Part shown: positions 1 through 64,000 of the stretch, one piece after another
How the letters are laid out: each line of letters begins with the position of its first letter
Position numbering within the stretch: the first letter of the stretch is position 1
IMG/VR virus record: IMGVR_UViG_3300032225_001437
Location: 32,001-96,000 of that record
From: a virus
Taxonomy: Duplodnaviria > Caudoviricetes
DNA length: 64,000 nt
Direction: 5' to 3' (one strand)
Program-made: the position numbers and the translations under genes
The notes under the pieces: model-generated
What the model was told of the DNA's origin: nothing
Database searches by the model: none
The model's input: the letters and a program-made list of their open reading frames with translations, nothing else

Positions 1-204
1 AGGAATACCACGAATATCTGTGGGTTCCATCTGACCCAAACGTAGGTCGATCATGTAACCGCCCAGTTCGGCAGTGATGTCTGCTACTAGCTCACTCTTG
101 CCAATTCCAGGAGGACCCCAGAGAAATAATGGGCGTTGTTTACGAAATGCTTTGAGCAAACTCTTGCGAGCTTGAATTGTAGTGACTGTTCTTGTTTCTG
201 ACAT
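1..204 (-). CDS. MoxR-like AAA+ ATPase, N-terminal part (runs off the window)
   Basis: Manual translation MSETRTVTT...LFLWGPPGIGKSELV...IDLRLGQMEPTDIRGIP with a Walker A motif; not in the ORF track because it is truncated. Confidence 0.85.
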   Translation of the reverse strand, partial: MSETRTVTTIQARKSLLKAFRKQRPLFLWGPPGIGKSELVADITAELGGYMIDLRLGQMEPTDIRGIP

Positions 205-235
205 GGCTGTGTTCCTTAGTTACGATTAAAAATAT

Positions 236-264
236 ATTATATGTTAAATAGACTTCTGTGTCAA
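236..264 (-). promoter_or_regulatory. sigma70-type promoter
   Basis: TTGACA-N17-TATAAT upstream of the AAA ATPase. Confidence 0.8.
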
Positions 265-453
265 GCAATCAATGATCTGTTGTTGCAAAACTGCAACATC
301 TTCACGATCCACATAAAAATCAGTGCGTGGATCATAATACTCACCGGCCTTGGGATCGTAATACAAGACAGCGCCACTGGGGTAGTGAAAGGGTCCTTCC
401 AGACCTTTGCGTGGACCATATTCTTGATTGTGCTTGAAAACAGTATAGGCCAA
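244..453 (-). CDS. hypothetical protein (probable TTG start)
   Basis: ORF track 244..513; the TTG at 453 abuts the upstream stop; motif GLEGPFHYPSGAVLYYDPKAGEYYDP. Confidence 0.65.
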   Translation of the reverse strand: MAYTVFKHNQEYGPRKGLEGPFHYPSGAVLYYDPKAGEYYDPRTDFYVDREDVAVLQQQIIDCLTQKSI

Positions 454-454
454 A

Positions 455-721
455 TTACACTCCCATTTCGTAGAAGCTGACAGTAGGATCAATCGAGAGT
501 AGTTGCTCTGCACAACGAACCAGACGATTCATCTTCTCACGCACCATTGCAGGAGGCAATTCACCATCACAGGTCAAGTTTTCTGGACTCATCTCAGCAT
601 CGATACTGTTAGCAATGGCCTGACGATCTTTGGCATTGAGCAAGCTCAACTCGCGTTTTTTAAAAATCTTGTTCCAAGTATTTTTCTGTGCCACATAGGC
701 TTCTAGTGTGCTGATGTTCAC
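455..721 (-). CDS. hypothetical protein
   Basis: ORF with an AGGAG Shine-Dalgarno and an upstream promoter. Confidence 0.75.
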   Translation of the reverse strand: MNISTLEAYVAQKNTWNKIFKKRELSLLNAKDRQAIANSIDAEMSPENLTCDGELPPAMVREKMNRLVRCAEQLLSIDPTVSFYEMGV

Positions 722-750
722 ATCTGCTCCTTTTTAGTTTCTATACAAGT

Positions 751-779
751 ATTATAGCAAATGGGCAATTTCTGGTCAA
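751..779 (-). promoter_or_regulatory. sigma70-type early promoter (TTGACC family)
   Basis: TTGACC-N17-TATAAT, spacer ends in TTTGC. Confidence 0.85.
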
Positions 780-1009
780 CCGAATGCTTTGACCAGCCCT
801 GTAAGCCCAATCGCTAGGGCTACAATGTTGACCAGCAACTGTGGTTTATTTGCAACACGGATTGACCAGGCCATGAACAGGACGGTGCCTACGAAGAAGG
901 CAAGTATGTTGTAAGGATAGGCCGCAGGTCCCACGGCGTTGAGACTGTGACCGGCTATTATAAACACCGCTCCAGTCCACTGTAAAACTTCATTGATTTC
1001 TAACTTCAT
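776..1009 (-). CDS. small three-helix membrane protein
   Basis: Three hydrophobic segments; the second ATG lies 6 nt after the -10 box. Confidence 0.7.
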   Translation of the reverse strand: MKLEINEVLQWTGAVFIIAGHSLNAVGPAAYPYNILAFFVGTVLFMAWSIRVANKPQLLVNIVALAIGLTGLVKAFG

Positions 1010-1015
1010 AGCCAT

Positions 1016-1044
1016 ATTATAGCAAAATGGGCATTAATGGTCAA
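1016..1044 (-). promoter_or_regulatory. sigma70-type early promoter (TTGACC family)
   Basis: TTGACC-N17-TATAAT, near copy of 751-779. Confidence 0.85.
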
Positions 1045-1053
1045 CCGGCGTTT

Positions 1054-2040
1054 TTACAAGCGCACAAAGTGTTTTTCTTCAAGATTTCTATACAAAGGCT
1101 TCATGTGTGAACTAAATGACAGGGCATCTCTAAATCTTTGATTAGCTGGACTAACAGCATCTACCCAACGACTGTCACCTATGTGTAAAATCAGGCTGAT
1201 AATTTCCAACAAGATATTTTTACTCTGTGTATATTGCGTATTCCTGCGATGCCAAAAGTTATCCGACGGCGTGGTTGTATGAACTGATACCAAATTGTCT
1301 TGCCACATCATTAACAAGGCCGAAACAGACAGCCCTAGTTTTTTATAGTCGTAGTCAATGTTGATATTTGTGCGTTCAATATATTGACCAAGATCTTGAT
1401 ACAACGACATCACGATACCAAGATAGTTGGTTACAAAACAATAGTCACTCATGTTGGTGATATGGAAAAATTCTGGAGAATTTTCATGATACTTTCTGTA
1501 GCCTAAAATAGCGTTGTCAGGCAACACATAACGGTCTAGAGTGATTGATCCAGGCCTTGCAATCTGCATACCAATTGGAGTAGTATAACTTAGATCAATC
1601 ATTGGCTGTGCTGCCGCAAAGTCAATCATCACATAGGCTTCGGTATCGTTGACCGGCACACGGAAAATTCCAAAGTCGGCACGGTCCACTAGAGAAATCC
1701 ATTGCTTGGTTCCTGATATTACATTACCATCTAACCGCATTGAGTCAGCACTTTTCCACCCAGAATAGCAACCAATTTTATTTTCATACGTAGAATCGTA
1801 AAACTCTGGCAACTGATCACCAAACTTGGTTTCTATGTGCAGACGTGGATAATGGTTGTGTTGAACACAGTGAGCAATGCTGAGATCATATTTGGCCAAG
1901 GTCAACAAGTTGTGAAACCACTGTTCACGGTCAGCTGCGGAGGATCTAGCAATGTTCAAATCAAAGTAAGGCTTTAACTTGATCAAAGTGTCTCGGTTGA
2001 AATCAGTCACATCGGTCTGTATCAATGTCGCTAACATCAT
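1054..2040 (-). CDS. acyl-CoA dehydrogenase / flavin monooxygenase-like protein
   Basis: LAKYDLSIAHCVQHN, ISGTKQWIS (G-x-K-x-W) and a C-terminal RFRDA resemble the ACAD fold. Confidence 0.55.
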   Translation of the reverse strand: MMLATLIQTDVTDFNRDTLIKLKPYFDLNIARSSAADREQWFHNLLTLAKYDLSIAHCVQHNHYPRLHIETKFGDQLPEFYDSTYENKIGCYSGWKSADSMRLDGNVISGTKQWISLVDRADFGIFRVPVNDTEAYVMIDFAAAQPMIDLSYTTPIGMQIARPGSITLDRYVLPDNAILGYRKYHENSPEFFHITNMSDYCFVTNYLGIVMSLYQDLGQYIERTNINIDYDYKKLGLSVSALLMMWQDNLVSVHTTTPSDNFWHRRNTQYTQSKNILLEIISLILHIGDSRWVDAVSPANQRFRDALSFSSHMKPLYRNLEEKHFVRL

Positions 2041-3158
2041 GGGCCTAGGTCGTATTCTTTGCTAAACATCAGTCTAAGGTTTACTAGTTGATTCTTTTCT
2101 CTAAGGTATTGATTGTCGTTTACAAAGTTCATAAATCTAGTTTCGCTTTGCAAGTTAAACAGTCCCTTGACATAGTTCAATGCAGTCCGATTGTCATTCT
2201 TTAAAAATCCTTGCAAGGTTGGATCAGGATTGGCAATCAAATCAGCGTAGGATTTTTCACCGCTTACATCTATACTAAAATATTGATCACTGCTGAGTTT
2301 TTGTAGGTTGCTGGCACCATCAGTCAGTTCTGGATGACGACCACAGGCCGTGGCCCAGCCACGATAGCCCTTGACTGTTCTGGGCCACTTTGCTTCGGCC
2401 CAATCACCATCATACAACGGCAGTTTATTGGCTACAATGTGTCGTTTGACTGCGTGTTTGACCAAATGGTTCTGCTTGATATTGATCAATGGTTCCAAGA
2501 AGAAACGATTCAAGTGGTCGTAACTCATGGTTTGACGCAGCGGACTGTCAAGGTGTCTGGCATACCAACGACCTTGCCTATAAACCAGTCGGGGTTTTTC
2601 AAAGCCAGCCACAGCGGTCCATCGTTTGCCAGCATGATTGCGTTCAATCAGGTGCTTGACGCCTTCGGCGCCGGTGCTCATACCAAACATCAACAAGTCT
2701 CCTTTGTTCTTCCATACCCAATCTTCGTCCGGGCAATCAAGGCTTCTCAAAGTAGTATCGTTTTGATCATAACGAGTGATGATAGTGGAGGGATCATAGT
2801 GGTTGGCCTTAATCCAATCCACATGATGGTCCGGATACTGTGCCAAGTGTGCTGATGCTTTGATCAAGATCTCGTCGATACGTATGTTGGCCCTTTTAAA
2901 AATATTGTAAATGGTATGACTATCAGTGCCACCGCTCCACAACAATATCACACGTTCGTATTGGGACCTTATACTCAAAGCATGAGCAGTCATTAATTCA
3001 TCCAACGACTGCTCAGGTTCTACAGCCCAATTGAATTGATCGTATACACTGTCTCTACAGTAAAACTCTACTGGATTGCCGGACTGCATGGCTTCCATCA
3101 GTGCCGGGTAGATGTTGTAGACGAACTTGTGACCAACTCGATAGGCTATAGTGTCCAT
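2037..3158 (-). CDS. PP-loop (adenine nucleotide alpha-hydrolase-like) protein
   Basis: ILLWSGGTDS PP-loop motif. Confidence 0.6.
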   Translation of the reverse strand: MDTIAYRVGHKFVYNIYPALMEAMQSGNPVEFYCRDSVYDQFNWAVEPEQSLDELMTAHALSIRSQYERVILLWSGGTDSHTIYNIFKRANIRIDEILIKASAHLAQYPDHHVDWIKANHYDPSTIITRYDQNDTTLRSLDCPDEDWVWKNKGDLLMFGMSTGAEGVKHLIERNHAGKRWTAVAGFEKPRLVYRQGRWYARHLDSPLRQTMSYDHLNRFFLEPLINIKQNHLVKHAVKRHIVANKLPLYDGDWAEAKWPRTVKGYRGWATACGRHPELTDGASNLQKLSSDQYFSIDVSGEKSYADLIANPDPTLQGFLKNDNRTALNYVKGLFNLQSETRFMNFVNDNQYLREKNQLVNLRLMFSKEYDLGP

Positions 3159-3161
3159 GTG

Positions 3162-4139
3162 TTACTCGATACTCTTGGCCACATTTCTCATGATGTTCAA
3201 GGTGTTGACTTGAACTTGACGTTGATCCTGAGGTGATCCACCAAAGTTGGCAATGTGTAACATTTCAATATCTCGAGTATATTTGGGATTCTTCAACGCG
3301 GTGTTAACTACAGAATTGAATTGTGCAATGACTTCGCGTGGTGTGCCAGCCGGTGCATATAGGCCATACCAAATTGGCACGTCCACTGCTGGCACACGGT
3401 CAGCAATGTTGACCAGTCGTGCATCTGGTATGTCTTTCTTTACAATAGCAACTCCACGTCGATCCAAGGCAGCAACGATTTTGACCTTGCCGGCTTGATA
3501 GTGCGGAGCCATTGCAGTGTAGGTATCAAACACAAACGGAACATGTCCACCTAATAGATCAGCCACTTGTGGTGCTGAACCTTTGTAGAAAATCATGTTG
3601 GGCTTGGGAAGACCTTCGCGTTTGGCCCATTCGTAGAAGATGTTGCCAGTGTAGGTGTTCCAAAAACCCAGATTGAACTTTTCTGGATTTTTCTTCACAT
3701 AGTCCTTGAACTCTTCATAGGTGTTGACTGGAACATTGCTGGCCACGGCCAACACTGCGGTACCGGCACCCAAGGGGATGATTGGCTCAAAACTGTTTTC
3801 AGTATATTCGATACCGGGTGCTTTTTGTTTGAAAGCAATATTGGCATCAATAAAACCATTGCCACCAACGTAAATGGTGTGACCATCGGCTTTGGCAGCG
3901 GCAACATAGTTACTGCCAATAACAGTATCAGCACCGGGCTTGTTTACCACAACACTTTTCCATCCTTGTGCCTGAAAAATTTCATCCAACACACGGGCCC
4001 ATTTGTCAGTGGCGCCGCCTGGTGGGTACGGCACTACAATTTCAACAGTTTTGGTTGTGGGGGTAAAACCTTGTGCTGATGCAAATGAGGACAGAACAAC
4101 TAGCATGCCGACAGCGGCAATTTTTAATAATCGAAACAT
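3162..4139 (-). CDS. Bug/TctC tripartite tricarboxylate transporter substrate-binding protein
   Basis: Signal peptide; IVVPYPPGGATD, NKPGA, YKGSAPQVADLLGGHV, WYGLYAPAGTP. Confidence 0.92.
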   Translation of the reverse strand: MFRLLKIAAVGMLVVLSSFASAQGFTPTTKTVEIVVPYPPGGATDKWARVLDEIFQAQGWKSVVVNKPGADTVIGSNYVAAAKADGHTIYVGGNGFIDANIAFKQKAPGIEYTENSFEPIIPLGAGTAVLAVASNVPVNTYEEFKDYVKKNPEKFNLGFWNTYTGNIFYEWAKREGLPKPNMIFYKGSAPQVADLLGGHVPFVFDTYTAMAPHYQAGKVKIVAALDRRGVAIVKKDIPDARLVNIADRVPAVDVPIWYGLYAPAGTPREVIAQFNSVVNTALKNPKYTRDIEMLHIANFGGSPQDQRQVQVNTLNIMRNVAKSIE

Positions 4140-4149
4140 TTATTTTTCT

Positions 4150-4296
4150 CCTAAATTTTGGTTTCTTTAAGAGCTTGCAGAAGAACTCTGCTACGGCTCG
4201 GCGTTATGTATTAATAATACAGTAAAGACATCACTATGTCAAGCGTCGATTTAGATGCCGACGTCGGAACTACCCGGCGTTGCAGGAATATTTATG
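4150..4296 (-). promoter_or_regulatory. structured intergenic leader containing TAAATA and TTGACA-N17-TATTAT promoter motifs
   Basis: Several hairpins; sigma70-like promoter at 4214-4242. Confidence 0.5.
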
Positions 4297-5922
4297 TCAG
4301 TAATTCAATTCGTCAAAGATTTCATCTGATGTTTTACCATCAAATCTGTTTTCTTTGAGCCATTCGTAGTAGTTCGGCCATTTGGATTCACGAATGTATT
4401 TGTTTCTCGCTTGATTATATTGACAAAATGCCGTGAACATTTCTAAATCACGATCTGTTGGGCGTGGTAATTTGAATTTACTAACATCAACATCGCAACT
4501 TACAACCAACCTAACATATGCTTGTTGCCAGTTCCAAACTAATCGAGAATTAATATTGTTGGTCTTCATTTCAACAATGTCTTGTAACTGTTCTAAGAAA
4601 TGTTCATCCTTGGCTCGTTGTCTTTGTAGATCCCAAAAGTTGCCAGACTTGGTAGAAAATCCCAGCATAAGGGTCATTCTCAATGCCACTTCATCCAGCA
4701 CAGGTTTTTGTAATGCATTGTATTGAGTTTCAATATCCTGTATTGCTAGCTCTGGCTGATTTAGTAATTTGATAAGATTTTCTAAGCCGCGACTGTGCGT
4801 GTGAATTAAGTTTCCGTCAAATGGATGAATCAGTCCTGATGCAAGACCAAACGCAATGGTATTACCGTAGCATGGCCGTTCGTAATAACCTGATTTCCAA
4901 GAGATCACTATGGGATTATTGACCTTGTAGTTACCAGCCCGGGATTGTAGATACTCGTGTATCTTGTCTTTTTCTGCCATAGAACTCATATAGCAGTAAC
5001 CGTTGCCAGTTCTATGATACAGATTTATTTTGAATCCCCATCCGTGTTCTAGACCTGAGAATGTAGTAGCGCCGACCATTTCTGTGTGTGGATCAGTATA
5101 CTTGCGTGGATATACCATGGCACTGTCGGGAGAATATTTTGAATGATCGATCCAAGAATGATTATCGAGCTTAGACATGATCACTCGTCTAAAACCAGTA
5201 AGATCTAGATACATGTCGCCGACAATCTTTTTCTGGCTGTCTGATACTACGCCAGTGATATGTCCGTTTTGATCTTGCTCGATGTCCTGTATCACTGCGT
5301 CAATTTCTTCAATTTGACCTGGAAAGTTAGCGATACAAATGTTGCGCATTAAAATGGCAGTTTTATCAGCATCAAAGTGATAGGAAAATCCATCATTGGG
5401 CCTTAGTATATAATTGTTGTTGGCATCGTATGGAGCCTTGGGAACGCTTGAAAAATATTGAGCGTCAATAATATCATCAACTAATTGATTCATAGTCCGA
5501 GGATTTTGTTGATGTGCCCATAGCCATGTGTCAATAATGCCAGCATCACCAGGCCTGGCCGTCCATGTTTCGTAATAGTCGGGATAATCAAAAGCAGAAT
5601 AAAATTTTGCAAGACTACTGATTTTTAAATTGTGTATTTTACCATGGTGAGTAATCTTGTTGTCGCCATTGAATTCATCTAGCTTGACCCCATACTTGTA
5701 GATAGCACCGGTGGTTCTCATGAACTCTCGATCGTCTTTAAACTTTAACAAATTTTTAAGATTATACGGACCATCAAATGCCATGGCTTCGCCAACTTGA
5801 AGTTTTGGAATCTTAGAGCTGCCTACAATGGTAATGCGAATATCTGGAACATTTTGTAAAAGTGACAACGCTGTGTACCATCCACTAAAACCTGCGCCGG
5901 CAACAACTATTTTTTTAATCAT
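4297..5922 (-). CDS. tryptophan-halogenase-family flavin-dependent protein
   Basis: VVAGAGFSGW (GxGxxG), VGEA, YHFDA, DLTGF, GWGFKINL (variant of WxWxIP), GNGY. Confidence 0.85.
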   Translation of the reverse strand: MIKKIVVAGAGFSGWYTALSLLQNVPDIRITIVGSSKIPKLQVGEAMAFDGPYNLKNLLKFKDDREFMRTTGAIYKYGVKLDEFNGDNKITHHGKIHNLKISSLAKFYSAFDYPDYYETWTARPGDAGIIDTWLWAHQQNPRTMNQLVDDIIDAQYFSSVPKAPYDANNNYILRPNDGFSYHFDADKTAILMRNICIANFPGQIEEIDAVIQDIEQDQNGHITGVVSDSQKKIVGDMYLDLTGFRRVIMSKLDNHSWIDHSKYSPDSAMVYPRKYTDPHTEMVGATTFSGLEHGWGFKINLYHRTGNGYCYMSSMAEKDKIHEYLQSRAGNYKVNNPIVISWKSGYYERPCYGNTIAFGLASGLIHPFDGNLIHTHSRGLENLIKLLNQPELAIQDIETQYNALQKPVLDEVALRMTLMLGFSTKSGNFWDLQRQRAKDEHFLEQLQDIVEMKTNNINSRLVWNWQQAYVRLVVSCDVDVSKFKLPRPTDRDLEMFTAFCQYNQARNKYIRESKWPNYYEWLKENRFDGKTSDEIFDELNY

Positions 5923-6374
5923 GAAAAAATCCTTCCTGTAATGCTGAATCTGATTTTACCAGGCTCGGTGTTGACAACTTGATGAGCAGTATCTGCTTTA
6001 AAAATATGCCAACGGTTAGGTTCAATACAATACGATGCTAACTTGGTAGCATAGTCGTTGTCAAAGAATTCAGTTAACACACGGTCGCCTCCGCAGTCTA
6101 ATACATAAGTTAATTTAATTTTTGTACCGTGATCTTTGTGCAAGCGTAAATCACCAACAGCTGCCTGGAATCCAAAATACATGTCAGGACATATATTTTG
6201 TTGACACCATTGATTTATTTCTTCGTTGAAGCTATCACTCCACCAATAGGTGTCGGGGTTAGCAACCCTACCTGGTTCTTTACGATATTGATCAAAATCA
6301 CGATTGATACGATTTAACATTTCCTTAGGAATCTGTGGAAAGTTAACGTATTGTATGTACCTTGGTGTATACAT
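5919..6374 (-). CDS. cupin / 2OG-Fe(II) oxygenase-like protein
   Basis: LHKD...H(QV)...RFSIT, an HxD...H facial-triad pattern. Confidence 0.55.
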   Translation of the reverse strand: MYTPRYIQYVNFPQIPKEMLNRINRDFDQYRKEPGRVANPDTYWWSDSFNEEINQWCQQNICPDMYFGFQAAVGDLRLHKDHGTKIKLTYVLDCGGDRVLTEFFDNDYATKLASYCIEPNRWHIFKADTAHQVVNTEPGKIRFSITGRIFS

Positions 6375-6541
6375 TATCTACCTCGGCCAGCACTTCTAGT
6401 AGGTGGCTTTTTACCGGCAGGTGCAGCAGATTTAACTCGTTTTGCTTTGGTGTCAACAACGGCGGTGCCATCGTTTTCTAAATGATGGATACCTTTTTTC
6501 TTATCCAGTGCGGCCTTAATTGTATCGCTTAGTTTGCTCAT
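6374..6541 (-). CDS. 55-aa basic protein
   Basis: Manual translation MSKLSDTIKAALDKKKG...KKPPTRSAGRGR; AAGGA SD; the stop overlaps the next start. Confidence 0.7.
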   Translation of the reverse strand: MSKLSDTIKAALDKKKGIHHLENDGTAVVDTKAKRVKSAAPAGKKPPTRSAGRGR

Positions 6542-6555
6542 TGTGGTTCCTTATA

Positions 6556-7317
6556 TTAAAACTTACTTATAAATTGTTTTTTCAACAATTCAAAATATTG
6601 TATTTCCTGCTCACTCAGAGTAACTGAATCAATATTTTGCCTAAAACTATCAGCGGCATGTTGTAGATTGTTTATATCCCCAACAAATTTAAAATTTTCT
6701 GTTGCACCTTTGGTATCGTAGGCATCCATTATGATATGATATCTATTTTCTGTTGACTTATTTGTCACTTGATGATTCCTATTCACCCAGAGAATATACA
6801 CCGATCCATCAGCTGGCATGTGCAAATCATACCCGTCGCAATGGTGTATACATTGCTCATTGGTCCATAAAGGAATATGTATACGAGCCATATATACATC
6901 AGGAGTAGCATCGCTATGCAATAGTGTAGCGCCGCCTGGACGTAACAAACTGACCCTGGCCCGGCGTGGTGTAAACCCTTGATCACGAATTTGATCTAGC
7001 ACACGGGCTATTTCACCACGACATCCATTGGTAGGATTTGCGTGTTCAAAACTATGACTGATATTTAAAAATTTACTTGCACGATAGTTTGGTTTACCTT
7101 CAGGGAATATAATCTTTTCACCTGGATGACCTGTATGTCCAATTTCCCAACCGTCTTGCCAAGTACCGGTTCGTGTTAACAAACTCCAGCCACCAAAATT
7201 GTCGTAACCGTATTCATCACCTTGAAATATAGGATCCCCTAACGTGAATACATATTGCTTCACGTCTTTGCGTAGACAATCTATGTCTACTGTGATGTTG
7301 AGTTTTTCAAAAAACAT
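6556..7317 (-). CDS. aspartyl/asparaginyl beta-hydroxylase-family (cupin) protein
   Basis: RARVSLLRPGG..LHSD, RIHIPLWTN, HQVTNKSTENRYHIIMD. Confidence 0.75.
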   Translation of the reverse strand: MFFEKLNITVDIDCLRKDVKQYVFTLGDPIFQGDEYGYDNFGGWSLLTRTGTWQDGWEIGHTGHPGEKIIFPEGKPNYRASKFLNISHSFEHANPTNGCRGEIARVLDQIRDQGFTPRRARVSLLRPGGATLLHSDATPDVYMARIHIPLWTNEQCIHHCDGYDLHMPADGSVYILWVNRNHQVTNKSTENRYHIIMDAYDTKGATENFKFVGDINNLQHAADSFRQNIDSVTLSEQEIQYFELLKKQFISKF

Positions 7318-7328
7318 AATTAAAATTT

Positions 7329-7402
7329 TGGTGCCCCTTGACAGAATCGAACTGCCAATTGATGATTACAAATCAACTGTTATACCATTTAACTAAAAGG
7401 GC
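7329..7402 (-). tRNA. tRNA-Thr(UGU)
   Basis: Cloverleaf, anticodon loop TT-TGT-AA, TTCGA T-loop, CCA end. Confidence 0.93.
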
Positions 7403-7448
7403 GTAATGCTACTTATTTGTTACAAAGTGTATCCATAAATATCATGTA

Positions 7449-7595
7449 ATGAAACTTCAACACGATGACCTAGGCTTCTATTTTGAATTCAAGTATGCTC
7501 GATATATCGAGCATCCGGGCTGGTACCTAATGGGCACAACATTACTGGGTATCTTTGCATTCAATCTAGGATTTTTAATAGGGTCAATTTGGTAG
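7449..7595 (+). CDS. 48-aa membrane protein
   Basis: MKLQHDDLGFYFEFKYARYIEHPGWYLMGTTLLGIFAFNLGFLIGSIW; preceded by a TAAATA motif. Confidence 0.5.
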   Translation: MKLQHDDLGFYFEFKYARYIEHPGWYLMGTTLLGIFAFNLGFLIGSIW

Positions 7596-7667
7596 GACCT
7601 ACTGGATTCGAACCAGGGACCCTGGAGGTAGAAGCTCCATGCTCTAATCCAACTGAGCTAAGGTCCT
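7590..7667 (-). tRNA. tRNA-Arg(UCU)
   Basis: Anticodon arm TGGAG-CTTCTAC-CTCCA; CCA end. Confidence 0.93.
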
Positions 7668-7674
7668 GCGTATT

Positions 7675-7764
7675 TGGCGGAGAGTGTGGGATTCGAACCC
7701 ACGATAGTGTTGCCACTATGACGGTTTAGTAGACCGTTGGTTTCAGCCGCTCACCCAACTCTCC
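7675..7764 (-). tRNA. tRNA-Ser with an unusual ACU anticodon
   Basis: GGAGAG acceptor, long variable arm, G73; anticodon arm ACGGT-CTACTAA-ACCGT. Confidence 0.9.
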
Positions 7765-7818
7765 GTAATTTTACTGTCATATACCTTTTGATAAATACCT
7801 TTATAAACAGCGTATATT

Positions 7819-8250
7819 ATGTTACACACAATCACAACCATTTCAGACGATCTTGCCCACCTTATCAAGGACGATCCTGTGCGCCCAGAAATACCCCTGT
7901 CTGATCGCGTAAACTCAAACAGTCGAATTTACATGTTAAAAGATGGTGATCAAACCCTGGCCGTTACCTGTGTTAAATTTTTAGAAACAATTCCTTCAGC
8001 AGTGGATGATTTGGTTGTGATAATCGGCAGTGCAACCACAGCAGTATTCTACACTATCTGGAGCTACACAGCCGGTGCCGGGCGAGACCTTATTGTAGCA
8101 GCTCAACGGTCAATTGAATCCGAATTTCCAGAGATTCAAACTTATGTGACCCTAAGTCCCAAGACCGAAATGGCTCGGCGCTTTCATCTCAAAAACGGCG
8201 CTCGTCAATTACGAGAAAACACCGACACCATCAACTACATCTACAAATAA
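7819..8250 (+). CDS. GNAT-like protein resembling the malonyl-CoA decarboxylase catalytic domain
   Basis: AVFYTIWSY...GRDLI...EFPEIQTYVTLSP resembles the MCD motifs AIFYSIS / FVTLSP. Confidence 0.55.
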   Translation: MLHTITTISDDLAHLIKDDPVRPEIPLSDRVNSNSRIYMLKDGDQTLAVTCVKFLETIPSAVDDLVVIIGSATTAVFYTIWSYTAGAGRDLIVAAQRSIESEFPEIQTYVTLSPKTEMARRFHLKNGARQLRENTDTINYIYK

Positions 8251-8252
8251 CA

Positions 8253-8414
8253 TCACTTGTTTAAAATCTGTGTCTGTTTAAAGGCCTTGATCTTGGCGTG
8301 AGCACTGGCTTGACTAGCCATAATCTGTCTACTGGCCTCGGCTCGTTTTTCAGTCTTGGTCCATTGTCCTGCTAAGGTACGACTCAATTCAGTTGCTGTT
8401 TGTTGTTTTGCCAT
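8253..8414 (-). CDS. 53-aa hypothetical protein
   Basis: Manual translation MAKQQTATELSRTLAGQWTKTEKR...; AGGA SD. Confidence 0.6.
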   Translation of the reverse strand: MAKQQTATELSRTLAGQWTKTEKRAEASRQIMASQASAHAKIKAFKQTQILNK

Positions 8415-8422
8415 TTTGATTC

Positions 8423-8557
8423 CTATCTAAAAAATTTTCTAACAATCCATTTTAACCAAAGATAACGGACCGGCCGGGTTGGGAAAAAATCAACACCCCA
8501 TCCTACTTCTCGGGGCATATTGCCATAGGCTCGATCTAGTGTATCTTTACGGGTCAT
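8423..8557 (-). CDS. 44-aa hypothetical protein
   Basis: MTRKDTLDRAYGNMPREVG...; ATGA overlap with the rpoZ-like stop. Confidence 0.5.
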   Translation of the reverse strand: MTRKDTLDRAYGNMPREVGWGVDFFPTRPVRYLWLKWIVRKFFR

Positions 8558-8775
8558 TTTACCTTGGCCATGTATTGAAGCATGTCAATTTTACCTTGTT
8601 GCATTTCTAACAAGGCATCAACTGGAGTAACATACGCACCGGTTTCTCGTGCTCGACGCTTGAGTTCACGCAGACGTTGTGATACAGCAACGATCATGTC
8701 GTAACGAGAGCCAGCAAGCCCTACACATTTTTCAAGATCAACTTGGCTACTACGACTATCAACGATTGGTTTCAT
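8554..8775 (-). CDS. rpoZ: RNA polymerase omega subunit homologue
   Basis: GSRYDMIVAVSQRLREL and TPVDALLEMQQGKI align with RpoZ GNRFDLVLVAARRARQ / TTVIALREIEEGLI. Confidence 0.7.
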   Translation of the reverse strand: MKPIVDSRSSQVDLEKCVGLAGSRYDMIVAVSQRLRELKRRARETGAYVTPVDALLEMQQGKIDMLQYMAKVK

Positions 8776-8798
8776 ATCTTCTCCTGTTGTAAATGTAT

Positions 8799-8827
8799 AT
8801 TATACACTAAAAAATACTGACAGTCAA
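8799..8827 (-). promoter_or_regulatory. sigma70-type promoter
   Basis: TTGACT-N17-TATAAT. Confidence 0.75.
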
Positions 8828-8844
8828 GCATTAATTTTTAAAAC

Positions 8845-8921
8845 TGGTGCCCCGGGAAGGATTTGAACCTTCAACAGCTCCCTTCTGAGGAGAGTGCGTC
8901 TACCAATTGCGCCACCGGGGT
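8845..8921 (-). tRNA. tRNA-Leu(CAG) with a short variable loop and an A1:C72 mismatch
   Basis: Leu-type D arm GGCGCAATTGGTAGACGC; anticodon arm CTCTC-CTCAGAA-GGGAG; 5-nt variable region. Confidence 0.85.
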
Positions 8922-8935
8922 CGACGTATTTAATA

Positions 8936-9013
8936 TGGAGCAACGGGCTGGATTTGAACCAGCGGTTTTAGGGATTTGCAATCCCTTGCATTGGGCCGCT
9001 CTGCCACCGTTGC
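8936..9013 (-). tRNA. tRNA-Cys(GCA)
   Basis: AGGGA-TTGCAAA-TCCCT; U73; CCA. Confidence 0.93.
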
Positions 9014-9021
9014 CTTGCTAC

Positions 9022-9096
9022 TGGGGTACTGTAAGAGTATCGATCTCTTGCTACGAGCTCCACAAACTCGGGTGCTACCATTACACCAACAATACC
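9022..9096 (-). tRNA. tRNA-His(GUG)
   Basis: G-1:C73, GTG anticodon; atypical T-loop ATCGATA. Confidence 0.88.
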
Positions 9097-9102
9097 ATTG
9101 TC

Positions 9103-9176
9103 TGGAGCGGGATATCGGAATCGAACCGATGACGAAAGATTGGAAATCTTTAGTTTTGCCCCTAAACTAATCCCGC
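9103..9176 (-). tRNA. tRNA-Gly(UCC)
   Basis: GCGGG acceptor, TCC anticodon, U73. Confidence 0.93.
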
Positions 9177-9184
9177 ATAAAAAC

Positions 9185-9269
9185 TGGTGCGACTGGCCAG
9201 AATCGAACTGGCACGCCCGCAAGCGAGAGATTTTAAGTCTCTTGTGTCTACCTATTTCACCACAGTCGC
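9185..9269 (-). tRNA. tRNA-Leu(UAA)
   Basis: AGAGA-CTTAAAA-TCTCT; long variable arm. Confidence 0.95.
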
Positions 9270-9289
9270 AAAATATCTCTCTAACTAAC

Positions 9290-9364
9290 TGGCACTCGGA
9301 AGGGGAATCGAACCCCTCTTCCCGCCGTGAAAGGGCGGTGTCCTAACCGATAGACGACCCGAGC
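9290..9364 (-). tRNA. tRNA-Glu(UUC)
   Basis: CCGCC-CTTTCAC-GGCGG. Confidence 0.95.
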
Positions 9365-9371
9365 GTAAATC

Positions 9372-9456
9372 TGGTGGAGAATACTGGGATCGAACCAGTC
9401 GTACCCGAAGGCGGCGGATTTACAGTCCACTGCATCACCATTGATGCTTCTTCTCC
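9372..9456 (-). tRNA. tRNA-Tyr(GUA)
   Basis: CTGTAAA loop, long variable arm, CCA. Confidence 0.92.
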
Positions 9457-9460
9457 AAAA

Positions 9461-9531
9461 ACATATAAGAACACACTCACGTTTCTAGTGTCTCTGTTGG
9501 CTATGGGCCAACCGAATGTGTTCATATATGC
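9461..9531 (-). ncRNA. small structured RNA candidate (long closing stem)
   Basis: GCATATATGAACACATTC...GAGTGTGTTCTTATATGT pairs over about 17 bp and encloses the hairpin GTTGGC-CCATA-GCCAAC. Confidence 0.45.
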
Positions 9532-9756
9532 TCTTCAGCCCCCGGCGGTCAACTATATTCTAAACTCTGCAACACCCTACTGGTGTCGCCTCTGGTTGGC
9601 CGATCAGCCTCAGCAGAGAAACAAGTTAGACCTCATCCGCTACACGACAGGGCTCGTTATCGCATTGCCAGCGCCAGTTGGGGTTAGACTGGGACCACCC
9701 GTAGCAGTCAGCTACTTCTCATCGTGTGGGTCACACTAGCCGACGACACTCGGCAC
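9532..9756 (-). ncRNA. manA-like structured RNA
   Basis: GC-rich multi-hairpin region between tRNAs; the element order hairpin-UAGUGUG, GAUGAGAAG-hairpin-GGUGGU, CUGGCAAUG, CCUGUC matches my recollection of the manA motif. Confidence 0.55.
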
Positions 9757-9761
9757 GTTCT

Positions 9762-9838
9762 TGGTCGGAGTACGAGGGTTCGAACCTCGGACCTCCTGGT
9801 CCCAAACCAGGCGCACTACCAGGCTGTGCTATACTCCG
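9762..9838 (-). tRNA. tRNA-Pro(UGG)
   Basis: CGGAGT acceptor; CCTGG-TTTGGGA-CCAGG. Confidence 0.95.
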
Positions 9839-9840
9839 AC

Positions 9841-10044
9841 TTATTTCTTATCAAACTTGGGATCTTCGTAGATCACTTCTTTTTCTTCTTTATGCATGTA
9901 GTCTGGAAGCAAATTCCAACCCCAACTTTTCCAATACTTGTAAATGATATTATTAATAACCACCGCAGCGATTACAATAATAATAAATCCAAGTGCTGTC
10001 AAAATACTACCTGCTAAAAACACTGCCGCCTGATCAATATCCAT
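9841..10044 (-). CDS. small membrane protein
   Basis: One long hydrophobic segment; GAGG SD. Confidence 0.7.
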   Translation of the reverse strand: MDIDQAAVFLAGSILTALGFIIIVIAAVVINNIIYKYWKSWGWNLLPDYMHKEEKEVIYEDPKFDKK

Positions 10045-10057
10045 GTTTACCTCTTAA

Positions 10058-10131
10058 TGGTTGCGGGTCCTGGAATCGCACCAGGGACTAGAGCTTATGA
10101 GACTCTCGAGATACTCCTTCTCCAACCCGCG
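10058..10131 (-). tRNA. tRNA-Met(CAU) with an initiator-type acceptor stem
   Basis: CGCGGG...CCCGCAACCA (C1:A72 mismatch), CTCATAA loop; lacks the three G:C pairs of the initiator anticodon stem. Confidence 0.85.
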
Positions 10132-10143
10132 ATCGAAAACACT

Positions 10144-10172
10144 ATTTTACACTAACTGCTATACCTTGTCAA
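10144..10172 (-). promoter_or_regulatory. internal sigma70-type promoter in the tRNA array
   Basis: TTGACA-N17-TAAAAT just upstream of tRNA-Met. Confidence 0.65.
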
Positions 10173-10180
10173 ACTGTTTC

Positions 10181-10254
10181 TGGCGAATCCCCAGAGACTC
10201 GAACTCCGACGAACGGTTTTGGAGACCGTTATGCTGCCATTACATCAGGGACTC
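10181..10254 (-). tRNA. tRNA-Trp(CCA)
   Basis: ACGGT-CTCCAAA-ACCGT; G73. Confidence 0.92.
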
Positions 10255-10260
10255 AACTTC

Positions 10261-10335
10261 TGGCGGTCTCGACGAGAATCGAACTCGTCCCATCCCCGTG
10301 ACAGGGGGATATTCTAACCAATAAACTACGAGACC
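10261..10335 (-). tRNA. tRNA-Asp(GUC)
   Basis: TCCCC-CTGTCAC-GGGGA; G73. Confidence 0.95.
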
Positions 10336-10345
10336 GTTTAAAACT

Positions 10346-10951
10346 TTACATCGCAGGACCGTTGCCGTTCCTGAATCCAACTTCACCACCTTCTGCTTCG
10401 ATGCGTCGGATCACGTCTTCAAACAAGATCGGAGCAAAATCAGTTTGTTCCACGCAAACGCAATGATAACGAACATCATTCTCGTCACTGTATAAAACTT
10501 CACCGGTCTTAGCATCGACACCACGAGCCCGCTTGACACGATTTGCGTGTAAGTGTCCATGGATGTTGACACCAAAACGACCAAGGCTTTCTGCGTGAAC
10601 AGGAATATGACTCAATATCATTCCGTTCATGACATGATATGCTCTAAGCTCACGAAAGTGTTCACGATATTCCTCATCACGAAAAATGTCGTGGTTACCA
10701 CGGATTAAGATCTTGTCGCCGTTTAAGCGACTCATGATCTTTAATGCCTTGCGGTTGATGACAACGTCGCCTAAGTGGTAGACCTTGTCAGTGGGCTTGA
10801 CTCTTTCGTTCCAAGCCTTGACCATAGCTTCGTCCATTTCCTCAGGACTATCCCAAGGACGTAACTTTGTAACACCGTCATTACGGGTGAAGCGGCAGAC
10901 GCCGGTATGTCCGAAATGTGTGTCGCTTACTAAAAATACACTAGGCATCAT
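10346..10951 (-). CDS. calcineurin-like metallophosphoesterase
   Basis: SDTHFGH, HLGD, GNHD, SHIP, HGHLH motifs; AAGGAGG SD before MMPSV. Confidence 0.9.
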   Translation of the reverse strand: MMPSVFLVSDTHFGHTGVCRFTRNDGVTKLRPWDSPEEMDEAMVKAWNERVKPTDKVYHLGDVVINRKALKIMSRLNGDKILIRGNHDIFRDEEYREHFRELRAYHVMNGMILSHIPVHAESLGRFGVNIHGHLHANRVKRARGVDAKTGEVLYSDENDVRYHCVCVEQTDFAPILFEDVIRRIEAEGGEVGFRNGNGPAM

Positions 10952-10979
10952 GCCCTCCTTTCTTTTAACTGTTACTATT

Positions 10980-11008
10980 ATTATAGCAAATGGACTATTT
11001 TGGGTCAA
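10980..11008 (-). promoter_or_regulatory. sigma70-type early promoter (TTGACC family)
   Basis: TTGACC-N17-TATAAT. Confidence 0.8.
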
Positions 11009-11039
11009 CCTACTAATTTGTAATACTTTTGTATTAACG

Positions 11040-11345
11040 TCAAGCAGTCAGCCACTTTTCATTGGATTCCAATACCAGACTTTCTGCTCCATCATATTCA
11101 TCAATGCGGAAACGAGCTCCTGCTGGCACCCACTTTACTTCTAAATCTTTCAGCCCTCCGCAATACACATCTGGATACTTTAATTCCATATAGGTAACAA
11201 TTTTATCAAAATTTTCTTGCTCAACCCACTCTACAATGCTAGGATCATAGATCAATTGTTCATTGCCGTGCCAGGTATACCAACCAGCACCGTAGCCAGG
11301 GCTTACCAACACAGCTACTCGACCATCACGAATTAATTTTTTCAT
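11040..11345 (-). CDS. hypothetical phage protein
   Basis: VAVLVSPGYGAGWYTW...FRIDEYDGAESL. Confidence 0.75.
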   Translation of the reverse strand: MKKLIRDGRVAVLVSPGYGAGWYTWHGNEQLIYDPSIVEWVEQENFDKIVTYMELKYPDVYCGGLKDLEVKWVPAGARFRIDEYDGAESLVLESNEKWLTA

Positions 11346-11484
11346 TGTTTTTTAATTTCTTTACTGCATCAATTTGTGCTATCATCGCTTCGACCTGTGC
11401 TCGGGCCCGAGCGACCTTACTCTCAAGCAAGGCCATACGTTCTTCTGGATTTAAAAAAAATTTATTTTCTTTGTTGTCTGTCAT
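11326..11484 (-). CDS. 52-aa coiled-coil hypothetical protein
   Basis: Manual translation MTDNKENKFFLNPEERMALLESKVARARAQVEAMIAQ...; first gene after the attenuator. Confidence 0.5.
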   Translation of the reverse strand: MTDNKENKFFLNPEERMALLESKVARARAQVEAMIAQIDAVKKLKNNEKINS

Positions 11485-11498
11485 ATTTTTCTCTCAAT

Positions 11499-11529
11499 AA
11501 AAAACCCCGGACTGTTTAGTTTCGGGGTT
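11499..11529 (-). terminator. intrinsic terminator of the putative attenuator
   Basis: AACCCCGAAACT-AAAC-AGTCCGGGGTT followed by a U-run. Confidence 0.8.
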
Positions 11530-11553
11530 GTTGAATAAAGTTAAAACTTACTG

Positions 11554-11649
11554 CTATTCAAAACCCACCCTACAATCTTCACAGCCATAGACCCACAGTC
11601 CAATTATTGGATTGTTTGCTAAAGAAGGATGCAAGTTATTAATCATCAT
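11554..11649 (-). CDS. putative attenuator leader peptide (31 aa, leaderless)
   Basis: MMINNLHPSLANNPIIGLWVYGCEDCRVGFE*; ATG 7 nt after the -10 box; the stop lies in the antiterminator arm. Confidence 0.7.
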   Translation of the reverse strand: MMINNLHPSLANNPIIGLWVYGCEDCRVGFE

Positions 11650-11656
11650 AGTAAGT

Positions 11657-11685
11657 ATTATACAGGTTTATTTATGCCGTGTCAA
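11657..11685 (-). promoter_or_regulatory. sigma70-type promoter with an embedded TAAATA
   Basis: TTGACA-cggcataaataaacctg-TATAAT. Confidence 0.85.
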
Positions 11686-11703
11686 CCAGCGTATTGCCAA
11701 AAT

Positions 11704-11726
11704 AAAAGGCCCCGAAGGGCCTTTTT
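11704..11726. terminator. bidirectional intrinsic terminator
   Basis: AAAAGGCCC-CGAA-GGGCCTTTTT. Confidence 0.85.
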
Positions 11727-11750
11727 GAGAACTCTAATCAAACTGTTTGA

Positions 11751-12476
11751 TTAGAATGATTTTGCTACAGAGAAAACTGCGGCATTGCGATACAACTTTT
11801 GACCATTTACGGTGTTGGCTGTGTTGAACGCTGTAGTCTTGTCGCCGTTGGTGTAATACTTGGCGGCCAAGTTCCAACCTTGTAAGTCGTAACCTACACC
11901 AAAGTTGTAGTCGTTATAGTCCAATGAAGAACTATTAGCAACATTAGTCTTACCTGCGTGAGCAAGCAAACTGATCTTTGAACCAGCGATTGGATATGCT
12001 ACATCAGCTTGGTAGTATGCTGTGCCTTGAGCATTGGCTGTACCAAAGTAGCCATTACCCAATGTACGATTATACTTGACGCTTACTGGACCATAACCTA
12101 GACCAACATAACCTTCGTATGTGTCAAAGTTTGAACCTGTACGAGCTGAGGTAGTGGCACGTGGATAAAAATAATTATAAGAACCAACATCAAGTGTTAG
12201 ACCTTTGTAAATATCTTTCTTCCAACCAGCATATACATCTGACTCAACACCTGAACCGTTTGTGTAAACTTGTGAGCTTACTGAACTGTTCCAGTTACCG
12301 ATATAGAAACCGCTTGAGTGAGCGTAGTCAATACCGCCTTGGACAGCAGGAGCATTTTGGGATTGGCTGATACCACGGAAGCGGTAGTCTGAGGTCAATC
12401 CTAAATTGCCAGATACTTGAGCGTGAGCTGAAGTAATGCCAGCCAATACGAATAATGCTAATAATAATTTCTTCAT
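11751..12476 (-). CDS. TorF-family (TIGR02001-like) putative outer-membrane porin
   Basis: Signal peptide; SDYRFRGISQS..PAVQGGIDY...GFYIGNWNS; C-terminal Phe. Confidence 0.88.
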   Translation of the reverse strand: MKKLLLALFVLAGITSAHAQVSGNLGLTSDYRFRGISQSQNAPAVQGGIDYAHSSGFYIGNWNSSVSSQVYTNGSGVESDVYAGWKKDIYKGLTLDVGSYNYFYPRATTSARTGSNFDTYEGYVGLGYGPVSVKYNRTLGNGYFGTANAQGTAYYQADVAYPIAGSKISLLAHAGKTNVANSSSLDYNDYNFGVGYDLQGWNLAAKYYTNGDKTTAFNTANTVNGQKLYRNAAVFSVAKSF

Positions 12477-12596
12477 TTGTTTTATTTCCTTTTAAAAGTA
12501 ATGCTTAGAATAATATTTAGTGGTTTTTACTAGTGGCCAGTAATTTTTGCACACTTTCCTGCCATTTTTATAGTTAACGGCGTAGTTAACTAAGTT

Positions 12597-12623
12597 AAAA
12601 GAAACCCGCCGAAGCGGGTTCTT
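12597..12623 (-). terminator. intrinsic terminator after the tmRNA
   Basis: AACCCGC-TTCG-GCGGGTTTCTTTT. Confidence 0.85.
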
Positions 12624-12624
12624 A

Positions 12625-12932
12625 CTATTTTCTGTTACGAGGTATAATTACCCTAAGCAGTGATTAAACTGCTAAAGATTGGCGTTGTGCTGAACGAGCA
12701 GAGAACTTGACGTTCTTACCAGATACAGTTACTTCGCCTTTAGATGCGTTTGCATTTAAAGTATTTGCTTGATTTACAGTCATCGCCTACTGTGTTGCCT
12801 CTTTCGCTATCTCACCATGTCGAATCCAAATACAGGCCCACCTAAATATACTATATCAATATACTTAGGTGGACCTGCCCGGGGTCGAACCGGGGTCCAC
12901 AGTGCCTTCACTACGAAGGAATTACAACAATT
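12625..12932 (-). ncRNA. ssrA: two-piece (circularly permuted) tmRNA
   Basis: The acceptor piece (T-arm CCCGG-TTCGACC-CCGGG, CAGGTCCACC ending at 12868) precedes an AT-rich hairpin spacer and the coding piece starting GGGCCTG...GGATTCGAC at 12839; G3:U70; tag ORF 12664-12753. Confidence 0.88.
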
Positions 12933-12944
12933 CTTTATTTAATG

Positions 12945-13214
12945 TTAAACAGCTTCGGCTGTTGCAGCCGTTGGTGCTGGACTAAATCCGTTGCAAAGTG
13001 CTACATACCCAGTTGCATCATTAATATCTGACCAACGATTTACATAGGTAAGCGTAGGTTCATTAAACATATCTACTCCAACTTGGCGACCTGCGGCAAT
13101 AACATCTTTTTTAAAGTTGCTTATTGCTAGCTGTTCTGATGCAGTAACTGGTCTGCCAAAAACTATAGTGCTTTGAGCGTTGGCAAGAAATTGTGTCTGT
13201 GCTAATTTTGTCAT
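12945..13214 (-). CDS. hypothetical protein
   Basis: ORF with an AAGGAG SD and an upstream TAAATA. Confidence 0.7.
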   Translation of the reverse strand: MTKLAQTQFLANAQSTIVFGRPVTASEQLAISNFKKDVIAAGRQVGVDMFNEPTLTYVNRWSDINDATGYVALCNGFSPAPTAATAEAV

Positions 13215-13268
13215 TGTAAAACTCCTTTTTGTTATGCGCTATTATTTACTAACAGCAGTATTAACTAC

Positions 13269-13472
13269 TTATGCAGGCACAATATTTGATGCCTGCTTGC
13301 CTTTTGGGCCTTGTACCAAATCAAATTTTACCACTTGATTTTCTTTCAATGTTTTAAATCCATTGATATTGATTGCTGAAAAATGTGCAAATACATCTTC
13401 TCCACCGTCGTCGGGTGTGATAAATCCAAAACCTTTTGCATCATTAAACCATTTTACTTTACCTACTACCAT
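13269..13472 (-). CDS. csp: cold-shock domain protein
   Basis: [33 protein letters not shown]. Confidence 0.97.
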
Positions 13473-13506
13473 AATATACTGCTTCCTTTTAAATTAATCA
13501 TGAGTG

Positions 13507-13677
13507 CTAATTATAGCCTTTTACAACATTGTTGTCAACCTTGGGATTACCTTTTGCATGAGCATCTAAAAAAGCACGATCACGCTCGGCCGGCAACTTT
13601 CCACAACTTAACCGATCCCATTCTTTTTCGGAATAGTAATACTGATTAACAGGTTTTTTCTGCTGTTCCACGATCAT
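13507..13677 (-). CDS. hypothetical protein
   Basis: Start moved to MIVEQQ so it does not overlap the tRNA. Confidence 0.55.
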   Translation of the reverse strand: MIVEQQKKPVNQYYYSEKEWDRLSCGKLPAERDRAFLDAHAKGNPKVDNNVVKGYN

Positions 13678-13692
13678 GTTATTTAGCGTGTT

Positions 13693-13767
13693 TGGTGGGC
13701 CAGCTTGGAATTGAACCAAGACTCGACCGATTATGAGTCGGTTGCTTTACCATTAAGCTACTGGCCC
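13693..13767 (-). tRNA. tRNA-Ile2(CAU) (lysidine type)
   Basis: GGGCC acceptor, ACCGA-CTCATAA-TCGGT; has its own promoter TTGACA-N17-TATACT at 13776-13804. Confidence 0.85.
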
Positions 13768-13784
13768 TAGCGTATAGTATAACA

Positions 13785-14156
13785 CTAGGGCTCGTAGTTG
13801 TCAAGGAATTGTTGTAAATTTCCGTATAGGTTTACCATTACCGCTTCCCGGCTGCCAAAAAATATAATTTTTTTAGGTATGCCTTTGACTGCATGAATAT
13901 AGTAGGGCATTTGCATTTTGCGGTCTAATTTTAAGATAAGCTGTTTGTTAAACGTATGTGGATCGTCAATACTGTATGAGTAATGCTCTAGTTCCAGATC
14001 CTCAGCAAGTGTTTGATAACCAATGCTGGTCAATCTCATACCACCGTTGCGTCTTAAATTAAACCACCAACTGGGAACGGCACTTTCTACGCTGATACGT
14101 TGTTCATCGGGTAGTAGTGCAATTAACTCTTGTGTGAGTTTTCTTTTATCACGCAC
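13785..14156 (-). CDS. hypothetical protein
   Basis: ORF in a co-directional gene run. Confidence 0.75.
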   Translation of the reverse strand: MRDKRKLTQELIALLPDEQRISVESAVPSWWFNLRRNGGMRLTSIGYQTLAEDLELEHYSYSIDDPHTFNKQLILKLDRKMQMPYYIHAVKGIPKKIIFFGSREAVMVNLYGNLQQFLDNYEP

Positions 14157-14157
14157 A

Positions 14158-14445
14158 TCAAGGATAAATCGATTGCCCTGCTGTCAACAGAACCACAGTG
14201 AACTTTTCGGTTTTAAATTGCGTGTTTAATTTTTTTGCCAAGTTCTTGGCATGGCCAGGATTTGAGAATGAAACTTTTTTGTATTTTGGCCCGGGATATT
14301 GGACCAGGAGGTTTGATGTTTTGAGATTGATAGGCTTGGCGTCATAGAATACAGCCCACACACCTTCTGAAGCTAAAACCTGCTCACACTTATAGGTAGA
14401 CTTGTTTGTGTGCTCAATTAATACGTTGGGTTTTGGACGACTCAT
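14158..14445 (-). CDS. hypothetical protein
   Basis: AGGAG SD; YPGPKYKKVSFSNPGHA. Confidence 0.8.
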   Translation of the reverse strand: MSRPKPNVLIEHTNKSTYKCEQVLASEGVWAVFYDAKPINLKTSNLLVQYPGPKYKKVSFSNPGHAKNLAKKLNTQFKTEKFTVVLLTAGQSIYP

Positions 14446-14490
14446 ATCATTAAACTCCTATATTTTATTTATCTAGAAATATAGGTAGTT

Positions 14491-14706
14491 TTAGAATGTT
14501 CCGCCTTCCATTTTTACGGTGATTACTTCGGTGTCTTTTTGGAGGGTTTGCACTGTTTGTTCACGTAAAGCCTGAAGTTCTAATAAAAGTCTAGTGATGT
14601 CAGCGTGTAAGTCCTGAGCATCTTTAATGCTCATTATGAAGTCTCGAGCACCTCGGGCCTGCTGACCTTGAACTCGTTCAACAAATTTATTTAGATGAAT
14701 TGTCAT
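14491..14706 (-). CDS. hypothetical protein
   Basis: Start at MTIHLNKF. Confidence 0.7.
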   Translation of the reverse strand: MTIHLNKFVERVQGQQARGARDFIMSIKDAQDLHADITRLLLELQALREQTVQTLQKDTEVITVKMEGGTF

Positions 14707-15145
14707 GGGCTTCGTGTTCTGAGTAGTATGGACCTTGATACGGATAGCGTTGTAACACAATTAACTTTGGTGACAACACTGTTCGCCAATGACGACCTTT
14801 ACGAACATTATACCAACCGGCTGAAAACCAACTTTTACTTTTGTTGGTCTTGGTATAGACTGGTAGTTGTTGACTAACGTTCCACATGGGATTATATACT
14901 CGACCTGCGACTGGGTAGCCATGAACATGGTCCACGGTTGTCTTGGGTCGAGAAATTTTCACTGCCGGTTCAAATTCAATATTGGCAGTTCGGGCTGCAA
15001 TTTTTATAGTCTTATATTGTGCAATTTGATTGTTGATCTTTACTTGATAACCACCGTCGCAGGCCTCGATATTTCCGACCTTTTGATTATTTTCTTGTAG
15101 GATCCAAAACTGCTTGTCTACTACGGGCTTTGCTATTAATGTCAT
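14687..15145 (-). CDS. hypothetical protein
   Basis: AAGGAG SD; overlapping gene run. Confidence 0.75.
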   Translation of the reverse strand: MTLIAKPVVDKQFWILQENNQKVGNIEACDGGYQVKINNQIAQYKTIKIAARTANIEFEPAVKISRPKTTVDHVHGYPVAGRVYNPMWNVSQQLPVYTKTNKSKSWFSAGWYNVRKGRHWRTVLSPKLIVLQRYPYQGPYYSEHEAHDNSSK

Positions 15146-15342
15146 TTTGATGACTCCTTTTGTTTTTGTCTACACTCTTGTTTCATAGCCGGTGTGTAGT
15201 CCGGCGAAATTTCTGCAATGCGGCAATCATAGACCGCTTCATGGGGCAACACTGAATAAATGCCATATAACAAAGAAATTAGTGCGGCTCCTAATACAAA
15301 CAATATTGGCCACATGATTAAATGTTCTTTAATAGTTGTCAT
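15142..15342 (-). CDS. small membrane protein
   Basis: TM helix followed by YDCRIAEISPDY..ECR. Confidence 0.7.
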   Translation of the reverse strand: MTTIKEHLIMWPILFVLGAALISLLYGIYSVLPHEAVYDCRIAEISPDYTPAMKQECRQKQKESSK

Positions 15343-15880
15343 CGTATTCCATTGATTTCCATCCCAAGCTGTTTAAGTCTTGTTCGATTTCTTCTGTTAC
15401 AGTACCTTCGGGGACATAGCCAGTTCGTTGTTGCCATGCTTCGTTGGTTTCTTTACTGTCATACTCTTGATTCAGGCCGCCCATGCCCGAACAATACCAA
15501 TCAATGTAGTCACCCTTTTCCAGCATATCTGCAACAACCCCGCCGGCGTGTCGCCAACTGCACGACCAACGTTGGTCTTTGAGTATGGGCATAACTGCTA
15601 TTTTTTGAAACTGCATGTTGCACATGGCCGCATAGAGATTTTGTGCATAAGCATCACTGGCTTTGACCTTGTCGCAAATCCATTTGTTGCTGCGCAGATC
15701 ATACTCCAAGTTGTCTTGTTGCCACTCCGGGTCCACAAGATTTGCCTCATCTTGCTCCTTAGCTGATTTCCAAAAGTTTTCATAGAACTCTGGAACTTCC
15801 TTGTTATCTTCTGCGGCACGTTGCTTGGCAGCCTCAAGCTGGAAGGTATGTCGTTCAGGACTATTTGATACTTTCTTCAC
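15329..15880 (-). CDS. hypothetical protein
   Basis: YAQNLYAAMCN, WSCSWR, YIDWYCSG. Confidence 0.75.
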   Translation of the reverse strand: MKKVSNSPERHTFQLEAAKQRAAEDNKEVPEFYENFWKSAKEQDEANLVDPEWQQDNLEYDLRSNKWICDKVKASDAYAQNLYAAMCNMQFQKIAVMPILKDQRWSCSWRHAGGVVADMLEKGDYIDWYCSGMGGLNQEYDSKETNEAWQQRTGYVPEGTVTEEIEQDLNSLGWKSMEYDDNY

Positions 15881-16874
15881 TCAATACACCTTTGTATGTT
15901 TCGTTCATCCAACGTCCAAAACTGTCGGCACTTTCACTGCACTTGTTCAATTCATACTTGCCGCAAAACTGCATAAAACGCACACCGACCTGTCCAATGT
16001 CCTTGTGACTGATCTGTTTACGTATGGCTGTGTCCACTGTGGCTTTGATTGCTTCAGGTTGTGCTGTTAAATCAATTAATTCTCGATTGCGTTCGTAATC
16101 ATCCAGCACTCGATGTTCTACACCATCTGGATCTGACCAGCGTTGCAGCATCATGTTGTTCCAATTATATCCGCGAGTTTTACGATCTTCAAACGCCTCC
16201 AAGAGACCAACTTTATTTTTTGTTCCTTTAGTTCGAACACCCGGATAAGCTGAAAACACATTGTCTGATGCGTCTCCTCGCATACACTTTTCAAAAAGTA
16301 ACCACTCCGGATTGGGAATTGTTTTAGCTTCTTTAGTTTTTTTATCGATGACCGCTTTACCTTTAGCATCGAAGATTCCTTCTATGGTGATTAGTTCGTC
16401 TGTGATACCGTTGTATTGTTTGACATTGGGTGCTACTAATTGAACAAAGTCGGTATCGCTACTGATAACAATATGTTCATCTTGGGGGTGTAGTGCGATC
16501 CAGCGAGCAATGATATCGTCGCCTTCTGCTGTGGGACATCTTACAACTGAGCAATTAGTCCGTTCAGACAAGTATTTAGTCAAATTATCATATGTTTCCC
16601 AGAACATTTTATCTTCTTCTGCTTGGGCTTCTGTCAAGGCCGCACGGGCTACAGCACGGTTATTTTTATAAGGTTTATAATAGTCCTTGCGCCAGCTTCG
16701 CCCTTCTAAGGCAAAAACCACATGATCTGCTTCAAAGCGGCGGGCCACTTTGTTGGCACTCATTAGGGTTACATGGAGGGCAAATCCAATTTTCTCCCAC
16801 GTGTCAGCGGCACGAAAAGCACCGTGTCTAGCACGAAAGAACATATTAGCCGTATCTATAAGAACATATTTCAT
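15861..16874 (-). CDS. rnh: T4 RNase H-like 5'-3' exonuclease / flap endonuclease
   Basis: LIDTAN, YKNNR, EGDDII, ISSDTDF, GDASDN. Confidence 0.9.
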   Translation of the reverse strand: MKYVLIDTANMFFRARHGAFRAADTWEKIGFALHVTLMSANKVARRFEADHVVFALEGRSWRKDYYKPYKNNRAVARAALTEAQAEEDKMFWETYDNLTKYLSERTNCSVVRCPTAEGDDIIARWIALHPQDEHIVISSDTDFVQLVAPNVKQYNGITDELITIEGIFDAKGKAVIDKKTKEAKTIPNPEWLLFEKCMRGDASDNVFSAYPGVRTKGTKNKVGLLEAFEDRKTRGYNWNNMMLQRWSDPDGVEHRVLDDYERNRELIDLTAQPEAIKATVDTAIRKQISHKDIGQVGVRFMQFCGKYELNKCSESADSFGRWMNETYKGVLSEESIK

Positions 16875-16880
16875 ACTGCT

Positions 16881-16909
16881 AGTATAACAGATGTCGTCTA
16901 TTTTGTCAA
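16881..16909 (-). promoter_or_regulatory. sigma70-type promoter (leaderless transcript)
   Basis: TTGACA-N17-TATACT; ATG 6 nt downstream. Confidence 0.75.
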
Positions 16910-17610
16910 ACGAATTTGTTGCTCATTAAGTAATTGAGCAGGTATTTAAACCACCAACTGTGCCCGTCTCGTCCATAATGATATGAATCGGGCATGACCG
17001 TATCAATTCCTGCGGCTTGCAGTTGTGCATGGTATGTGCTGACCGGATCATATGGTCCAATATAATTGACACCCCAATCTTTTTGATCCGTAACGGAACT
17101 GAAATCATTGTTGCCGTTAAAGAATATATGTGGAATATTTTGAGACACAAGCTCTTGGTGGAATGCCCAAATATCATCATGTGCTGCCTGTGTTTTTTGG
17201 CGCCAGTCCAGCCCGATTACATAGTTACGATATCGTTCATGTGCTTCTTGCGGCACATGATCGATACCCGAACCGTTGACTTGATATGTAACACCGTTGT
17301 ATAGCCATTCTTCTCGTTCCCAAGTTGACCATTGGATAACAATCAAAATGTCTTGTAGATTATTTTTTTGTTCTGCAAGCCAAGCACGGGTGGTTCTAAG
17401 TATTCGGGCGTTGGAACTGGCACTTTCGGCTTCGCATTGAAATCCAGCATTAAGCGCGAGACTTAACAGTTTACCCCAAGTGACTTGAAGATTTTCTGGA
17501 TGTGGTAAACGTCCTAGGTAATATAGCGCAGGATCATCTTCGGCAAATGCATGAGAGTTTACTGCTTCGGCGCCAGCAGTATGGCTGTCACCATTGACAT
17601 ACAAAATCAT
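16906..17610 (-). CDS. SGNH/GDSL-like hydrolase
   Basis: LYVNGDSH, ASSNARI, D.YHYG..GH. Confidence 0.65.
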   Translation of the reverse strand: MILYVNGDSHTAGAEAVNSHAFAEDDPALYYLGRLPHPENLQVTWGKLLSLALNAGFQCEAESASSNARILRTTRAWLAEQKNNLQDILIVIQWSTWEREEWLYNGVTYQVNGSGIDHVPQEAHERYRNYVIGLDWRQKTQAAHDDIWAFHQELVSQNIPHIFFNGNNDFSSVTDQKDWGVNYIGPYDPVSTYHAQLQAAGIDTVMPDSYHYGRDGHSWWFKYLLNYLMSNKFV

Positions 17611-18257
17611 AGAATAAATTCTTTGGCATAAAGACCAAGTTCGGTGCCCCAAGCTGCTTGAGCATCTGCACCATAATGGAATGGATCTCCGTTGTTGGCT
17701 AGTATGTTGTTTGACTCAAAATATTTGGCCATGCATCCGTTAGGATTGTAAGGCTTGTAAAAGTTTCCATGCCAGTCTTGATGGTCAGTAATGGTATGAA
17801 AATTGTTGTAGGTGGTCCAAAACAAATGTGGAATACCGCGCTCACGCAGTTTTAAATGCACGGCATAAATTCTGTCGTGCCAGAACTGTGTCATCTTGCG
17901 ATAGTATTCGCCAGTTAATGTGGTCTTCCATTGATTGAATCTGGCCTTCATTGGTTCAGGCATACCAAAGTCTGGTCCGCCACACACAGATATATTGTTA
18001 TACAGCCATGGCCATTCTTCTCGTTCAAAACTGGTCCACCCAATGAATAGCATTGTATCAGGTTCCCATCGTGCATCGGCTAAGAAATAGTCTATGTGAT
18101 TTTCAATCCAGTAGTTACTGGCACCGTTTTTGGCCCAACAACTAAATGATTCAGCAAACTGCCGACTAAAGACTACGATCATGTTATCGGTGTCTACGGG
18201 TTGCTCTGACTCAGTGCAGGCAGGATATAGATTACTATCACCAATGGCTAGAATCAT
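17607..18257 (-). CDS. SGNH/GDSL-like hydrolase
   Basis: LAIGDSN, GASNYWI, DPFHYG. Confidence 0.65.
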   Translation of the reverse strand: MILAIGDSNLYPACTESEQPVDTDNMIVVFSRQFAESFSCWAKNGASNYWIENHIDYFLADARWEPDTMLFIGWTSFEREEWPWLYNNISVCGGPDFGMPEPMKARFNQWKTTLTGEYYRKMTQFWHDRIYAVHLKLRERGIPHLFWTTYNNFHTITDHQDWHGNFYKPYNPNGCMAKYFESNNILANNGDPFHYGADAQAAWGTELGLYAKEFIL

Positions 18258-18643
18258 GACACTTCCGATCTACCTTCGCCGATGTTGCGTGTTTTAACTA
18301 CACGATCACGTTCGGGATCCATGGCTTGGTATTGCTCGTAGGTTTCTAACACAATATTGCGACATACCGCGGTAAACCAACGATCAACAATGTCCGAGTC
18401 GGTATCTTTGGGACTCATTTGATAGCCGGCACGAACAAGATTGGCCACAAATTTATCGTTCCAATCTAATTCAAACGCACCGTTCTGCATATTAGCAGGA
18501 TCAACCTCCATGCTGAGAATAGTCACATAGGGCTCGCCCTTTTCTGTGGCCAATTCTTTGGCAGTTTTTTCTGCCTTCTTGGGTTTAGACTCTGCCTTGA
18601 CTTCTGCTGGCTTTTTCTTTTTAAAGCGATCAAATAATCCCAT
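18254..18643 (-). CDS. hypothetical phage protein
   Basis: FELDWNDKFV...IVDRWF; AAGGA SD. Confidence 0.8.
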   Translation of the reverse strand: MGLFDRFKKKKPAEVKAESKPKKAEKTAKELATEKGEPYVTILSMEVDPANMQNGAFELDWNDKFVANLVRAGYQMSPKDTDSDIVDRWFTAVCRNIVLETYEQYQAMDPERDRVVKTRNIGEGRSEVS

Positions 18644-18651
18644 ACTATCCT

Positions 18652-19890
18652 TTAGATTCTTGTATTACCGTAGTGTAGCACAGCAATACCCGGCATGTCA
18701 AATGGCAACTTACGCCATGGATCAACGATGACACTACCCGGTTGAATTTCACAATATGGTTGTGTATCGGGCGTGTTACCGGTATATTCGTAAGTGATCT
18801 TGCGATTGTGTGCCCATAAAAATACTGCAGGTCCATCAATGGTATCTAAACAGCCAGTACGATCATCAGCTAAGGGGTCGACATATACTACAGGCAACCC
18901 GGCTTCTCGGATATAGAATCCCACCAAGGTGCTGTAACTACCAATACAATATTCAACATCGGGCTTGTAGGCTTTGCCGTGAATCACAATTGGTAAACTG
19001 AGTCGTTGTGCCTGATCAACTAAGAACAGGGCCAAGTTTTTGGCCTGTATTTCTCTGGCATGCATTACAGTATCAAACAGGTCGTAGCCGATGTTGTATT
19101 CTTCAGCCAACCAACGCAAGGCAATGTTATCTCTAGGATGGCAAGCACCAGCATCGCCCATACCTGCTGTCATGTATTTAGGACCCATAATACGCATGGT
19201 TGACCTTGCTAGAGCATTTGTAACTACATCAACATTGATATGACCGATCTTCATGGCAAAGTCTTGAATCATGTTTACAAGCCCAACCTTGGCACTAATA
19301 AATGTGTTGTAGAAAATTTTAATGGCTTCGCACTCGTCCCATGTGCCAATTTCGTAACGTGGATTGTTTTGCATGATTGTTTCATACAAATCTCGCAGTT
19401 CACCGGCAACTCCGGTTAGGTTACCATCTTCGGTACCTAACATGATCATTTCAGGATTGACCATGTCCCATTTGACCGAACCCATGGCAATCAAATAAGG
19501 ATTGTAAACAAATTGATGTTTAGTATCTAATAGTGGAACAAACTTGTTACGAGTTGTTCCAGGCAACACGGTACTAATTAACACTACCTTTTTAGGACTG
19601 GTAGCATACCGGTTTACATTATTGATGGCATCAATGACTGCATCGTGCCCAAAGTCTCGGGGAGTCATATGGCTTGATGGAACTGACCCATCGTAACCTT
19701 CAGCGTGTGGAGTAGGAACAGCAATAAAAATCCACTCGCTTTCGTTGACTACTTCACTGATATCGCATACTTTTACAGTATCGCTAACTCGTGGATAAAT
19801 GTCGTAACCACGAACTTCGTGCTTTTCAGCAAATACTTCTGCACAATCCAAGCCCAGCTTGCCAATGCCAATAAATCCTATTTTTTTCAT
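18652..19890 (-). CDS. UDP-glucose/GDP-mannose dehydrogenase family protein
   Basis: GIGKLG, IAVPTP, STVLPGT, K..YN.F...K, GACHPRD, GKAYKPD. Confidence 0.9.
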   Translation of the reverse strand: MKKIGFIGIGKLGLDCAEVFAEKHEVRGYDIYPRVSDTVKVCDISEVVNESEWIFIAVPTPHAEGYDGSVPSSHMTPRDFGHDAVIDAINNVNRYATSPKKVVLISTVLPGTTRNKFVPLLDTKHQFVYNPYLIAMGSVKWDMVNPEMIMLGTEDGNLTGVAGELRDLYETIMQNNPRYEIGTWDECEAIKIFYNTFISAKVGLVNMIQDFAMKIGHINVDVVTNALARSTMRIMGPKYMTAGMGDAGACHPRDNIALRWLAEEYNIGYDLFDTVMHAREIQAKNLALFLVDQAQRLSLPIVIHGKAYKPDVEYCIGSYSTLVGFYIREAGLPVVYVDPLADDRTGCLDTIDGPAVFLWAHNRKITYEYTGNTPDTQPYCEIQPGSVIVDPWRKLPFDMPGIAVLHYGNTRI

Positions 19891-19943
19891 GTGAGTCCTT
19901 AAAGATAAATGATATAATAATTTATCCGTGTTTCGAGCGGTGA

Positions 19944-20735
19944 TTAAGATTTCTTAAACACCGGAATAGGATTCATTTTGTGTAGGCTACGGGCACGGAT
20001 TGCTTGGTATTTTTGTAGGCGTTCTAATTCTAGACTATTTTTTACTAAAATTCCGCCTTCGTCTTGTTGCATGGCCAGTTCTAAATCGGCATAGCTCATG
20101 CCACCCAGTTGGTCCTGATCTGTGCGACCGTCATCCCATAGGCCATCTGTGGGAGCTGCATCAATGATATCTTGTAACACTCCTAGTTCACGACCCATTT
20201 GCCACACTTCAGTTTTATAGCAGTCAGCGATGGGACTAATGTCTACACCACCATCACCGTATTTGGTATAAAATCCTACACCAAAGTCTTCCACTTTGTT
20301 GCCGGTACCCACTACCAAACCGCCCATGCTTTGTGCAATTTGATACAAGGTGACCATCCTTAAACGACTACGACTGTTGGCAAAACCCAATAAATTATTG
20401 TAGGTGTTGCTGAGTCGATTTTTAAACTCATCAAACGTGCTGGTAAGATCAATAATTTCGTGACGCACATTGTCAAACTCGTTGCATAACCAAGCACCTT
20501 GACGCATACTGAGATCATGTAGGTCGGGTCGCTGACGAATAGGCATGGTCACTGCAATGGTCTGCAGACCAGTTCTAGCGCATAGTGCGCTGACTACAGC
20601 ACTATCAATACCGCCACTAATACCTACAACCAATCTACGCATACCGGATTGTTCGGCGTAGTCTCGAATCCAGGTAGTAATGCGATCTTGTAACGGTGCA
20701 ACGGACAATCTATCTTCAGTTGTAAATGTTGTCAT
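19944..20735 (-). CDS. nadE: NH3-dependent NAD+ synthetase
   Basis: GISGGIDS, NSRSRLRM, GTGNKVE, GFYTKYGDGGVD, PTDGLW; start MTTFTTEDR. Confidence 0.92.
   Translation of the reverse strand: MTTFTTEDRLSVAPLQDRITTWIRDYAEQSGMRRLVVGISGGIDSAVVSALCARTGLQTIAVTMPIRQRPDLHDLSMRQGAWLCNEFDNVRHEIIDLTSTFDEFKNRLSNTYNNLLGFANSRSRLRMVTLYQIAQSMGGLVVGTGNKVEDFGVGFYTKYGDGGVDISPIADCYKTEVWQMGRELGVLQDIIDAAPTDGLWDDGRTDQDQLGGMSYADLELAMQQDEGGILVKNSLELERLQKYQAIRARSLHKMNPIPVFKKS
20706..20735. repeat. 30-bp direct repeat, copy 1 (nadE 5' end)
   Basis: CAATCTATCTTCAGTTGTAAATGTTGTCAT, identical to 21159-21188. Confidence 0.95.
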
Positions 20736-20743
20736 ATTTTTCC

Positions 20744-21094
20744 TTAAATCCAATGCTGTGCTAGGACCATCAAGCTCAACCAAGCCCACATGGTATTAAA
20801 GCCAACCAGTGTAGGCAAGGCTTTTTTACGACTAGCCCAAATTAATGTTACGCTAGTCAATAGTGTTAGGTAATACAATTCCCAAATTTGAATACCAAAG
20901 ATCAGTCCTGGGATAATAATAATGGCTTTGGCCAACCATGATACAAACTCTACAGTATTGTAACCAGTCCAATATTCTTTAGTAAACCACATCATATAGC
21001 AGTCACGCATATTTTGCCACCCGCTGTGGCTATAACTGATTACCATTAGGACCAACCATACACCTACTGCTAGTAAAATTTGATTTTGTGTCAT
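20744..21094 (-). CDS. multi-pass membrane protein
   Basis: About four hydrophobic segments; AAGGA SD. Confidence 0.75.
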   Translation of the reverse strand: MTQNQILLAVGVWLVLMVISYSHSGWQNMRDCYMMWFTKEYWTGYNTVEFVSWLAKAIIIIPGLIFGIQIWELYYLTLLTSVTLIWASRKKALPTLVGFNTMWAWLSLMVLAQHWI

Positions 21095-21158
21095 TTTAAT
21101 TTCCTTTTGGTTTCTAAATTAAGAATTCGCCACTGGTGATCAGATCGCTAGAACCTGC

Positions 21159-21188
21159 CAATCTATCTTCAGTTGTAAATGTTGTCAT
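21159..21188. repeat. 30-bp direct repeat, copy 2 (starts the 24-codon ORF 21114-21188)
   Basis: Identical to 20706-20735; ORF MTTFTTEDRLAGSSDLITSGEFLI*. Confidence 0.95.
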
Positions 21189-21417
21189 TGTATTTTAATT
21201 TCCATATTAAATGTTCCACAGGTTCATGATATCTAAATATAAAGACAGGATCACCAGGTCCTGTAATCATTCTAGTTCCTTCGTATACAGTGCAAAGCCA
21301 TAGACGCCGACCAGTTATGGCACTGCGCTTGGGCCACCATAAAAATCGTAGTCGCCAATTGGCGTGAGTATGAAATGCCTCTTCTTCCCAACTGATATCC
21401 ATTCCAGGTATTGGCAA
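21169..21417 (-). CDS. hypothetical protein
   Basis: ORF track; Trp-rich. Confidence 0.6.
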   Translation of the reverse strand: MPIPGMDISWEEEAFHTHANWRLRFLWWPKRSAITGRRLWLCTVYEGTRMITGPGDPVFIFRYHEPVEHLIWKLKYNDNIYN

Positions 21418-22275
21418 TCAAGTGCCCCATTCGTTTTTAAACAGCGGCACTTGTAATCGATCACTGTAACGAAGTCCGTGTTTCATTGCTAACAGGGCCA
21501 CATTACGATTATTCATTGCGTATACTGTTTCCACACCACCTACTGGCATTAGATAAACATGTCCTGTAAATCCTGCTGAACGATACGCACCAATAGCACA
21601 TTCTGCATCGGCAAAGTCTTGCTCTGTAGCAATAACAAACTTCAAGTATGCTGTGCCATATTCCTCATACTCATATACTATTTCTGGGAGAATTGCTTCT
21701 TCCCACTTCTCTCCACTGCATGGCAATTTAGCACTTACTGAGAATGTAATCTCACGACAAAATTCTTGATCATGATGTGATTTCCAAGTGTGCAAATACG
21801 AAGCGAATTCTAGAGCAAGTTTCTGAGTACCGTTTGTTTCAAAGGTAATTTCTTTCAACCCGGCCATCTTGGGATGATTCAACAGATCTGGATAAGCACG
21901 TTGCCAGCCCAGCAAAGGCTCGCCGCCTGTGATCACAAGATGTTCATCACGCCATTCACCGTGTGGCAGTATCTCCATAATGCGCTCAACAATAGCATCA
22001 GTAGTTAACATAGGACTTAAATCCTTGAAACTAGGATGCCAGCTAGCATAGCTGTCACAGCCGGTGCTCACCAATGGCAATTCTTCATATTTGTTATATA
22101 AATGTGCCACCTCACTGAGTTCTTCTGCTTCTTTGCTCAACTCACCACGCGGCATGCCAAAACCGGAGCATTTAAAGTTACATCCAAACACACGCAAGAA
22201 TACCGATGGTACACCCATATACCTGCCTTCGCCTTGCACTGAATAGAATAATTCTGCTATTTTTAATTTACTCAT
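21418..22275 (-). CDS. queE: 7-carboxy-7-deazaguanine synthase (radical SAM)
   Basis: ELFYSVQGEG..GVPSVFLR..GCNFKC...GCDS, ITGGEP, ETNGT, RYSDRLQ. Confidence 0.92.
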   Translation of the reverse strand: MSKLKIAELFYSVQGEGRYMGVPSVFLRVFGCNFKCSGFGMPRGELSKEAEELSEVAHLYNKYEELPLVSTGCDSYASWHPSFKDLSPMLTTDAIVERIMEILPHGEWRDEHLVITGGEPLLGWQRAYPDLLNHPKMAGLKEITFETNGTQKLALEFASYLHTWKSHHDQEFCREITFSVSAKLPCSGEKWEEAILPEIVYEYEEYGTAYLKFVIATEQDFADAECAIGAYRSAGFTGHVYLMPVGGVETVYAMNNRNVALLAMKHGLRYSDRLQVPLFKNEWGT

Positions 22276-22474
22276 CGTTGACCTTTATTGGAATACCTTT
22301 ATACATATATTGCACAGAATTGTCTTTCTGAAATGATTTGTCAAACATGGTGTAGATGGAATCAAATTCTTTTTGAGTCAATTCAAAATACTCAATGGGT
22401 TTTGATTTGGCTTGAACAAAAATAGCATTGTTCATTTCATCTAAAATAGTTCGTTCTCTATAGTGTATTTTCAT
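22268..22474 (-). CDS. hypothetical protein
   Basis: Start MKIHYRE, overlapping the PRTase stop. Confidence 0.6.
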   Translation of the reverse strand: MKIHYRERTILDEMNNAIFVQAKSKPIEYFELTQKEFDSIYTMFDKSFQKDNSVQYMYKGIPIKVNDE

Positions 22475-23001
22475 TGCCACCAATCCTCCCAAGGAAACAC
22501 AATCCAACAATCTTCTTCGGCTTTATTTAGATCAATTGCTGAATAACTAATTTTTAATTTACTAGCACTGGCTTCGTTATCTACCAGGGTAGCAATACGA
22601 ACATTGTTGCCCCATACTTCTGCCCAGCGTTCATCGTTAGGTAAACACCCGCTTTGCCAATCTTCTTGGATCCAGTTTAATGTAGCACCGCTATCGTTAA
22701 TGTCGTCTACAATAAGAATACGTTTACGACCATCGCCTGAACACATTGGATCACAGATGTCGTAGCCAAACGCATCTTCGGCCATACCTAGATTACTAAC
22801 GCAGTCGCCACCATCACGTAAACTCACATCCAATGACTTCATAGGAACTTCTAAGTATTGGCTAATAAGGTTAGCCGGAACCAAGCCGCCACGAGTGAGT
22901 CCAACTACATAATCGGGCAGCCATGCATCACGTTGCAGTTGACGCAGGATTTCTTGTGTTTGATTTTCAATGTCTTGCCAGGTATAGTATACTTTTTTCA
23001 T
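22471..23001 (-). CDS. purine phosphoribosyltransferase-like protein (type I PRTase)
   Basis: VVGLTRGGLVPA, ILIVDDINDSGAT, WIVFPWE (Gpt-like). Confidence 0.88.
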   Translation of the reverse strand: MKKVYYTWQDIENQTQEILRQLQRDAWLPDYVVGLTRGGLVPANLISQYLEVPMKSLDVSLRDGGDCVSNLGMAEDAFGYDICDPMCSGDGRKRILIVDDINDSGATLNWIQEDWQSGCLPNDERWAEVWGNNVRIATLVDNEASASKLKISYSAIDLNKAEEDCWIVFPWEDWWQ

Positions 23002-23007
23002 ATTACT

Positions 23008-23036
23008 ATTTTAACATTTATAGTCGACATTGTCAA
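23008..23036 (-). promoter_or_regulatory. sigma70-type promoter (leaderless transcript)
   Basis: TTGACA-N17-TAAAAT; ATG 6 nt downstream. Confidence 0.7.
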
Positions 23037-23800
23037 GGCAAATGAGAGATATCTATAGTTTTTGTTGGCCTAGCTTTTACCGGAACAGCAGGTATACCTA
23101 ACCGATCATTGATGGCCTGCATCAAATGTAACTTTGATGGTGCATGTCTACTGCCATGCCAGTGAACAATTTTGGCATCATTTAGGGTGCAACCGTTCCA
23201 TGTATCAGTAAATCGTTGACGCTCCTCATCACCGGGCAACCATGGTCCTTGATAGGCCATGGTTGGATCAATTACCTGCTCTGTAGTTAATCCTTGTCCC
23301 CACACCATATGATTATATAATTTTTGATCGCCATTCCATTCGGTACAATTGCTTAATTGGCCCAGGGCCGTTTCAAACATAGCACGATCCATTTTGGCTG
23401 GATAGTAACGTATGTCAGCATTTAAAAAATGAGGAAGTTCGTCTAAGGTCTTGGGATCAGTATAGTTGAACATCAAAAAATGTTTGTAACGTCCAAATAC
23501 TTCAACAGGTTTTAGGACCTGCACATCACTGCCGCAGTAATAAATGTTACAAGGTTCTGTGCTCCAAATATCCCATATGGCACGGAACTGTTGACGAAAC
23601 ACATGATTGACATCTGTGGCTGTAGATTCTAGTCGAATCAATTCCCAATCACCTTGTAAATTATGAAAGAAGCTGGCTTCACTTAGCACAGCCATTTTTT
23701 CATAGTATGAATACAAGTCACCTTCGTCGGCTCTATCTCTTCCAGGCCACCATTTGGTGCTGCCAATGCGATGCAGACCTTTGATTAAATAATTTTTCAT
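23033..23800 (-). CDS. putative nucleotide-diphospho-sugar transferase (GT-A-like)
   Basis: YCGSDVQV, LNAD, GDQ, IVHWHGS pattern; inside a sugar operon. Confidence 0.5.
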   Translation of the reverse strand: MKNYLIKGLHRIGSTKWWPGRDRADEGDLYSYYEKMAVLSEASFFHNLQGDWELIRLESTATDVNHVFRQQFRAIWDIWSTEPCNIYYCGSDVQVLKPVEVFGRYKHFLMFNYTDPKTLDELPHFLNADIRYYPAKMDRAMFETALGQLSNCTEWNGDQKLYNHMVWGQGLTTEQVIDPTMAYQGPWLPGDEERQRFTDTWNGCTLNDAKIVHWHGSRHAPSKLHLMQAINDRLGIPAVPVKARPTKTIDISHLP

Positions 23801-25026
23801 TGAACTTCTACTTCAGGGAAATATCTAAGGAAGCGATCATTGGTATTGGTTCTAGCCGCTTGAATCTTTGATTTGATTTCTTTAAAAAAATTCCAGGCCA
23901 AGGGCACAAATAGTATTTTACTATCAGCATCGAACTTGTTTAAATGATCAACGCTGACAATGGCGCAACCAGTACCGGGTGTAAATTTGTCTTGTTTAAG
24001 TGGATTGTCGTCAATGATAAAATCCAATCGAATATTGCCAAAGTTCAATAAAGTATTGCCCTTGGCCGCTGCCCCGTACCCAACCAAGGTATATCCATCA
24101 GCACGATATTGATCAATGGTTTCGATTAACTGATCCATGTTGGACTTGACTGTAGATTCCCAACGAGCGTAGGTATCTACATTCAGCAGTCCATAGGCGG
24201 CCTCAAGGTCAATGGCATTCTTTACACGATTTTTATTGACAGAGGCCTTGCTTAGAATAAAAATATAACTGTTTCCGTGTATGGGAGTTTTGATTGTATC
24301 AACCAGATTTAACCCAGCACGTTGAGCTAACTTTTGCATTGAGTTAACGTTAAAAAAGTTAACATGCTCGTGATAAATTGTGTCAAACTCATTGTTTAGC
24401 ACCATGTCAGCCTGACTGGTTTGAATAAACAACACAGTATTGTCGGTCATTAGTTCGGCGCAGCATGTTATAAACTCGTAGGGGTCTGGATTATGGGCAC
24501 AGACATTTTGTGCTATAATAATATCGTAGTTGACTTCTTTCAATTTCTCAACAGCTTTAGGGCCAAAGAAATCACAAATCACTGAGTGGCTGGCACTACT
24601 ACGGAGGAAAAGATTTTCAGCAGGATCAATTCCGTATGTGTTGATTGGTTGTAACTGTTGATTTCTTGCTGTTTTAAAATAATTAAGCTGGGTGCCGTCG
24701 TTGCATCCAATGTCTAACACATTGCTAATTCCTGTGCAAGACTCTAAACAAAAATCAGCAAACCATTTACAGTAGTCTTGTATAGTTTGATTGGTGCCAG
24801 TGGCATACAAGTAGTTTTTGTAAATGATCTCAGGATCAACTGTGTGACTTAATTGTAAATGAAAACAATCATGACACAGTCTGACTGCTAGTGGATAACG
24901 TTCTTCTGGTGCGTCAGCTGAGTCTTTATAACTGTTGGCTAGAGGTTGTTGGCCCAGATCCAATGCAGTGTGAATATCGTCTGACCCACAGGCCAGGCAG
25001 TGTGTGTTTTCTACAACATGATTCAT
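23797..25026 (-). CDS. NDP-hexose C-methyltransferase
   Basis: CxxC zinc domain, DLGQQPLAN, LDIGCNDG, FDTIYHEH, HGNS, GYGAAAKGNT. Confidence 0.9.
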   Translation of the reverse strand: MNHVVENTHCLACGSDDIHTALDLGQQPLANSYKDSADAPEERYPLAVRLCHDCFHLQLSHTVDPEIIYKNYLYATGTNQTIQDYCKWFADFCLESCTGISNVLDIGCNDGTQLNYFKTARNQQLQPINTYGIDPAENLFLRSSASHSVICDFFGPKAVEKLKEVNYDIIIAQNVCAHNPDPYEFITCCAELMTDNTVLFIQTSQADMVLNNEFDTIYHEHVNFFNVNSMQKLAQRAGLNLVDTIKTPIHGNSYIFILSKASVNKNRVKNAIDLEAAYGLLNVDTYARWESTVKSNMDQLIETIDQYRADGYTLVGYGAAAKGNTLLNFGNIRLDFIIDDNPLKQDKFTPGTGCAIVSVDHLNKFDADSKILFVPLAWNFFKEIKSKIQAARTNTNDRFLRYFPEVEVQ

Positions 25027-26063
25027 AATTTTAACCAGCGATCATTCTTTAATGTCCAAGAGACCATTTGTTCAATTCTAGTATCAAAACTATATTTGGG
25101 TTCCCAACCTAGCTTTTTCATATATTCACCGCTGAGAGCGTAACGAAAATCGTGGCCTGGACGTTGTGTATCGTAGCCAACCATTGTGTATTTTAATTCT
25201 TTGCCCAGTATGTCGGCAATCTTTTGTGCTACATCAAAATTACTAACTTCCTGTTGCCCTACAATATTAAATTTAGGACAAGTAGCCCCACCAAAATCAT
25301 CAGCAAGCGGAAAACCTCGGTGTGGCAACGCCATGATAAACATTGTAGCATCGGCTACATCTGCTGCATGAACCCAATGACGTAAGCCACTCCGGGTACC
25401 AGTTTCCTCATCGCAATGAATAGAAACTGGTTCACCTGCTAGAATCTTACGCATAGCAATACCAATAAACTTTTCTGGTAGTTGACGTTCACCAAACACA
25501 TTCATTGTATGTGTGCAGTAGATGGGCATGCCAAATGTATTTTCGTAGGCCACACACAGTTCTTCTGCACCGGCTTTGGTCGCTGAATAAGGACTGCGAC
25601 TGTTGTAGCGATCGTATTCCTTGTATTCTACACCGTCAGGGGCTGAACCAAATACCTCGTCGGTACCAAAGTTAATAAATTTTTCTAAGTTAGGCAGGTA
25701 ACGTCTAGCATAGTCCAACAGGTTACAAGTGCCGACCACATTGTCTTGCACAAACAACATGGGATTTTCGATACTACGAGTAACATGGCTACCTGCGGCC
25801 ATATGGATAATAGTGTCTACTGGACCAATTTGTGCGGCCAGTTGCGGATTGATTTCAGCACGAAGATCATGATAAATTACTCGCAATCGACTCATAGCGT
25901 CAGTTCCAAACTCTTGACTTAGTTCGTGTAAACGATTTAAATTTCCTGAGAAATCTAGTCGATCCATGCTGATAATATTGTATTGTTCGTGCTTGAGAAG
26001 TCGACGAATCATATGGTGACCAATAAAGCCAGCACCCCCGGTTACTAATACTGTCTTTTGCAT
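25023..26063 (-). CDS. rmlB: dTDP-glucose 4,6-dehydratase-like SDR
   Basis: TGGAGFIG, AAGSHV, TDEVFG, YSATK, RPGHDFRY. Confidence 0.9.
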   Translation of the reverse strand: MQKTVLVTGGAGFIGHHMIRRLLKHEQYNIISMDRLDFSGNLNRLHELSQEFGTDAMSRLRVIYHDLRAEINPQLAAQIGPVDTIIHMAAGSHVTRSIENPMLFVQDNVVGTCNLLDYARRYLPNLEKFINFGTDEVFGSAPDGVEYKEYDRYNSRSPYSATKAGAEELCVAYENTFGMPIYCTHTMNVFGERQLPEKFIGIAMRKILAGEPVSIHCDEETGTRSGLRHWVHAADVADATMFIMALPHRGFPLADDFGGATCPKFNIVGQQEVSNFDVAQKIADILGKELKYTMVGYDTQRPGHDFRYALSGEYMKKLGWEPKYSFDTRIEQMVSWTLKNDRWLKL

Positions 26064-26884
26064 TATTGAGTCCTTATTTGAAATTGTCGCATTTGATTAT
26101 TTGGATCATTCTTACGTAGATTTTCCCATGGATCTTGTTGTTGCAACTTAACACGATCCCACCAGTCTGAAGACACGCCTATACTTTTTAAGTGGGTATG
26201 TATTTTTTCAACTTCTGCTATGCGTAAGGCTGATACAGACGGATTATGAAAATCTCTAGGGTTACTAGGATTACCTTCCAGCAACTCGCGTTGTTTAAAA
26301 GTAGCATCTAGATTGTTACCAGTAAGATCAGCACGATCATGTAGGACCTGAATCTCAATTCTTTCCCAAATATCTACTAGGTATGCAATTTGACTCAACC
26401 AGGCATCGGTCATGCTGTGTAAACTCAAATGTCCAATAAGATCCAACCAAGCCCTGGGCACTATAGGAAATATACTGTAAGGATGATCGTTATGTGTATG
26501 CACAGCCAGCAATTTAAACTCGCCGGTGTGTTTGACAATTTCAAGATCCCAGTCTTGGCTCTCCATCAGTGCATCATCATTCCAGAAAAATATCCAGTCT
26601 GCATCTGAGTTTTTACTCAAGGTATTGATGTATTCGTTAAGACGACTGTATCCCAGCGGTTCAAATGTCATGGCAGTGTATGACACTTCCATCTTATCCA
26701 GTTGAGGTTGCAACGATTCTTGAAAATGGGCGATACCTACAGTGTCATCGACGTCCAGTCCCAACAACACTTGTATTGTGTCTAGATCTGCGGCTTTTTC
26801 AAGTAGGCCAACTAGACTATTTGTCAGTGCTGTGGTGCGACCTCGGGTGGGCAATACGATTGCTATTTTGTATTCATGTGGCAT
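26063..26884 (-). CDS. glycosyltransferase family 2-like protein
   Basis: IVLPTRGR, FWNDD, W+D motif region. Confidence 0.75.
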   Translation of the reverse strand: MPHEYKIAIVLPTRGRTTALTNSLVGLLEKAADLDTIQVLLGLDVDDTVGIAHFQESLQPQLDKMEVSYTAMTFEPLGYSRLNEYINTLSKNSDADWIFFWNDDALMESQDWDLEIVKHTGEFKLLAVHTHNDHPYSIFPIVPRAWLDLIGHLSLHSMTDAWLSQIAYLVDIWERIEIQVLHDRADLTGNNLDATFKQRELLEGNPSNPRDFHNPSVSALRIAEVEKIHTHLKSIGVSSDWWDRVKLQQQDPWENLRKNDPNNQMRQFQIRTQ

Positions 26885-26933
26885 AGTGCGAATATTTATA
26901 TGCGCCGTTTATTCAGCGATAATTTGTTGTTCA

Positions 26934-27082
26934 TTACCAATGCCTTGCAACACCGGCAATTATAAACAAATTGGTAACAAAATAGGATACTACAATAAAA
27001 GTACGAACCAGTGCCACTAAGTGGCACCGGACTTTTCTCCTAGCGCCTTGGCCCAAAGACGCCAATAGTGTTTAACCTTCGT
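26934..27082 (-). pseudogene. disrupted small membrane-protein gene
   Basis: WRLWAKALGEKSGAT* then, in another frame, VALVRTFIVVSYFVTNLFIIAGVARHW*; the start is ACG; the break lies at the palindrome GTGCCACT-A-AGTGGCAC. Confidence 0.6.
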
Positions 27083-27521
27083 AGATAGCCGAGTTGGCAC
27101 CGTGTTCTGCACATTCTACCCTGACGCAATAGCAACGACCGTTGGTCTTTTCTCTAATTAATTGATCAGCAAAACGGAAAGCATGTTCAGCAAACTTTTC
27201 TGCACCTACACCATCAAAGATACGTATCTCTGCTAGATCCAATTTTTCTAATTCTAGAAATTTGAGCAAGTGCGGATCTGCCTTGTCCAATGCTAACTTG
27301 TGATCAAAGTGATCTTCCAACCAGGCTTTGAGCGGTTTGAGTCCGCCAAAGTCCACTGCCCAGTTCTTGTTGTCTAGTGTATCGCAGCCAAATGTAAATG
27401 TGAACGCTAGACTGTAGCCATGTAGCAAGTGACAGTGACTGTGATCTGCATTGGGTTGACGGAATACTGCTGACAGACCAATGTTGTGTCCGTAATGCTT
27501 TGTTGAATAATACTTTGCCAT
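27072..27521 (-). CDS. queD: 6-carboxy-5,6,7,8-tetrahydropterin synthase
   Basis: SHCHLLHGY, VDFGGLK, FDHK, AEKFAE, EHGANSA. Confidence 0.9.
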   Translation of the reverse strand: MAKYYSTKHYGHNIGLSAVFRQPNADHSHCHLLHGYSLAFTFTFGCDTLDNKNWAVDFGGLKPLKAWLEDHFDHKLALDKADPHLLKFLELEKLDLAEIRIFDGVGAEKFAEHAFRFADQLIREKTNGRCYCVRVECAEHGANSAIYEG

Positions 27522-27524
27522 TAT

Positions 27525-27594
27525 AATTCTCCTATGTTAGATTATAGCATAGGCGGCAGAATTTATAAAGCGGGATGAACGCCAAAGACCGCTG
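27525..27594 (-). promoter_or_regulatory. riboswitch-like pseudoknot plus SD-sequestering hairpin in the queD leader
   Basis: AGCGG/CCGCT stem, loop TGGCG pairing with downstream TGCCG, A/U-rich linker; a CCTATG/CATAGG hairpin covers AGGAG. Confidence 0.6.
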
Positions 27595-27597
27595 GGT

Positions 27598-27843
27598 TTA
27601 TTTTTTCTTGCTTGGCGCCGATTTTCTAGCTGACTTGGTTTCTGCGACATCAGTTGCATTGGCTGATTTGATCAATTGTTCCACTGTGTCAAGAGCCTCG
27701 GTAGTAGCAAACATTTGCCAAAGTTGATTGCCAGTGGCATCAATGGGAGAAAACTTGAATTCAATTACTGAATCGTTTTTTAGTTGTAGTTGTATGGTTC
27801 GGTCTTGTGGCGTATTTAAATTTACTGTGCGTAGGTTTGTCAT
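27598..27843 (-). CDS. hypothetical protein
   Basis: ORF track. Confidence 0.6.
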   Translation of the reverse strand: MTNLRTVNLNTPQDRTIQLQLKNDSVIEFKFSPIDATGNQLWQMFATTEALDTVEQLIKSANATDVAETKSARKSAPSKKK

Positions 27844-27867
27844 CTTGCGTCTTTCGTTATATTGAAT

Positions 27868-28026
27868 CTATTTATTATCTTTATTTGTGGCGGTAGTGTT
27901 TGCAGATTGAACTTCAGCCTTGTCAAACACAGGATTGATGTATGGTTCTACCACTGTCTTTTGTGCAACTCCCCAACCAACTGCTGTGAAAAAACCAACC
28001 ACTATCCATGTTCCAATTAACACCAT
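27868..28026 (-). CDS. 52-aa membrane protein
   Basis: MVLIGTWIVVGFFTAVGWGVAQKTVVEPYI... Confidence 0.55.
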   Translation of the reverse strand: MVLIGTWIVVGFFTAVGWGVAQKTVVEPYINPVFDKAEVQSANTTATNKDNK

Positions 28027-28048
28027 TTTACCATTGCCTTTTTAATAA

Positions 28049-30667
28049 TTAAAACGTGTATCTGTATTCGGACATTGCGCGATACTGTCCTGTTTGTGTA
28101 ACCATTCCTGATAATCTATAACTGTTATTTCGATCAATGACCCCAGTGTATAGCGCACGAACGTATGGTGTAGTTTGACTCACAACGCCCATCTTAGTGT
28201 TAGTATATACTACATTGCCTGCATTGTCAACACCGGTCGGTATAGTAGCGGTTATATTACCACTCAATACTACCGGTTTCACTCCTACATAAACACCAAG
28301 GTCTCCAAATCCTGCTTCGTTGTACCTGTAACCGGTTTCGGTCCATGCTGCCATGATTGGACTCACATCGGTTATGATACCAGATTTGAAATTGGTAGTG
28401 GTCATCATAACGGCACCTTGCACACTAAACCGATCCTTTCGATAAGTCATTACTTGTTCTATGGTGCTACTATTATTGACTGCACCAAACGACCCAGTAA
28501 AGTTTAGCCACGGATTGGTATTCAAACTGGTAAACTGTGTGCCGGTAGAAAAGTTACCACTTCTATAAATTTCTGGTAAACCAAAACTCCATTGTGTTGG
28601 TCGAGGCACACCTATATACATACCTTGTGCTGATTGATCACCAAATTCTTTTGGTAGGGGAGGAGGACCAATGGTGTTGAATTGATTACGAGTTTCGGCT
28701 CCTAATCGCATGGCCATTCCTTGCTGGTTATACACAGTATTGGTGTTGCCATTTAACATATACTCAGTATGACTGCTAAGATTGTATTGATCAATGTGTT
28801 CTGTGTTGACAGTAAAACTGTTAGGCCCAACTGAGCTAGTGGTGCCAAAATTCAAACTATAGTTACGTCCAATGGAATCAAATGCCTGCATCTGATTAAG
28901 ACCCGACATGTTGACGCCAGCAACGCCACCAGTTAATCCACTTAACGGTATAGTACCCGATCGGGTAGTAATATTCAGTGCGCCCACCGGATTCAATAAT
29001 TTATCAGGATTTAAAACTAGGCCTGTGCCAGCATCGGTCATGTAACTGCTAGAAGTTTGCGCTAGAACCTGATTGACCTGCGCCGGACTCATCCATGGCC
29101 ATGTTGCCTTGACAGCGTTGAATGCAGCCTGAGCTGTGGTAGTGCTTACATTGGCTCCTACCAGACTCAAATAAGTGGCCATTCTTACTGGACTTGTAGC
29201 ATCGGACTGATACTGTAGTGTAGATACTAGATATAAATTTTTACTGGAATCTTTGACCACAGCCACTTGGTTACCAACGTTTACACTGCCAGCGATCAAA
29301 TTAGCTTGGCTAGCAAAGTCAGTAATAATATTTTGGAATGCCGCCACATAAGGGCCTGTGGCACTTTGTTTAATTAAAAATTGTGTGCTGCTATTTGTTC
29401 CAGACCAATCAGTTCCGCTTACAATCATACTCTTAAATCCATTACCGAGATCCACAAACTGTGGACGGTAAGTGCCGTAGGTATTGGTATTGTAACCTTT
29501 GAGCATGGTTGCGGTTACATCAGTGAAGTTGCCTGTGCCATCATTTTGTAAAAACTGTATTGCCGATTGTTTTACACCACCGCTGGTACCGGGCGAGCTA
29601 AACAAGATCAAACTTTGATTGCCACTGGCATTAAAATCATAATTTATAACCAGGTAATTGTGACTGCTATTGCCCAGTATCGGTGCTGGTAAATCTTTTG
29701 CCCAATTGATGCTGAGTTTGTTGGTGACTGGATCTATTTCCCAGGTATACATTTTGGTAGTGCTACTGCCACAGCCATTCCATCCGGTGTCACCAATGCA
29801 GGCTCTACTGTCGGTGGCCACTAACTGAGTTTTTCCATTATTTAAAAAGTCAGCGGCTGCGATACTTGAGGTGCCCCAAAACAGATCGTTGTTGCCTCGA
29901 GCTTGATATACCGTAAAACCGTTTACACGGTTGTTCATTAAGAATGTGGTGTTAGGACCGTAGTCGGTGATAATAGCATCTTGCCAACCGGTTTTGGTCA
30001 AGTCAGCCATTGTAGTGCCGTGACCCCATACTTGTGCGCCAAGTTCTATAGTGCTACGAGTAAATTGGCTTCCGTTGTTTCGGAACAACCAGGCTTGGCT
30101 AGATCCAGTTGGACCGTAGTAGTTCATGTCAGTAGACGCACTGACCAGCATGTCGGTTCGGCCCGATTTAAAAAAGTCTGCAAACTGGATATTAGGGTCT
30201 GTTCCTAAAATTGAATTACTACCGGCAGTAAACCAAGTGGCGGTATCGTTGACAAAACTTCCATTTTTCCATGTGAACAATTGTATGCTACTGTTGACCC
30301 ACTCGCTACTGGTAGCTGGTTGACTCATACGTCCGGCTACAATCATGCTGTCAGCACCGTTGCCGGTCAAGTCGTTTACTACATATTGTTGACTTACCGC
30401 AGTTTTGGTTGAATCTGTAGTATAAGGATTAAATTCACTGACTTTGGTAGGAGTAGCATAAGGAACAGTGGTGCGAGAGCCCGGAGTAAATCCGTAATTA
30501 GATAATGTGCCAGACCCGTAATACGGATTGTCAGGTTTGGTATAAGATGGAGTAGGATTACCAGGCGAACCACCTCCGCCACCACCACCTCCACAGGCTG
30601 TAAGAAAGAAAACAGTTGATACAGCAATAGCTATAGACGTTTGTCTAATTATACGCTGTTTTTTCAT
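28049..30667 (-). CDS. large lipoprotein with FG-GAP/VCBS-like repeats and a putative C-terminal beta-barrel
   Basis: Lipobox LTAC plus poly-Gly; repeats DLTGNGADS, DFFKSGRTD, DLTKTGWQD, DFLNNGKTQ, DFNASGNQS; ends YRYTF. Confidence 0.75.
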   Translation of the reverse strand: MKKQRIIRQTSIAIAVSTVFFLTACGGGGGGGGSPGNPTPSYTKPDNPYYGSGTLSNYGFTPGSRTTVPYATPTKVSEFNPYTTDSTKTAVSQQYVVNDLTGNGADSMIVAGRMSQPATSSEWVNSSIQLFTWKNGSFVNDTATWFTAGSNSILGTDPNIQFADFFKSGRTDMLVSASTDMNYYGPTGSSQAWLFRNNGSQFTRSTIELGAQVWGHGTTMADLTKTGWQDAIITDYGPNTTFLMNNRVNGFTVYQARGNNDLFWGTSSIAAADFLNNGKTQLVATDSRACIGDTGWNGCGSSTTKMYTWEIDPVTNKLSINWAKDLPAPILGNSSHNYLVINYDFNASGNQSLILFSSPGTSGGVKQSAIQFLQNDGTGNFTDVTATMLKGYNTNTYGTYRPQFVDLGNGFKSMIVSGTDWSGTNSSTQFLIKQSATGPYVAAFQNIITDFASQANLIAGSVNVGNQVAVVKDSSKNLYLVSTLQYQSDATSPVRMATYLSLVGANVSTTTAQAAFNAVKATWPWMSPAQVNQVLAQTSSSYMTDAGTGLVLNPDKLLNPVGALNITTRSGTIPLSGLTGGVAGVNMSGLNQMQAFDSIGRNYSLNFGTTSSVGPNSFTVNTEHIDQYNLSSHTEYMLNGNTNTVYNQQGMAMRLGAETRNQFNTIGPPPLPKEFGDQSAQGMYIGVPRPTQWSFGLPEIYRSGNFSTGTQFTSLNTNPWLNFTGSFGAVNNSSTIEQVMTYRKDRFSVQGAVMMTTTNFKSGIITDVSPIMAAWTETGYRYNEAGFGDLGVYVGVKPVVLSGNITATIPTGVDNAGNVVYTNTKMGVVSQTTPYVRALYTGVIDRNNSYRLSGMVTQTGQYRAMSEYRYTF

Positions 30668-30700
30668 ATAGTTACTCTAAGAATAATTGATCATACAACT

Positions 30701-30729
30701 ATTATAGCAAATAACTATTTTTGGGTCAA
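30701..30729 (-). promoter_or_regulatory. sigma70-type early promoter (TTGACC family)
   Basis: TTGACC-N17-TATAAT. Confidence 0.8.
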
Positions 30730-31052
30730 TCTCGCGTTAGATACTGTAGTTTATTGGCAACACCGGACCATGTTTTATGTTCGGGCATGGATTCCTTGGA
30801 CTTGGTTAGAGGTTTCCATAATCGAGCCAGTTCGGCATTAATTTCAACAAATTGTTTTTGGTCCTCTGGAACATCATCAAGAGCATAGATAGCATTTTCG
30901 GGGCATTCTGGAACGCATACGGCACAGTCAATGCATCCATCAGGATCGATTGCTAGAAAGTTTGGACCTTCTACAAAACAATCCACTGGACAAACATCTA
31001 CGCAATCAGTATGCTTACAAAGAATACATCCTTCTGTTACAACATAAGTCAT
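30726..31052 (-). CDS. fdxA: 7Fe ferredoxin
   Basis: MTYVVTEGCILCKHTDCVDVCPVDCF...CIDCAVCVPECP. Confidence 0.95.
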   Translation of the reverse strand: MTYVVTEGCILCKHTDCVDVCPVDCFVEGPNFLAIDPDGCIDCAVCVPECPENAIYALDDVPEDQKQFVEINAELARLWKPLTKSKESMPEHKTWSGVANKLQYLTRD

Positions 31053-31273
31053 GCTCGTTGTCCTTGCAACCATGCATCCACACGCTGTTCGGCTTCGTCT
31101 TGACTCATGGCCGGAACGGTAATCTCTACCGGACCTCCTAAAACATGGTTCATGTTATACGGAATTGGATTACCATTAAAAATAATTTCTTCTATGTCTC
31201 GAAATACCAAAAACTCTTGTAGGTTTTTAGCACGGTTAATAAGTTGATCTGCTTGATCTTTTGCGTTGGTCAT
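31049..31273 (-). CDS. hypothetical protein
   Basis: Overlaps the flanking genes by 4 nt. Confidence 0.7.
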   Translation of the reverse strand: MTNAKDQADQLINRAKNLQEFLVFRDIEEIIFNGNPIPYNMNHVLGGPVEITVPAMSQDEAEQRVDAWLQGQRA

Positions 31274-32046
31274 CTTGGGGCAAAGTCCTGTTGTAGTTTA
31301 ATATTGTCCATGAACTCTTTCTTGGTTCCAGAGTCTGTAGCAAAGCTACCTTTTAATACTGTGGTCTGTGTTAAACTTGAATGGGCCATGATGCCACGAT
31401 TTTCACAACATCCGTGAACTGCTTGTATGTAAACACCGACGTTTTCTGATTCTGTAGCCCGCATTATTTCTCTTGCGATGTCGTTACATAGTTCTTCTTG
31501 AAGTGTGCCACGACGAGCACACCACTGAGCGATCCTAGTATATTTAGACAGGCCAATAAGTTTATTAGCGGCGATGATTCCGATGTAAGCAACACCAGAC
31601 ACAGGCTGATGATGGTGACTGCACATAGAACGCAATTCGCTACGAACAACAAGCATACCTTCGTATCTATCTTCTGAATCATTTGGAAAAGCTGTTGCAT
31701 CTGGTGCTGGATCATATCGACCTCCCATAATTTCGTTAAAATACATTTTAGCAAGGCGACGTGCTGTGCCCTTTGAGTTAGGATCGTTTTCACGATCAAT
31801 TAGTAATCGATCCAATACAGTTTCAAATGCTTCTGCAGCTTCGTTGATTAGAATTTCCTTGTCACCTTCGTGCAAGTAATCACTGATGTTGTCACCTGCC
31901 CAGAATCGTTTGTTATCACGCTTCATTGCAAAACGAATAGCATCGCCTAGATAACCTTCTTGATAATCTTTGTCGCTCATCATCACAGCGGCATCTTCGT
32001 AGCCAGGATGATACGGTGCTTCTTCTACTAATTTTTTATTTGTCAT
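31270..32046 (-). CDS. folE: GTP cyclohydrolase I
   Basis: SMCSHHHQP, IGLSKYTRI, LQEEL, HGCCENRG. Confidence 0.95.
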   Translation of the reverse strand: MTNKKLVEEAPYHPGYEDAAVMMSDKDYQEGYLGDAIRFAMKRDNKRFWAGDNISDYLHEGDKEILINEAAEAFETVLDRLLIDRENDPNSKGTARRLAKMYFNEIMGGRYDPAPDATAFPNDSEDRYEGMLVVRSELRSMCSHHHQPVSGVAYIGIIAANKLIGLSKYTRIAQWCARRGTLQEELCNDIAREIMRATESENVGVYIQAVHGCCENRGIMAHSSLTQTTVLKGSFATDSGTKKEFMDNIKLQQDFAPR

Positions 32047-32120
32047 TGTTTCTCCGAGTTATTAAGGTCGAGGATGACCAGTCTTGTTACTATTATAACA
32101 GTTATTTAGATTTAAATCAA
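32047..32120 (-). promoter_or_regulatory. folE promoter and small structured leader
   Basis: TTGATT-N17-TATAAT with an embedded TAAATA; hairpin GGTC-ATCCTC-GACC before the CTCGGAG SD. Confidence 0.55.
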
Positions 32121-32695
32121 TATTTAAATGGAATTTTCCTACAATCAGGATAAATGCCAGGTTGTGCTTTGGGTTCTATTGTTGGTAATAGTTCTAACCC
32201 TTTGACACATAGTTCTAATGTTGGGCAATAATGCCATCCTAATATCAGATCTGTTTCTTTTTCCCAAGGGACATTTAGATCTCTACCATCACTGCGCTGG
32301 CGGCTAAACAACTGGTATGCTTCTGAATCGTCTAGTAGTATAGCACCTGCCTTGCCTAGCTGTAATGGTTTGGTCCAACCAAAACTCAAACATTGCATAG
32401 CGCCAGGTCGATACATGTTACGTTCTAGTCTACGGGCACTATCCCAAATCCGTGTGTTCTTAAAATGATATTCTCCGGTCCACACTTCGTCTAGCATGGT
32501 ATATTCTATTCCCAGATGTGTCAATGCCATTGGCACACTGAGATAGGTATAGGCTGAAAACTGACATTCTTTGACTTGCTCGTAACGCATACACAGCTCA
32601 ATGGCATGTGTGCAACCATCAGTTACAACTACGTATGGAGCGCCAGTGTATTCAGCCAGCGCCGATTCAAAATCAAATAGGGCCTTAAAGCTCAT
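32117..32695 (-). CDS. DegT/DnrJ-family PLP aminotransferase-like protein (short)
   Basis: FESALAEYTGAPYVV..DGCTHA, DSA, CLSFGWTKPL..G.AG. Confidence 0.8.
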   Translation of the reverse strand: MSFKALFDFESALAEYTGAPYVVVTDGCTHAIELCMRYEQVKECQFSAYTYLSVPMALTHLGIEYTMLDEVWTGEYHFKNTRIWDSARRLERNMYRPGAMQCLSFGWTKPLQLGKAGAILLDDSEAYQLFSRQRSDGRDLNVPWEKETDLILGWHYCPTLELCVKGLELLPTIEPKAQPGIYPDCRKIPFKY

Positions 32696-33645
32696 CGATT
32701 ATACCAAGCCCATACATGTTGAATAATGTCATTCAAGTCAAATTTTGGTTGCCATGAACTTACACTTAAAAACTTAGCAGGATCGGCGGTGAGCTGAGCT
32801 GGATCACCGGCTCGTTGAGCACCAACCACAACTTCTATACGCTGGCCTGTGATTGCTCTTGCTGTGTCAATAATTTGAGCGTTACTGAATCCTTTGGCCG
32901 TGCCTAGGTTGTAAATATCACTGGGTATAGATCGATCCATGGCTTGAATATGTGCATCGGCCAAGTCTTCCACATGTATATAATCTCTTACGCAGGTACC
33001 ATCCGCTGTAGGGTAATCAGTGCCGTACAATGTAAAAGGTAGTTGATCACGCATAGATTCCAACACACGGGCAATAATGTGTGTAGCGCCTGGTGCTTGC
33101 CCGTGTCTGGCTTGACTGTCGGCACCGCAGGCATTGAAGTATCTAAAACTTACAAAGTCTAGCCCATATGCACGTTGATAACTTTTTAACATCCAATCAA
33201 TCATTAATTTGCTTTGACCATACGGGCTAATTGGCTCAGTAGGATCTACCTCCTGCACCGGAGTCATGATAGGATTGCCGTACGTGGCAGCACTGCTACT
33301 AAAAATAACTCTAACTCGTTTGTCGTGATATTTAACCAGGTAGTCTAATAGAATTTTGGTCTTGACAAAGTTATTATCGTAGTATTCTTCTGGGTCTTCG
33401 ACACTGGGACCAACTAGGCTGGTACCAGCACAATGAACAATAGCATCAGGACAAAATCTTTTGATTGAATCTAATCCTATCTCACCAGAATAATCACCAG
33501 TGTGCCACTGACATGGGACAGGAATCAAATGCCCAGGTGGCATTACTCGATCAATGGCCAGCACATCGTGGCCAGCATCTACTAACTTTAATAGTGTTTC
33601 GCCACCAATGAACCCTGCGGCACCAGTAACTACAACCTTGCTCAT
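32692..33645 (-). CDS. galE: UDP-glucose 4-epimerase
   Basis: TGAAGFIG, SSSAATYG, YGQSK, RYFNACGA, DGTCVRDYIHV. Confidence 0.92.
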   Translation of the reverse strand: MSKVVVTGAAGFIGGETLLKLVDAGHDVLAIDRVMPPGHLIPVPCQWHTGDYSGEIGLDSIKRFCPDAIVHCAGTSLVGPSVEDPEEYYDNNFVKTKILLDYLVKYHDKRVRVIFSSSAATYGNPIMTPVQEVDPTEPISPYGQSKLMIDWMLKSYQRAYGLDFVSFRYFNACGADSQARHGQAPGATHIIARVLESMRDQLPFTLYGTDYPTADGTCVRDYIHVEDLADAHIQAMDRSIPSDIYNLGTAKGFSNAQIIDTARAITGQRIEVVVGAQRAGDPAQLTADPAKFLSVSSWQPKFDLNDIIQHVWAWYNR

Positions 33646-34847
33646 CCTTCAATTTTCCTTACATGATATTTGGCTTGGCTCACATGATCACGATAACGAT
33701 TGCCTGCACGATTCCAAGCCTCGCCTTTGCCTTCTAAGATGTCTACAATGCGATCTACCGTGCCATCAGTCCAATCCGAAATCAAGCCCATGTTGTGATG
33801 TGGTGACTGTAGTAAGTTTTCCAACTTATGGTAAGCATCGTCTATTGACCAAGGGACGTAAAGCCTATTAGGGTCATCTGCAAAAGTTTCAGGGAAACTG
33901 CGATAAGCAGGATATAGAACGTTGGCTCCGAGGGTATCTGCTTCACTGACAGTGTTCGAGACCCAATCTTGGAGAGCACAATTAAACAGCACACGAGTAT
34001 CGTTAAGGAGATCATAATAGTCGTTCTTCTTTAGATTTTCATGGATCACCAGTTTACCTTCACGTTCTAACTGACGAGCACGATCAATGTATTTGGAATT
34101 GTTACTGCGTAGCGGACCACCTTGGAAGATAGCAAATTCAATATCCTTATGGCGCCCTTGTGCATGATACATTTCGATCAAGTCCATGTAGAAATCTGGT
34201 TGTTTCTCTTGGTCAAACCTTGCGGCAAAGCCTACACGCTGTTTACGTTGGTCAAACGGTCGAATATTTTGCGAGCCACCTATACGCTCTAAAACTTCCG
34301 CTTTGCCGAATGCTAGTCCTGAGATATTGTAGATTGGCGCAGTCCAACCAGCAATACGCATATGAGCCACCATCTCCTCGTTAGTGGCTAGCACACCTGT
34401 TACAAATTGGTTAACCATCTTTTCATATGTTGACATCCACTCTGCCATACCCCAAACATGAACAAAATCATCGGGGTCAATGGCCTGAGCAAGACAGCGA
34501 ACAAAAATACGAGGACGCTGGCCAGCATCCACTTGATCGAGAATGTAAGGTAAGCTCTCGATACCGGGTTGAAACATGTCCTCAAAGTAGATAACATCTT
34601 CATTTGTAACTTCTCCGTTTCTCATCATTTGAACCAGGTTCATCATCTGGCTCATACCAAAATAACTGCGACCATGTGCATCAAGCACTTGCCCTACACT
34701 GATACTTTGAGTATTGTCAATAGTGGTACCTGAGACATAGACCACGTCTAGACCACGACGATCAAATACACGTCGATTCCATTCGGTTAGTTGTAGGGTA
34801 TATCGAGCCTCGTAACTTTCGAGTCCCATATAAAATAATTTACGCAT
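33642..34847 (-). CDS. GT-B (family 4-like) glycosyltransferase
   Basis: FAARFDQEKQP, VSEADTLG...YRSFPE. Confidence 0.75.
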   Translation of the reverse strand: MRKLFYMGLESYEARYTLQLTEWNRRVFDRRGLDVVYVSGTTIDNTQSISVGQVLDAHGRSYFGMSQMMNLVQMMRNGEVTNEDVIYFEDMFQPGIESLPYILDQVDAGQRPRIFVRCLAQAIDPDDFVHVWGMAEWMSTYEKMVNQFVTGVLATNEEMVAHMRIAGWTAPIYNISGLAFGKAEVLERIGGSQNIRPFDQRKQRVGFAARFDQEKQPDFYMDLIEMYHAQGRHKDIEFAIFQGGPLRSNNSKYIDRARQLEREGKLVIHENLKKNDYYDLLNDTRVLFNCALQDWVSNTVSEADTLGANVLYPAYRSFPETFADDPNRLYVPWSIDDAYHKLENLLQSPHHNMGLISDWTDGTVDRIVDILEGKGEAWNRAGNRYRDHVSQAKYHVRKIEG

Positions 34848-35556
34848 TATAATACCTTTCTTCTAGTAGTTCTAAAATTTTATCTGCCATTTTGTAATGA
34901 CCTTGATCGTTAGGATGTCGGGTATCGTCGTAGTCAACATTTGCATCTAATAATTTACTTAGGGCTGTTTCGGTATACGGCCAATTTTTACTTAATTCTT
35001 TAAATTTTTCAAACGCACGAGTATATTCTTCGGAGTGATATGTTTTTTTTGGATACCGCTTGCTTACGTAATTATAAATGTTTTCGTCGGATTTAAGCAA
35101 CCCCAGTTTCTCCAGTTCTTCGTCCCAGGCTTGAACAAAGATATATGGACAGTCAAATTGCTTACAAAGTAAATCCATAGTCCATATATCTCGATAATAT
35201 CTATACACACTGTCTATTTCATTATAGCTATGCCTAATCATTAAATCTCTAAGCTGATCGTTACTTTCGCCAGTGCGATCATTGCGAGCAACATGCGGAC
35301 TGATACTCCATGCGCCAAAGTTTTCGGCTGGAATATGATATCGATTATGCACAGTCAATGCTATAATGATTAGTTCTGGTTTTAGCCCAAGAATAAGTTG
35401 ATTTCTTAAACAGTCGACTATTCTGGAATTACTGCCACAGCCAACGGATTCATTGTAACAAGATTTGTTTAACTTTTTTGCAACAATGTTTGGCCAAATA
35501 GTTTCCAGTTGTAAATTTTTATTCCAAGTCCAACTGTCGCCATTGACATATATCAT
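34840..35556 (-). CDS. SGNH/GDSL-like hydrolase
   Basis: YVNGDSW, GSNSRI, DTRHPNDQGH. Confidence 0.7.
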   Translation of the reverse strand: MIYVNGDSWTWNKNLQLETIWPNIVAKKLNKSCYNESVGCGSNSRIVDCLRNQLILGLKPELIIIALTVHNRYHIPAENFGAWSISPHVARNDRTGESNDQLRDLMIRHSYNEIDSVYRYYRDIWTMDLLCKQFDCPYIFVQAWDEELEKLGLLKSDENIYNYVSKRYPKKTYHSEEYTRAFEKFKELSKNWPYTETALSKLLDANVDYDDTRHPNDQGHYKMADKILELLEERYYNA

Positions 35557-35780
35557 TATCTACGATGACCTGCAAATCTGCGGCTGTCTTCGTCCCACAT
35601 ATTTTTGGCATTCTTGCCTTGTGTGAACTTGTTATACTGTTGCCAGGCATAACTGCGGAAGTTATACAAGTCTTCCTCTCGATACCTATAGCCGTAGTCA
35701 CGACAGAAATCTAGGTAGTTTGACAAATCCTCCAATGCTTGAAGAGCTCTAGGGTTTGCACGATATTGGGATTTACCCAT
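35556..35780 (-). CDS. hypothetical protein
   Basis: Start MGKSQY after AAGGA. Confidence 0.7.
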   Translation of the reverse strand: MGKSQYRANPRALQALEDLSNYLDFCRDYGYRYREEDLYNFRSYAWQQYNKFTQGKNAKNMWDEDSRRFAGHRR

Positions 35781-36372
35781 GATGTTTCCTTTTAAGGGTG
35801 GTTGATAATATTTTAAATACTTCTTTGTTGCCCTTGGCATCAAAATGATTCATTGAACCACCATTGGATGCAAAGAGATTATCAAAATTGATCATATTTT
35901 TAAACGTATAAATTGCGGTATAATCAATGTTGGCAATGTGGATCACTCGGTCTTGAACAGATTCAAGTAGTTGTTCAATTTCTTTACATAACATTCTATG
36001 TATGTCTTTTGCATAATCGAGATCAAAATAATTTTCAATATAATTCACAATAGGAACAAGATTTTTATTTTTAATGGCGTGTGCTTTTACGTCTGCGTAT
36101 AGCAAATCACAATTTTTGTGTAACGGATCATTGTGGTGCACCGGGTGAGTTTTAACATAGATTCTGTAAGGACTAGTGTGCGACACAATAATTCGATCGT
36201 ATGTATTTAGGTCAGTTGATTCAAGCTGTTTTAAAATTTTGTATTCGCTACATCCGGCCTGCGCCAAATTAACAACCTCATGTTGCTCGGCCAACATGTT
36301 TGGCCAGCCTTGACCCGGATGTTTGATAGTCCAATCGGCTGCAAAGCTATCACCGCAAATCAATATTTTCAT
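35773..36372 (-). CDS. SGNH/GDSL-like hydrolase
   Basis: ICGDSF, AQAGCSE, MNHF...GN. Confidence 0.65.
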   Translation of the reverse strand: MKILICGDSFAADWTIKHPGQGWPNMLAEQHEVVNLAQAGCSEYKILKQLESTDLNTYDRIIVSHTSPYRIYVKTHPVHHNDPLHKNCDLLYADVKAHAIKNKNLVPIVNYIENYFDLDYAKDIHRMLCKEIEQLLESVQDRVIHIANIDYTAIYTFKNMINFDNLFASNGGSMNHFDAKGNKEVFKILSTTLKRKHHG

Positions 36373-36822
36373 TTAAATTACAATTGATTGCGTTGGACGG
36401 GTGAGGTTATAGTTGATTGTGCATCCGTTTTCACCGTCCTCGGATACTTCAATTGTTACAGCACGATTAGGATAACGTTCGGCTATTTGTAGATATAGGT
36501 CATCTGCAATCATCTCACAGCTTTTCCAGTCTAAAGCTAGAACGGTATTCGAACCGCTATACAACGCCTCGAGCCATCGTTTGAACTGGATAAACTCGAT
36601 GTCTCGGTCGTTATGGAACACATCGATTGACACCCGGAAATGAAAAATGTGCCTATGAGGACTAGCAAGAAACGATACATCATACTCTCCAGCTGTATTT
36701 AACTTGGGATCTGTAGCTGCCGCTGGGTAGCAATGAATTCCTTCTTTGCGGAACGTAACCCAGATCTGGCGCCCTGCAGCTTCTTTAATACGTTCAACGG
36801 TTTCTCTTTCTGCTTGTATCAT
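36373..36822 (-). CDS. dpdL: QueD-paralogous T-fold protein, DpdL-like (putative CDG decarboxylase)
   Basis: LASPHRHIF (LxxxHRHxF), RDIEF, SCEMIA, VSEDGENG. Confidence 0.7.
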   Translation of the reverse strand: MIQAERETVERIKEAAGRQIWVTFRKEGIHCYPAAATDPKLNTAGEYDVSFLASPHRHIFHFRVSIDVFHNDRDIEFIQFKRWLEALYSGSNTVLALDWKSCEMIADDLYLQIAERYPNRAVTIEVSEDGENGCTINYNLTRPTQSIVI

Positions 36823-37148
36823 TTTTGCAATAACTCCATAGTTACAATTTTACCAATAGATTCCGACAAGTCTTGATCCGACGTGACAATGTGTAATTTA
36901 ACACGACTCTCATCTTTCTTCGGATCATACCACCGAGTCTCGATAATGGTACCACCGTTAACAGCCTGCACACTGAACCTAATAGGATCTGGTAGGTCTA
37001 TACCAGGGCTTTCATTGTCACACATAGCAAGAGAATTGGCTATAGCACCACGTCCTTTTCGACGAGCTACTTTAACTTCATCCTCTCTAATATCGCGATT
37101 GAAATCCCAGCCCCATTTCATCAAGTTTGACCATAGCCATCTAATCAT
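36819..37148 (-). CDS. hypothetical protein
   Basis: ORF in an overlapping gene run. Confidence 0.7.
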   Translation of the reverse strand: MIRWLWSNLMKWGWDFNRDIREDEVKVARRKGRGAIANSLAMCDNESPGIDLPDPIRFSVQAVNGGTIIETRWYDPKKDESRVKLHIVTSDQDLSESIGKIVTMELLQK

Positions 37149-37660
37149 TGTATTACCTCATCTTTGGTATATTTAGACCAGTCAGTGAACACTGATCGTT
37201 TTTGTAAGCTGTGTAGACTGTGACACCACACACCTGGATTGGTTGCAGCAAAATCCTTGTCATCGATTTTGAGAGTGGCATTGTAGCCAAACTGTCGGAT
37301 ATAAGGAAGTTTAACACTGATCATTGGAATAAAGTTATGAGACTCTACCAGACCAGACTCTAACAATCCTTCGGCCTGTGCATGATCCAAATCAAGAGTG
37401 CATAGCCACTTGTCTTCTAGGCAGTCTTGAATCATCATTTCCCAATCACGCCAGGCATCTGCATCATTGATCTCCAGTGCTGGAAAACTTTGATTGGCAC
37501 CAAAATAGATGTGTTCGCAATCATTATTCATGGCTTCTTGACGAATAATTTGTGAATCTTGTAGACCCACTACAAATAGTGTGCGCTTTCCAAATGCAGG
37601 GGTGTGTTCAACTTCAGTTCCTACAAAGAAACTGACATTATCGTGTCCATCTCTATTCAT
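37145..37660 (-). CDS. hypothetical protein adjacent to the TGT/DpdA-like gene
   Basis: FFVGTEVEHTPAFG, HIYFGANQSF, IDDKDFAATNPGVWCH. Confidence 0.75.
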   Translation of the reverse strand: MNRDGHDNVSFFVGTEVEHTPAFGKRTLFVVGLQDSQIIRQEAMNNDCEHIYFGANQSFPALEINDADAWRDWEMMIQDCLEDKWLCTLDLDHAQAEGLLESGLVESHNFIPMISVKLPYIRQFGYNATLKIDDKDFAATNPGVWCHSLHSLQKRSVFTDWSKYTKDEVIQ

Positions 37661-39384
37661 TATGCTTGATCTTGTTCTAGTTGATCTAATCGGGCCAGTT
37701 GGTCCGGGCTAAACTCTTCATCTAATTGTATATTATCTTCGCCTTCGCTGTCAACATCAACTTCTTCAAACAAGGCATTAAATTGACTGTGTGCGTTTTT
37801 GGCCTTTTTACCTTTGAATCCACGTGTGCCCACAATGTCCATCCAATAACGGTCATAGTGTTCGATAATGGCTTCGGCTTCGTCACGGTCTGGTGTGGCA
37901 AAGATAGCATCCACAATGTCTTTGAATCGGGCATGATCTCCATTTTGGTTCCACATCATAGCCGGCCACGATCCGTTGTCATATTCGCGATTGGCTCGCT
38001 GAACCGCTTCCAAGTGCATCCAAACATTGTGACCCATTAACAATGCGTAGCTAAAACTGTCCCACGAAGTCTTGCCTTCTTTGCCAATCTTGTTTAACAT
38101 ACCTGGTTGATAGTAACAAACGTCTTTCATTTGTAACTGTAAACTGATTGGGCTTTCGTCAAAGTGATCGACTAACTTATCAGCCACTACGGCCTGACCG
38201 TATGGGCGTTTATCTGTGCTATATTTTTTGTCATCAGCAATAGGACTCATACGATAACACCACTTGTCGTTGTGTGGAAGATCAATATGGTGATACACCT
38301 GACCATTTGCAGTAGCAAGGAATGGTGACGCACAGTCAAAGCTGATGGTGAATGCCGGATTGACATACTTTCTTACCGCACGTTGTATGTCTGTGAGCAA
38401 TACTGCCCACTCCAACTTACTGGTTCCCAAGAAGTGCATCCAGTCATGAACGCCTTCTCGGAGTAATCCATCATGACGTAGCGCAACAAGTCTGCGTAAT
38501 ACAAGATGCACATCACACATGTTCTGACCACCCATACTCCATCCATCAAAGTGTGTGTCGGGATATAAGTTAGGATCACAATAGTGTTTCATTGTGTCAT
38601 ACCAACGATCTGCATCAGCATGGTTGGCACCCTGTAGAACGTTGAGCACTTTCATACCACCGTTCCGAGCACCCTTGCGGTGCCGCATGTAATAGTCGTT
38701 GTTATACTTGGTGGCGGCCACTGCTTCTTCTAGGGTGGTAATACCGCATTTGTCACTGGCATTTTTATCATGTATGACCCAGGTTGGAATATCCAATGTC
38801 ATTCCATAGTCAGCGACACCATCTAACCACTTGACCACTGCTTCTCGTTTCTTCTGTGCAGCATCTAGCAAGTTCTGATAGTTCTTGGCATGATCAATTT
38901 TGACATACTTCTTGTTGCCATTCTTATCATGCTTGGCGGTGCCATCGGGTTTGAGATCCAGCACATGTTCAATACCCTTGGCCTTGAGTTCGGCCATCTT
39001 GGTCATGACCTCTGGACTAGTTGGATCTCGCCACTCACCTTCCCACAGGCCTTTAGCAATCTGGAATCCACCCGAGTCACCCAACATTACAGTGCCAGGT
39101 TCACGATTACGAACCATATCTTCTGACCAATCTTGCTTGGTAAGATCCAAGTTGGCATGACCACCTGAATACAATGACCACCGGTATGGAAATAAACCTT
39201 TGGCACTATTGAGCCAATTTATCTGTTCCATGTCTTTGATTCCGGCTGGCATACGTGCCGGATCCACATATGGACCATTGACAGGATCACGTTGTTTACC
39301 TATATAAGTGGCATAGAAGCCACTGATGGCTGGCAAGAACACAGCGTAATCGCTCTGCTTGGCTGTTAAGTTATCTTGGGTCAT
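37660..39384 (-). CDS. TGT/DpdA-like guanine transglycosylase
   Basis: GDSGGFQ, LDIP, LNVLQG, GWSMGG, MHFLGTS, SFDCASP; no C-terminal Zn-binding CxCxxC; start MTQDNL. Confidence 0.8.
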   Translation of the reverse strand: MTQDNLTAKQSDYAVFLPAISGFYATYIGKQRDPVNGPYVDPARMPAGIKDMEQINWLNSAKGLFPYRWSLYSGGHANLDLTKQDWSEDMVRNREPGTVMLGDSGGFQIAKGLWEGEWRDPTSPEVMTKMAELKAKGIEHVLDLKPDGTAKHDKNGNKKYVKIDHAKNYQNLLDAAQKKREAVVKWLDGVADYGMTLDIPTWVIHDKNASDKCGITTLEEAVAATKYNNDYYMRHRKGARNGGMKVLNVLQGANHADADRWYDTMKHYCDPNLYPDTHFDGWSMGGQNMCDVHLVLRRLVALRHDGLLREGVHDWMHFLGTSKLEWAVLLTDIQRAVRKYVNPAFTISFDCASPFLATANGQVYHHIDLPHNDKWCYRMSPIADDKKYSTDKRPYGQAVVADKLVDHFDESPISLQLQMKDVCYYQPGMLNKIGKEGKTSWDSFSYALLMGHNVWMHLEAVQRANREYDNGSWPAMMWNQNGDHARFKDIVDAIFATPDRDEAEAIIEHYDRYWMDIVGTRGFKGKKAKNAHSQFNALFEEVDVDSEGEDNIQLDEEFSPDQLARLDQLEQDQA

Positions 39385-39388
39385 CAAC

Positions 39389-40111
39389 TTATTTAGATTG
39401 TGCTGGAATGATATAAGTGTAAGTTGCCAGCCCTGAATCCACAGTGATCTGAGCAGCTCCGTCATCACTGATACGCATGACCTTGTCACCAGTTAAATCA
39501 AGAATACTGATTACAGTTTTGATCGGCCACGACCATGTGCGTTTAAGTGTTCCGCTTACACCAGGTTGGAATACAAAGTTGCCAGCGTGTGTGCTGTGGT
39601 CACCAAAGAAAAACTTCAGGTCGCCATTTTCTGTCTTGGCTTGAAAGTTGACTTCTTCGGCGTTGGCCTGTGCCTGCATCTTAAGACGTTGGATAGCGGC
39701 CACAGTGGGTTCAAATTCAATATGCCAGTTGACACCTTTGAATTTGACTGTCTTGGCTTTTTCGGTCACGATCTCACTGGCCATAAAACGATAGGTATTT
39801 TTAAAATCCTTGGTGGCATTTTGAAAACTAATACCATCAGGCTCACCAGTTGATTTCTTGGTAACACTAAGTTCGGCACCTTCTCGATACTCTGGCAAAT
39901 TCAAAAGAATATTAAGTTTTGCCAAGTTTGGCATACCAAACAGGCCAATAAATTCTGGAACTGGATTGGCATACTTGCCTTCTACCACTACGCTACGATC
40001 TTCAGCAACACCAAAAATTTCGGTCGTTTTGTCGTCGCCTGTGATCTTAACCAGGTCGATACAACCTAATTTCAATGTGTGTTCTACTAAGTCTAGTAAA
40101 TGATCTTTCAT
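39389..40111 (-). CDS. putative sliding clamp (gp45-like)
   Basis: About 240 aa, two-domain alpha/beta pattern ending YTYIIPAQ; near the DNA polymerase; AAGGAG SD. Confidence 0.55.
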   Translation of the reverse strand: MKDHLLDLVEHTLKLGCIDLVKITGDDKTTEIFGVAEDRSVVVEGKYANPVPEFIGLFGMPNLAKLNILLNLPEYREGAELSVTKKSTGEPDGISFQNATKDFKNTYRFMASEIVTEKAKTVKFKGVNWHIEFEPTVAAIQRLKMQAQANAEEVNFQAKTENGDLKFFFGDHSTHAGNFVFQPGVSGTLKRTWSWPIKTVISILDLTGDKVMRISDDGAAQITVDSGLATYTYIIPAQSK

Positions 40112-40130
40112 ATATTTCTCCTTGTGTTTG

Positions 40131-40159
40131 ATTATACTGGGTTTATTTAGATTTTGCAA
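40131..40159 (-). promoter_or_regulatory. sigma70-type promoter with an embedded TAAATA
   Basis: TTGCAA-aatctaaataaacccag-TATAAT. Confidence 0.65.
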
Positions 40160-41120
40160 CGGGTTTAGGTAATATTTTTGCTAAACTTTGTCCACCACGC
40201 AATGAACTTAACTCGCCGGATTTTTGAAATTCTATCCATACACTGGGACCGCTAGACTGATGACAAAATATTTCTTCAAATCCTAAATAGTTTGCCCAAC
40301 CTCTAACTAACGAGCCTGGAGTATAACCGGTGATTCCTTGTTCAACTGCCTGCATGGCCTGGTAACGATCGCAATCATTGAATGTCATGGCCACCACCCC
40401 ACCTGGCAACAATTTTTGATAAATTTCTTCAAGATATATTTTCACCAATTCAAACGGACGATAATCTAGATAATTATAGACCAAACAAAACCCAATTTGT
40501 TGATCGGGCAATCGATTTAAAATTGGATGATTGAATGATTCTTTGATTGCATAAGGACGCAGTCTATTTTGATATACTGGATTAAATTGTTCTATAGTAG
40601 GCTCTAATAGGTAATGACTTTCATCCACCAGATACAATGGATCACTTGCGGTCATTTCGTGTATGAACGGCTCTAGCATTGGATGTATAATCATAGCCGG
40701 ATGTCGCCAATCACAGTAAGTAGCAACGCGACTTTTTAATATTGATTCTGTTTCTGCGTCTTTTCGAATTGGTTTATTGCGATGTAATCCTAGATATTCT
40801 TCCGTTTGTGCATATTCAGTTTCTAGAAATTTTTCGTATTCAGTATAGTTTCGATGTAACCATGCCTGTCCTTGGTTGGCAATCAAGCGTTGCACCTCAG
40901 ATTTTAACTCGGCTAATTCTTCATTGATGCTGACAAACATTGATTGCAATGCATGATTTTTTTCTTTTAATCTTTGTTGAAATTCAATATCAACGCCAGC
41001 GTCCGGCACATCAACACGGTCAATGATCAACTCAAATCTACCACTAGATTCTTGTTGAAGATCCTGCATAGTCAACTCTTCCAGGTGATTATTTAAGCGT
41101 ATCAGTTCAGTTAAATTCAT
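40143..41120 (-). CDS. coiled-coil plus SAM-methyltransferase-like protein
   Basis: LEEIYQKLLPGGVVAMTFND resembles class I MTase motif; degenerate motif I. Confidence 0.5.
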   Translation of the reverse strand: MNLTELIRLNNHLEELTMQDLQQESSGRFELIIDRVDVPDAGVDIEFQQRLKEKNHALQSMFVSINEELAELKSEVQRLIANQGQAWLHRNYTEYEKFLETEYAQTEEYLGLHRNKPIRKDAETESILKSRVATYCDWRHPAMIIHPMLEPFIHEMTASDPLYLVDESHYLLEPTIEQFNPVYQNRLRPYAIKESFNHPILNRLPDQQIGFCLVYNYLDYRPFELVKIYLEEIYQKLLPGGVVAMTFNDCDRYQAMQAVEQGITGYTPGSLVRGWANYLGFEEIFCHQSSGPSVWIEFQKSGELSSLRGGQSLAKILPKPVAKSK

Positions 41121-41121
41121 G

Positions 41122-43779
41122 TTACCACTCAAATAATGTTTGGAAAGTATTCTCTGTGTTAGTGGCGCTGGCCAGATCCCATTCTAACACACCCAATAAG
41201 TTGTCTAACTTTTGATCTACCACTGTGGCTTCCATTTCGGCATGATCAAATGGAAGATCTTTAAACCATTGTGGAATATGTGTTTCATCTGTTGGGTAAC
41301 CAATACTGGTCCAGCCCAACGGGTTACTCTTGAGCTTACACACAATGGTTTTCATGCCGTCTACAATTTGCATACTATACTTGTCGCCATTCATTCTACG
41401 CAAGTTATTCCAGTTAAGTGCAGCTCGAACGTGTCCTGGCATGTTGGCTTTGCCTAAACGTTCTTCTTCCTTGCCATACTTGGTCAAATTATTAACACGC
41501 TTGGGACTGCCTTTTTCCCAACCTGGACGCTCTTTGAACTTGTATTTGAACTCACGAATCTTTTCAATGATGTCTTCACGACTGGTGCCAACAAGCACCT
41601 CATCTAGAATTTGACTTAAGAACTCTTGAATAACTTTGGGAGTGTCACTGCGCTTTAAATCAAGACCCATGGCTTTGACTTTACCGGGACTTCCGTGTGT
41701 GTCTACCCGTTTATTCTCTTTGTCGTAATACATGACAGCATAACGTTTCTTGGTAATAAACAGGCCCTTGCTGGCAACAATCTCACGTCCGCCTTTGATT
41801 ACTGAACCCATCTCACGTGGGACATGGAATGCAGTTTCCATAAATCCAGGAAAACTTTCGTTAACTTGGTCAGCAATCGAATTATACAACTGAACAGCAA
41901 TTTCTCTTGACCATTGCATGGTACCTGCTTCGATTTCTTTTTGCAACACCGGGTATGCTGTAAAATAACACGAGTCTGTGTCACCGTAGATAATGGCTTC
42001 ACCCACATGGTCATATTTGCCAGTAATACATTCGTTTACATAAGCATCCATGTGCTTGGCAATAGCACGGCCTGTCAATGTAGTCGACTGTCCAATGCGT
42101 TTGTCAAAGAAACGGCAACCCGGATTAAGAATAGCGCCATACAAACTGTTCAGGTTAATTTTCTTAACCAATTGACGTTTGTCCCAATACTCTTCATCTT
42201 CTGCATTTTTTGCCTCTTTTAGTCGGGCCTGCATTTCTTTACGTTCAGCATACCAACGTTTTAGCAAACCGGGGATAACTGCTTCTTTCTCAAAGGTAAA
42301 GATTGTACCATTGGCAGTAATCATCCAAGGCCGATTGCTGTCAAAAATAATACGCCAAACGTCGGCGGCACTGTGGATCGACTCTTCGCCGTCCTGCCAG
42401 TCAATGGTAATCTCGGTGCCAGGCTCCATGTTCATAACTGCGGTATATTCTAGTGTAGCAAACAAGCCTTCCCATGCTGCGGCAAAACTACTACCGCCAC
42501 GCATCTTGTCAGCAATATACCGATCAGTCATTACGGGGCGTAGTTGACCAACAATGGTTTCAGGACCCATGTTCAGCGCACGAATTGCACTGGGATAAAG
42601 ACTGTTGATGTCTATCGACCCAACGTATTCGTGGATGCCTTTACGGGGATAAGCAACATAGGCACCCGCAGCTTGTGTATCTTCGTCGGAATATCGTTCC
42701 TTGCGATTGGGCACAACTATACCACGTTCATGTGCTTCATTGATAATGGCCTGCTCAGTTACCGCAACAGCACCCATGGTCGTTTGTAGTAGCACAGTAT
42801 TTTCATGCGCCAGGGTGTTGGCAAGATCTAAAAACTTTAACTTCTTGTCCAGCTTGGCAAGAATCATTGTGTCTTGGCGGTTGTATTCAATGAACTTTTT
42901 AAAGTTTTGATTATACAGTTGATCCAGAGTGCCTTCAAACACTGTCTTGGTTTCTTGAAGCTCGTATTCAGCAATGGCATCTAAACTATAACTGTGTCGT
43001 TTTTCGTAGGTGTATTTGCGATACAGTTGCATATAGTCCATATGCACACGACCAATCAAGTCATAGGTTTCATTCTCTGCACCAAAGCGTTCAAATGTGC
43101 GTTTTTTAGGATATTGGTTCCACAAACAGAATCTGCGTGTGTCGTCTTTGCTAAGAATCCTAGTGACACGATTTACTGTGTAAGGTATATCGTAGCCTTC
43201 ACTGTTCCATCCCGACAAGGCATCTGCATCTTCAATGAGATCTAAAAATGTTTTTAACATCTCATCTTCACGTTCAAACACAATGCAGTTTTCAAACTCT
43301 CGAGCAATTTCATCTGCGGTTTCGCGACTCATGTGTTTGGGCGGAACCACAAGGGTGACCATTTGTTCTAGCCAGCTCAAATACACCGATATGGCTGTGA
43401 TAGCATTGAATGGATCGGTAGTTGGGCTAAAGCCACGTTCAGGATCAAAGTCAACTTCAATGTCGAAGAACGCTACGTTCAGTCGAGGACCGTCTTGGCC
43501 TTTGTAGTTTTCTTCTAGGCAACGAAAGATTGGATTGATATCCGACTCATACAGTTGCTTGCTGGACTGTATGCGAATTTCTTTGCGAAACTCTTTGTTG
43601 TTGCGTGTGCTGAATCTACTGACAGGTGTGCCAAATAGACTTTGGAATTTACCACGAGGATCCTCGTAATAAAAAACATAGTTGGCCGGATATTCTTGAT
43701 AGACTCTGCGTCCATCTCGCCGTTCAACTACATGAATACGATCGTGTTCACGATCATATAAGGCATCTACATAACTCAA
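41122..43779 (-). CDS. family B DNA polymerase (gp43-like)
   Basis: Exo motifs FDIEV, GWNSEGYD, YNRQD; pol motifs DINSLYPS, KINLNSLYG, YGDTDS, KKRY; TTG start. Confidence 0.97.
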   Translation of the reverse strand: MSYVDALYDREHDRIHVVERRDGRRVYQEYPANYVFYYEDPRGKFQSLFGTPVSRFSTRNNKEFRKEIRIQSSKQLYESDINPIFRCLEENYKGQDGPRLNVAFFDIEVDFDPERGFSPTTDPFNAITAISVYLSWLEQMVTLVVPPKHMSRETADEIAREFENCIVFEREDEMLKTFLDLIEDADALSGWNSEGYDIPYTVNRVTRILSKDDTRRFCLWNQYPKKRTFERFGAENETYDLIGRVHMDYMQLYRKYTYEKRHSYSLDAIAEYELQETKTVFEGTLDQLYNQNFKKFIEYNRQDTMILAKLDKKLKFLDLANTLAHENTVLLQTTMGAVAVTEQAIINEAHERGIVVPNRKERYSDEDTQAAGAYVAYPRKGIHEYVGSIDINSLYPSAIRALNMGPETIVGQLRPVMTDRYIADKMRGGSSFAAAWEGLFATLEYTAVMNMEPGTEITIDWQDGEESIHSAADVWRIIFDSNRPWMITANGTIFTFEKEAVIPGLLKRWYAERKEMQARLKEAKNAEDEEYWDKRQLVKKINLNSLYGAILNPGCRFFDKRIGQSTTLTGRAIAKHMDAYVNECITGKYDHVGEAIIYGDTDSCYFTAYPVLQKEIEAGTMQWSREIAVQLYNSIADQVNESFPGFMETAFHVPREMGSVIKGGREIVASKGLFITKKRYAVMYYDKENKRVDTHGSPGKVKAMGLDLKRSDTPKVIQEFLSQILDEVLVGTSREDIIEKIREFKYKFKERPGWEKGSPKRVNNLTKYGKEEERLGKANMPGHVRAALNWNNLRRMNGDKYSMQIVDGMKTIVCKLKSNPLGWTSIGYPTDETHIPQWFKDLPFDHAEMEATVVDQKLDNLLGVLEWDLASATNTENTFQTLFEW

Positions 43780-43784
43780 ATTGT

Positions 43785-43838
43785 TCTCCGTTTATGGCCG
43801 GTTGACCATGATTCATGTTCCTTACGGGAACGACTCGT
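43785..43838 (-). promoter_or_regulatory. structured 5' leader of the DNA polymerase gene
   Basis: GTTCC-CGTAA-GGAAC and ATGG-N8-CCAT hairpins immediately before the GGAG SD. Confidence 0.45.
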
Positions 43839-43853
43839 TGTTTACTAAAAATA

Positions 43854-44699
43854 TTATTTATTGTGTTGCAATTCAATGTAATAAATTTTATGGACAGGCC
43901 ATGTGCTAGGGTCTGTGTGATCTTTGTCAGACTCGTACCAGTTGGTGCTTACAAAATGATCTGTTACTTTCAACCCAGAATTTTCAATAAATGGTAAAAA
44001 GTCTTCAAGAGTGCTGCCGGCATGATTTTCTTGAAGAAGAATTATGCCGTCCTCGGTTAGATTGTTTTTGATGTTGGCAAAAAAATTCTGATGTGCTTCC
44101 CAATTGATATCCGAAGTAAGTCTGTTCCGATTGTCAACCAATAAACTTTCTACTTCATACACCGGTGCATGTGGAGGATTTGCCACTACCAAGTCAAACA
44201 TTTCATGCTTGGGAAGTAGTGCAAGGTCCTTGAGTAAATAGATGCTGACATTATTTTTGACTTGATTGGGTGCATACATCATTGTTTCTTCGGCACACAA
44301 CAAAGCCGGGTCGTGGATGTCACTGAGACAAACATTTTTACAAATGCCATGATCAAGTAGACTATATGCTATAAATCCAGGACCCGAACACCATTCATAT
44401 GCTTTGTGAAAAATACGATTTGGATATTTTTTATTAATAACCGAAATGTAATCTTGGCCAAACCCTGTGCCGCCACCGTCTTGACCTTCGAGATGAAATA
44501 CACTGATTCCGCGCCGCCCGGTAGTGATAAATCTTTTTATATAATCCTTGTTGGGACCGTAGCCAAATTGATGTAATTCGTCTTGGACCCATTGAGGCAA
44601 CTTTATAAAATCTACTTCAGGTGGTGCAGTTTGCGGCCAGTCCGGACCTTTGAGTTTATCATACAATTCTGTCCACTTTGCATGATTTTTATACAGCAT
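43854..44699 (-). CDS. SAM-dependent methyltransferase (PrmC/HemK-like NPP motif)
   Basis: EWCSGPGFI, DLVVANPPH, LTEDG. Confidence 0.8.
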   Translation of the reverse strand: MLYKNHAKWTELYDKLKGPDWPQTAPPEVDFIKLPQWVQDELHQFGYGPNKDYIKRFITTGRRGISVFHLEGQDGGGTGFGQDYISVINKKYPNRIFHKAYEWCSGPGFIAYSLLDHGICKNVCLSDIHDPALLCAEETMMYAPNQVKNNVSIYLLKDLALLPKHEMFDLVVANPPHAPVYEVESLLVDNRNRLTSDINWEAHQNFFANIKNNLTEDGIILLQENHAGSTLEDFLPFIENSGLKVTDHFVSTNWYESDKDHTDPSTWPVHKIYYIELQHNK

Positions 44700-44701
44700 A
44701 G

Positions 44702-44965
44702 TTAAAGTGTTTTGCCCACGCTGGTCAAGATTGTTTCTAACAGTTCGTGATCTTGCTGTTCACGTCCAAATTCACTCTTGTGTGCTAATTTGATAGCTTT
44801 CTTAAGGATGTTGGGTTTGATATCCATTTCTTCGGCAATGGCTTTGACTGTGTCATTGAGCCCGCCGGTCAAGGTTTCAATTTCCATCATGACCTGCATG
44901 CCTTCATTGATCACTTGGGTAAGTTTGGCCGATTCGGCGCCGCTAAAAATTCTGCTATTGGACAT
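44702..44965 (-). CDS. T4 DsbA-like small dsDNA-binding protein
   Basis: Helical, IAEEMDIKPNILKKAIKLAHK; promoter TTGACT-N16-TATAAT at 44991-45018. Confidence 0.6.
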   Translation of the reverse strand: MSNSRIFSGAESAKLTQVINEGMQVMMEIETLTGGLNDTVKAIAEEMDIKPNILKKAIKLAHKSEFGREQQDHELLETILTSVGKTL

Positions 44966-45035
44966 TCAATTCTCCTATGTAAGTTTTACTATTATACACG
45001 ATTATTTTAGCAAGTCAACGGTATTTTGGTAAAGC

Positions 45036-46091
45036 TCAATTGGATGATTGTTTGCGTTGTTCTATATATTTGCTTATTTCTGCGGCCAACGTTATACGTC
45101 CGATATATTGCGATTGAACTTGAATGATACTGTCGATTACCGATTTGAAGGTGTCTCGGGTGCGGTCTAGCGCATTGTTATCATGCCACCAAGCGGTATT
45201 CCAATGTCCCCAATCTACTATTTTTTGATAATTTATGCTGGCATTATATTGACCAGCAAAATTAGCAAACGATTCAATTTCATGATAGTTATTTTTTTGT
45301 ATACAGAATCTAAACAACATGGGTTTTTTAAAATTGTTTTTTACAAAATCTAATCCTAACAATAGTTCATTCCAATCTCCACCTCTGACTTGAGCGTATG
45401 TTTCGGGGGTTGAAGCATCAATGCTGATGGAAAAGGAATCAATCAAATGGCCAATGCTGCTGAGAAGTTCTTGATTGCGATGGATCAATGTTCCGTTGGT
45501 GGTAATATCCAGCTTGAGATTGGTGTGCGGGTAATCTTGCAAAGACTTTAAAAAAGCCAATCCGCTGTGGCTGGCAAAAACCTCACCACTGCCTACCGGA
45601 ATCAAATGTATAATTTTGTTAGGATTATCAAGTCCCCACTGTTTTATGCTTTCGTACAATTCGATTTGTTTGTTGATTGTGTCTGAGTGTTTTTCAATGA
45701 TAATGCCTTCTCGGCAACTGGGACATTTTAAATTACAACTTCGATCCATATCCAATTTGATAATTTTTGGAAATTTTCGAGCTGTGGGCAAGACCTTCGG
45801 TCTTGCAGGCAAGGTAGCCAAGTGAGCACAATCCCAACTACAATAGGTAAAATCTTCGTCAGCAACGGATTGCCTTACACGATCAGCTGCTTCACTTAAC
45901 CAAATGTCTTGTAGACTGTTTTTATAAATGTTGCCAATGGTGTACGGCATAAATGCCTGACAGTCACACAATTGCACATCGCCATCTTGATCAATTTGCA
46001 AAGTGTCGAACGGTATGCGACAAAATTTTCCCTTGTATTTGGGTTTTTTGACTGGGTTGTATTTGTAAAATTTCAGGGTGTCGACATGCAT
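45036..46091 (-). CDS. radical SAM protein with an N-terminal SPASM/twitch domain
   Basis: CRIPF..DGDVQLC..IGNI..SLQDIW; CNLKCPSC; TTNG; ISIDA. Confidence 0.85.
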   Translation of the reverse strand: MHVDTLKFYKYNPVKKPKYKGKFCRIPFDTLQIDQDGDVQLCDCQAFMPYTIGNIYKNSLQDIWLSEAADRVRQSVADEDFTYCSWDCAHLATLPARPKVLPTARKFPKIIKLDMDRSCNLKCPSCREGIIIEKHSDTINKQIELYESIKQWGLDNPNKIIHLIPVGSGEVFASHSGLAFLKSLQDYPHTNLKLDITTNGTLIHRNQELLSSIGHLIDSFSISIDASTPETYAQVRGGDWNELLLGLDFVKNNFKKPMLFRFCIQKNNYHEIESFANFAGQYNASINYQKIVDWGHWNTAWWHDNNALDRTRDTFKSVIDSIIQVQSQYIGRITLAAEISKYIEQRKQSSN

Positions 46092-46130
46092 ATGAAATTA
46101 CTTAGCGTATGGTTGATTGTAAAAAATATT

Positions 46131-46230
46131 TGCTCACTTTAAAAACGCATTCCGGGGCACGACTCCCATACGTTCTAGCCCAGCAGCCGGGCAACCCTGA
46201 AGTAACCATAAGGTCCTAAGGTAGGGTGTT
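46131..46230 (-). ncRNA. GC-rich multi-stem structured RNA candidate
   Basis: ACCCT...AGGGT, GCCCGG-CTG-CTGGGC and AGAACGTAT...ATGCGTTTT stems in an intergenic region. Confidence 0.45.
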
Positions 46231-46824
46231 CTATTTGATTCCGATCTTCATGTAGTCTTCATACAGGCCATCTGGATCTGTTAATTCCAGTGTATTTTGG
46301 TATAGAGTTTTGGCAATAGGCCATGCCCGATCAAACTCTGCAAAATTTTTGTATTGATTAACGGCACCGGGATCGCGGTTGCGAGCTTGGAGCACAACCA
46401 TGGTGCCGTTAGGAATATTATCCAACCATGCCTGCCCTTTGATGTTGTGACAGCTCAAATTGATTACCAGGCCATTGCGGCCAAGTTGTTGATACGTTAA
46501 TTCATTGGCATCTTTGAGCATGGGCTCAGTTTTGTTGTCCAAACCCAATTTGGCCAATCGTTGTTGTCCGACCCTGAGTGCCGTGTCATTGTTATCAACA
46601 TTGATAATTTGATCAAACGTGATATACTTGTTAAGCATAAACAACAACAAGGCCACATTGCCATACCAAGATCCTAAAATATAAATGGTGTCAAAGCGAT
46701 TTTTAATTTGAGATAAAGTGGCAACGGCCCAGAATCTTTCCAGATTGAGACTACTGCCGTTACTACCGGTCAAGGTATTTGGATATAGTTCAACAAGGGG
46801 AGTAAGGATTTCTTGGGCGATCAT
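46231..46824 (-). CDS. class I SAM-methyltransferase-like protein
   Basis: IYILGSWYG, NVD, VINLSC; start MIAQEILTPLVE. Confidence 0.65.
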   Translation of the reverse strand: MIAQEILTPLVELYPNTLTGSNGSSLNLERFWAVATLSQIKNRFDTIYILGSWYGNVALLLFMLNKYITFDQIINVDNNDTALRVGQQRLAKLGLDNKTEPMLKDANELTYQQLGRNGLVINLSCHNIKGQAWLDNIPNGTMVVLQARNRDPGAVNQYKNFAEFDRAWPIAKTLYQNTLELTDPDGLYEDYMKIGIK

Positions 46825-46861
46825 AACCATCATCCTCAGGGTATACAGGGTAGTCGTTCAT
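46790..46861 (-). CDS. 23-aa peptide
   Basis: MNDYPVYPEDDGYDRPRNPYSPC*; ATGA overlap with the upstream stop. Confidence 0.35.
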   Translation of the reverse strand: MNDYPVYPEDDGYDRPRNPYSPC

Positions 46862-47490
46862 TTGCCATCCACATGCAATTGACTGCCTTTGTTGAAGCTG
46901 GGACTCCATGGACTATTGGCCACACGCCCGCCTTTGCTTTGGCTCCATGCATAGCCAGCTCTGTGACCCGAACAGTCTTTGGTACAAGTTGATCCTAAGA
47001 AACTGAGTTCGTGTAATTCATCTTTTAAAAATGTGTCAGCAAAGGCTTTGCATAATTTTTCAATTTTGGGATTGCGTGTAATTTCTAAGTGGTACTGTTT
47101 GTGTCCAGGTTCTTGTGTAGGATCTTGGTAGCCGGCATAGACTTTATGCACACCAACTTCATCTATTAGATCACTACAGTTAACACCTTCGCGTTCTGAC
47201 ATGGCCTGTGTGCATGGACTACAGGTTGTGATAATAATACTGCCTGCAGGTATAGAACCAAAGCGGGCATGGTAACTGTCTATAGCGGCTCGTTCGCCAT
47301 GCACACGTTTGCCGTCTTGGGTAGGGTAGTTGATACCAACTACACAATTATTATCAGGATCCAACACAGCAGCCGCGACCATACCTAGGTCTTGATCTTT
47401 TTGTTGACCTTGAATCACCAGTGAACACAACTCAGTTAGAATTTGATCTAACTTGTTGTGATTGCGAATTTCAAAATCAGCAAGTATCAT
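46858..47490 (-). CDS. zinc-dependent (cytidine/deoxycytidylate-type) deaminase-like protein with a C-terminal Cys module
   Basis: VHGERAAI, TCSPC...NC; after LHE comes CTKDCSGHRAGYAW. Confidence 0.7.
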   Translation of the reverse strand: MILADFEIRNHNKLDQILTELCSLVIQGQQKDQDLGMVAAAVLDPDNNCVVGINYPTQDGKRVHGERAAIDSYHARFGSIPAGSIIITTCSPCTQAMSEREGVNCSDLIDEVGVHKVYAGYQDPTQEPGHKQYHLEITRNPKIEKLCKAFADTFLKDELHELSFLGSTCTKDCSGHRAGYAWSQSKGGRVANSPWSPSFNKGSQLHVDGK

Positions 47491-50400
47491 TAAGCACCAA
47501 GAATTTGTCGTACTTGATTGACATAAGCACTGACGTCGCTGGTGCCTATTTCATCCACATCGCCTACATTGTAAGCAACTTCTTCGGCGGCCTGCATGAC
47601 TTTGTCAGGACCAAACTGCATGAGCAGGTCTGTGTGTGCTACCATGATACGATTAAGAATAGCACGTTCGACAGCATCACTACTGGTAGAACTTTCTTCA
47701 GTTAACCCGGCCTTACGTGCTGCAAACTCCAAGTCTAGCAGGCGTTGACGAATATAATCTCTATCTTGTTTGTCTAACCCTGGTACATTTAGTTGTTGTT
47801 GTAAATGATCACGTTTGTCTAGATAATCTTCTTTGTTTCTCAAAGGATTGTGACCAGAACGATTAGGAGTAGCTTCGCCCAACTCCATATCTTTTCGATC
47901 TTTGGCACGTTTACGAGCATAGTCAGTCTGTGGATTCTTAGGCAGGGGTTTTACTGGACGACCAGCATCTACATCACGTTCACGCTGACGACGCTTAGAA
48001 TAATCTGTCGAGCCTTCCGCCACACCTTGCTCTTTGTGTTTCTTAATATCGTTGGCAAATTGTTTCTTGGTGGCTTTTATAATTCCGCTAAATCGTTTAT
48101 CACCACGCTCAAAGTTGCCTGCCTTGTCAGCGGCACCAGCATCTAAGGCAGCAGCCTGTTTGTATTGAGCTAGTTTTTCTGTTGATAGTTCATTCACAGT
48201 AGACTCTTCTACCTCGCCTACTGATTTGGCACGGTTATATTCATCGTAGCCGTGATATACTTTGGCTTTTGCTTGAGAAACTCGTGATTGTGGGTTAAGT
48301 CTATTTGATACTATTTTCGCGACCATTGGGTCAACCGGTTCGGATTTTTTCTTTGGTTCGGATTTTTTCTTTGCTATAAAACCCAATAGTCCTTCGTCAA
48401 GTTGATCATCTGAGAACTCCATAAAATCATATGGTCCCCAAGGTTGGCCGGTGCGGCCGTCATTGCCATCTAGATCACCATGCTCATAGTAGTCATCACT
48501 ATATATTTCTACACCGTCAAAGTCTGAGTTGTAGTCAATATGCAGTTTACGTGTTTTGCCATCAGGACAAACAATGCCACGATTCAACAAGCGTTCTACA
48601 TCTTCTTTGCTTTTAATACCTTTTTGCAAACTGCCAGTGTTGAATGTGCCATTGTACCAGGCACTTGCCAGGGCTTGGAAATAATTGCCTGATCCTCCAC
48701 CTTGCCCTGGTGCAAATTCTTTCAATGAGCCGCCTTGTGCTTTAGCAGCCGCTTCACGCTTCTTGCGGAAGATTTCGCGGAAGTAATCGTCATCCTCTTC
48801 CGGGCTGTAAGGATACGGATTATGTTCTCTGCTGGATTGTTTGCGCGGACTATCACCTGGACGGTCATAATCAATGCCTGGTAAATCTTCCGGTCTGCCT
48901 TCCGCCATGCCTTGTTTCTGAATCCGGTCAGCATAGAACTCGCTGGATGCAACCTTGCCACCGTTTTTGGCAGCATAAGTCTTGGCACCTGTATGCGTTT
49001 TAAACTTTACAACTTTATTACCGTTGTAGACTACCCATGAGCCAGTTGGATCTGCTTTGGCTTCTCTATACTGTTCGGGCTTATATACCTTTAGTGTAGA
49101 AGCATCATCACTATAAGGACTGACTTTAGGATTACTTGGTGCGGTCATTTGATCCAACATCTGTTGTGCTTGTTCTACACCTATCAAGTATCTACCAACT
49201 CTGTTTGGATCTGCTGCCCGTTGCAAATATTCCTTACTGTATCCGGTTGATGCCGCTTGCGGTTGTGCAAACGGCAAGGGCGCAACCTGTTGCTTGCCGT
49301 TGGCTCGTGCTTGTAGTTCTGCTTTGGCATCATCGATACTTACCATTGGACGTGGATGTTCGCCAGATGCTACTTGTTGTAGATATGGTGTTCCGAATTG
49401 ACTTAAATCGGCAGCTTGAGCATGACCAGCACCACCCAATGCACTTAGGCCTACCATTGCGGCGCCGGCTAAATTACTTTTCCAACCTTCATCTAATTCC
49501 TCATCATACCAATCATTCTCTTCCTCTTGGTCAGCGTAGTCGTTATATGCAACATCACTTAGATGCATACTGTGTTTGCCGTGATTGTATAAGTTAACAA
49601 TAACAAATGTGCCACTTGGACTGAGGTCGTAAATTTCTCCAGTCTTGCCTTCGAACTCGTTAGGTGCTGTAACAACAACAGGATCACCACGTTGTAAGCG
49701 TTGACCTTCGTTTATAGATTCTGCCGCTCGTCTCAAACTTTGAACAGGCGGTTGTGTTTCTGCGTCGTTGTCTGGGAATAAGTCAACAACATTACCACCT
49801 CTCATGCTAGCGGGTGCTGGACCATTGGCAACGCCTTGAACTTGTCTTGGTTGTGCCAAGCTCCGAGCCATCTGACTCATTGCATTGGATTTTGATTTAA
49901 ATTGTTGCACAGGTTCAGCCGGTTCAGCTTTGGCTGCAGGTTGAGCCGTCTGGGCTTGAGGTTCTGCATCTGCCGGAGCATTTGGAATTAAATTAATTGT
50001 GCGAGATTGCGATCTATCAGCAGTATCAGCGCCGTCAGACTGACTTGGGCCGCCCATTTGATCAATTGCCTGTGCCAAATTTGCATTGGTTCGTTCCACG
50101 TGTGCCAACTGTTGCTCCAGGCGATCGTTTTCATTGTCTAAACTACCAATTTCCTTGCCTTGTTTTCGATCCAGGGCCACTAGCTGTTGTAGCAGTCGAT
50201 CTTGTTCGGTGTTGGCACCTTTGATGGCTGACAATTGTTGCTGGCTTCGCTCGTTGGAATCTATTTCACTTTTGGCCACAGCTTCCACATCGCTTCGGGC
50301 CGCAGGATATTGAGCACGAAGTTTTTGTAACTCTCTAGCAACTTTAACATCGCCAGCAACTACATCCGAATTGGAGTTAAACTTTTTTTTTTCTTGTAGC

Positions 50401-51251
50401 GGCAGTTCGCCTTGTGCAGGAATGCCTGGAAGTTCGGGTTGGACTGCACTATGCCAACCTAATCGTTTCAACGTGGTCAAAACTTCATCTGCGCTGGGCA
50501 ATACACGATAGATAAAATGATTTTTCATTTGATCATTTTCTAAGCCATCGTAATAGTCGCTGATTAAATCAATACCGTTTTTATCTAAATGAATGTTGTC
50601 TTTGGGGTTAGGAAACTCTAATGTAACAGTAGGAATATTACTCATGTTGGCTTTAAGTAATCGTTGGAAATTACCTGTACCAAATGCTCGCGGTGACTGC
50701 TGATAATCGCCATATGGTTTGGTTTCCTCAGCAAATGCCTCTGGTGGATTTTCTTTGAGCATACGTTCTACTTGTGCAACATAAGCACTGACATCACTTG
50801 AACCAATTTCTTCAACGTCACCCACATAGTCGGCTACATTGTCAATGGCTGCACCTACCAGTTCAGGACCGTATTGTTTTAATAAATCATGACGTTGCAT
50901 TAAAATACGACGAGTAATTGCGCTGGCCACTGGGCTTGAATTAGAGTCTTCACCGACTACAGTGCCGTAACCCATGCAATCATCTAGTTTGCCTTTGGTT
51001 GTGCCTAATGTGCCACTGGCGTTCATGCCTGTGGCTGGATTGATTTTAAAATAACTGTCGCGTTCGGCTTTGATTTTTTGAAACTCACGCTTAAGAGCAT
51101 CACGCATTTTTGGATTTGCACCTTTGGCACGATCCAGTAGATCTAACATTTTCATGTTTAGGTCATCGATGCGACGAGCTTCAAGATTATCTACTGCACC
51201 TTCTTTGAGTTCTCGTTCATATTTTGTGTTGAATAGATCTAATGCAAACAT
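47490..51251 (-). CDS. large modular protein (putative internal head polyprotein)
   Basis: Short modules separated by LKE/VGE/LQE/INE/LDE/MAE/VNE/VAE/LTE; duplicated module (QYGP/QFGP...GDVEEIGSSDVSAYV). Confidence 0.7.
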   Translation of the reverse strand: MFALDLFNTKYERELKEGAVDNLEARRIDDLNMKMLDLLDRAKGANPKMRDALKREFQKIKAERDSYFKINPATGMNASGTLGTTKGKLDDCMGYGTVVGEDSNSSPVASAITRRILMQRHDLLKQYGPELVGAAIDNVADYVGDVEEIGSSDVSAYVAQVERMLKENPPEAFAEETKPYGDYQQSPRAFGTGNFQRLLKANMSNIPTVTLEFPNPKDNIHLDKNGIDLISDYYDGLENDQMKNHFIYRVLPSADEVLTTLKRLGWHSAVQPELPGIPAQGELPLQEKKKFNSNSDVVAGDVKVARELQKLRAQYPAARSDVEAVAKSEIDSNERSQQQLSAIKGANTEQDRLLQQLVALDRKQGKEIGSLDNENDRLEQQLAHVERTNANLAQAIDQMGGPSQSDGADTADRSQSRTINLIPNAPADAEPQAQTAQPAAKAEPAEPVQQFKSKSNAMSQMARSLAQPRQVQGVANGPAPASMRGGNVVDLFPDNDAETQPPVQSLRRAAESINEGQRLQRGDPVVVTAPNEFEGKTGEIYDLSPSGTFVIVNLYNHGKHSMHLSDVAYNDYADQEEENDWYDEELDEGWKSNLAGAAMVGLSALGGAGHAQAADLSQFGTPYLQQVASGEHPRPMVSIDDAKAELQARANGKQQVAPLPFAQPQAASTGYSKEYLQRAADPNRVGRYLIGVEQAQQMLDQMTAPSNPKVSPYSDDASTLKVYKPEQYREAKADPTGSWVVYNGNKVVKFKTHTGAKTYAAKNGGKVASSEFYADRIQKQGMAEGRPEDLPGIDYDRPGDSPRKQSSREHNPYPYSPEEDDDYFREIFRKKREAAAKAQGGSLKEFAPGQGGGSGNYFQALASAWYNGTFNTGSLQKGIKSKEDVERLLNRGIVCPDGKTRKLHIDYNSDFDGVEIYSDDYYEHGDLDGNDGRTGQPWGPYDFMEFSDDQLDEGLLGFIAKKKSEPKKKSEPVDPMVAKIVSNRLNPQSRVSQAKAKVYHGYDEYNRAKSVGEVEESTVNELSTEKLAQYKQAAALDAGAADKAGNFERGDKRFSGIIKATKKQFANDIKKHKEQGVAEGSTDYSKRRQRERDVDAGRPVKPLPKNPQTDYARKRAKDRKDMELGEATPNRSGHNPLRNKEDYLDKRDHLQQQLNVPGLDKQDRDYIRQRLLDLEFAARKAGLTEESSTSSDAVERAILNRIMVAHTDLLMQFGPDKVMQAAEEVAYNVGDVDEIGTSDVSAYVNQVRQILGA

Positions 51252-51261
51252 TTATTTTTCC

Positions 51262-51945
51262 TTATGCTTCGTCGATGTAATCTGCTGAATCGTCTTTTTT
51301 ACGCTGACGTGCTGTAAACATCTCCAGGGCCATCTCAGCCTCATCTAAATTTTTAAAACGTGTAGGTAATCGACGATTGCCACGGTGTATTTCAAAGCCA
51401 GTTTTTTCGTCGCCGTGAACTTCCCATAAGCCACATTCGTTAGTGATAGTTTTAACTGCGGTGCTTTCTTTCATGCTGACACCTTCTTCACCGGGTGGTT
51501 GTTGGGCTGGAATTACACCACTCAATGCGGCGCCCAGCTCGCTGTCTTCGTTTTGTTTGGCAACCAAGGCGCGATCTTTTGTGTCTTTTTTCTTCAAGTC
51601 TGTGTCATCTGATTTTTTGTCTTTAAGATCAGAATCTTGCTTGACTTCGTCTGCTATAGATTTTAAGTAATCAGCAAATGATGCTTTAACTTTGCTGAGA
51701 GTATCTTCGCTGGTAACTGCTTCTTCCAATGGCTCTTCGTCTAGTTCTTCTGATTCTTCGCAACCACCAACCAACTTACCGCCCATTGGATTCTTGGGAT
51801 CTGTTCGGGCTGTGAGCACTGCTACCGTTTTTGGTCGGAAGGTTGCTGAAAGCTGATTTACACCGCGTTGATTCTTATCCAGTCCTTCTTCCAGAACACG
51901 GAGACGTTCAACTATTGAGTAGATATCGTTATGGTCTTGTGCCAC
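51262..51945 (-). CDS. acidic putative virion/head protein
   Basis: LEE, LDE and MKE motifs; AAGGA SD. Confidence 0.6.
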   Translation of the reverse strand: MAQDHNDIYSIVERLRVLEEGLDKNQRGVNQLSATFRPKTVAVLTARTDPKNPMGGKLVGGCEESEELDEEPLEEAVTSEDTLSKVKASFADYLKSIADEVKQDSDLKDKKSDDTDLKKKDTKDRALVAKQNEDSELGAALSGVIPAQQPPGEEGVSMKESTAVKTITNECGLWEVHGDEKTGFEIHRGNRRLPTRFKNLDEAEMALEMFTARQRKKDDSADYIDEA

Positions 51946-51948
51946 GGA

Positions 51949-52389
51949 TCATGCCCTTGCTTCTTTCAAATAACTCTTGAGTTGCCACATGTATTTGCCA
52001 TGAGTGGCCATGCGATCTGCAGCAAAGTTTGCTATATCATCGCGTCCTTCGGCAGTAGATGCATCAAACACCTGCTTGCTCATGTCTATCATAGTTTGTG
52101 TATCTGCGAGTAATTCTTCTAACATCAATCGGGCACGAGGAACCTTGATCTGGTCCTGTATTTGTGTTAATTCGTGGAAGCGTGTAAGACTTCCGGGTGC
52201 ATATTCTTCCATAGTACGAATGAATTCAGCTATGACATCAACTGCTTCAAATGCATCTTCGTAAATTTTTTGTAGGAATTTGTGCAGCTGGCCAAAATCC
52301 GGACCCTCAACATTCCAGTGAAACATGTGCGCTTTTAGATAATAACTAAAAGTGCTGGCCAAGTAAGTTTTTAATAAATCAGCTAGCAT
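51949..52389 (-). CDS. dps: Dps / ferritin-like protein
   Basis: KAHMFHWNVEGPDF..LH, D..AE..R, HGKYMWQL. Confidence 0.93.
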   Translation of the reverse strand: MLADLLKTYLASTFSYYLKAHMFHWNVEGPDFGQLHKFLQKIYEDAFEAVDVIAEFIRTMEEYAPGSLTRFHELTQIQDQIKVPRARLMLEELLADTQTMIDMSKQVFDASTAEGRDDIANFAADRMATHGKYMWQLKSYLKEARA

Positions 52390-52598
52390 TATTTCTTCCG
52401 TTTATACTTTTTATATTCTGCAGGCGTGTTAGGCGTTGCATCGTCAGTAGTGTATTTAGCACCCGTAAAGAAGTTGCCACCATTTCTCTTAATCATACCA
52501 CCTAGCGGCATGGCTACAGGGGCTATACTACCTGCACAAGTGGACCCTGCACTGGCACCGCCATTTTCTCGTAAGTCAACAAATTCATGCAGTCTCAT
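52389..52598 (-). CDS. small protein with a capsid-targeting-like N-terminus
   Basis: MRLHEFVDLRE followed by a GGASAGSTCAGSIA module. Confidence 0.65.
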   Translation of the reverse strand: MRLHEFVDLRENGGASAGSTCAGSIAPVAMPLGGMIKRNGGNFFTGAKYTTDDATPNTPAEYKKYKRKK

Positions 52599-52894
52599 TG
52601 GTACGGAGCCTCATCGGTAATTGTTAAGACATTATTTTTAATAGTTCCGGGTCCAAAATCCACACGCATATCGGTTACAATTAGATCAGCCAAGTGCGGG
52701 GGAACCAATTCATGACGTATGGTGTATTCTCCTGGTTCGGCTTCAATTTGTATAAGTTCTTCAAGATAGTGTTCGGTCCAACGCCAAGCACGTTCGGCAA
52801 ATAATTCATCGTTGACGTAGGTGCGATAAATGGGTTGAAAACTTTCCCATTCGCAATCGATATTACACAGCACCCGTATGAATTGTTTGGACAT
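52595..52894 (-). CDS. hypothetical protein
   Basis: YRTYVNDELFAERAWRW; preceded by TAAATA. Confidence 0.7.
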   Translation of the reverse strand: MSKQFIRVLCNIDCEWESFQPIYRTYVNDELFAERAWRWTEHYLEELIQIEAEPGEYTIRHELVPPHLADLIVTDMRVDFGPGTIKNNVLTITDEAPYQ

Positions 52895-52912
52895 GCTGTA
52901 TTTAGTAGCGTT

Positions 52913-53101
52913 TTATTTGACTTCTTTTACGCTACCAACATGCCATTCTTCTACACCGTATTGTGCCCGCATTAATCTACGTGCTTCTGTGGCTGTAGCG
53001 GCAGTCACAGTGACATCAATCCAGCCCACATAGTTGGGCTGTTGTATACGGACCTGGGCAGTCCACAGTCGATACTTGGGATAGATATCTCGAGCTTTCA
53101 T
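52913..53101 (-). CDS. hypothetical protein
   Basis: Start MKARDI, overlapping the upstream stop. Confidence 0.65.
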   Translation of the reverse strand: MKARDIYPKYRLWTAQVRIQQPNYVGWIDVTVTAATATEARRLMRAQYGVEEWHVGSVKEVK

Positions 53102-54807
53102 CTTCCAGTCCATTTGGCAATCATGCTGACATATTGACTTGAATAGATACCAGTGCCGGATCTGGTGCTGCGCATACTACGCCGTCCGGGCTCTACAGGA
53201 AATGTAAAACGAGTCCAAGTATCATTTTGATCCACAACTTTGTCACCGGGTTTTGGGCGATATCGGTCAGTGGATTCCATCGCATAACCCATGACTTCTA
53301 CTCCGGGAATACTGCTCAACATGAGCCACATCTGTTGTCCAAATTTGGTCTGTTGATCACCAGCTTCGATAGTAAGTTTTAGTATGCTTAAGGCGATGCC
53401 ATATAACGCCTTGCCCAAGCCGCGGCCACGATAGTCTGGATCAGTTATTACTGTTTCAACACGCCAGGTCTTCAAGGGATCAAGGGTGGCAAACAGATCC
53501 AGTTCGGCGGCTAGTGTGTCACCGTCAAAGATCATAATTTCCATAAATTCAGGATCGCCGCGGTTCACAGCATAGGTGAAACCACTGCCGCCGGGCAAGG
53601 GTCGACGATTCTTGGGCGGAGTCGTCATAGGCTCCAGTGTGTCTTTGTCTCCCCATCCACCCAGTTCGCTTTGTGGTATGCGGGCTATTTCCATAATACC
53701 AGTATTGCGACGTAAACGCAAATCAAAGTCTACGTCTGATATATAGTCACGAATAAATCGTTCATAATACTTTTGTGCAAGAGCAGGAGTATCTGCTTCA
53801 AAGCGATCTACTATCTGTGCTGACCCTGCAGGACGATCTGCATGATAAATTTCGTAACCTTTGTTCAAGCGTTCACGTGCTTGAGCCATGCGGTCCATTC
53901 TATTACTAACTTGCTGATCAGCGCGACTCAAGTAACTTTGCAAACGTTCGTCACTGATTTCATTGACATCTTGTTTACGAACTGGCTTCCAATGAAATAC
54001 AGTCATGCCCATGCTGGGATATTCTTCATGCGCCCACTTTGGTCCTAAAATGTTCTGCACCACTGGCACAAAATATCGACGATACAGGTTGGCGCGGTTG
54101 TCACCTTTGGCAGTAAATGATATGCCGGGTGGACGTGCTTTGGCAACATATTCAGGCAATTGTTGTTTGATCACGTTGAGCACTGTGCTCAATATTCGAA
54201 CAGTTGACTTACTAGCACTTGTAGGCTGACTTGGAGCATCATAGTCGCTGTTTACAGCGAATGTAATGTGTAATGTGCCATTAAACTCACTGCGATCAAA
54301 GAACACATCTACCCAATGGCCATCCACAGTAGAGTGAAATAAGCTGCGCTTTCTTTTGCGATTGGGTTTGTAGTCGGCTGGTGCGTTGCCTAATTCTGTC
54401 AGTTGTTCGACCGGCACCCAGGCCTGGATATCTGATCTATTCAACAGGTTAGCAGCCGCCCAAGCTCTGTGATTGCCATCTATGATCCAACCTTTGGAGT
54501 CTACCACAATAGGTCTACGATCCACAAAGTTTGCACTGTATTCACCCGCATGGTCAGGGTCTACAGTTTGCACTCGATTGTATGGATCTTGTTCGGGCTC
54601 TTGTTCTTCGTCATCGTACTCTTGATCAGGTATATGCAAACTGTTTAATGCAACACGTCGTAGTTCATACTGCGGATAGCGCAGGATCAATTTTTTTAAA
54701 AATCCACCACCCTGTTGGTCTTTGGGGTGTATGCCATCAACATAATTCCACACCTGTTCAGCTGACACAACTTTGGCAGATTCAATGACAAATTCACGGG
54801 CTTTCAT
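53098..54807 (-). CDS. modular protein: ParB-like domain, two unknown modules and a GNAT acetyltransferase
   Basis: MKAREFVIE; PIVVD..IIDGNHR; DPDYRGRGLGKALY. Confidence 0.75.
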   Translation of the reverse strand: MKAREFVIESAKVVSAEQVWNYVDGIHPKDQQGGGFLKKLILRYPQYELRRVALNSLHIPDQEYDDEEQEPEQDPYNRVQTVDPDHAGEYSANFVDRRPIVVDSKGWIIDGNHRAWAAANLLNRSDIQAWVPVEQLTELGNAPADYKPNRKRKRSLFHSTVDGHWVDVFFDRSEFNGTLHITFAVNSDYDAPSQPTSASKSTVRILSTVLNVIKQQLPEYVAKARPPGISFTAKGDNRANLYRRYFVPVVQNILGPKWAHEEYPSMGMTVFHWKPVRKQDVNEISDERLQSYLSRADQQVSNRMDRMAQARERLNKGYEIYHADRPAGSAQIVDRFEADTPALAQKYYERFIRDYISDVDFDLRLRRNTGIMEIARIPQSELGGWGDKDTLEPMTTPPKNRRPLPGGSGFTYAVNRGDPEFMEIMIFDGDTLAAELDLFATLDPLKTWRVETVITDPDYRGRGLGKALYGIALSILKLTIEAGDQQTKFGQQMWLMLSSIPGVEVMGYAMESTDRYRPKPGDKVVDQNDTWTRFTFPVEPGRRSMRSTRSGTGIYSSQYVSMIAKWTGR

Positions 54808-56033
54808 CGCATGGCCACTTGATAGGATTTAAATTGATCCTGGCGTGATTGCAGACCTTTGGATGCTGGATTGATTTTTTTAGTAACATCACCGGTATTG
54901 CTAAAGTCTTTGATTTTTGGAGCAACGCGGTTTTGCCAATACCATACAGCCACTTTGGCTGCAACGTCGGGTCTGGCTGCCAAGTCCGGTTGCTGTGCTA
55001 GCGGTAGGCCCAATGCAGCCCCAGCACGAGTGTAATTGTCACGTCCGGTCAACTGTATATAACCACGTCCTTTGTAGCGTTCACCATCACCTTTGACTTT
55101 GTTGCCCAGTATTCGCGCAGTTTTTTTGTGTTGTTCATACTTTTTAGTAAAGTAAGCTGGTGAGCCACGTTCTTCCATGCTGGCAAAGTTAGCACTTTCG
55201 TGAGCGCATTGCGCCAAGAACTGTGCCAGTTCTGTGCCTTGTATGCCACTGGCCATGGCAACCTTTTTTAATTGCTCCACTGGTCCTGCTTGTTGTGCAG
55301 GCGCCTGAACTTGTGTAACAGGTGCTTTTGCTTGTGGCACAGGTTGTGTCATTTTTGCATTGGCTGCTCCGCCACCTAGAGCCATTGCTCCGGCCAATGC
55401 AGCACCACCTAAGGCACTTTTCCAACCTTCTTCTAAGTCTTCTAGTTCTTCAGCTGGCCAGCTGATAAAACTGTTGCCATTGACGTCACCAGCGCGAACA
55501 ACAAATGCGCCGCCGTTGTCATAGCCTTCGTCCTGGCCAATTTCCCAGCCCATTGCGGCCAAGGTACGTTCGGCACGAGGATCTTCATCACCTTGCCACC
55601 ATTGAGAGGCCAACCGATGTAGTATTTCTTCTTCGTTGGGCTCTTGATCATCACGCTCGGGACTGGGAGCAAATTCATCTAATTCACTTTCCCATACCTG
55701 ACCTTCTTTGCCGCGATTCTTATCCCAAAATGCCTTGCCAGCATCTGTTTGAGCATCACTGCGCTCTACACGATAACCGAGGTCTTTGGCCCAGTCATAC
55801 ATTACGGCCGCAATACCTTGGCCACGATAATTTTCATCAACCCATAAATCTTGTGCTTCTAATTGATTATCACCGTATTGTAGAAATAATACTCGACCTA
55901 ATTCACGTCCATGACTCGAAGCAGTTATTTGAAAATCTTTGCCTACTATAATAGATTCCAAATCTAATCCATCCCTATGCACCGTTTGTTCGTTAGGGTG
56001 GCGGTACTCTGTGATGAATTCTTTAAATCTCAT
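54804..56033 (-). CDS. modular protein: GNAT domain plus GH19 (chitinase/lysozyme-like) domain
   Basis: MRFKEFITE; WVDENYRGQGIA; AQFLAQCAHES...YKGRGYIQLTGRDNY. Confidence 0.85.
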   Translation of the reverse strand: MRFKEFITEYRHPNEQTVHRDGLDLESIIVGKDFQITASSHGRELGRVLFLQYGDNQLEAQDLWVDENYRGQGIAAVMYDWAKDLGYRVERSDAQTDAGKAFWDKNRGKEGQVWESELDEFAPSPERDDQEPNEEEILHRLASQWWQGDEDPRAERTLAAMGWEIGQDEGYDNGGAFVVRAGDVNGNSFISWPAEELEDLEEGWKSALGGAALAGAMALGGGAANAKMTQPVPQAKAPVTQVQAPAQQAGPVEQLKKVAMASGIQGTELAQFLAQCAHESANFASMEERGSPAYFTKKYEQHKKTARILGNKVKGDGERYKGRGYIQLTGRDNYTRAGAALGLPLAQQPDLAARPDVAAKVAVWYWQNRVAPKIKDFSNTGDVTKKINPASKGLQSRQDQFKSYQVAMR

Positions 56034-57916
56034 TAGCAGTTCCAACGACGACGTGCCTTGCAAATAGCTTTATCTGGAGTCTTGGCACATGAAATGTTGT
56101 GCATCTTCATTTGACCACGTGATCGTGAGCAATAACTCTTACGACGCTTGCTGGCTTTTGAACCCTTCTTTAACTTGCTGGGTTTAGTAGTCACAGCAGT
56201 TTGTAATTTTGAACCAGGATGCTCACGGCGATATGTTTTGACTGCTTTGCGGCTCATACCGTCGGTCTTGTCACGGTTGTTGGCTTTTTGCCAGGCTTCA
56301 GTTTCCATAATGGTTGTTGTAGTTGCAAATACATACAATTCATCGTCATCCAATGATTCTAAGTCTTCCCAAATTAATTCAGCATCTACACCATTGCGTT
56401 CAGCAATAGTATCAATGATTGATTCAATTAGATCAAACTCTTCGGCAAGTTCTTTATTATAATTAAATCTGGCAACTTCTTTGCCATCTACATAAGCAAG
56501 TAATGGTGCGCCGGGCATTTTAGCCTGGAGCCATCTTACATTAGGATATTTTGATTTAACCTGAGCCATCCAAGTCTTTTCATCTGGTGCAGATTCGTCT
56601 ACTTTGCGCCAGCCTATTTTTTTACCATCTGGAAGATAAGCAACAACCGGACCATCAATCATTTTAGCCTGAGCAATTCGGGCGCCAGGAAATTTGGCCT
56701 TGACTAAGTCCAGCCATTCCTGTTGAGTGCGACCTTTGTCATCAACGGCTCGTTTGAAATCTGAATTACCTTCTGACATTTCGGTGCGAAGTGCTTGTCT
56801 AGCTACACGACTAATCATTGCTGGACTTACATCAGTGTTACCGCGACGAGCAGATTTAATAATACCAAAAATATCAGCTTTACTAAGACCAAGCCCAAAT
56901 AACCATTTTAACATACCTTTCAACATACTATCAGTAGAATATCCATTGTTGTGCATATATTCCAGCGGAGTTAAGTCCGGATCCTCAACGGTTTGATCTA
57001 AGTAATCTAAAATTTGTTCCTTGCTCATAAACGCTTTGTGTTTAAAGGCCCATTCAATCTCGACTAGTTTAGCATTTTGAGAAAAATCTTTTAACAACTC
57101 TTGTTTTTTTCGTCTTACTTCCTTAGGCCACTCAGTGGTCCAATAATCAGAATTAGGTTCTACAGTTGGCGAGGTAGGCAGTCTAACAGGACCATCACTT
57201 GTAACACGACCACCATCTTCGTGCATGCCTGAAGGTGGATTAGCGTAGCCATCTTTAAGCAATCGCACAATAGCACTTGCTTGTTTGTTATACACTTTAG
57301 GTAGATACTTGGCAGCTATGTCGGCATTTTCATAAGCATCACTGCCATCATAGGCTGTAGCATCAATAGCATCGGCTTCGGCATCACGCAACTTTCTGCC
57401 CGTGCTTTGATACTTGGCAATTTCTCGTTGTAGATATCCTGCTTTAGGTGCCCACTCGGCTACTACAGCTTGCCATTCTGGACTATTGGCAAATTCTTCG
57501 TCATAGTCAGATAAGTTTGTATCGCCTAATAAATCTTTGAATAAATTTAGTGACATCACAGACATAATATCATCACCTGAACGAACTATATATTCGTTAA
57601 GTTTAATGCTTTCGTTAGGTACACAGTTACGAACTTGTCCGCCGTTCTTGCCTTTCTTGGTGCCTTCGGCATGCTTGCCAGGCCAGCAACGGGTATAACC
57701 ATTTGAATCTTTTTGACCTTTACGAATCTCATTTAGATTGCCGTGGGTTTGGCACATGCCACAGTCTTCACAGACCATTTCCATAGCAATACTTTCGTTA
57801 TGCTTTTTCTTACCAGCACAGTGAGCTCGTTGTGAGAAGCCTTTGGGATGGCTACAGTTGATACTGTTTTTGTATTTTTGACTCCACTTTTCAGTGATGA
57901 ATTCATTTGCTTTCAT
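56033..57916 (-). CDS. modular protein with basic/Cys modules (putative internal head polyprotein)
   Basis: MKANEFITE; modules INCSHPKGFSQRAHC, RCWPG..VRNCVP, KRRKSYCSRS..ARRRWNC; tandem W...VKxKxP..QAKM repeat. Confidence 0.7.
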   Translation of the reverse strand: MKANEFITEKWSQKYKNSINCSHPKGFSQRAHCAGKKKHNESIAMEMVCEDCGMCQTHGNLNEIRKGQKDSNGYTRCWPGKHAEGTKKGKNGGQVRNCVPNESIKLNEYIVRSGDDIMSVMSLNLFKDLLGDTNLSDYDEEFANSPEWQAVVAEWAPKAGYLQREIAKYQSTGRKLRDAEADAIDATAYDGSDAYENADIAAKYLPKVYNKQASAIVRLLKDGYANPPSGMHEDGGRVTSDGPVRLPTSPTVEPNSDYWTTEWPKEVRRKKQELLKDFSQNAKLVEIEWAFKHKAFMSKEQILDYLDQTVEDPDLTPLEYMHNNGYSTDSMLKGMLKWLFGLGLSKADIFGIIKSARRGNTDVSPAMISRVARQALRTEMSEGNSDFKRAVDDKGRTQQEWLDLVKAKFPGARIAQAKMIDGPVVAYLPDGKKIGWRKVDESAPDEKTWMAQVKSKYPNVRWLQAKMPGAPLLAYVDGKEVARFNYNKELAEEFDLIESIIDTIAERNGVDAELIWEDLESLDDDELYVFATTTTIMETEAWQKANNRDKTDGMSRKAVKTYRREHPGSKLQTAVTTKPSKLKKGSKASKRRKSYCSRSRGQMKMHNISCAKTPDKAICKARRRWNC

Positions 57917-60900
57917 TTTTGTGTCCTCTACGCATATTTAGTTGCCAACGGGCCAGCTGTCCTTTACGTCCTTTAGCATGGCTGGCCTTTTCTAGTTCGG
58001 CCATGGTGGCATGTTTGGGTATGCCGTGACGCTGACTATCGCCTGGACGTCCTGGGCCTTTGCCATCAGAAAAGTTTTCAGCTACACCAAATTGATTACC
58101 CAACTGTTTTGCTAGACTTTTTTGTCTATTGATATTGGCCGGAGTGCCTGTGCCACTTTGTTTGTGATCAAACACGCCATACAATTTGATCACAGTAGGA
58201 TCACGTCCATCAACACTGTAGAACAAACTGAAATCTCTAGTCAAATGCACGTGACGTAATTTTGGCACTTTGGCCAAGGGCCCAGCAGACACAAACGGTG
58301 TGTCTTTGCCCCAGGGCTGTCCAGGGTGTTCAGTTTTAAATGCTAAAAATTCTTGTATCTTGCTAGGCAAGTTTGGAAATTGATTGGCTTTGTCAGCCAC
58401 GGTCTGATCAAACAAACCGCTCTTTCTAATTTCAACTCGGTTGTTGGACTCTAATAACATCCAAGTGCCTTGGTCGATTTCAAACAGTAAATTACTCAAT
58501 GCTTGTTCTGCACTTTCAATCATAACTGGTAACACTTCAAGGTTACCGTCAAAGTTATTTTCCCTAGCCCATAGTGCGGCTATTCTGTTGGCATCAGCTT
58601 GATTGTTGCCTACCCCACGGAATCTATACACTTCGCGTCCTAGGCCGTCAACTACCTGCCACTGTCCTGAGAACTGATTGCCAAAGTTTTGTGCTACGTC
58701 TACAGGAACTTCTGGAATTTGGCCAACAGGACGCATACCTACACTGGCATTAGGATGTCCGTACCTACGAACTATGTCTTGACGCACTGCTTCGGCTTGA
58801 TCACGACTAGCGCCATTTACTGTATCAATTACATTGCCAGTTTCTGTGCGATAAAATTCCCAATCTCCTTGGTCATTATCCTGGCTTGTAGATGGAACTG
58901 ATCCAGTTAATCTAGCCTGTAAGTCTTGACTGTCTTGCTTATCGTCGGCACTTTGTGGCCGTTCAGCGGTCTGTGGACGAATTTCTAAATTGTCTGTGTT
59001 CTCAAAATCGTGTAGCACAGCTACCTTGGCCAACAATCTTTGTGCTTCATCTCGGTCAACACGTAATATATTATCAATTACACGACCTGTTGGTTTGTAA
59101 ACAACTTCCCAATCGCTTTTTTGTTTTGGTTCAACAATGCGTTTGGCCAATTTGGCACGTGGTGTAAGTGTCTTGGGATCCACATAAGGGCGCACATTAA
59201 AGCCGATACCTTGGTTGGCATACTTGTCAAATACTTTGTCAGCAGCGGCACCCCGATTGGCACCTTGAACTATTTCAAGAGTTGCACCAGTTTTAACATC
59301 GTAAACTTCCCACTCTTGATTGTCACTCATGTTGACCAATTGATATTCACCTGAGTCCAAGGCTTCACGACCATACTTGGCCCAGACTCTGTTCTTGACT
59401 TCGTCTTCTTGCATGCCACGATATTCAGCACCGGGCACCGCAGTCCAGACACCATTGACCTTTTGATATAGTTTGAAGTATTGATTTATTTTCCGTTCGT
59501 TACCAATGGTCTTTTCGGCCCAGAGTTTCTTGAGTTGTTCTTTGTTTAACTCGCCGGCGGCAAATTGACTAAACAGGGCCAACTGACTGTCACCTTCGGG
59601 AGCAATCAACTTGTATAACTTCTTGGCATACTCTCTACGATCAGCACTTGGGTCAGCGGCAATCTGCATGGCACGGGCATACCGCAACATTGTGCTGGTT
59701 AATTTTTCAGGATCAGCTGACTCTTCAGCCAACCAGTCACCTCCGGCACTACGGAATTCAATATAGCCATCTTGTATATGAGCACTAGTATACTTGCCCT
59801 GTCCTACGCCCTTTTGAATTTCTTTTTGTGCCAATTCAAGCAAGCCATGTTGCATCAGCTTCAAAGCACCAGCAGGATCTGCACGGCCTGACTTGAGGTT
59901 TTCACGGAAGCCTTTCATTGCTGACTTGGTATAGGTGTTGGCTTCTCGACCAAACTGCTGTAGAACATATTCGTCACCTAGGAACAGGATCAGTTTTAAA
60001 TAGTCAACATCACCGCCCTTGTATGGCACACTAACGCCCATGTGTAGGCCTGTTGAATCGTTGGTATAAGCATTACCTTCGCTGGGATCATTTGCCCAGT
60101 CAGTAACTGCTTGTAATTTTTCCAAGGCCATCAACAAGGGCATAGGAGGACTTACAATTTCTAAACCCATATCTTCGCGGTCATCTGCGCTGAGGCTTGA
60201 ATCGGGTTCTACAATCCATTGGCCTTCTCTGCGTGTGGTGCTGTGGTAATTGTTACTGACTTTGACCGGCATACCCACAACACCGTTTAAACTGTCGCCA
60301 ATTGAGTCCCAATCACGTCCACCATCGTTGCCGCCACCACCGGTCATGTAGGGCCAGTCTAGGTTGTATTCACTAGCAACATCACTCATCCAACGTAGGC
60401 CTACATCGTCAAAGAAGCCGGAATCATCATCAATCTGATAATTGTCGCGGAAGTCATCTAAGGCGGCATCCCAGTTTGCACCTTGTTTACGCACTTCATC
60501 ATCAACCAGTTCGTTTAATAGGTCTTCTGCTTCTTCTTGTGCAGTTAAGTATTTTTCGTATAAGGGATTGGCTTCTGCGTATAATATTTGTTCTTTGCTC
60601 GAGTTAAATTTAGGTGCCCGCTCGCCAGCATTGACAATGTCATTTATTTCATCATCTGACAGGTCCAACAAGGCCAACTGCTTTTGTATTTCGTTGTCAA
60701 GATCCCAGTCGCCTTCGTCTACCATGACTTTACGGATTAGGTCTTCAGCTTCGTTGCTAAAGTCTTTTTGCATTTGCTCGTCGTACCACTCCATATACTG
60801 CTCGTCTAGTCCGTTTTGCAAGTTGTTTTCTTGACGCGAACTTAGGCCGCCATATTCACCACTGTTGAAAAAGTCTATAATCTGACTGATACTACGGCAA

Positions 60901-62483
60901 CGCTCGTCCTGATCGTAGTCAGGTTCCATTTCATAGTCACTGTCGCCATTGTTGGTGGTGTCACGGAAGATCAACTCGGCTTCAAAGCCGGCACGTATGC
61001 CCTTGGCTTCGTCGCTGGTAGCCCATTTCATCAGTGTCGACGGACTCATATTAACTTCATCCAACTGCTCTACTGACTCGGCTACTGTGGTCTTTTTAAA
61101 TTGTGATAGCTCTAGGGCTAGTTTTTCAAACAGGCCATTTGGATTGGCCACCTGTGGAACGCCTTGTTTATTGGTTTTTAAATTTAACTTGTTGGCTTCT
61201 TTACCAATTTGTCCTGGCTTGATGTCCACTGTGAGTGCCATACTGTAGCGTGGATCCTTGGCCTGTTTCTTGGTAGGAATGTATCCCGAAGCCGATTCTG
61301 CTATTTCATCCCCGTGTAGTTCTTCGGCTTGGCCCACAGCAAAATATTCTGGATGTAGTCTAGCATAATCACGCATGAGTATGCCGGCACGAGCATTGGC
61401 TTCGTTTTCATACGGACTGCCGGTTTCACCTGCATCTGTAGGAACTGACTCACGCTCGTGTTGGTGACGATGTGTAAGTTCGTGTGCCACTGTGCGTAGC
61501 ACATCCATGATATGTCGCTGGCCCCAGGCCACTTCTAATAAATTATGGTCGTCAATATAACGACCAAATGTTTTGTTACGCACTGACCATTCAGGATCTT
61601 TGCGTAGTTTGACCACTGGCATGCTTTTGAGTTTTAATTCTTTAAAACAAAAATCAATAAAGTCTTTAAGAATCTCTTCGTCTGTTAAACGAACCGACTC
61701 TTCTTCAAGACCCACTGGATCAGCTTCAACTACTGTAGGGGTTCGAAATCCGTATGTAACTCGAGGCTTAACTTCTTTTTCTGCCAAACTAAATTCTCTA
61801 TCCTTGGCAGCATTTCTAGCATCATACAGGTCTTTGATTAGGCCTTGACTACGCAACATTTTAAATGCCAAATTTTCTGGACCAAACTCGCCGTGTGCTT
61901 CTAAGCCTGTTTGACGCATCCGTTTAATTTTGTCTGCTAAACGTGTCATGCGTTTTAAATTACCTGACTTAATGGCTCGCTCAATCTGTCGACCAACCTT
62001 TTCAAACTTATCTCTTGTGCTGGTATCATCCACCACACTTTTAACTCTACGTGGAACTTGCAACCAATCATTGTTTACGATAGAATAGATGCCTTGACTG
62101 ATGTGCGGTTGATCAGCATCTTGCACATATAATTCTACATCAGCACCGCCAATTGTGATATCATGCTGTTCGTTATACTGAAATTTTTTGGCATCAAACA
62201 GTTCACGGTAAACAGGATCGTCGGGCATGTTGACCACTAGGTGCAGATCAATATCACTGTTGGGAGTATATGTATAGGCCGCATTTGATCCGCTGATGGT
62301 AATGTCTTGAATTGCTAGATCTGTTACGCCTAAAAATTCACGAAAATCGTCGGCTATTTCCAGCAAGCGTTCACGCACTTCGGGGCGCAAATGCTCACGA
62401 TCATCCCACAAGCGTGGATTTAAATGATCGTTAAATTTAACAGCGTCGTCAAGATTATAAGAGTCTAATTCCGTGATGTTCAT
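57903..62483 (-). CDS. multidomain protein: Pol-beta-type nucleotidyltransferase, HExxH peptidase-like, amidoligase-like, repeats, RelE/YafQ-like domain
   Basis: SGS..SDIDLH; AHELTHRHQHE; GFEAE, DSSL, LEIVSP, STGLHM, IEFR; LRHVHLTRDFSLFY..GVFDH. Confidence 0.75.
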   Translation of the reverse strand: MNITELDSYNLDDAVKFNDHLNPRLWDDREHLRPEVRERLLEIADDFREFLGVTDLAIQDITISGSNAAYTYTPNSDIDLHLVVNMPDDPVYRELFDAKKFQYNEQHDITIGGADVELYVQDADQPHISQGIYSIVNNDWLQVPRRVKSVVDDTSTRDKFEKVGRQIERAIKSGNLKRMTRLADKIKRMRQTGLEAHGEFGPENLAFKMLRSQGLIKDLYDARNAAKDREFSLAEKEVKPRVTYGFRTPTVVEADPVGLEEESVRLTDEEILKDFIDFCFKELKLKSMPVVKLRKDPEWSVRNKTFGRYIDDHNLLEVAWGQRHIMDVLRTVAHELTHRHQHERESVPTDAGETGSPYENEANARAGILMRDYARLHPEYFAVGQAEELHGDEIAESASGYIPTKKQAKDPRYSMALTVDIKPGQIGKEANKLNLKTNKQGVPQVANPNGLFEKLALELSQFKKTTVAESVEQLDEVNMSPSTLMKWATSDEAKGIRAGFEAELIFRDTTNNGDSDYEMEPDYDQDERCRSISQIIDFFNSGEYGGLSSRQENNLQNGLDEQYMEWYDEQMQKDFSNEAEDLIRKVMVDEGDWDLDNEIQKQLALLDLSDDEINDIVNAGERAPKFNSSKEQILYAEANPLYEKYLTAQEEAEDLLNELVDDEVRKQGANWDAALDDFRDNYQIDDDSGFFDDVGLRWMSDVASEYNLDWPYMTGGGGNDGGRDWDSIGDSLNGVVGMPVKVSNNYHSTTRREGQWIVEPDSSLSADDREDMGLEIVSPPMPLLMALEKLQAVTDWANDPSEGNAYTNDSTGLHMGVSVPYKGGDVDYLKLILFLGDEYVLQQFGREANTYTKSAMKGFRENLKSGRADPAGALKLMQHGLLELAQKEIQKGVGQGKYTSAHIQDGYIEFRSAGGDWLAEESADPEKLTSTMLRYARAMQIAADPSADRREYAKKLYKLIAPEGDSQLALFSQFAAGELNKEQLKKLWAEKTIGNERKINQYFKLYQKVNGVWTAVPGAEYRGMQEDEVKNRVWAKYGREALDSGEYQLVNMSDNQEWEVYDVKTGATLEIVQGANRGAAADKVFDKYANQGIGFNVRPYVDPKTLTPRAKLAKRIVEPKQKSDWEVVYKPTGRVIDNILRVDRDEAQRLLAKVAVLHDFENTDNLEIRPQTAERPQSADDKQDSQDLQARLTGSVPSTSQDNDQGDWEFYRTETGNVIDTVNGASRDQAEAVRQDIVRRYGHPNASVGMRPVGQIPEVPVDVAQNFGNQFSGQWQVVDGLGREVYRFRGVGNNQADANRIAALWARENNFDGNLEVLPVMIESAEQALSNLLFEIDQGTWMLLESNNRVEIRKSGLFDQTVADKANQFPNLPSKIQEFLAFKTEHPGQPWGKDTPFVSAGPLAKVPKLRHVHLTRDFSLFYSVDGRDPTVIKLYGVFDHKQSGTGTPANINRQKSLAKQLGNQFGVAENFSDGKGPGRPGDSQRHGIPKHATMAELEKASHAKGRKGQLARWQLNMRRGHKNESK

Positions 62484-62504
62484 AGATAGTATTTACCGGA
62501 TAAA

Positions 62505-62528
62505 CAAAAGCCGCTGTCAAAGCGGCTT
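62505..62528 (-). terminator. intrinsic terminator
   Basis: AAGCCGCT-TTGAC-AGCGGCTTTTG. Confidence 0.75.
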
Positions 62529-62549
62529 GTGTAGATCAAACAAACAGGT

Positions 62550-63470
62550 TTATTTTTTCTTTTTCTTGCTTGAGGCCAATACCTTAGCTTCGACAGGTTT
62601 TGCTGGTTCAGCTGGCGCACTTGCAACTGGTGTATTGCTTAATGCCGCACCATTTTGCATGGCCAAATTATGCAGATCTTTGTAAAGCTGATCCTGAGTT
62701 TGGAAGTCAAACACATAAGTTCCAGTATGACGCAATAGCACACGCTTGTCTACCCAGACCTTGCCACCCAGATCACGCCAGTTTTCACAGAAAGTCCAGT
62801 CTTCACTATAGTAACGATTCTCACGAACTGCTGTGTCAAAGTAAGTTTTCATGTAGGGATTAAGTTCCGCTGGCAAGCCAATGTCATTGATAAAAGGTTT
62901 AGTAGCAGGGTGAGCATTTAACTTCTCAAATACATCACGTTGGATCAGCATAAAGCCGGTGCCAGTTTTACTAACTTCTTGTAGGGTACCATCTTCACTT
63001 GTTTCAGCACCGTCAAATCCATTAACACACCACTTGACCGGCAAGGATTTCATTGGATACAATCCGCCGATCACATCTTTTTGTGCGTTGAGCATGACCA
63101 ACAGGTGCCAAGGCTCCCAGCCAATATCAGCATCAATAAACATCAGGTGTGTGCTTTCTTTGTTGTGCAGGAACTTGGCTGTTAAGGTATTTCTAGCACG
63201 ACTGATCAAACTTTCGTTGGTCATGGTTTCCATAGTCCAATCAATGCCCAATTGGCGGCAAGTGTTAGACCATTTGATATAGCTCATAAAGCATGATTCT
63301 GTTAACATGCCACCGTAGCACGGCATACAAATATGCACACGGGTGGTTTTTAAATAATCAACATTGACTTGAATCTGTTGTTGACCTGGCTGTAACGGCG
63401 GTTGCTCAGTTACTAGTCCAGTTTGTGGGGTTTCTGTTGTTGGTGGCACAGTTCCAGTTTGGCGTATCAT
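62550..63470 (-). CDS. glycosyltransferase-like (GT-A) protein
   Basis: ESLISRARN, MFIDADIGW, GTGFMLI, SEDWTFC. Confidence 0.75.
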   Translation of the reverse strand: MIRQTGTVPPTTETPQTGLVTEQPPLQPGQQQIQVNVDYLKTTRVHICMPCYGGMLTESCFMSYIKWSNTCRQLGIDWTMETMTNESLISRARNTLTAKFLHNKESTHLMFIDADIGWEPWHLLVMLNAQKDVIGGLYPMKSLPVKWCVNGFDGAETSEDGTLQEVSKTGTGFMLIQRDVFEKLNAHPATKPFINDIGLPAELNPYMKTYFDTAVRENRYYSEDWTFCENWRDLGGKVWVDKRVLLRHTGTYVFDFQTQDQLYKDLHNLAMQNGAALSNTPVASAPAEPAKPVEAKVLASSKKKKK

Positions 63471-63520
63471 AAAGTCCTCTATAAAAGTGTAAGATATTTA
63501 ATAGAGTATAGCACACCCGG

Positions 63521-64000
63521 TTATTTTTTCCTAGCCTTGCGTTCGTCGATGTAGTCTTGACTTTCTTTGACGGTTTTGATTTTGTTCTTTAGCCATTGGA
63601 TATTTTCTTGTATTCGAGCCAGCTTGTGCTCACGCATTACATTAACAGGATTGTCCCCGGCAAATACTGCTTCTTGTCCATAGATCACAGCTTCTTGCGG
63701 AGCATCAGCACCCAACCGTTGATCAAATATTGCTCTGAGTTCTGGGTCCGGTGTGCCGTATAAGTCTGTGATAATTTGGTCACGGTCTGCATTGTTGCCA
63801 TCCAAATACAATTTGCGAATTTGACTGGCACTGTTGGCATCCGCGCCTTTGACACGAAAGTTAACAGTTGGAGTCACCACAACATAACCATGTCGAGTCA
63901 TTGGTTGTAGGCCTTTTTCGTTCTCCGGCATGGGCTGTAAGTAGCTGGCCGTTCCATCTTTCTTAGGAGCAAAATTAAAACGTTCAGCATCTTTGGCGCT
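63521..64000 (-). CDS. C-terminal part of a cytidylyltransferase-like (HIGH superfamily) protein, 5'-truncated
   Basis: The frame stays open to the window edge (SAKDAERF...); SASQIR resembles the SxT/SxxR motif. Confidence 0.45.
   Translation of the reverse strand, partial: SAKDAERFNFAPKKDGTASYLQPMPENEKGLQPMTRHGYVVVTPTVNFRVKGADANSASQIRKLYLDGNNADRDQIITDLYGTPDPELRAIFDQRLGADAPQEAVIYGQEAVFAGDNPVNVMREHKLARIQENIQWLKNKIKTVKESQDYIDERKARKK

Follow-up and report, generated by a model that had tools for sequence, protein, structure and literature searches.

Leader-peptide attenuators are well known in the enterobacteria, where they include trpL, hisL, leuL, and pheL, as well as the multivalent leaders thrL (Thr/Ile) and ilvL (Ile/Leu/Val). 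In E. coli, the pheST attenuator, with its pheM leader, controls phenylalanyl-tRNA synthetase and responds to charged tRNA. Why phages carry tRNA genes and how these are expressed is an open question; the tRNAs have been proposed to match codon usage, to make up for host tRNAs that are degraded, or to evade defences that cut tRNAs. In the literature that we searched, attenuators preceding phage tRNA genes were not described. Here we describe an element preceding a phage tRNA operon that is likely, with a probability of about 0.68, to be a trp-type ribosome-mediated transcription attenuator that senses tRNA supply. This interpretation is drawn from sequence alone, with no expression, Term-seq, or ribosome-profiling data.

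The element lies on the minus strand of a 64,000-nucleotide stretch of viral DNA (hereafter the window; positions 32,001 to 96,000 of IMG/VR record IMGVR_UViG_3300032225_001437), and the window is part of a 156-kb virus contig with a CheckV completeness of 43%. Therefore, the source is a jumbo phage. A first-pass annotation, made without database searches, had described a consensus promoter, a leader ORF, two competing hairpins, one of them a U-tailed terminator, and an insulating terminator further upstream, and it was found that all of these held on the minus strand. The promoter (11685-11657, minus strand) is a perfect 12/12 match to the sigma-70 consensus TTGACA-N17-TATAAT, with the -35 box TTGACA at 11685-11680, the -10 box TATAAT at 11662-11657, and a spacer of 17 nt. 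It is followed by an ORF of 31 codons with a TAG stop (11649-11554, minus strand), evident both in the ORF list and by direct reading of the sequence. The ATG at 11649 is only 7 nt past the -10 box, with neither a Shine-Dalgarno sequence nor space for one, and the leader mRNA is therefore leaderless or nearly so. The leader lacks only three amino acids, Lys, Gln, and Thr, as had been claimed, and its codon 19 (11593-11595, minus strand) encodes Trp, the residue that is most conserved in the family of leaders described below.

The last codons of the leader together with its stop codon form the 5′ arm of a predicted antiterminator (11566-11554, minus strand), and the 3′ arm is at 11538-11525 (minus strand), both arms being assigned from the sequence and its fold. 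This hairpin has a folding energy of -14.0 kcal/mol (z = -2.55). The final five bases of the 3′ arm, AACCC (11529-11525), also open the 5′ arm of the attenuator terminator (11529-11499, minus strand), which consists of a 7-bp outer stem, a 3-bp inner stem, and a run of six U residues (-11.5 kcal/mol). Because AACCC is common to both structures, the antiterminator and terminator hairpins are mutually exclusive. The minimum free energy of the whole transcript was unexceptional (z = -1.44), so that the two local hairpins alone stand out, and an Rfam scan gave no family for the element. A plus-strand match to STnc130 scored 34.8 bits against a threshold of 55 and was put down to chance. Upstream of the promoter there is a further intrinsic terminator (11726-11699, minus strand), composed of a 9-bp GC-rich hairpin and a U-tract (-14.9 kcal/mol), which closes the preceding gene and insulates the leader promoter from transcription arriving from upstream.

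That preceding gene (12476-11751, minus strand) encodes a porin-like protein of the Gcw_chp family (Pfam PF09694, E = 5e-51) with a signal peptide; it lies directly upstream of the cassette and is kept in that position in about 40 viral contigs. Further upstream, at 12981-12573 (minus strand), the phage encodes a permuted (two-piece) tmRNA of the betaproteobacterial type with a 29-residue tag, and many relatives (L114-L117, L125, L127, L129, L130, L189, L159, and L122) have tmRNA homologues on the upstream side of the leader cassette. On the downstream side, an ORF of 52 aa with its own ribosome-binding site (11484-11326, minus strand) begins 15 nt past the U-tract and is the first gene gated by the terminator. 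No Pfam family was found for it, and a homologous small ORF also comes after the leader in L117. It is followed by a 101-aa ORF (11345-11040, minus strand), identified by homology searches and Pfam as a widespread phage hypothetical protein, and then by a calcineurin-like metallophosphoesterase gene (10951-10346, minus strand; Pfam PF12850 and PF00149), which by synteny is a conserved companion of the tRNA arrays in relatives.

The tRNA array itself occupies 10335-8845 (minus strand) and contains Asp, Trp, Met, Pro, Tyr, Glu, Leu(UAA), Gly(UCC), His, Cys, and Leu(CAG), as identified with ARAGORN and Rfam. The eleven tRNAs that had been listed for this interval were thus confirmed, 10 of the 11 by ARAGORN, and the remaining one, tRNA-Tyr(GTA) at 9372-9456, by Rfam and a relaxed ARAGORN search only. 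Two internal promoters that had been raised as a caveat were confirmed as well. One (11008-10980, minus strand; TTGACC, 17 nt, TATAAT, with an extended -10 TG) matches the consensus at 11/12 positions and could drive the phosphoesterase gene and the tRNAs while bypassing the attenuator; the other, found in the promoter scan, is within the array region (10172-10144, minus strand). In the window, the distance from the terminator to the first tRNA is 1.16 kb, and the interval contains two ORFs and the 11/12 promoter. Because these separate the terminator from the first tRNA, the window is one of the looser cases, with a coupling of leader to array that is weaker than in most relatives.

Several other features of this region were noted. 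Between 7000 and 14500 there are six minus-strand promoters, beginning at 13804, 13538, 11685, 11008, 10172, and 8827, all with 17-nt spacers and matches of 11-12/12 to the consensus, and they split the tRNA region of the window into several strong transcription units. The last of them (8827-8799) belongs to a 73-aa ORF (8775-8554, minus strand) that has a borderline match to RNA polymerase omega/Rpb6 (PF01192, 26.0 bits with a cut-off of 26) and is also conserved within the tRNA region in relatives. The interval of about 300 nt that separates tRNA-Pro from tRNA-Tyr (9761-9457, minus strand) has neither a tRNA nor a convincing ORF. The unusual anticodon ACU belongs to a tRNA-Ser at 7764-7675 (minus strand) that recurs in L122, L124, L128, L131, L140, and L193, and a tRNA-Phe(AAA) was found in L116 and L140.

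The first-pass annotation had claimed that the leader contains a cognate codon for every tRNA of the array, and had cautioned that 31 varied codons might cover many tRNAs by chance. Under strict wobble rules, each of the ten non-Met array tRNAs does have a cognate codon in the window leader. We compared this with 200,000 random 30-codon ORFs drawn from the codon usage of the long ORFs of the contig, which on average covered 5.6 of the ten tRNAs; only 0.075% of them covered all ten (P = 7.5e-4). The caution is in this sense answered for the window, with the reservation that the test was post hoc, and the weight of the argument has to rest on the relatives. Of the 30 leader codons considered, 14 are cognate to array tRNAs and 16 are not.

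Related contigs were reached through the neighbouring proteins, after which blastn gave four homologous leaders, and two pattern scans of IMG/VR, one with the promoter and one with the terminator loop, enlarged the family to 56 distinct cassettes on jumbo-phage contigs of up to about 365 kb. Isolated phages yielded no match when searched with the region by blastn, and tblastn with the 101-aa neighbour found only distant phages of Vibrio, Erwinia, and Pseudomonas; hence there is no cultured relative at hand. The conservation of the anatomy in these 56 relatives is a direct observation. A TTGAC-N17-TAYAAT promoter was present in all 56 cassettes, and the terminator likewise in all members of the family. 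The ATG is 6-7 nt past the -10 box in 35 cassettes and 9-11 nt past it in 18, the leader ORF has 20-48 codons, and its stop codon is 28-37 nt ahead of the 5′ arm of the terminator in 56/56.

The leader frame is open in every one of the 56 cassettes, compared to 13% of shuffled spans; the two alternative frames are open in 0/56 and 10/56. Among close relatives the indels in the leader are multiples of three and so remain in frame. None of the scan matches having both the promoter and the terminator was without a leader ORF. The short ORF directly past the promoter, one hallmark of a leader-peptide attenuator, is thus kept open by selection. The peptides themselves are very diverse: one mid-peptide Trp is near-universal and Cys is common, and Trp is present in every leader except those of a clade of short leaders, whose arrays have no tRNA-Trp. 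The leader C-termini vary and change frame over a conserved GGG motif. Because the frame in which GGG falls changes from clade to clade, its conservation is that of an RNA motif rather than of a peptide.

The predicted RNA switch was evaluated in 51 cassettes by folding the transcript as it would be present before synthesis of the terminator 3′ arm. It was found that the terminator 5′ arm pairs upstream in 51/51 of these folds, and that in about 45 the pairing partner falls between 14 and 2 nt ahead of the stop codon, for the most part at about 12 to 5 nt. The bare criterion that the terminator arm be paired upstream was also satisfied by 62% of shuffles, and the informative part of this result is the conserved position of the partner beside the stop. 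The sequences of the antiterminator arms differ by clade, with complementarity kept: lower-stem pairs include UU/AA, UUC/GAA, UG/CA, GC/GC, and CAGGG/CCCUG, and some clades have wholly different stems. The pairing energy of a cassette's own arms was -17.8 kcal/mol, compared to -12.3 kcal/mol with arms taken from dissimilar cassettes; once the shared CCC core was excluded, the own 3′ arm was better than only about 70% of dissimilar arms.

On a shallow MAFFT alignment of 13 sequences, the covariation of the antiterminator was weak, with one pair showing double changes, and 83% of the alignment cells were paired, compared to 30-49% when the partners were slid. The RNAalifold consensus of the MAFFT alignment was the terminator, with compensatory changes, and the antiterminator was not recovered. 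Because RNAalifold gave the terminator only and the formal pair counts were weak, we rely on the per-sequence folds and on the energies of own versus foreign arms. On this basis, an alternative antiterminator having bases in common with the terminator 5′ arm, which is another hallmark of an attenuator, is inferred to be present, with the qualification that formal covariation is weak. We also infer that the stop codon, which is inside the 5′ arm in all 56 cassettes, is placed so that a terminating ribosome would mask the antiterminator and not the terminator. A ribosome is reported to block a terminator only if the terminator is a few bases past the stop codon (PMC4824070), and a ribosome at the stop of these leaders, about 30 nt away, would be too distant to hinder the terminator, in agreement with that distance effect. 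Neither the fold of the window nor RNAalifold showed a conserved 1:2 pause or anti-antiterminator hairpin upstream of the antiterminator. In the absence of such a hairpin, transcripts that are not translated would read through by default.

The genes downstream of the cassettes were also compared. Same-strand tRNA genes follow 53 of the 56 cassettes at a median distance of 372 nt. In four cassettes a tRNA-Gly(GCC) begins 8-14 nt past the terminator U-tract, and in many others a tRNA-Trp begins about 180-230 nt past the terminator. The interval from the terminator to the first tRNA has no consensus-like promoter in 48/53 cassettes, and therefore the tRNAs of most relatives are reachable only through the terminator. 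An exception is L184, in which the cassette is present with only one tRNA within 10 kb.

Two further RNAs were seen in these loci. Between the attenuator terminator and tRNA-Trp, several relatives (L132:4677-4852 and L189:11276-11478; also L141, L157, L136, and L176) have a conserved non-ORF segment of about 180-200 nt that contains conserved blocks and a terminal hairpin, with no Rfam family at the gathering threshold. We consider it likely to be a structured RNA that is co-transcribed with the tRNAs. In L159, a GOLLD RNA (Rfam RF02032, 211 bits; 10890-11350, plus strand) is embedded in the tRNA array.

A check that had been proposed for the window, namely whether leader codons co-vary with tRNA content in related phages, was positive at the level of amino acids and for the tRNAs proximal to the leader. 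The sample consisted of 30 loci, later increased to 32, for which no less than 2.4 kb downstream was available, three of the contigs having been extended. Amino acids of the array were absent from the locus's own leader in 7 of 257 cases, compared to 12% with leaders from other clades. In a permutation over 13 clade representatives, 3.0 misses were observed and 14.5 +/- 3.3 were expected (P about 1e-4), and the association was robust to removal of the short-leader clade (P = 2.5e-4), to removal of Trp and Cys (P = 0.002), and to reduction to nine superclades (P = 0.003). The clades share ancestry, and these permutation P-values are approximate.

The match was a property of the proximal tRNAs. 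Within 0-2.5 kb of the terminator, 2 of 211 amino acids (0.9%) were missing, compared to 12.2% across clades (P = 2e-4), whereas for distal tRNAs (2.5-8 kb) there was no association (9.7% missing compared to 12.7%; P = 0.29). Equal-length windows taken from proteins of the same loci missed 52.9 +/- 5.4 (25%) of the 211 proximal amino acids, of which the leaders missed 2. This statistical match between leaders and proximal tRNAs is, like the anatomy and its conservation, shown by the data.

Individual clades provide examples. In the leaders of 20-22 codons (L143, L158, L159, and L180), Trp and Cys codons are missing, and so are tRNA-Trp and tRNA-Cys from the arrays behind them; the tRNAs in these arrays are for Gly, Glu, Ala, Leu, Ile, Asp, Asn, and Thr, a set that comes close to the make-up of the peptide. 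Between two sister clades, differences in Cys and His codons are matched by differences in the corresponding tRNAs. The coverage persisted after the last 3-5 leader codons were trimmed, which fits the geometry of the switch, in which only stalls well before the hairpin arm should count. Not every example survived. L174, which has no Cys codon, was at one stage taken as an array without tRNA-Cys, and this was refuted when extension of the contig revealed a tRNA-Cys 2.7 kb downstream; similarly, an Arg contrast between two sister clades failed after a distal tRNA-Arg came to light. Leaders of the MKH type hold a Lys codon with no tRNA-Lys in view, and the inclusion is one-way in general, in that leaders also carry residues for which no tRNA is nearby.

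At the level of synonymous codons, there was an excess of cognate codons under strict wobble (P about 0.002-0.003), which was gone when relaxed U34 wobble was allowed and was equal for distal tRNAs, and it may be that this excess merely reflects general codon bias. A further hallmark of an attenuator, regulatory codons cognate to the regulated function, is present at the level of amino acids, with codons that occur singly and not in runs.

The working model that we propose is by analogy: that the leader is translated, in which direction the switch works, and what triggers it physiologically are all inferred from the geometry and from the established trp/his/ilv mechanism. The strong constitutive promoter would start the mRNA at, or within a few bases of, the leader AUG, and a ribosome would load once the 5′ end emerges. 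When translation proceeds smoothly to the stop codon, the ribosome would cover the 5′ arm of the antiterminator, the terminator would fold, and transcription would end at about 11499. When a charged tRNA is scarce, the ribosome would stall about seven or more codons earlier, leaving the 5′ arm free to pair first with AACCC. The antiterminator so formed would block the terminator, and RNA polymerase would continue into the small ORFs and the tRNA genes. A shortage of the tRNA for any leader amino acid would in this way raise transcription of the array, and an ample supply would shut the array off, as negative feedback. The leaderless start may stand in for the pause hairpin of the trp leader.

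Each tRNA is represented in the leader by only 1-3 codons, without runs, and for this reason the sensitivity to mild tRNA shortage may be low. Candidate triggers include defence nucleases, shut-off of the host with depletion of host tRNAs, and the demand of late genes, and the sequence cannot discriminate between these. The earlier interpretation of the window as an attenuator that polls many tRNA species is thus supported by the conserved architecture, the hairpin, and the co-variation, with no experimental evidence; the link that had been drawn to anticodon-nuclease defence is pure inference.

A bolder reading is that the leader is a roster, a many-input OR gate that is rewritten as tRNA genes come and go, and that the array is an inducible counter-measure. 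The operon would then be on exactly when any roster tRNA is limiting, as when host tRNAs are degraded or cut by anticodon nucleases. Our confidence falls a little short of even odds for this version, and we hold it only tentatively.

Of the rival explanations, the one that survives best is a leader attenuator that reports general translation capacity, such as ribosome availability, leaderless initiation, or elongation rate, with the amino acid match as a by-product. Its anatomy would be identical to that of the tRNA-sensing reading, and it is favoured by the small number of codons for each tRNA, by the 16/30 window leader codons that are not cognate to the array, and by a codon-level signal that is not specific to proximal tRNAs. 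Against it, the gap in coverage between own leaders and those of other clades holds for proximal but not for distal tRNAs, the clade without Trp and Cys codons has arrays without those tRNAs, and 25% of the array amino acids are absent from protein windows of the same loci, compared to 0.9% for the leaders. We therefore regard this rival as unlikely.

An independent small gene, producing a micropeptide or a small RNA, is less plausible still. According to this explanation, expression of the tRNAs would depend on leaky read-through or on other promoters, and the role of the hairpin would be to stabilise the RNA. Such genes are usually laid out as a promoter, about 150 nt, and a terminator, the window does have internal promoters, and L184 keeps the cassette without an array. 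However, the peptide is poorly conserved, with Trp as its only near-universal residue, a length of 20-48 residues, and a C-terminus that shifts frame over an RNA motif, and the always-open ORF argues against a pure small RNA. The content of the leader tracks the adjacent tRNAs, in four relatives a tRNA so close to the terminator (8-14 nt) leaves no space for a promoter, and there is no Rfam family match. These points make the small-gene explanation very unlikely.

Very unlikely also is a constitutive partial terminator or insulator that fixes, early in infection, the proportion of short and long transcripts, perhaps overridden by a phage antitermination factor, with the ORF being incidental. 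Early regions of phages often pair consensus promoters with nearby terminators, and the window has six near-consensus minus-strand promoters in 7.5 kb. This explanation leaves unaccounted for the frame that is open in every cassette, the constant placement of the stop codon in the hairpin arm, the competing pairing across diverged sequences, and the match to tRNAs.

Other candidates were rejected more briefly. A membrane micropeptide or type I toxin was ruled out by the polar, proline-rich leaders of several clades. A TnaC-like arrest peptide sensing free Trp is unlikely, the terminator being intrinsic and one clade being without any Trp. Coupling of the pyrBI type was ruled out because about 30 nt separate the end of the ORF from the terminator, and a T-box riboswitch by the absence of any Rfam T-box match in 7000-14500, even at E <= 1.

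If attenuation in response to tRNA supply, the reading that we prefer, is true, the phage measures tRNA sufficiency and adjusts supply. Attenuation would then extend from amino acid enzymes to tRNA genes, with a natural many-input sensor whose translation starts on a leaderless mRNA. The 56 natural variants, with their differing leaders and arrays, are a ready series for reporter tests, and the rule that the amino acids of an array are contained within its leader could aid the annotation of transcription units in uncultured jumbo phages.

In comparison with known systems, the phage element resembles the trpL/hisL/ilvL type in having a promoter-proximal short ORF, an intrinsic terminator before the genes, and an antiterminator with bases common to the terminator 5′ arm. 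It also resembles them in that the end of the ORF is set for a ribosome at the stop codon to mask the antiterminator and in that the content of the leader is tied to the regulated function. Of the structural criteria for a leader-peptide attenuator, only the 1:2 hairpin is missing. The sensing of more than one amino acid, as proposed for the phage leader, already occurs in ilvL and thrL. In contrast to these systems, the phage element targets tRNA genes and not biosynthetic enzymes, and its leader has 1-3 codons each for up to about 12-19 amino acids, whereas the enterobacterial leaders have runs for one to three. The phage mRNA is leaderless or nearly so, has no Shine-Dalgarno sequence, and has no 1:2 pause hairpin that we could find, and the system is phage-borne, with a leader that changes with the gain and loss of tRNA genes.

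The pheST attenuator with its pheM leader is similar in that leader-peptide attenuation controls a gene of the translation apparatus and answers to charged-tRNA supply, but it senses one amino acid, regulates a synthetase gene rather than tRNA genes, and is chromosomal. T-box elements likewise sense tRNA status through a choice between terminator and antiterminator ahead of translation-related genes, but they bind uncharged tRNA directly, without translation, by way of the Stem I specifier and the T-box bulge, whereas the phage element has a conserved ORF that is predicted to be translated.

Follow-up and report, generated by a model that had tools for sequence, protein, structure and literature searches.

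The 76-nt leader of a queD-like phage gene had been predicted, from the DNA alone, to fold into a preQ1-I-like pseudoknot riboswitch, which raised the questions of whether such an RNA exists, whether it belongs to a known preQ1 family and how it could act on the gene behind it. The DNA analysed here (the window, 64,000 nt) comprises bases 32001–96000 of a 156-kb IMG/VR virus record, which was judged to be 43% complete. The near-complete relatives are 343–356 kb in length, therefore the source of the window is a giant phage. Fifteen tRNA genes and a two-piece (permuted) tmRNA gene of the beta-proteobacterial type were located on the minus strand at 7332–13767 of the window, the tmRNA scoring 124 bits with RF01850 and 110.5 bits with RF04321.

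The 149-aa product of the gene behind the leader matched Pfam PTPS (2.1e-13) and phrog_2389 'QueD-like' (1.2e-39), it hit TIGR03367 QueD with 2.9e-8, which is under the cut-off of that model, and its closest solved structure was the CPH4 synthase 7v0f (E 0.005). The QueD-like proteins encoded behind the motif described below carry SHCxxxHGY in place of the canonical CxxxHGH, and HGH was seen only in the type represented by L154. Judging from these sequences, their chemistry may differ from that of the standard QueD.

An H-type pseudoknot in front of the queD-like gene

The sequence elements on which the original prediction was built were all found, letter for letter, on the minus strand and where it had placed them: the 5-bp P1 stem enclosing a 15-nt loop, the A/U-rich linker leading to UGCCG, and the CCUAUG-N11-CAUAGG hairpin overlapping the SD-box (Table 1). 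The segment 27593–27552 was confirmed to be an H-type pseudoknot, which lies before the hairpin that covers the SD-box. The proposed topology is borne out by the presence of the motif in 74 of the 80 relatives fetched with the protein sequence and by covariation of both P1 and P2 far above chance. With regard to P2, the prediction had to be amended: the pairing between the loop and the 3′ tail stood up, but its direct UGGCG:UGCCG register, which is unsupported in relatives such as L007 and L016, gave way to a register 3 nt away, where four of the five 3′ nucleotides named originally still pair with the loop. In this register, the P2 3′ strand begins right behind the conserved UCUGC. Pairing of the P2 5′ strand with AUGCU of the hairpin, considered as another possibility, occurs in some leaders and is not general. 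The nested MFE of the leader was not better than that of its shuffles (z −0.10), which is explained by the pseudoknot itself, about which nested folding says little.

Table 1. Features of the queD-like leader and of the genes related to it (window positions)
Feature	Position	Strand	Description
Leader gap		minus	76 nt between the 81-aa ORF (27598-27843) and the 149-aa ORF (27072-27521)
P1 5′ strand	27589-27593	minus	AGCGG, pairs with 27569-27573
L1	27584-27588	minus	UCUUU; consensus N-C-U, then 0-9 variable nt
P2 5′ strand	27576-27583	minus	P2a GGCG (27583-27580), UU internal loop, P2b CA (27577-27576)
L2	27574-27575	minus	UC (U27575, C27574); C27574 abuts the P1 3′ strand
P1 3′ strand	27569-27573	minus	CCGCU, covaries with the P1 5′ strand
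L3	27559-27568	minus	UUAUAAAUUC, A-rich linker with conserved UC at its end
P2 3′ strand	27552-27558	minus	UG (P2b), C27556 facing U, CGCC (P2a)
P2a pairing	27583-27580 with 27555-27552	minus	
P2b pairing	C27577-G27557, A27576-U27558	minus	across the U.C mismatch
RBS-sequestering hairpin	27531-27553	minus	CCUAUG (27553-27548), 11-nt loop, CAUAGG (27536-27531); first CC common to P2a
Translation start region	27516-27533	minus	SD AGGAG (27533-27529), spacer, AUG, GCA; UGGCA pairs with UGCCG (27558-27554) in the apo fold
Start codon of queD-like gene	27521-27519	minus	ATG at 27521
Regulated gene	27072-27521	minus	QueD/PTPS-like T-fold protein, 149 aa, SHCxxxHGY motif
Sigma-70-like site	27541-27569	minus	TTTATA-17-TGcTATAAT, 10/12 matches plus TG
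FolE gene	31270-32046		Pfam 1.8e-38
QueE-like gene	21418-22275	minus	radical-SAM enzyme, phrog_2076 8e-48
Phosphoribosyltransferase gene	22471-23001	minus	beside the QueE-like gene

Covariation and distribution of the motif

Searching IMG/VR with the queD-like protein yielded at least 596 relatives, 80 of which were kept. The six relatives outside the motif-bearing set included two loci that were cut off, three without the motif and one with a divergent form. The leaders were compared in two alignments, the model-based A2 with 63 unique leaders and A3 with 124 unique leaders, in which both P2 strands were anchored on conserved flanks. In A2, 94% of the P1 cells were paired, while 75.4% of the P2 cells were paired in A3 as opposed to 58.2% after shuffling. 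P1 covariation reached 0.398 in A2 (0.103 shuffled, 0/500 as high, slid controls at most 0.116) and P2 covariation 0.444 in A3 (0.175 shuffled, 0/500 as high, slid controls at most 0.176), although these shuffle statistics overstate independence, as the leaders belong to related phages and the sample was partly collected by pattern. The original prediction had named covariation in phage queD leaders among the evidence to look for, and both stems provided it. The middle pair of P1 was CG in 40, AU in 21 and UA in two leaders of A2, and the compensating variants of the whole stem comprised AGCGG/CCGCU, AGAGG/CCUCU, AGUGG/CCACU, ACCGG/CCGGU, UGCGG/CCGCA, and AUCGG/CCGAU. The four P2a pairs adjoining the conserved core were each represented by three to five pair types in A3 (for one of them UA 42, GC 28, AU 20, CG 9, GU 4). 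Besides GGCG/CGCC of the window, P2 occurred as GGUG/CACC, GAUG/CAUC, and GGCA/UGCC with four pairs, and in longer versions such as GGCAU/AUGCC, GACGC/GUGUC, and AUGACAU/AUGUCAU. Loop-side UCA was accompanied by UGC and UCG by CGC in 59 and four unique leaders of A2, respectively, with no discordant case, thus P2 runs over the conserved U.C mismatch into a C-G and an A-U pair (P2b), and its total length is 7–10 bp across the leaders. Considering these results, we concluded that the element is a real, strongly supported structured RNA.

The loops vary much less than the stems, about 16 loop nucleotides being without variation. The C and U of L1 were identical in all 63 leaders of A2, which was partly imposed by the regex used for selection, and its first base was A in 30, U in 22, and C in 11. 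Directly before the P1 3′ strand, a C was found in 63/63 leaders, the base ahead of it being U in 40, A in 16, and C in seven; L2 was only 2–3 nt long. In L3, columns 37 and 39–41 of A2 were A and columns 43–44 were UC in every leader. The top of P1 is GG/CC without variation in A2, and the exception is the divergent form in L066 (2934–2979), which has the P1 AGACG/CGUCU with CG/CG at its top and a P2b of the UCG/CGC type. It scored 10.8 bits with R1, the covariance model of the motif, consequently the motif family is wider than R1. The search pattern of the second sample fixes GCGG/CCGC, UCA, and UCUGC, and invariance at these positions in A3 is partly by construction; the P2a positions and A2, apart from the L1 C and U mentioned above, are unaffected by it.

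R1 detected one convincing copy each in the window, in the 156-kb record and in five related genomes, three of which are at least 96% complete. Another candidate in G005 (21.8 bits) was discarded because it lies antisense within an ORF, as was a loose regex match in L035 and L036, which is inside a coding region. A pattern scan of IMG/VR that was blind to gene content found at least 120 loci, and the gene downstream of every real instance of the motif was queD-like, even though the encoded proteins belong to at least five types with only 25–54% identity between them. Three of the 131 leaders have one additional gene between the motif and queD; assigned by eye, these genes are a 282-aa ORF (L193), a 113-aa cupin-like ORF (L143), and a 240-aa methyltransferase-like ORF (L149). 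When one genome from each of 185,579 species of bacteria and archaea was scanned with a stringent pattern, only two matches were obtained, both on MAG contigs (6 and 8 kb) with a motif-queD unit. Since these two contigs look like phage, a bacterial origin of the motif was dismissed. The motif is effectively confined to phages, and more than a hundred uncultured giant phages from aquatic sources have kept it.

Upstream of the motif, a full promoter of the form TTGAY-N16-19-TAnnnT was present in 31 of 130 distinct contexts. It mostly ends 7 nt ahead of P1, which puts the knot at the beginning of the mRNA in those cases. In the subtype of the window, the stop codon of the upstream ORF is located 4 nt before P1, and the element would therefore lie in a read-through transcript. 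In G001, folE is directly upstream of the motif. A family of near-identical promoter-like sites of the form gTTGACc-N14-15-ttTGCTATAAT-a(c/g)ttgta precedes minus-strand genes in the whole record, G000 (window positions 759, 1024, 10988, and 30709, minus strand), and words within one mismatch of TATGCTATAAT were found eight times compared with the 1.7 expected. These sites are probably the early sigma-70 promoters of the phage.

Alternative helices and the proposed switch

In the predicted apo MFE structure of the window's leader, P1 was kept, UGCCG paired with the UGGCA of the start region and CCUAUG with CAUAGG. The hairpin assumed originally to sequester the SD-box was thus recovered in the fold and covers it. 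The total energy of this fold was −15.9 kcal/mol, of which −3.8 was left when the aptamer region was made unavailable. The hairpin stem was identical in 58 of 64 unique platforms of the window's subtype, the rest having U.G or one mismatch, and among these 64 the invariant stem showed no covariation. In the apo MFE structures of 118/131 unique leaders, the P2 3′ region contributed 3 or more nt to pairs with the RBS window. With L3 and the P2 3′ strand blocked together, the RBS was unpaired with a mean probability of 0.590 instead of 0.447 (131 leaders), which is a moderate gain. Blocking the P2 3′ region alone cost 4.9 kcal/mol compared with 2.65 for shuffled strands, although only 41 of the 131 leaders exceeded 95% of their own shuffles in this cost.

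In the 57 platforms without the hairpin, the P2 3′ strand and the next 3–6 nt pair with the spacer and AUGGC(A) in a helix of 6–10 bp, for example, UGCCAUUG/CAAUGGCA, GUCAUCUU/AAGAUGGC, and CCAUUAUU/AAUAAUGG. The A of AUG was paired in 54 of them, the pair at position −1 was G-C in 33, A-U in 14, and U-A in five, and the anti-RBS helix had 3 or more nt in common with the P2 strand in 51. The P2 5′ strand mimics the start region and often reads AUGGCA. Since the P2 3′ strand is common to the knot and to the anti-RBS helix, the two structures are mutually exclusive, therefore stabilization of the knot should turn translation ON. The motif thus combines a constant aptamer core with platforms that differ between subtypes and overlap the P2 3′ strand, in cis to a metabolic gene, which is a trait of riboswitches.

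We propose that the P1 hairpin would be formed in both states. Upon binding of a small ligand, the 3′ tail UG-C-CGCC would dock on the loop, form P2 and close the H-type knot, by which the RBS would be freed and queD translated. Without the knot, the 3′ tail and the bases following it would pair with the SD-box and/or the start codon, in the window through the CCUAUG/CAUAGG and UGCCG/UGGCA helices. The ligand probably presents a guanine-like face, such as that of a 7-deazapurine or a pterin, as suggested by the invariant C before the P1 3′ strand, which would read it. Ligand binding, the identity of the ligand and the direction of the switch are what we infer from the predicted folds and the conserved loops. 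That the element is a cis-acting, phage-specific riboswitch-type aptamer in the leader or intergenic region of a QueD-like (CPH4 synthase type) gene is our main reading, to which we assign a probability of about 55%. Several points speak against it: the gain in RBS accessibility is moderate and only a minority of the leaders surpass 95% of their shuffles, the hairpin stem of the window's subtype does not covary, the leaders come from related phages and were partly collected by pattern, for a biosynthetic gene an ON switch is unusual, and the internal sigma-70-like site could yield transcripts without the aptamer.

Relation to preQ1-I, pathway context and rival explanations

No Rfam 15 family reached its gathering score at the site in the window, and none was found at E ≤ 10 in the 351 nt at 27400–27750 or in ten diverse homologue loci. 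Membership in a preQ1 family, for which a search with the Rfam models had been recommended, was accordingly not supported for preQ1-I, II, or III, while the preQ1-I-like topology, that is, an H-type knot with a P1 of about 5 bp and a P2 formed by the loop and the 3′ tail, was upheld by covariation in both stems. The only match nearby, a weak one to SNORD112 (15 bits), was regarded as chance. No published description of the motif was found in the literature searched, which covers the field incompletely and includes the 224-motif paper.

The original prediction had also noted that no genes forming preQ0 or preQ1 were visible. This held in part: folE and a queE-like gene lie in the window (Table 1), but QueF and TGT gave no match and QueC only weak partial ones. 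FolE and QueE were present in all five genomes examined, and the window also encodes several sugar-nucleotide enzymes. Pfam searches, which divergent DpdA or QueC proteins could escape, gave no match to the TGT family in 20 related records, to QueF in five related genomes or to QueC in three relatives of at least 96% completeness; the weak partial QueC matches were the NAD-synthase ORF of the record itself and hits in 6 of 15 further records, some of them ORFs of about 210 aa. The pathway may end at CDG or a derivative of it, so that a ligand different from preQ1 is plausible, and the FolE-QueD-QueE set suggests an unusual route ending at CDG or 7-deazaguanine, possibly through a nucleotide. 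Between folE and a gene for a large FG-GAP protein, a small 2x[4Fe-4S] ferredoxin with a DUF3470 tail is encoded at 30726–31073 (minus strand), and this protein could be an electron donor of the radical-SAM QueE-like enzyme. The folE leader (32047–32100, minus strand) contains TGTTATAAT followed by about 45 nt with a GGUC/GACC hairpin, the AUCCUC loop of which is complementary to the SD sequence GGAG. We considered this leader as a second copy of the motif and rejected it: UCAUCC is shared, but R1 does not match and the parts cannot be aligned with those of the motif.

The preQ1-I aptamers are H-type knots with a conserved G-C topping P1 and an A-rich L3; they have UC (type I) or AC (types II and III) before the P1 3′ strand, where the C reads the guanine face of the ligand, and UU atop the P1 5′ strand in types I and III, their SD bases lie inside P2, and all three known preQ1 classes exert OFF control (PMC11625349). 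The phage motif shares with the preQ1-I RNAs (RF00522; for example, those of B. subtilis queC, T. tengcongensis, C. antarcticum, and E. coli) the knot and the 5-bp P1 with an invariant G-C at its top, the position of the specificity cytosine, which is occupied by C27574 and belongs to a UC or AC in 56 of 63 leaders, the A-rich L3 and the link to genes of the queuosine/7-deazaguanine pathway. All these would suit a divergent but true preQ1-I member, which binds host-made preQ1 or preQ0 in the same pocket and has only its platform rewired. Nevertheless, we hold this to be rather unlikely, because even at E ≤ 10 none of the preQ1 models matched the window or the ten diverse homologues, and because the architecture departs from preQ1-I at several points. 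L1 is N-C-U and not UU or UC after the P1 5′ strand; P2 is longer (7–10 bp), contains the conserved U.C mismatch and the CA/UG step, and its 3′ strand is preceded by the extra conserved UC-UGC; L2 has only 2–3 nt; the SD-box is not in P2 but 19 nt 3′ of it; the separate anti-RBS helix implies ON instead of OFF control; and the motif is known only from phage DNA. The lack of a QueF match in the five related genomes and of a QueC match in the three relatives of at least 96% completeness, with weak partial matches elsewhere, also argues against such a member. By analogy, the motif would work like preQ1-I, and it may descend from it, but most likely represents a new riboswitch candidate that is specific to phages and related to preQ1-I in its architecture.

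The pseudoknot could also serve as a translational operator to which a phage protein binds, perhaps a RegA-like repressor or QueD itself. T4-type phages employ pseudoknots in mRNA leaders as well as translational repressors, and in the T4 gene 32 leader a pseudoknot nucleates the binding of the encoded ssDNA-binding protein for autogenous translational control. This precedent, in which the mRNA of a T4-type phage carries an H-type pseudoknot at its 5′ end, the restriction of the motif to phages and the conserved loop nucleotides, which could equally be protein contacts, favor an operator, yet we find it improbable, as the RNA core is constant while the QueD-like proteins diverge down to 25–54% identity, a single gene per genome is ill-suited to a global repressor, and a built-in competing helix is typical of riboswitch platforms. 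The motif differs from the gene 32 leader: its gene encodes a PTPS/QueD-like T-fold enzyme instead of an ssDNA-binding protein, its loops show high conservation, and it contains an alternative anti-RBS helix of its own. A structure acting without any ligand, either by setting a fixed, temperature- or folding-rate-dependent level of translation or by stabilizing the mRNA 5′ end, would agree with the similar energies of the two states and with the extreme 5′ position of the element on the mRNA in many relatives; however, simple competition between helices has no need of some 16 unpaired nucleotides that do not vary, the C beside P1 among them, which leaves this explanation a poor prospect as well. 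Finally, the conservation might reflect DNA signals only, namely the internal sigma-70 promoter and/or a terminator of the upstream gene. The promoter-like site matches 10/12 positions plus TG, and TGCTATAAT-like words, which mark probable promoters, are enriched in the window (8 vs 1.7 expected), but a promoter cannot explain compensatory changes that preserve RNA pairing. Moreover, the site is devoid of the TTGAC −35 box common to the best promoter-like sites of this phage, its −10 box falls in the hairpin loop, which varies and is absent in the subtypes lacking the hairpin, and no terminator-like site was found on the strand of the leader, by which the terminator was discarded. Such an explanation is thus very hard to credit: the sigma-70-like site cannot replace the RNA element, although it may act alongside it as a weak bypass promoter.

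Among further known systems, the Vibrio add adenine and ZTP riboswitches resemble the logic proposed here, in that their aptamer captures a strand that otherwise sequesters the SD-box or AUG, but their fold and sequence are unrelated to the motif; activation by sensing a precursor would resemble the ZTP riboswitch. SAM-II and SAM-V riboswitches are compact H-type pseudoknot aptamers common in aquatic metagenomes, from which the motif differs in its consensus, in its gene, in the lack of an Rfam match and in their OFF logic.

Returning to the riboswitch-type aptamer, a more specific version of it is tentative and falls short of even odds: the motif would represent a new riboswitch class confined to phages, with a pocket floor like that of preQ1-I, which senses another guanine-faced metabolite of the truncated FolE-QueD-QueE route encoded by the phage itself and turns translation ON. 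The candidate ligands would be dihydroneopterin triphosphate or GTP, acting as feed-forward signals, or CDG or 7-deazaguanine. If so, it would be the first activating member of the RNAs sensing 7-deazapurines and a regulator of phage DNA-modification chemistry. To our knowledge, there are few validated examples of riboswitches that a phage carries for genes of its own. The motif stands before the first committed enzyme of a 7-deazaguanine pathway in which neither a convincing QueC nor any homologue of QueF or TGT was found. Should the motif bind a metabolite, it would represent a new class of aptamers, about 42 nt in length and easily tested, and could be used in engineering as a compact ON switch; it would also point to the end product of this pathway and show how phages time or tune the chemistry of DNA hypermodification.

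Follow-up and report, generated by a model that had tools for sequence, protein, structure and literature searches.

The 64,000-nucleotide stretch analysed here (the window) carries, between positions 46231 and 62483, a co-directional string of genes, all on the minus strand, that includes five polyproteins of 409 to 1526 aa and several smaller genes. The string adjoins the DNA polymerase and nucleotide- and sugar-modification genes, not head genes. The window comes from an uncultured jumbo phage of ~350 kb, distantly related to T4, whose DNA polymerase shows less than 60% identity to every phage record.

The motif M[KR]xxEF[IV]x(1-3)E opens four adjacent genes of the string, which start with MKANEFITE (57890..57916, at the start of the 627-aa protein), MRFKEFITE (from 56033), MKAREFVIE (from 54807) and MRLHEFVDLRE (from 52598). 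When the full 156-kb contig is scanned in six frames, the motif is matched five times, and four of the matches are these gene starts. The ATG of MRFKEFITE at 56033 overlaps the stop codon of the upstream gene (TAATG). The earlier note had grouped six N-termini as similar peptides; all are found at the genes to which it assigned them, but a single motif fits only four, MIAQEILTPLVE and MNITE being the exceptions. The N-termini of these two are conserved among relatives; as leaders they were rejected, since they lie outside the motif and alone are not beyond chance. A comparison of the leader, M-[RK]-A-x-E-F-[ILV]-x-E, with the experimentally defined capsid-targeting sequence (CTS) of T4, MKTYQEFIAE, reveals a position-by-position match, with nine residues instead of ten, in which the Phe required for targeting and the Ile and Glu required for processing are kept. 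Also, the DNA pattern with two to three variable residues after the Lys/Arg finds T4 ipI, ipII and ipIII. The leader pattern was not found in Phosso and Atu_ph07, the closest cultured phages as judged by DNA polymerase.

In related IMG/VR loci, 160 unique ORFs of 54-952 aa are headed by the leader, and at least 54 unrelated first modules stand behind it, as befits a modular leader. Only M1, E5, F6 and E9 are near-invariant, conservation ends directly after the last Glu (residue 9), and residues 7-9 read [ILV]-x-E, the predicted cleavage site, in 146 of the 160. Synonymous codons differ at each conserved position, so it is the peptide that is under selection. When IMG/VR was scanned independently with the leader DNA, at least 185 further unique leader ORFs were found, and a reversed-pattern control gave zero matches. 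The cargo observed falls into more than 50 unrelated families (among them GNATs, NUDIX, cell-wall hydrolases, a RelE-like module and a sigma-factor fragment), and the cassette repertoire turns over fast between relatives, as in an arms-race locus. In some relatives, the leader protein continues as a hydrophobic anchor or as a Tat signal, the latter starting directly after the leader Glu.

The 627-aa leader polyprotein (56033..57916) is composed of small Cys/Lys-rich cassettes, an unassigned middle region and a C-terminal DUF6321. The module after its joint LNE61-63 (57728..57736; Glu in 25/27) stands directly behind the leader in one relative (L102:5151-5711), and the joint IME536-538 (56303..56311) precedes DUF6321, for which the Pfam match begins at residue 548 and which directly follows the leader in another relative (L128:8405-9511). 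The 409-aa protein (54804..56033) comprises MRFKEFITE, a GNAT (Pfam Acetyltransf_1/7), an acidic cassette, a LEE joint, a Gly/Ala-rich hydrophobic stretch and a GH19 muramidase-like domain (Pfam Glyco_hydro_19; phrog_181 endolysin, 7e-39). The joint (residues 200-202 from the ATG at 56033; 55428..55436; Glu in 13/15) lies before GWKS, the hydrophobic stretch and GH19, and two relatives (L118:11917-12693 and L116:7584-8246) have the leader and (EQ)LDE followed by the same GWKS/hydrophobic/GH19 module. The Gly/Ala-rich anchor with the GH19 muramidase starts directly after LEE.

The 569-aa protein (53098..54807) begins with the leader MKAREFVIE, followed by a ParB-like lead (10-138), a GNAT fold (139-283), a helical region (284-373) and a GNAT (374-569). 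At LTE136-138 (54394..54402) the tblastn ranges break, pLDDT falls below 50 (135-146), and one relative (L114:9989-10450) passes from the leader directly to LGNAPADYKP.... At VNE281-283 (53959..53967; pLDDT<50 at 282-290), relatives carry different cassettes after the same Glu, and in one of them (L116:9983-11413) the leader is followed directly by ISDEKLQDYLSRA.... The third joint, IME371-373 (53689..53697), is delimited by tblastn ranges of 370/371/373-569. The P1 Glu of these joints is conserved in 12/12, 25/25 and 33/33 sequences, respectively, versus 0.48-0.67 at other Glu residues of the protein. The GNAT-fold cassette at residues 140-277 is a third one of this fold, absent from the modules listed in the earlier note.

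The 1526-aa polyprotein (57903..62483) starts with MNITE, without a canonical leader, and its MNIxELD N-terminus is kept in relatives. It contains an NTase (1-235), a zincin peptidase (262-396), a small cassette (397-469), an amidoligase region (477 to ~984), several cassettes without assignment, a RelE/ParE-like lead (1324-1469) and a basic NF.DGK cassette (1470-1526); Pfam NTP_transf_2 and Amidoligase_2 are above cut-off, and phrog_36119 is also matched. The NTase, which is a stand-alone protein in other phages, closes at LAE233-235 (61779..61787; HSP ends at 233-238; Leu 24/24, Glu 22/23). The zincin cassette, conserved in at least 33 relatives with an invariant HExxH...E and modelled by AF2 as a well-folded minimal zincin, closes at IAE394-396 (61296..61304; breakpoint cluster 388-400), which sits in the pLDDT<50 tail of the model. 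Its best Pfam matches are Peptidase_M78 and DUF6782, MPTase-PolyVal being marginal (2/34 relatives, E 0.035). LDE474-476 (61056..61064; Leu/Ile 28/28, Glu 28/28) precedes the amidoligase cassette, which in a relative locus (L119:6091-8949) follows the leader and QQLDE. Finally, VAE1467-1469 (58077..58085; Glu 23/23) lies directly before the NF.DGK cassette, found directly behind the leader in six relatives.

The 1253-aa polyprotein (47490..51251) has a conserved N-terminus (MFALDLFN), no canonical leader and a coiled-coil region; breakpoints and conservation place its joints at VGE101, LDE588 (before GWKS and a hydrophobic stretch), LKE845, VNE1021, VAE1079 and LTE1185. Lacking the canonical leader, the 1526- and 1253-aa proteins would need a second, putative signal for their targeting. 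Among the smaller genes, the 69-aa protein (52389..52598) joins an 11-residue leader variant, MRLHEFVDLRE, to a 58-aa basic body, and belongs to the leader-bearing family seen most often in relatives, with 27 unique copies. The 66-aa protein (52913..53113) has a decayed leader (internal MKARDIYPK), and one relative has MRATEFLCE ahead of its module. A 210-aa cytidine/dCMP deaminase (46858..47490; Pfam dCMP_cyt_deam_1, 1.4e-9) starts in relatives with the degenerate leader MRAxDFxIxN or lies within polyproteins of up to 2007 aa. The module of the 200-aa protein (46231..46833), which has a weak Hen1-type methyltransferase match, follows VTE/ITE/LEE in relatives, both N-terminally and inside longer proteins. 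A conserved protein of 227 aa and a gene of the Dps/ferritin type (together 51262..52389; Pfam Ferritin, 2e-21) are leaderless members of the same co-directional string, conserved and stand-alone in relatives. Of the modules recognised in the earlier note, the NTase, amidoligase, two GNATs, GH19 and deaminase are borne out by Pfam, which adds DUF6321, and the peptidase by its HExxH...E zincin; the ParB-like and RelE-like modules are leads only, with no Pfam or PDB sequence match, and the methyltransferase has just the marginal Hen1 match (E 0.05).

Hydrophobic-x-E motifs had been proposed to delimit these modules. As a matter of density this does not hold: [ILVM]xE occurs 69 times in the five polyproteins, against 62.6 +/- 6.1 in shuffles, and at 1.57% compared with 1.40% in other ORFs, not above background, so that most of the motifs listed would be due to chance and the signal is purely positional. 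About 20 sites do stand, since BLAST breakpoints against relatives coincide with them. Unlike the density test, which came from the earlier note and was negative, the positional test of the joints was positive, with a sharp peak at offset 0 that both independent data sets show. In internal contexts, where a module known from directly behind the leader of one protein is embedded inside another, [ILVMF]-x-E falls exactly at P3-P1 in 177 of 307 cases, against a background of ~2% (2.0%), whereas other offsets from -30 to +30 hold 0-29 contexts each; in the independent set, offset 0 holds 31 of 86 and any other offset at most 8. Modules in relatives start straight after the joint Glu, as checked individually for the window joints. 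At P1 the Glu hardly ever changes, P3 can be Leu, Ile or Val (also Phe and Met), and P2 is free. Internal joints keep P3 and P1 alone, without the rest of the leader, which is expected if one leader targets the protein and each joint need only be cut. Moreover, in the 569-aa protein the joints at 136-138 and 281-283 lie in predicted disordered linkers (pLDDT<50), and so do the joints that flank the zincin cassette. At the level of sequence, this joint rule is the T4 gp21 cleavage rule, and it is precisely at the predicted cutting motif of the head protease that modules are linked and, from one related phage to another, exchanged.

No protease, portal, scaffold or capsid gene was found on the contig of the window, which is 43% complete. 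Each of the seven relatives with a completeness of at least 95%, as well as the contig of the closest relative, encodes one gp21-type protease that passes the Pfam cut-off for Peptidase_S77, with the His and Ser motifs conserved. That of the closest relative is 36% identical to T4 gp21 and retains the ...HP and GVSSRG motifs; as in T4, its gene lies between that of the core protein on one side and those of the scaffold and the major capsid protein on the other. Among the phages examined, the leader was seen only in those with a gp21-type protease.

The virion evidence concerns a homologous cyanophage family, T4-GC119. The S-SM1 member (SSM1_115) gave 13 peptide counts in purified virions, whereas the Syn9 member, although annotated, was not detected in virions (PMC3037559, including Suppl. 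Table 8). SSM1_115 and its S-SM2 counterpart (SSM2_109) share DUF6321 and basic, Cys/Lys-rich modules with the 627-aa protein, the homology of SSM1_115 being to its C-terminus, and with polyproteins of the jumbo relatives; hydrophobic-x-Glu stands ahead of the cassettes, as in the window proteins, and the neighbouring genes begin with MKTLKQFLKE or MKSFNQFLSE. These cyanophage modules differ in being small and basic, not enzymes, and in being encoded between g16 and g17, in the packaging cluster. T4-GC119 had been listed just as hypothetical or structural, with its leader, cleavage and cassette logic undescribed.

The reading that we favour, and consider fairly probable, is that the string encodes head-internal cargo of a T4-superfamily jumbo phage, leader-tagged, cut by a gp21-type protease and delivered with the DNA. 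During prohead assembly, the leader would hold its protein on the scaffolding core, and the gp21-type serine protease would then cut after the Glu of [LIVM]-x-E, removing the leader and splitting each polyprotein, at the exposed linkers between modules, into separate enzymes and small basic peptides. The freed pieces would remain in the head and exit with the DNA at infection. Scaffold binding, the cleavage itself, retention, injection and the action of the cargo in the host are steps that we infer; the polyproteins probably enter the head, are separated there into their modules and reach the host together with the DNA, and their cargo may serve host takeover or anti-defence. The earlier note had advanced essentially this polyprotein effector idea, and comparative data strongly sustain its core, a T4-like leader with cassettes at prohead-protease sites, as do the gp21-type protease of every near-complete relative and the cassette homologue in S-SM1 virions; the two deviant N-termini among the six do not fit. 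A wider formulation, which we hold to be doubtful, would make the leader and joint grammar a general cargo language of environmental T4-superfamily phages: anything behind the leader or an exposed [LIV]-x-E would be loaded, freed and delivered, cutting in the capsid would arm secondary addresses, such as the Tat signal behind the leader in relatives and the Gly/Ala-rich anchor with GH19 behind LEE in the window, and some cargo would be re-exported to the envelope by host machinery.

Other explanations of the same data have to be weighed. Prohead-targeted and protease-cut proteins could serve as scaffold or fill the core, in the manner of T4 gp22 and gp68, and be degraded and expelled before DNA packaging, without delivery to the next host. 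The long coiled coil of the 1253-aa protein, which has no recognisable enzyme, and the many small, basic cassettes without known activity are in line with this, as is the behaviour of T4 core proteins, which receive several L/I-x-E cuts and then leave the head (PMC9026906). We nonetheless judge it unlikely, given that most cassettes are folded enzymes that would be pointless as filler (GNATs, GH19, NTase, amidoligase, deaminase and zincin, with NUDIX and M23 in relatives), that the arms-race-like turnover of the repertoire speaks against it, and that relatives already have a separate gp22-like scaffold beside the protease. It seems quite improbable that these are ordinary polyvalent proteins, processing themselves or one another through an embedded zincin, with the hydrophobic-x-Glu joints as sites of this enzyme and not of the prohead protease. 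The well-folded zincin of the 1526-aa protein, with its invariant HExxH...E, would offer such a route, and self-processing of polyvalent proteins was predicted by Iyer et al. 2017 (PMC5512222). On the other hand, the joint rule (P1 Glu, P3 Leu/Ile/Val, P2 free) is the one documented for gp21, the leader itself terminates in the same site, as in T4, and most jointed leader proteins lack a peptidase cassette. Moreover, we know of no zincin with hydrophobic-x-Glu specificity.

The leader might also be an address to somewhere other than the capsid (a membrane, secretion or a phage compartment), with the joints as uncut linkers or recombination seams. The Tat signals and anchors behind the leader would agree with this, and cassette shuffling requires seams, cut or uncut. 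However, the leader matches the T4 CTS by position, including the processing residues, and is confined, in the set examined, to phages with a gp21-type protease; seams due to recombination only should persist as DNA, whereas here codons vary and only the P3 and P1 amino acids are kept; and in S-SM1 a homologue of the cassette proteins belongs to the virion. We therefore give this explanation little credence. As for coincidence, or a by-product of recent duplication, the background-level motif density and the two weak leaders of the six quoted would be compatible with chance, but the reading is refuted by the number of unrelated families behind the leader (at least 54), by a likeness that stops at residue 9 and by the offset-0 spike in both sets, and the empty reversed-pattern control also argues against it; its probability is close to nil.

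Proteins injected with phage DNA act ahead of any phage gene expression, and it is among them that functions in anti-restriction, anti-defence and host takeover are most to be expected. To our knowledge, such proteins are almost unknown outside T4, P1, N4 and phiKZ-like phages and are not recognisable from sequence. If the rule is true, the T4 capsid-targeting principle would also hold for jumbo phages far from T4 and for the T4-like phages that abound in aquatic habitats, one tag would load many enzymes in a natural polyprotein strategy, and the injected effectors of uncultured phages could be listed from metagenome sequence alone. This would also be relevant for engineered protein delivery using T4-type capsids. 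We found no publication describing such a system of leader and jointed cargo.

Each element of the proposed system can be compared with known ones. T4 gp21 cuts after L/I-x-E, and the 10-residue T4 CTS suffices for packaging, even of beta-galactosidase fusions (PMC9026906). Like the window proteins, T4 IPI, IPII and IPIII have an N-terminal leader (M-K/R ... E-F-I/L/V-x-E) that closes in L/I-x-E on unrelated bodies, and are encoded at variable loci remote from the head genes, in a lineage with a gp21-family protease. They are, however, single small basic bodies with no sequence similarity to the window proteins, whereas the window and its relatives have chains of up to ~10 cassettes with protease-type sites between them. 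T4 Alt is an ADP-ribosyltransferase that is packaged into the head and loses a piece at each end to gp21. It resembles the 1526-aa protein, which starts with MNITE, in being a large enzyme without an IP-type CTS that is trimmed after a short N-terminal I-T-E (MELITE), although this resemblance is weak, covering 3-4 residues; Alt is moreover a single enzyme, and the window protein has no ADP-ribosyltransferase domain.

The jumbo phages phiKZ, 201phi2-1 and SPN3US use a diverged gp21 homologue to cleave many of their head-internal proteins behind the Glu of a three-residue motif, and these proteins are ejected into the host (PMC9026906). There the motif is S/A-x-E, in contrast to the L/V/I/F/M at P3 of the window, and the cut removes propeptides instead of separating unrelated enzymes; a shared leader peptide is undescribed. 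The PHROG and Pfam matches of the window include no inner-body families, and we saw no sequence relation to phiKZ-type proteins. Polyvalent proteins (Iyer, Burroughs, Anand, de Souza and Aravind 2017) are predicted to accompany the DNA and to yield active pieces by processing (PMC5512222). They likewise combine many unrelated effector-type domains per polypeptide (zincin peptidase, ParB-like, GNAT, NTase), 2-15 by their definition, which compares with NTase, zincin and amidoligase in the 1526-aa protein, GNAT fold and GNAT in the 569-aa protein and GNAT and GH19 in the 409-aa protein. Their processing was proposed to rely on the embedded metallopeptidase and their packaging on MuF or portal association, with no link to a CTS or to prohead-protease sites (PMC5512222). 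No MuF domain was detected among the Pfam matches of the window or in the cassettes of relatives, and, unlike in polyvalent proteins, the joints obey the gp21 rule, a T4-type leader is present and there is no linkage to head-packaging genes. The T4 CTS with gp21, on the one hand, and polyvalent proteins, on the other, are known elements, which the proposed system would combine as leader-tagged chains of jointed cassettes.

The observation made for 46231-62483, that consecutive genes open with similar short peptides and that their modules are bordered by hydrophobic-x-Glu motifs, is confirmed, and its interpretation as a capsid-packaged polyprotein system is partly supported. The region is an unbroken run of minus-strand genes with several stop/start overlaps (TAATG, ATGA), and it adjoins the DNA polymerase gene, not head genes. 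All six N-termini quoted in the earlier note are present at genes of the window, and four of them (starts 54807, 56033, 57916 and 52598) fit M[KR]xxEF[IVL]x(1-3)E, a leader of nine residues (eleven in MRLHEFVDLRE) resembling the capsid-targeting sequence (CTS) of T4; MNITE does not qualify as a leader. Translated in six frames, the whole contig contains five matches to this pattern, four of them at those same starts. The corresponding DNA pattern, a back-translation of the motif with 2-3 variable residues allowed after Lys/Arg, picks up three canonical leaders in the window. Applied to T4 as a positive control, it detects the three ip genes and nothing else (MKTYQEFIAE twice and MKTFKEFIKE). 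In the cultured phages with the most similar DNA polymerases, Phosso and Atu_ph07, it has no match.

In 1.8 Mb of related IMG/VR loci, retrieved with two window proteins, 160 unique ORFs of 54-952 aa are headed by the leader. Its consensus is M-R-A-x-E-F-[ILV]-x-E, with no similarity beyond Glu9, and the first modules behind it form at least 54 unrelated groups. Because synonymous codons vary at the leader Arg, Ala, Glu and Phe, it is the peptide itself that is conserved. Each complete relative carries 2-7 strict copies, clustered on one strand, and a reversed control pattern gave no match in these genomes. Moreover, a scan of all IMG/VR with one codon version of the leader returned at least 185 further unique leader ORFs among the matches listed. 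Also, the 66-aa ORF at 52913-53113 of the window contains an internal MKARDIYPK resembling a decayed leader; a module homologous to this ORF follows MRATEFLCE in one related locus (L084, 11710-11913), and another (L100) has MRAQDIYPK.

For the joints, that is [ILVMF]-x-E (P3-P2-P1) at a module border, modules lying directly behind a leader in one protein were taken and the start of the same module was sought inside other proteins. The motif occupies exactly P3-P1 in 177 of 307 unique internal contexts, against 0-29 contexts at each of the remaining offsets between -30 and +30 and a background rate of 2.0%. A repetition in independent leader-selected loci gave 31 of 86 at offset 0 and at most 8 at any other offset. 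Conservation at internal joints is limited to P3 and P1, and a search there for leader remnants (Phe at P4, Met at P9) revealed none. A frequency of [ILVM]xE above background, named in the earlier note as a check, was not borne out for the proteins as a whole (69 observed versus 62.6 ± 6.1), so most of the approximately 70 motif instances would be due to chance, joints accounting for only some 20 of them; for this analysis only the positional test was retained, not overall motif density.

A joint was considered confirmed when its downstream cassette lies directly, or nearly so, behind a leader in some relative. This is the case for LTE138 and VNE283 of the 569-aa protein (53098-54807, minus strand, as are all those that follow), LNE63 and IME538 of the 627-aa protein (56033-57916), VAE1469 and LDE476 of the 1526-aa protein (57903-62483), and the L[DE]E ahead of the residues GWKS in both the 409-aa (54804-56033) and the 1253-aa (47490-51251) proteins. 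These sites coincide with the ends of tblastn ranges and with BLAST breakpoints. In diverged homologues the P1 Glu is retained in 12/12, 25/25 and 33/33 sequences for the 569-aa protein and in 28/28 and 23/23 for the 1526-aa protein, other Glu residues being 48-67% conserved; P3 may be L, I or V, with no constraint at P2. The grammar of leader and joint is solid.

Residues 1-290 of the 569-aa protein were modelled with AlphaFold2 using collinear homologues as input, a MAFFT alignment of fragments over the whole protein having been discarded because the fragments were misplaced. The model has a mean pLDDT of 69, and the segments below 50 (1-5, 135-146 and 282-290) cover the start of the leader and joints LTE138 and VNE283. 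Foldseek returned weak GNAT matches only, and an exhaustive structural search (VIA) assigned a GNAT fold to residues 140-277 (Z of 7-8, acetyltransferases making up nearly all of the best 50), exactly the cassette between joints 138 and 283. This cassette (residues 139-283, window 53959-54393, minus strand) has no Pfam match, and its fold brings the acetyltransferase-type modules to two in the protein and three in the region. A ParB-like domain was not resolved by fold searches of this model. For the 1526-aa protein, a zincin cassette gives a well-folded model (pLDDT 84) whose disordered tails hold the flanking LEE and IAE; its HExxH...E is invariant, and it is similar to minigluzincins, IrrE and Wss1.

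Regarding the other modules named in the earlier note, Pfam supports the NTase, amidoligase, two GNATs, GH19 and deaminase, the ParB-like and RelE/ParE-like assignments are leads only, and the methyltransferase assignment comes from a marginal Hen1 match. PDB sequence searches returned nothing significant for the ParB-like, RelE-like and peptidase cassettes, and protein-atlas look-ups of the window cassettes provided leads only. Pfam adds DUF6321 and a Dps-like protein. The gene of the latter, a DNA-binding iron protein (51949-52389, Pfam Ferritin 2e-21), lies in the middle of the cargo string and is conserved in nearly all relatives; this protein and the 227-aa protein of the string may or may not be cargo themselves. 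Leader proteins of relatives also contain NUDIX, M23 peptidase with LysM, sigma-70 region 4, HTH, DUF6934 and DUF6267 domains, and most have no known domain. GWKS and a Gly/Ala-rich hydrophobic stretch stand directly behind L[DE]E at 54804-55436 (409-aa protein) and at about 49390-49496 (1253-aa protein, residues 586-620), resembling the signal-anchor-release domain of SAR endolysins. A GH19 muramidase-like domain (phrog endolysin, 7e-39) comes next in the 409-aa protein. This module could be either an ejected cell-wall enzyme or the lysis enzyme of the phage.

Not every protein of the string carries a canonical leader. The 1526-aa and 1253-aa proteins lack it and have conserved N-termini of their own (MNIxELD and MFALDLFN); T4 Alt, trimmed by gp21, begins with MELITE, to which MNITE is similar over a short span only. 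The 1253-aa protein shows an internal repeat of about 60 residues (around 110-167 and 1192-1253), each copy ending in ...GDV[ED]EIG[ST]SDVSAYV..., and a long coiled-coil segment at about residues 300-400. The deaminase (46858-47490) starts with MILADFEIRNH in the window and with MRAxDFxIxN in many relatives, resembling a leader with Asp for Glu5 and the final Glu missing; judging from the sequence, this N-terminus might target without being cut. The modules of the deaminase and of the 200-aa protein (46231-46833) both occur within polyproteins of relatives and hence form part of the cassette pool. Upstream of the 1526-aa gene, 62484-62549 holds a terminator-like GC-rich hairpin followed by a T run, and then GGTAAATACTATCT abuts the ATG and no Shine-Dalgarno sequence is evident; relatives have similar translations of this stretch.

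In two related loci a twin-arginine (Tat) signal (Pfam TAT_signal, 3e-7) starts directly behind the final Glu of the leader: MRAKEFLAE followed by ITRRDFLRGVGAAAG... (L101, 184-2037) and MRAREFVNE followed by DLTRRGFLRGLGAA... (L018, 8641-9744). With the leader cut off, the Tat signal would be clean and exposed, so that the next host might re-export such cargo.

The source is a single IMG/VR phage contig of 156 kb, 43% complete according to CheckV, of which the window covers positions 32001-96000. The best matches to its DNA polymerase come from Sinorhizobium phage Phosso and Agrobacterium phage Atu_ph07 (47-50% identity), ahead of other T4-superfamily jumbo phages of 350-490 kb; the GenBank phage collection contains no near-identical DNA and no tblastn match to the 569-aa protein. 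On this contig no head gene was found with Pfam Peptidase_S77 and Gp23, nor any match with phmmer using ten T4 head, tail and terminase proteins (gp17-gp24, gp67, gp68), as expected for such a fragment, and this says nothing about the whole phage. Peptidase_S77, the family of the T4 prohead protease gp21, is found above the Pfam cut-off once per genome in seven relatives at least 95% complete. A member also occurs in Phosso, in Atu_ph07 and in a 228-kb contig that carries a homologue 94% identical to the 627-aa protein. The protease of the closest relative (L267, 1357-2004, minus strand) shares 36% identity with gp21 over 158 residues and keeps the HP and GVSSRG motifs. Its neighbourhood is arranged as in T4, with an acidic core protein on one side and, on the other, a coiled-coil scaffold and then a gp23-like capsid gene. 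The T4 late promoter TATAAATA has one match in the 64 kb versus 3.6 expected, none near the genes of 46231-62483.

Phosso and Atu_ph07 have no homologue of the 627-aa protein, and its DUF6321 and N-terminal Cys/Lys-rich cassettes recur in T4-like cyanophages. There they are part of a multi-cassette gene that lies between g16 and g17. Hydrophobic-x-Glu precedes the cassettes, and small neighbouring genes bear 10-residue T4-type leaders (MKTLKQFLKE, MKSFNQFLSE). The products are basic proteins sharing cassettes with the window (S-SM2, L135, 2195-4746; DSL-LC02, L137, 1928-4245; S-SM1, L270, 1096-2583), and tblastn with that of S-SM2 reaches 503 phage records, including Pelagibacter, Methylophilales and Roseobacter phages. 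This gene family is T4-GC119; its representative in S-SM1, SSM1_115, is similar to the 627-aa protein (E 3e-11) as well as to several jumbo-relative polyproteins, and has VLE, LNE and IQE as its candidate joints. T4-GC119 is listed as detected in purified S-SM1 virions with 13 peptide counts, is absent from S-PM2 and was undetected in Syn9 virions (PMC3037559, Suppl. Table 8); several GenBank records annotate members as structural or virion proteins. We infer that the proteins encoded in 46231-62483 would be packaged, cleaved and injected.

Both the CTS and the gp21 rule have been described in T4 and in phages close to it. T4 gp21 cuts after L/I-x-E, and the first 10 residues of IPIII are enough for packaging, residues 4 and 7 being important for targeting and 8 and 10 for processing; a CTS fusion packages foreign proteins up to the size of beta-galactosidase, and the CTS was already proposed as a possible evolutionary device for loading varied proteins (PMC9026906). 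In phiKZ-type phages, head-internal proteins are instead cut at S/A-x-E (PMC9026906). For polyvalent proteins self-processing was proposed, with no tie to a CTS or to prohead-protease sites (PMC5512222), nor does that group's survey of jumbo phages raise such a link. No publication on DUF6321, or on polyproteins with a CTS-type leader and protease-type joints, turned up in our literature search.
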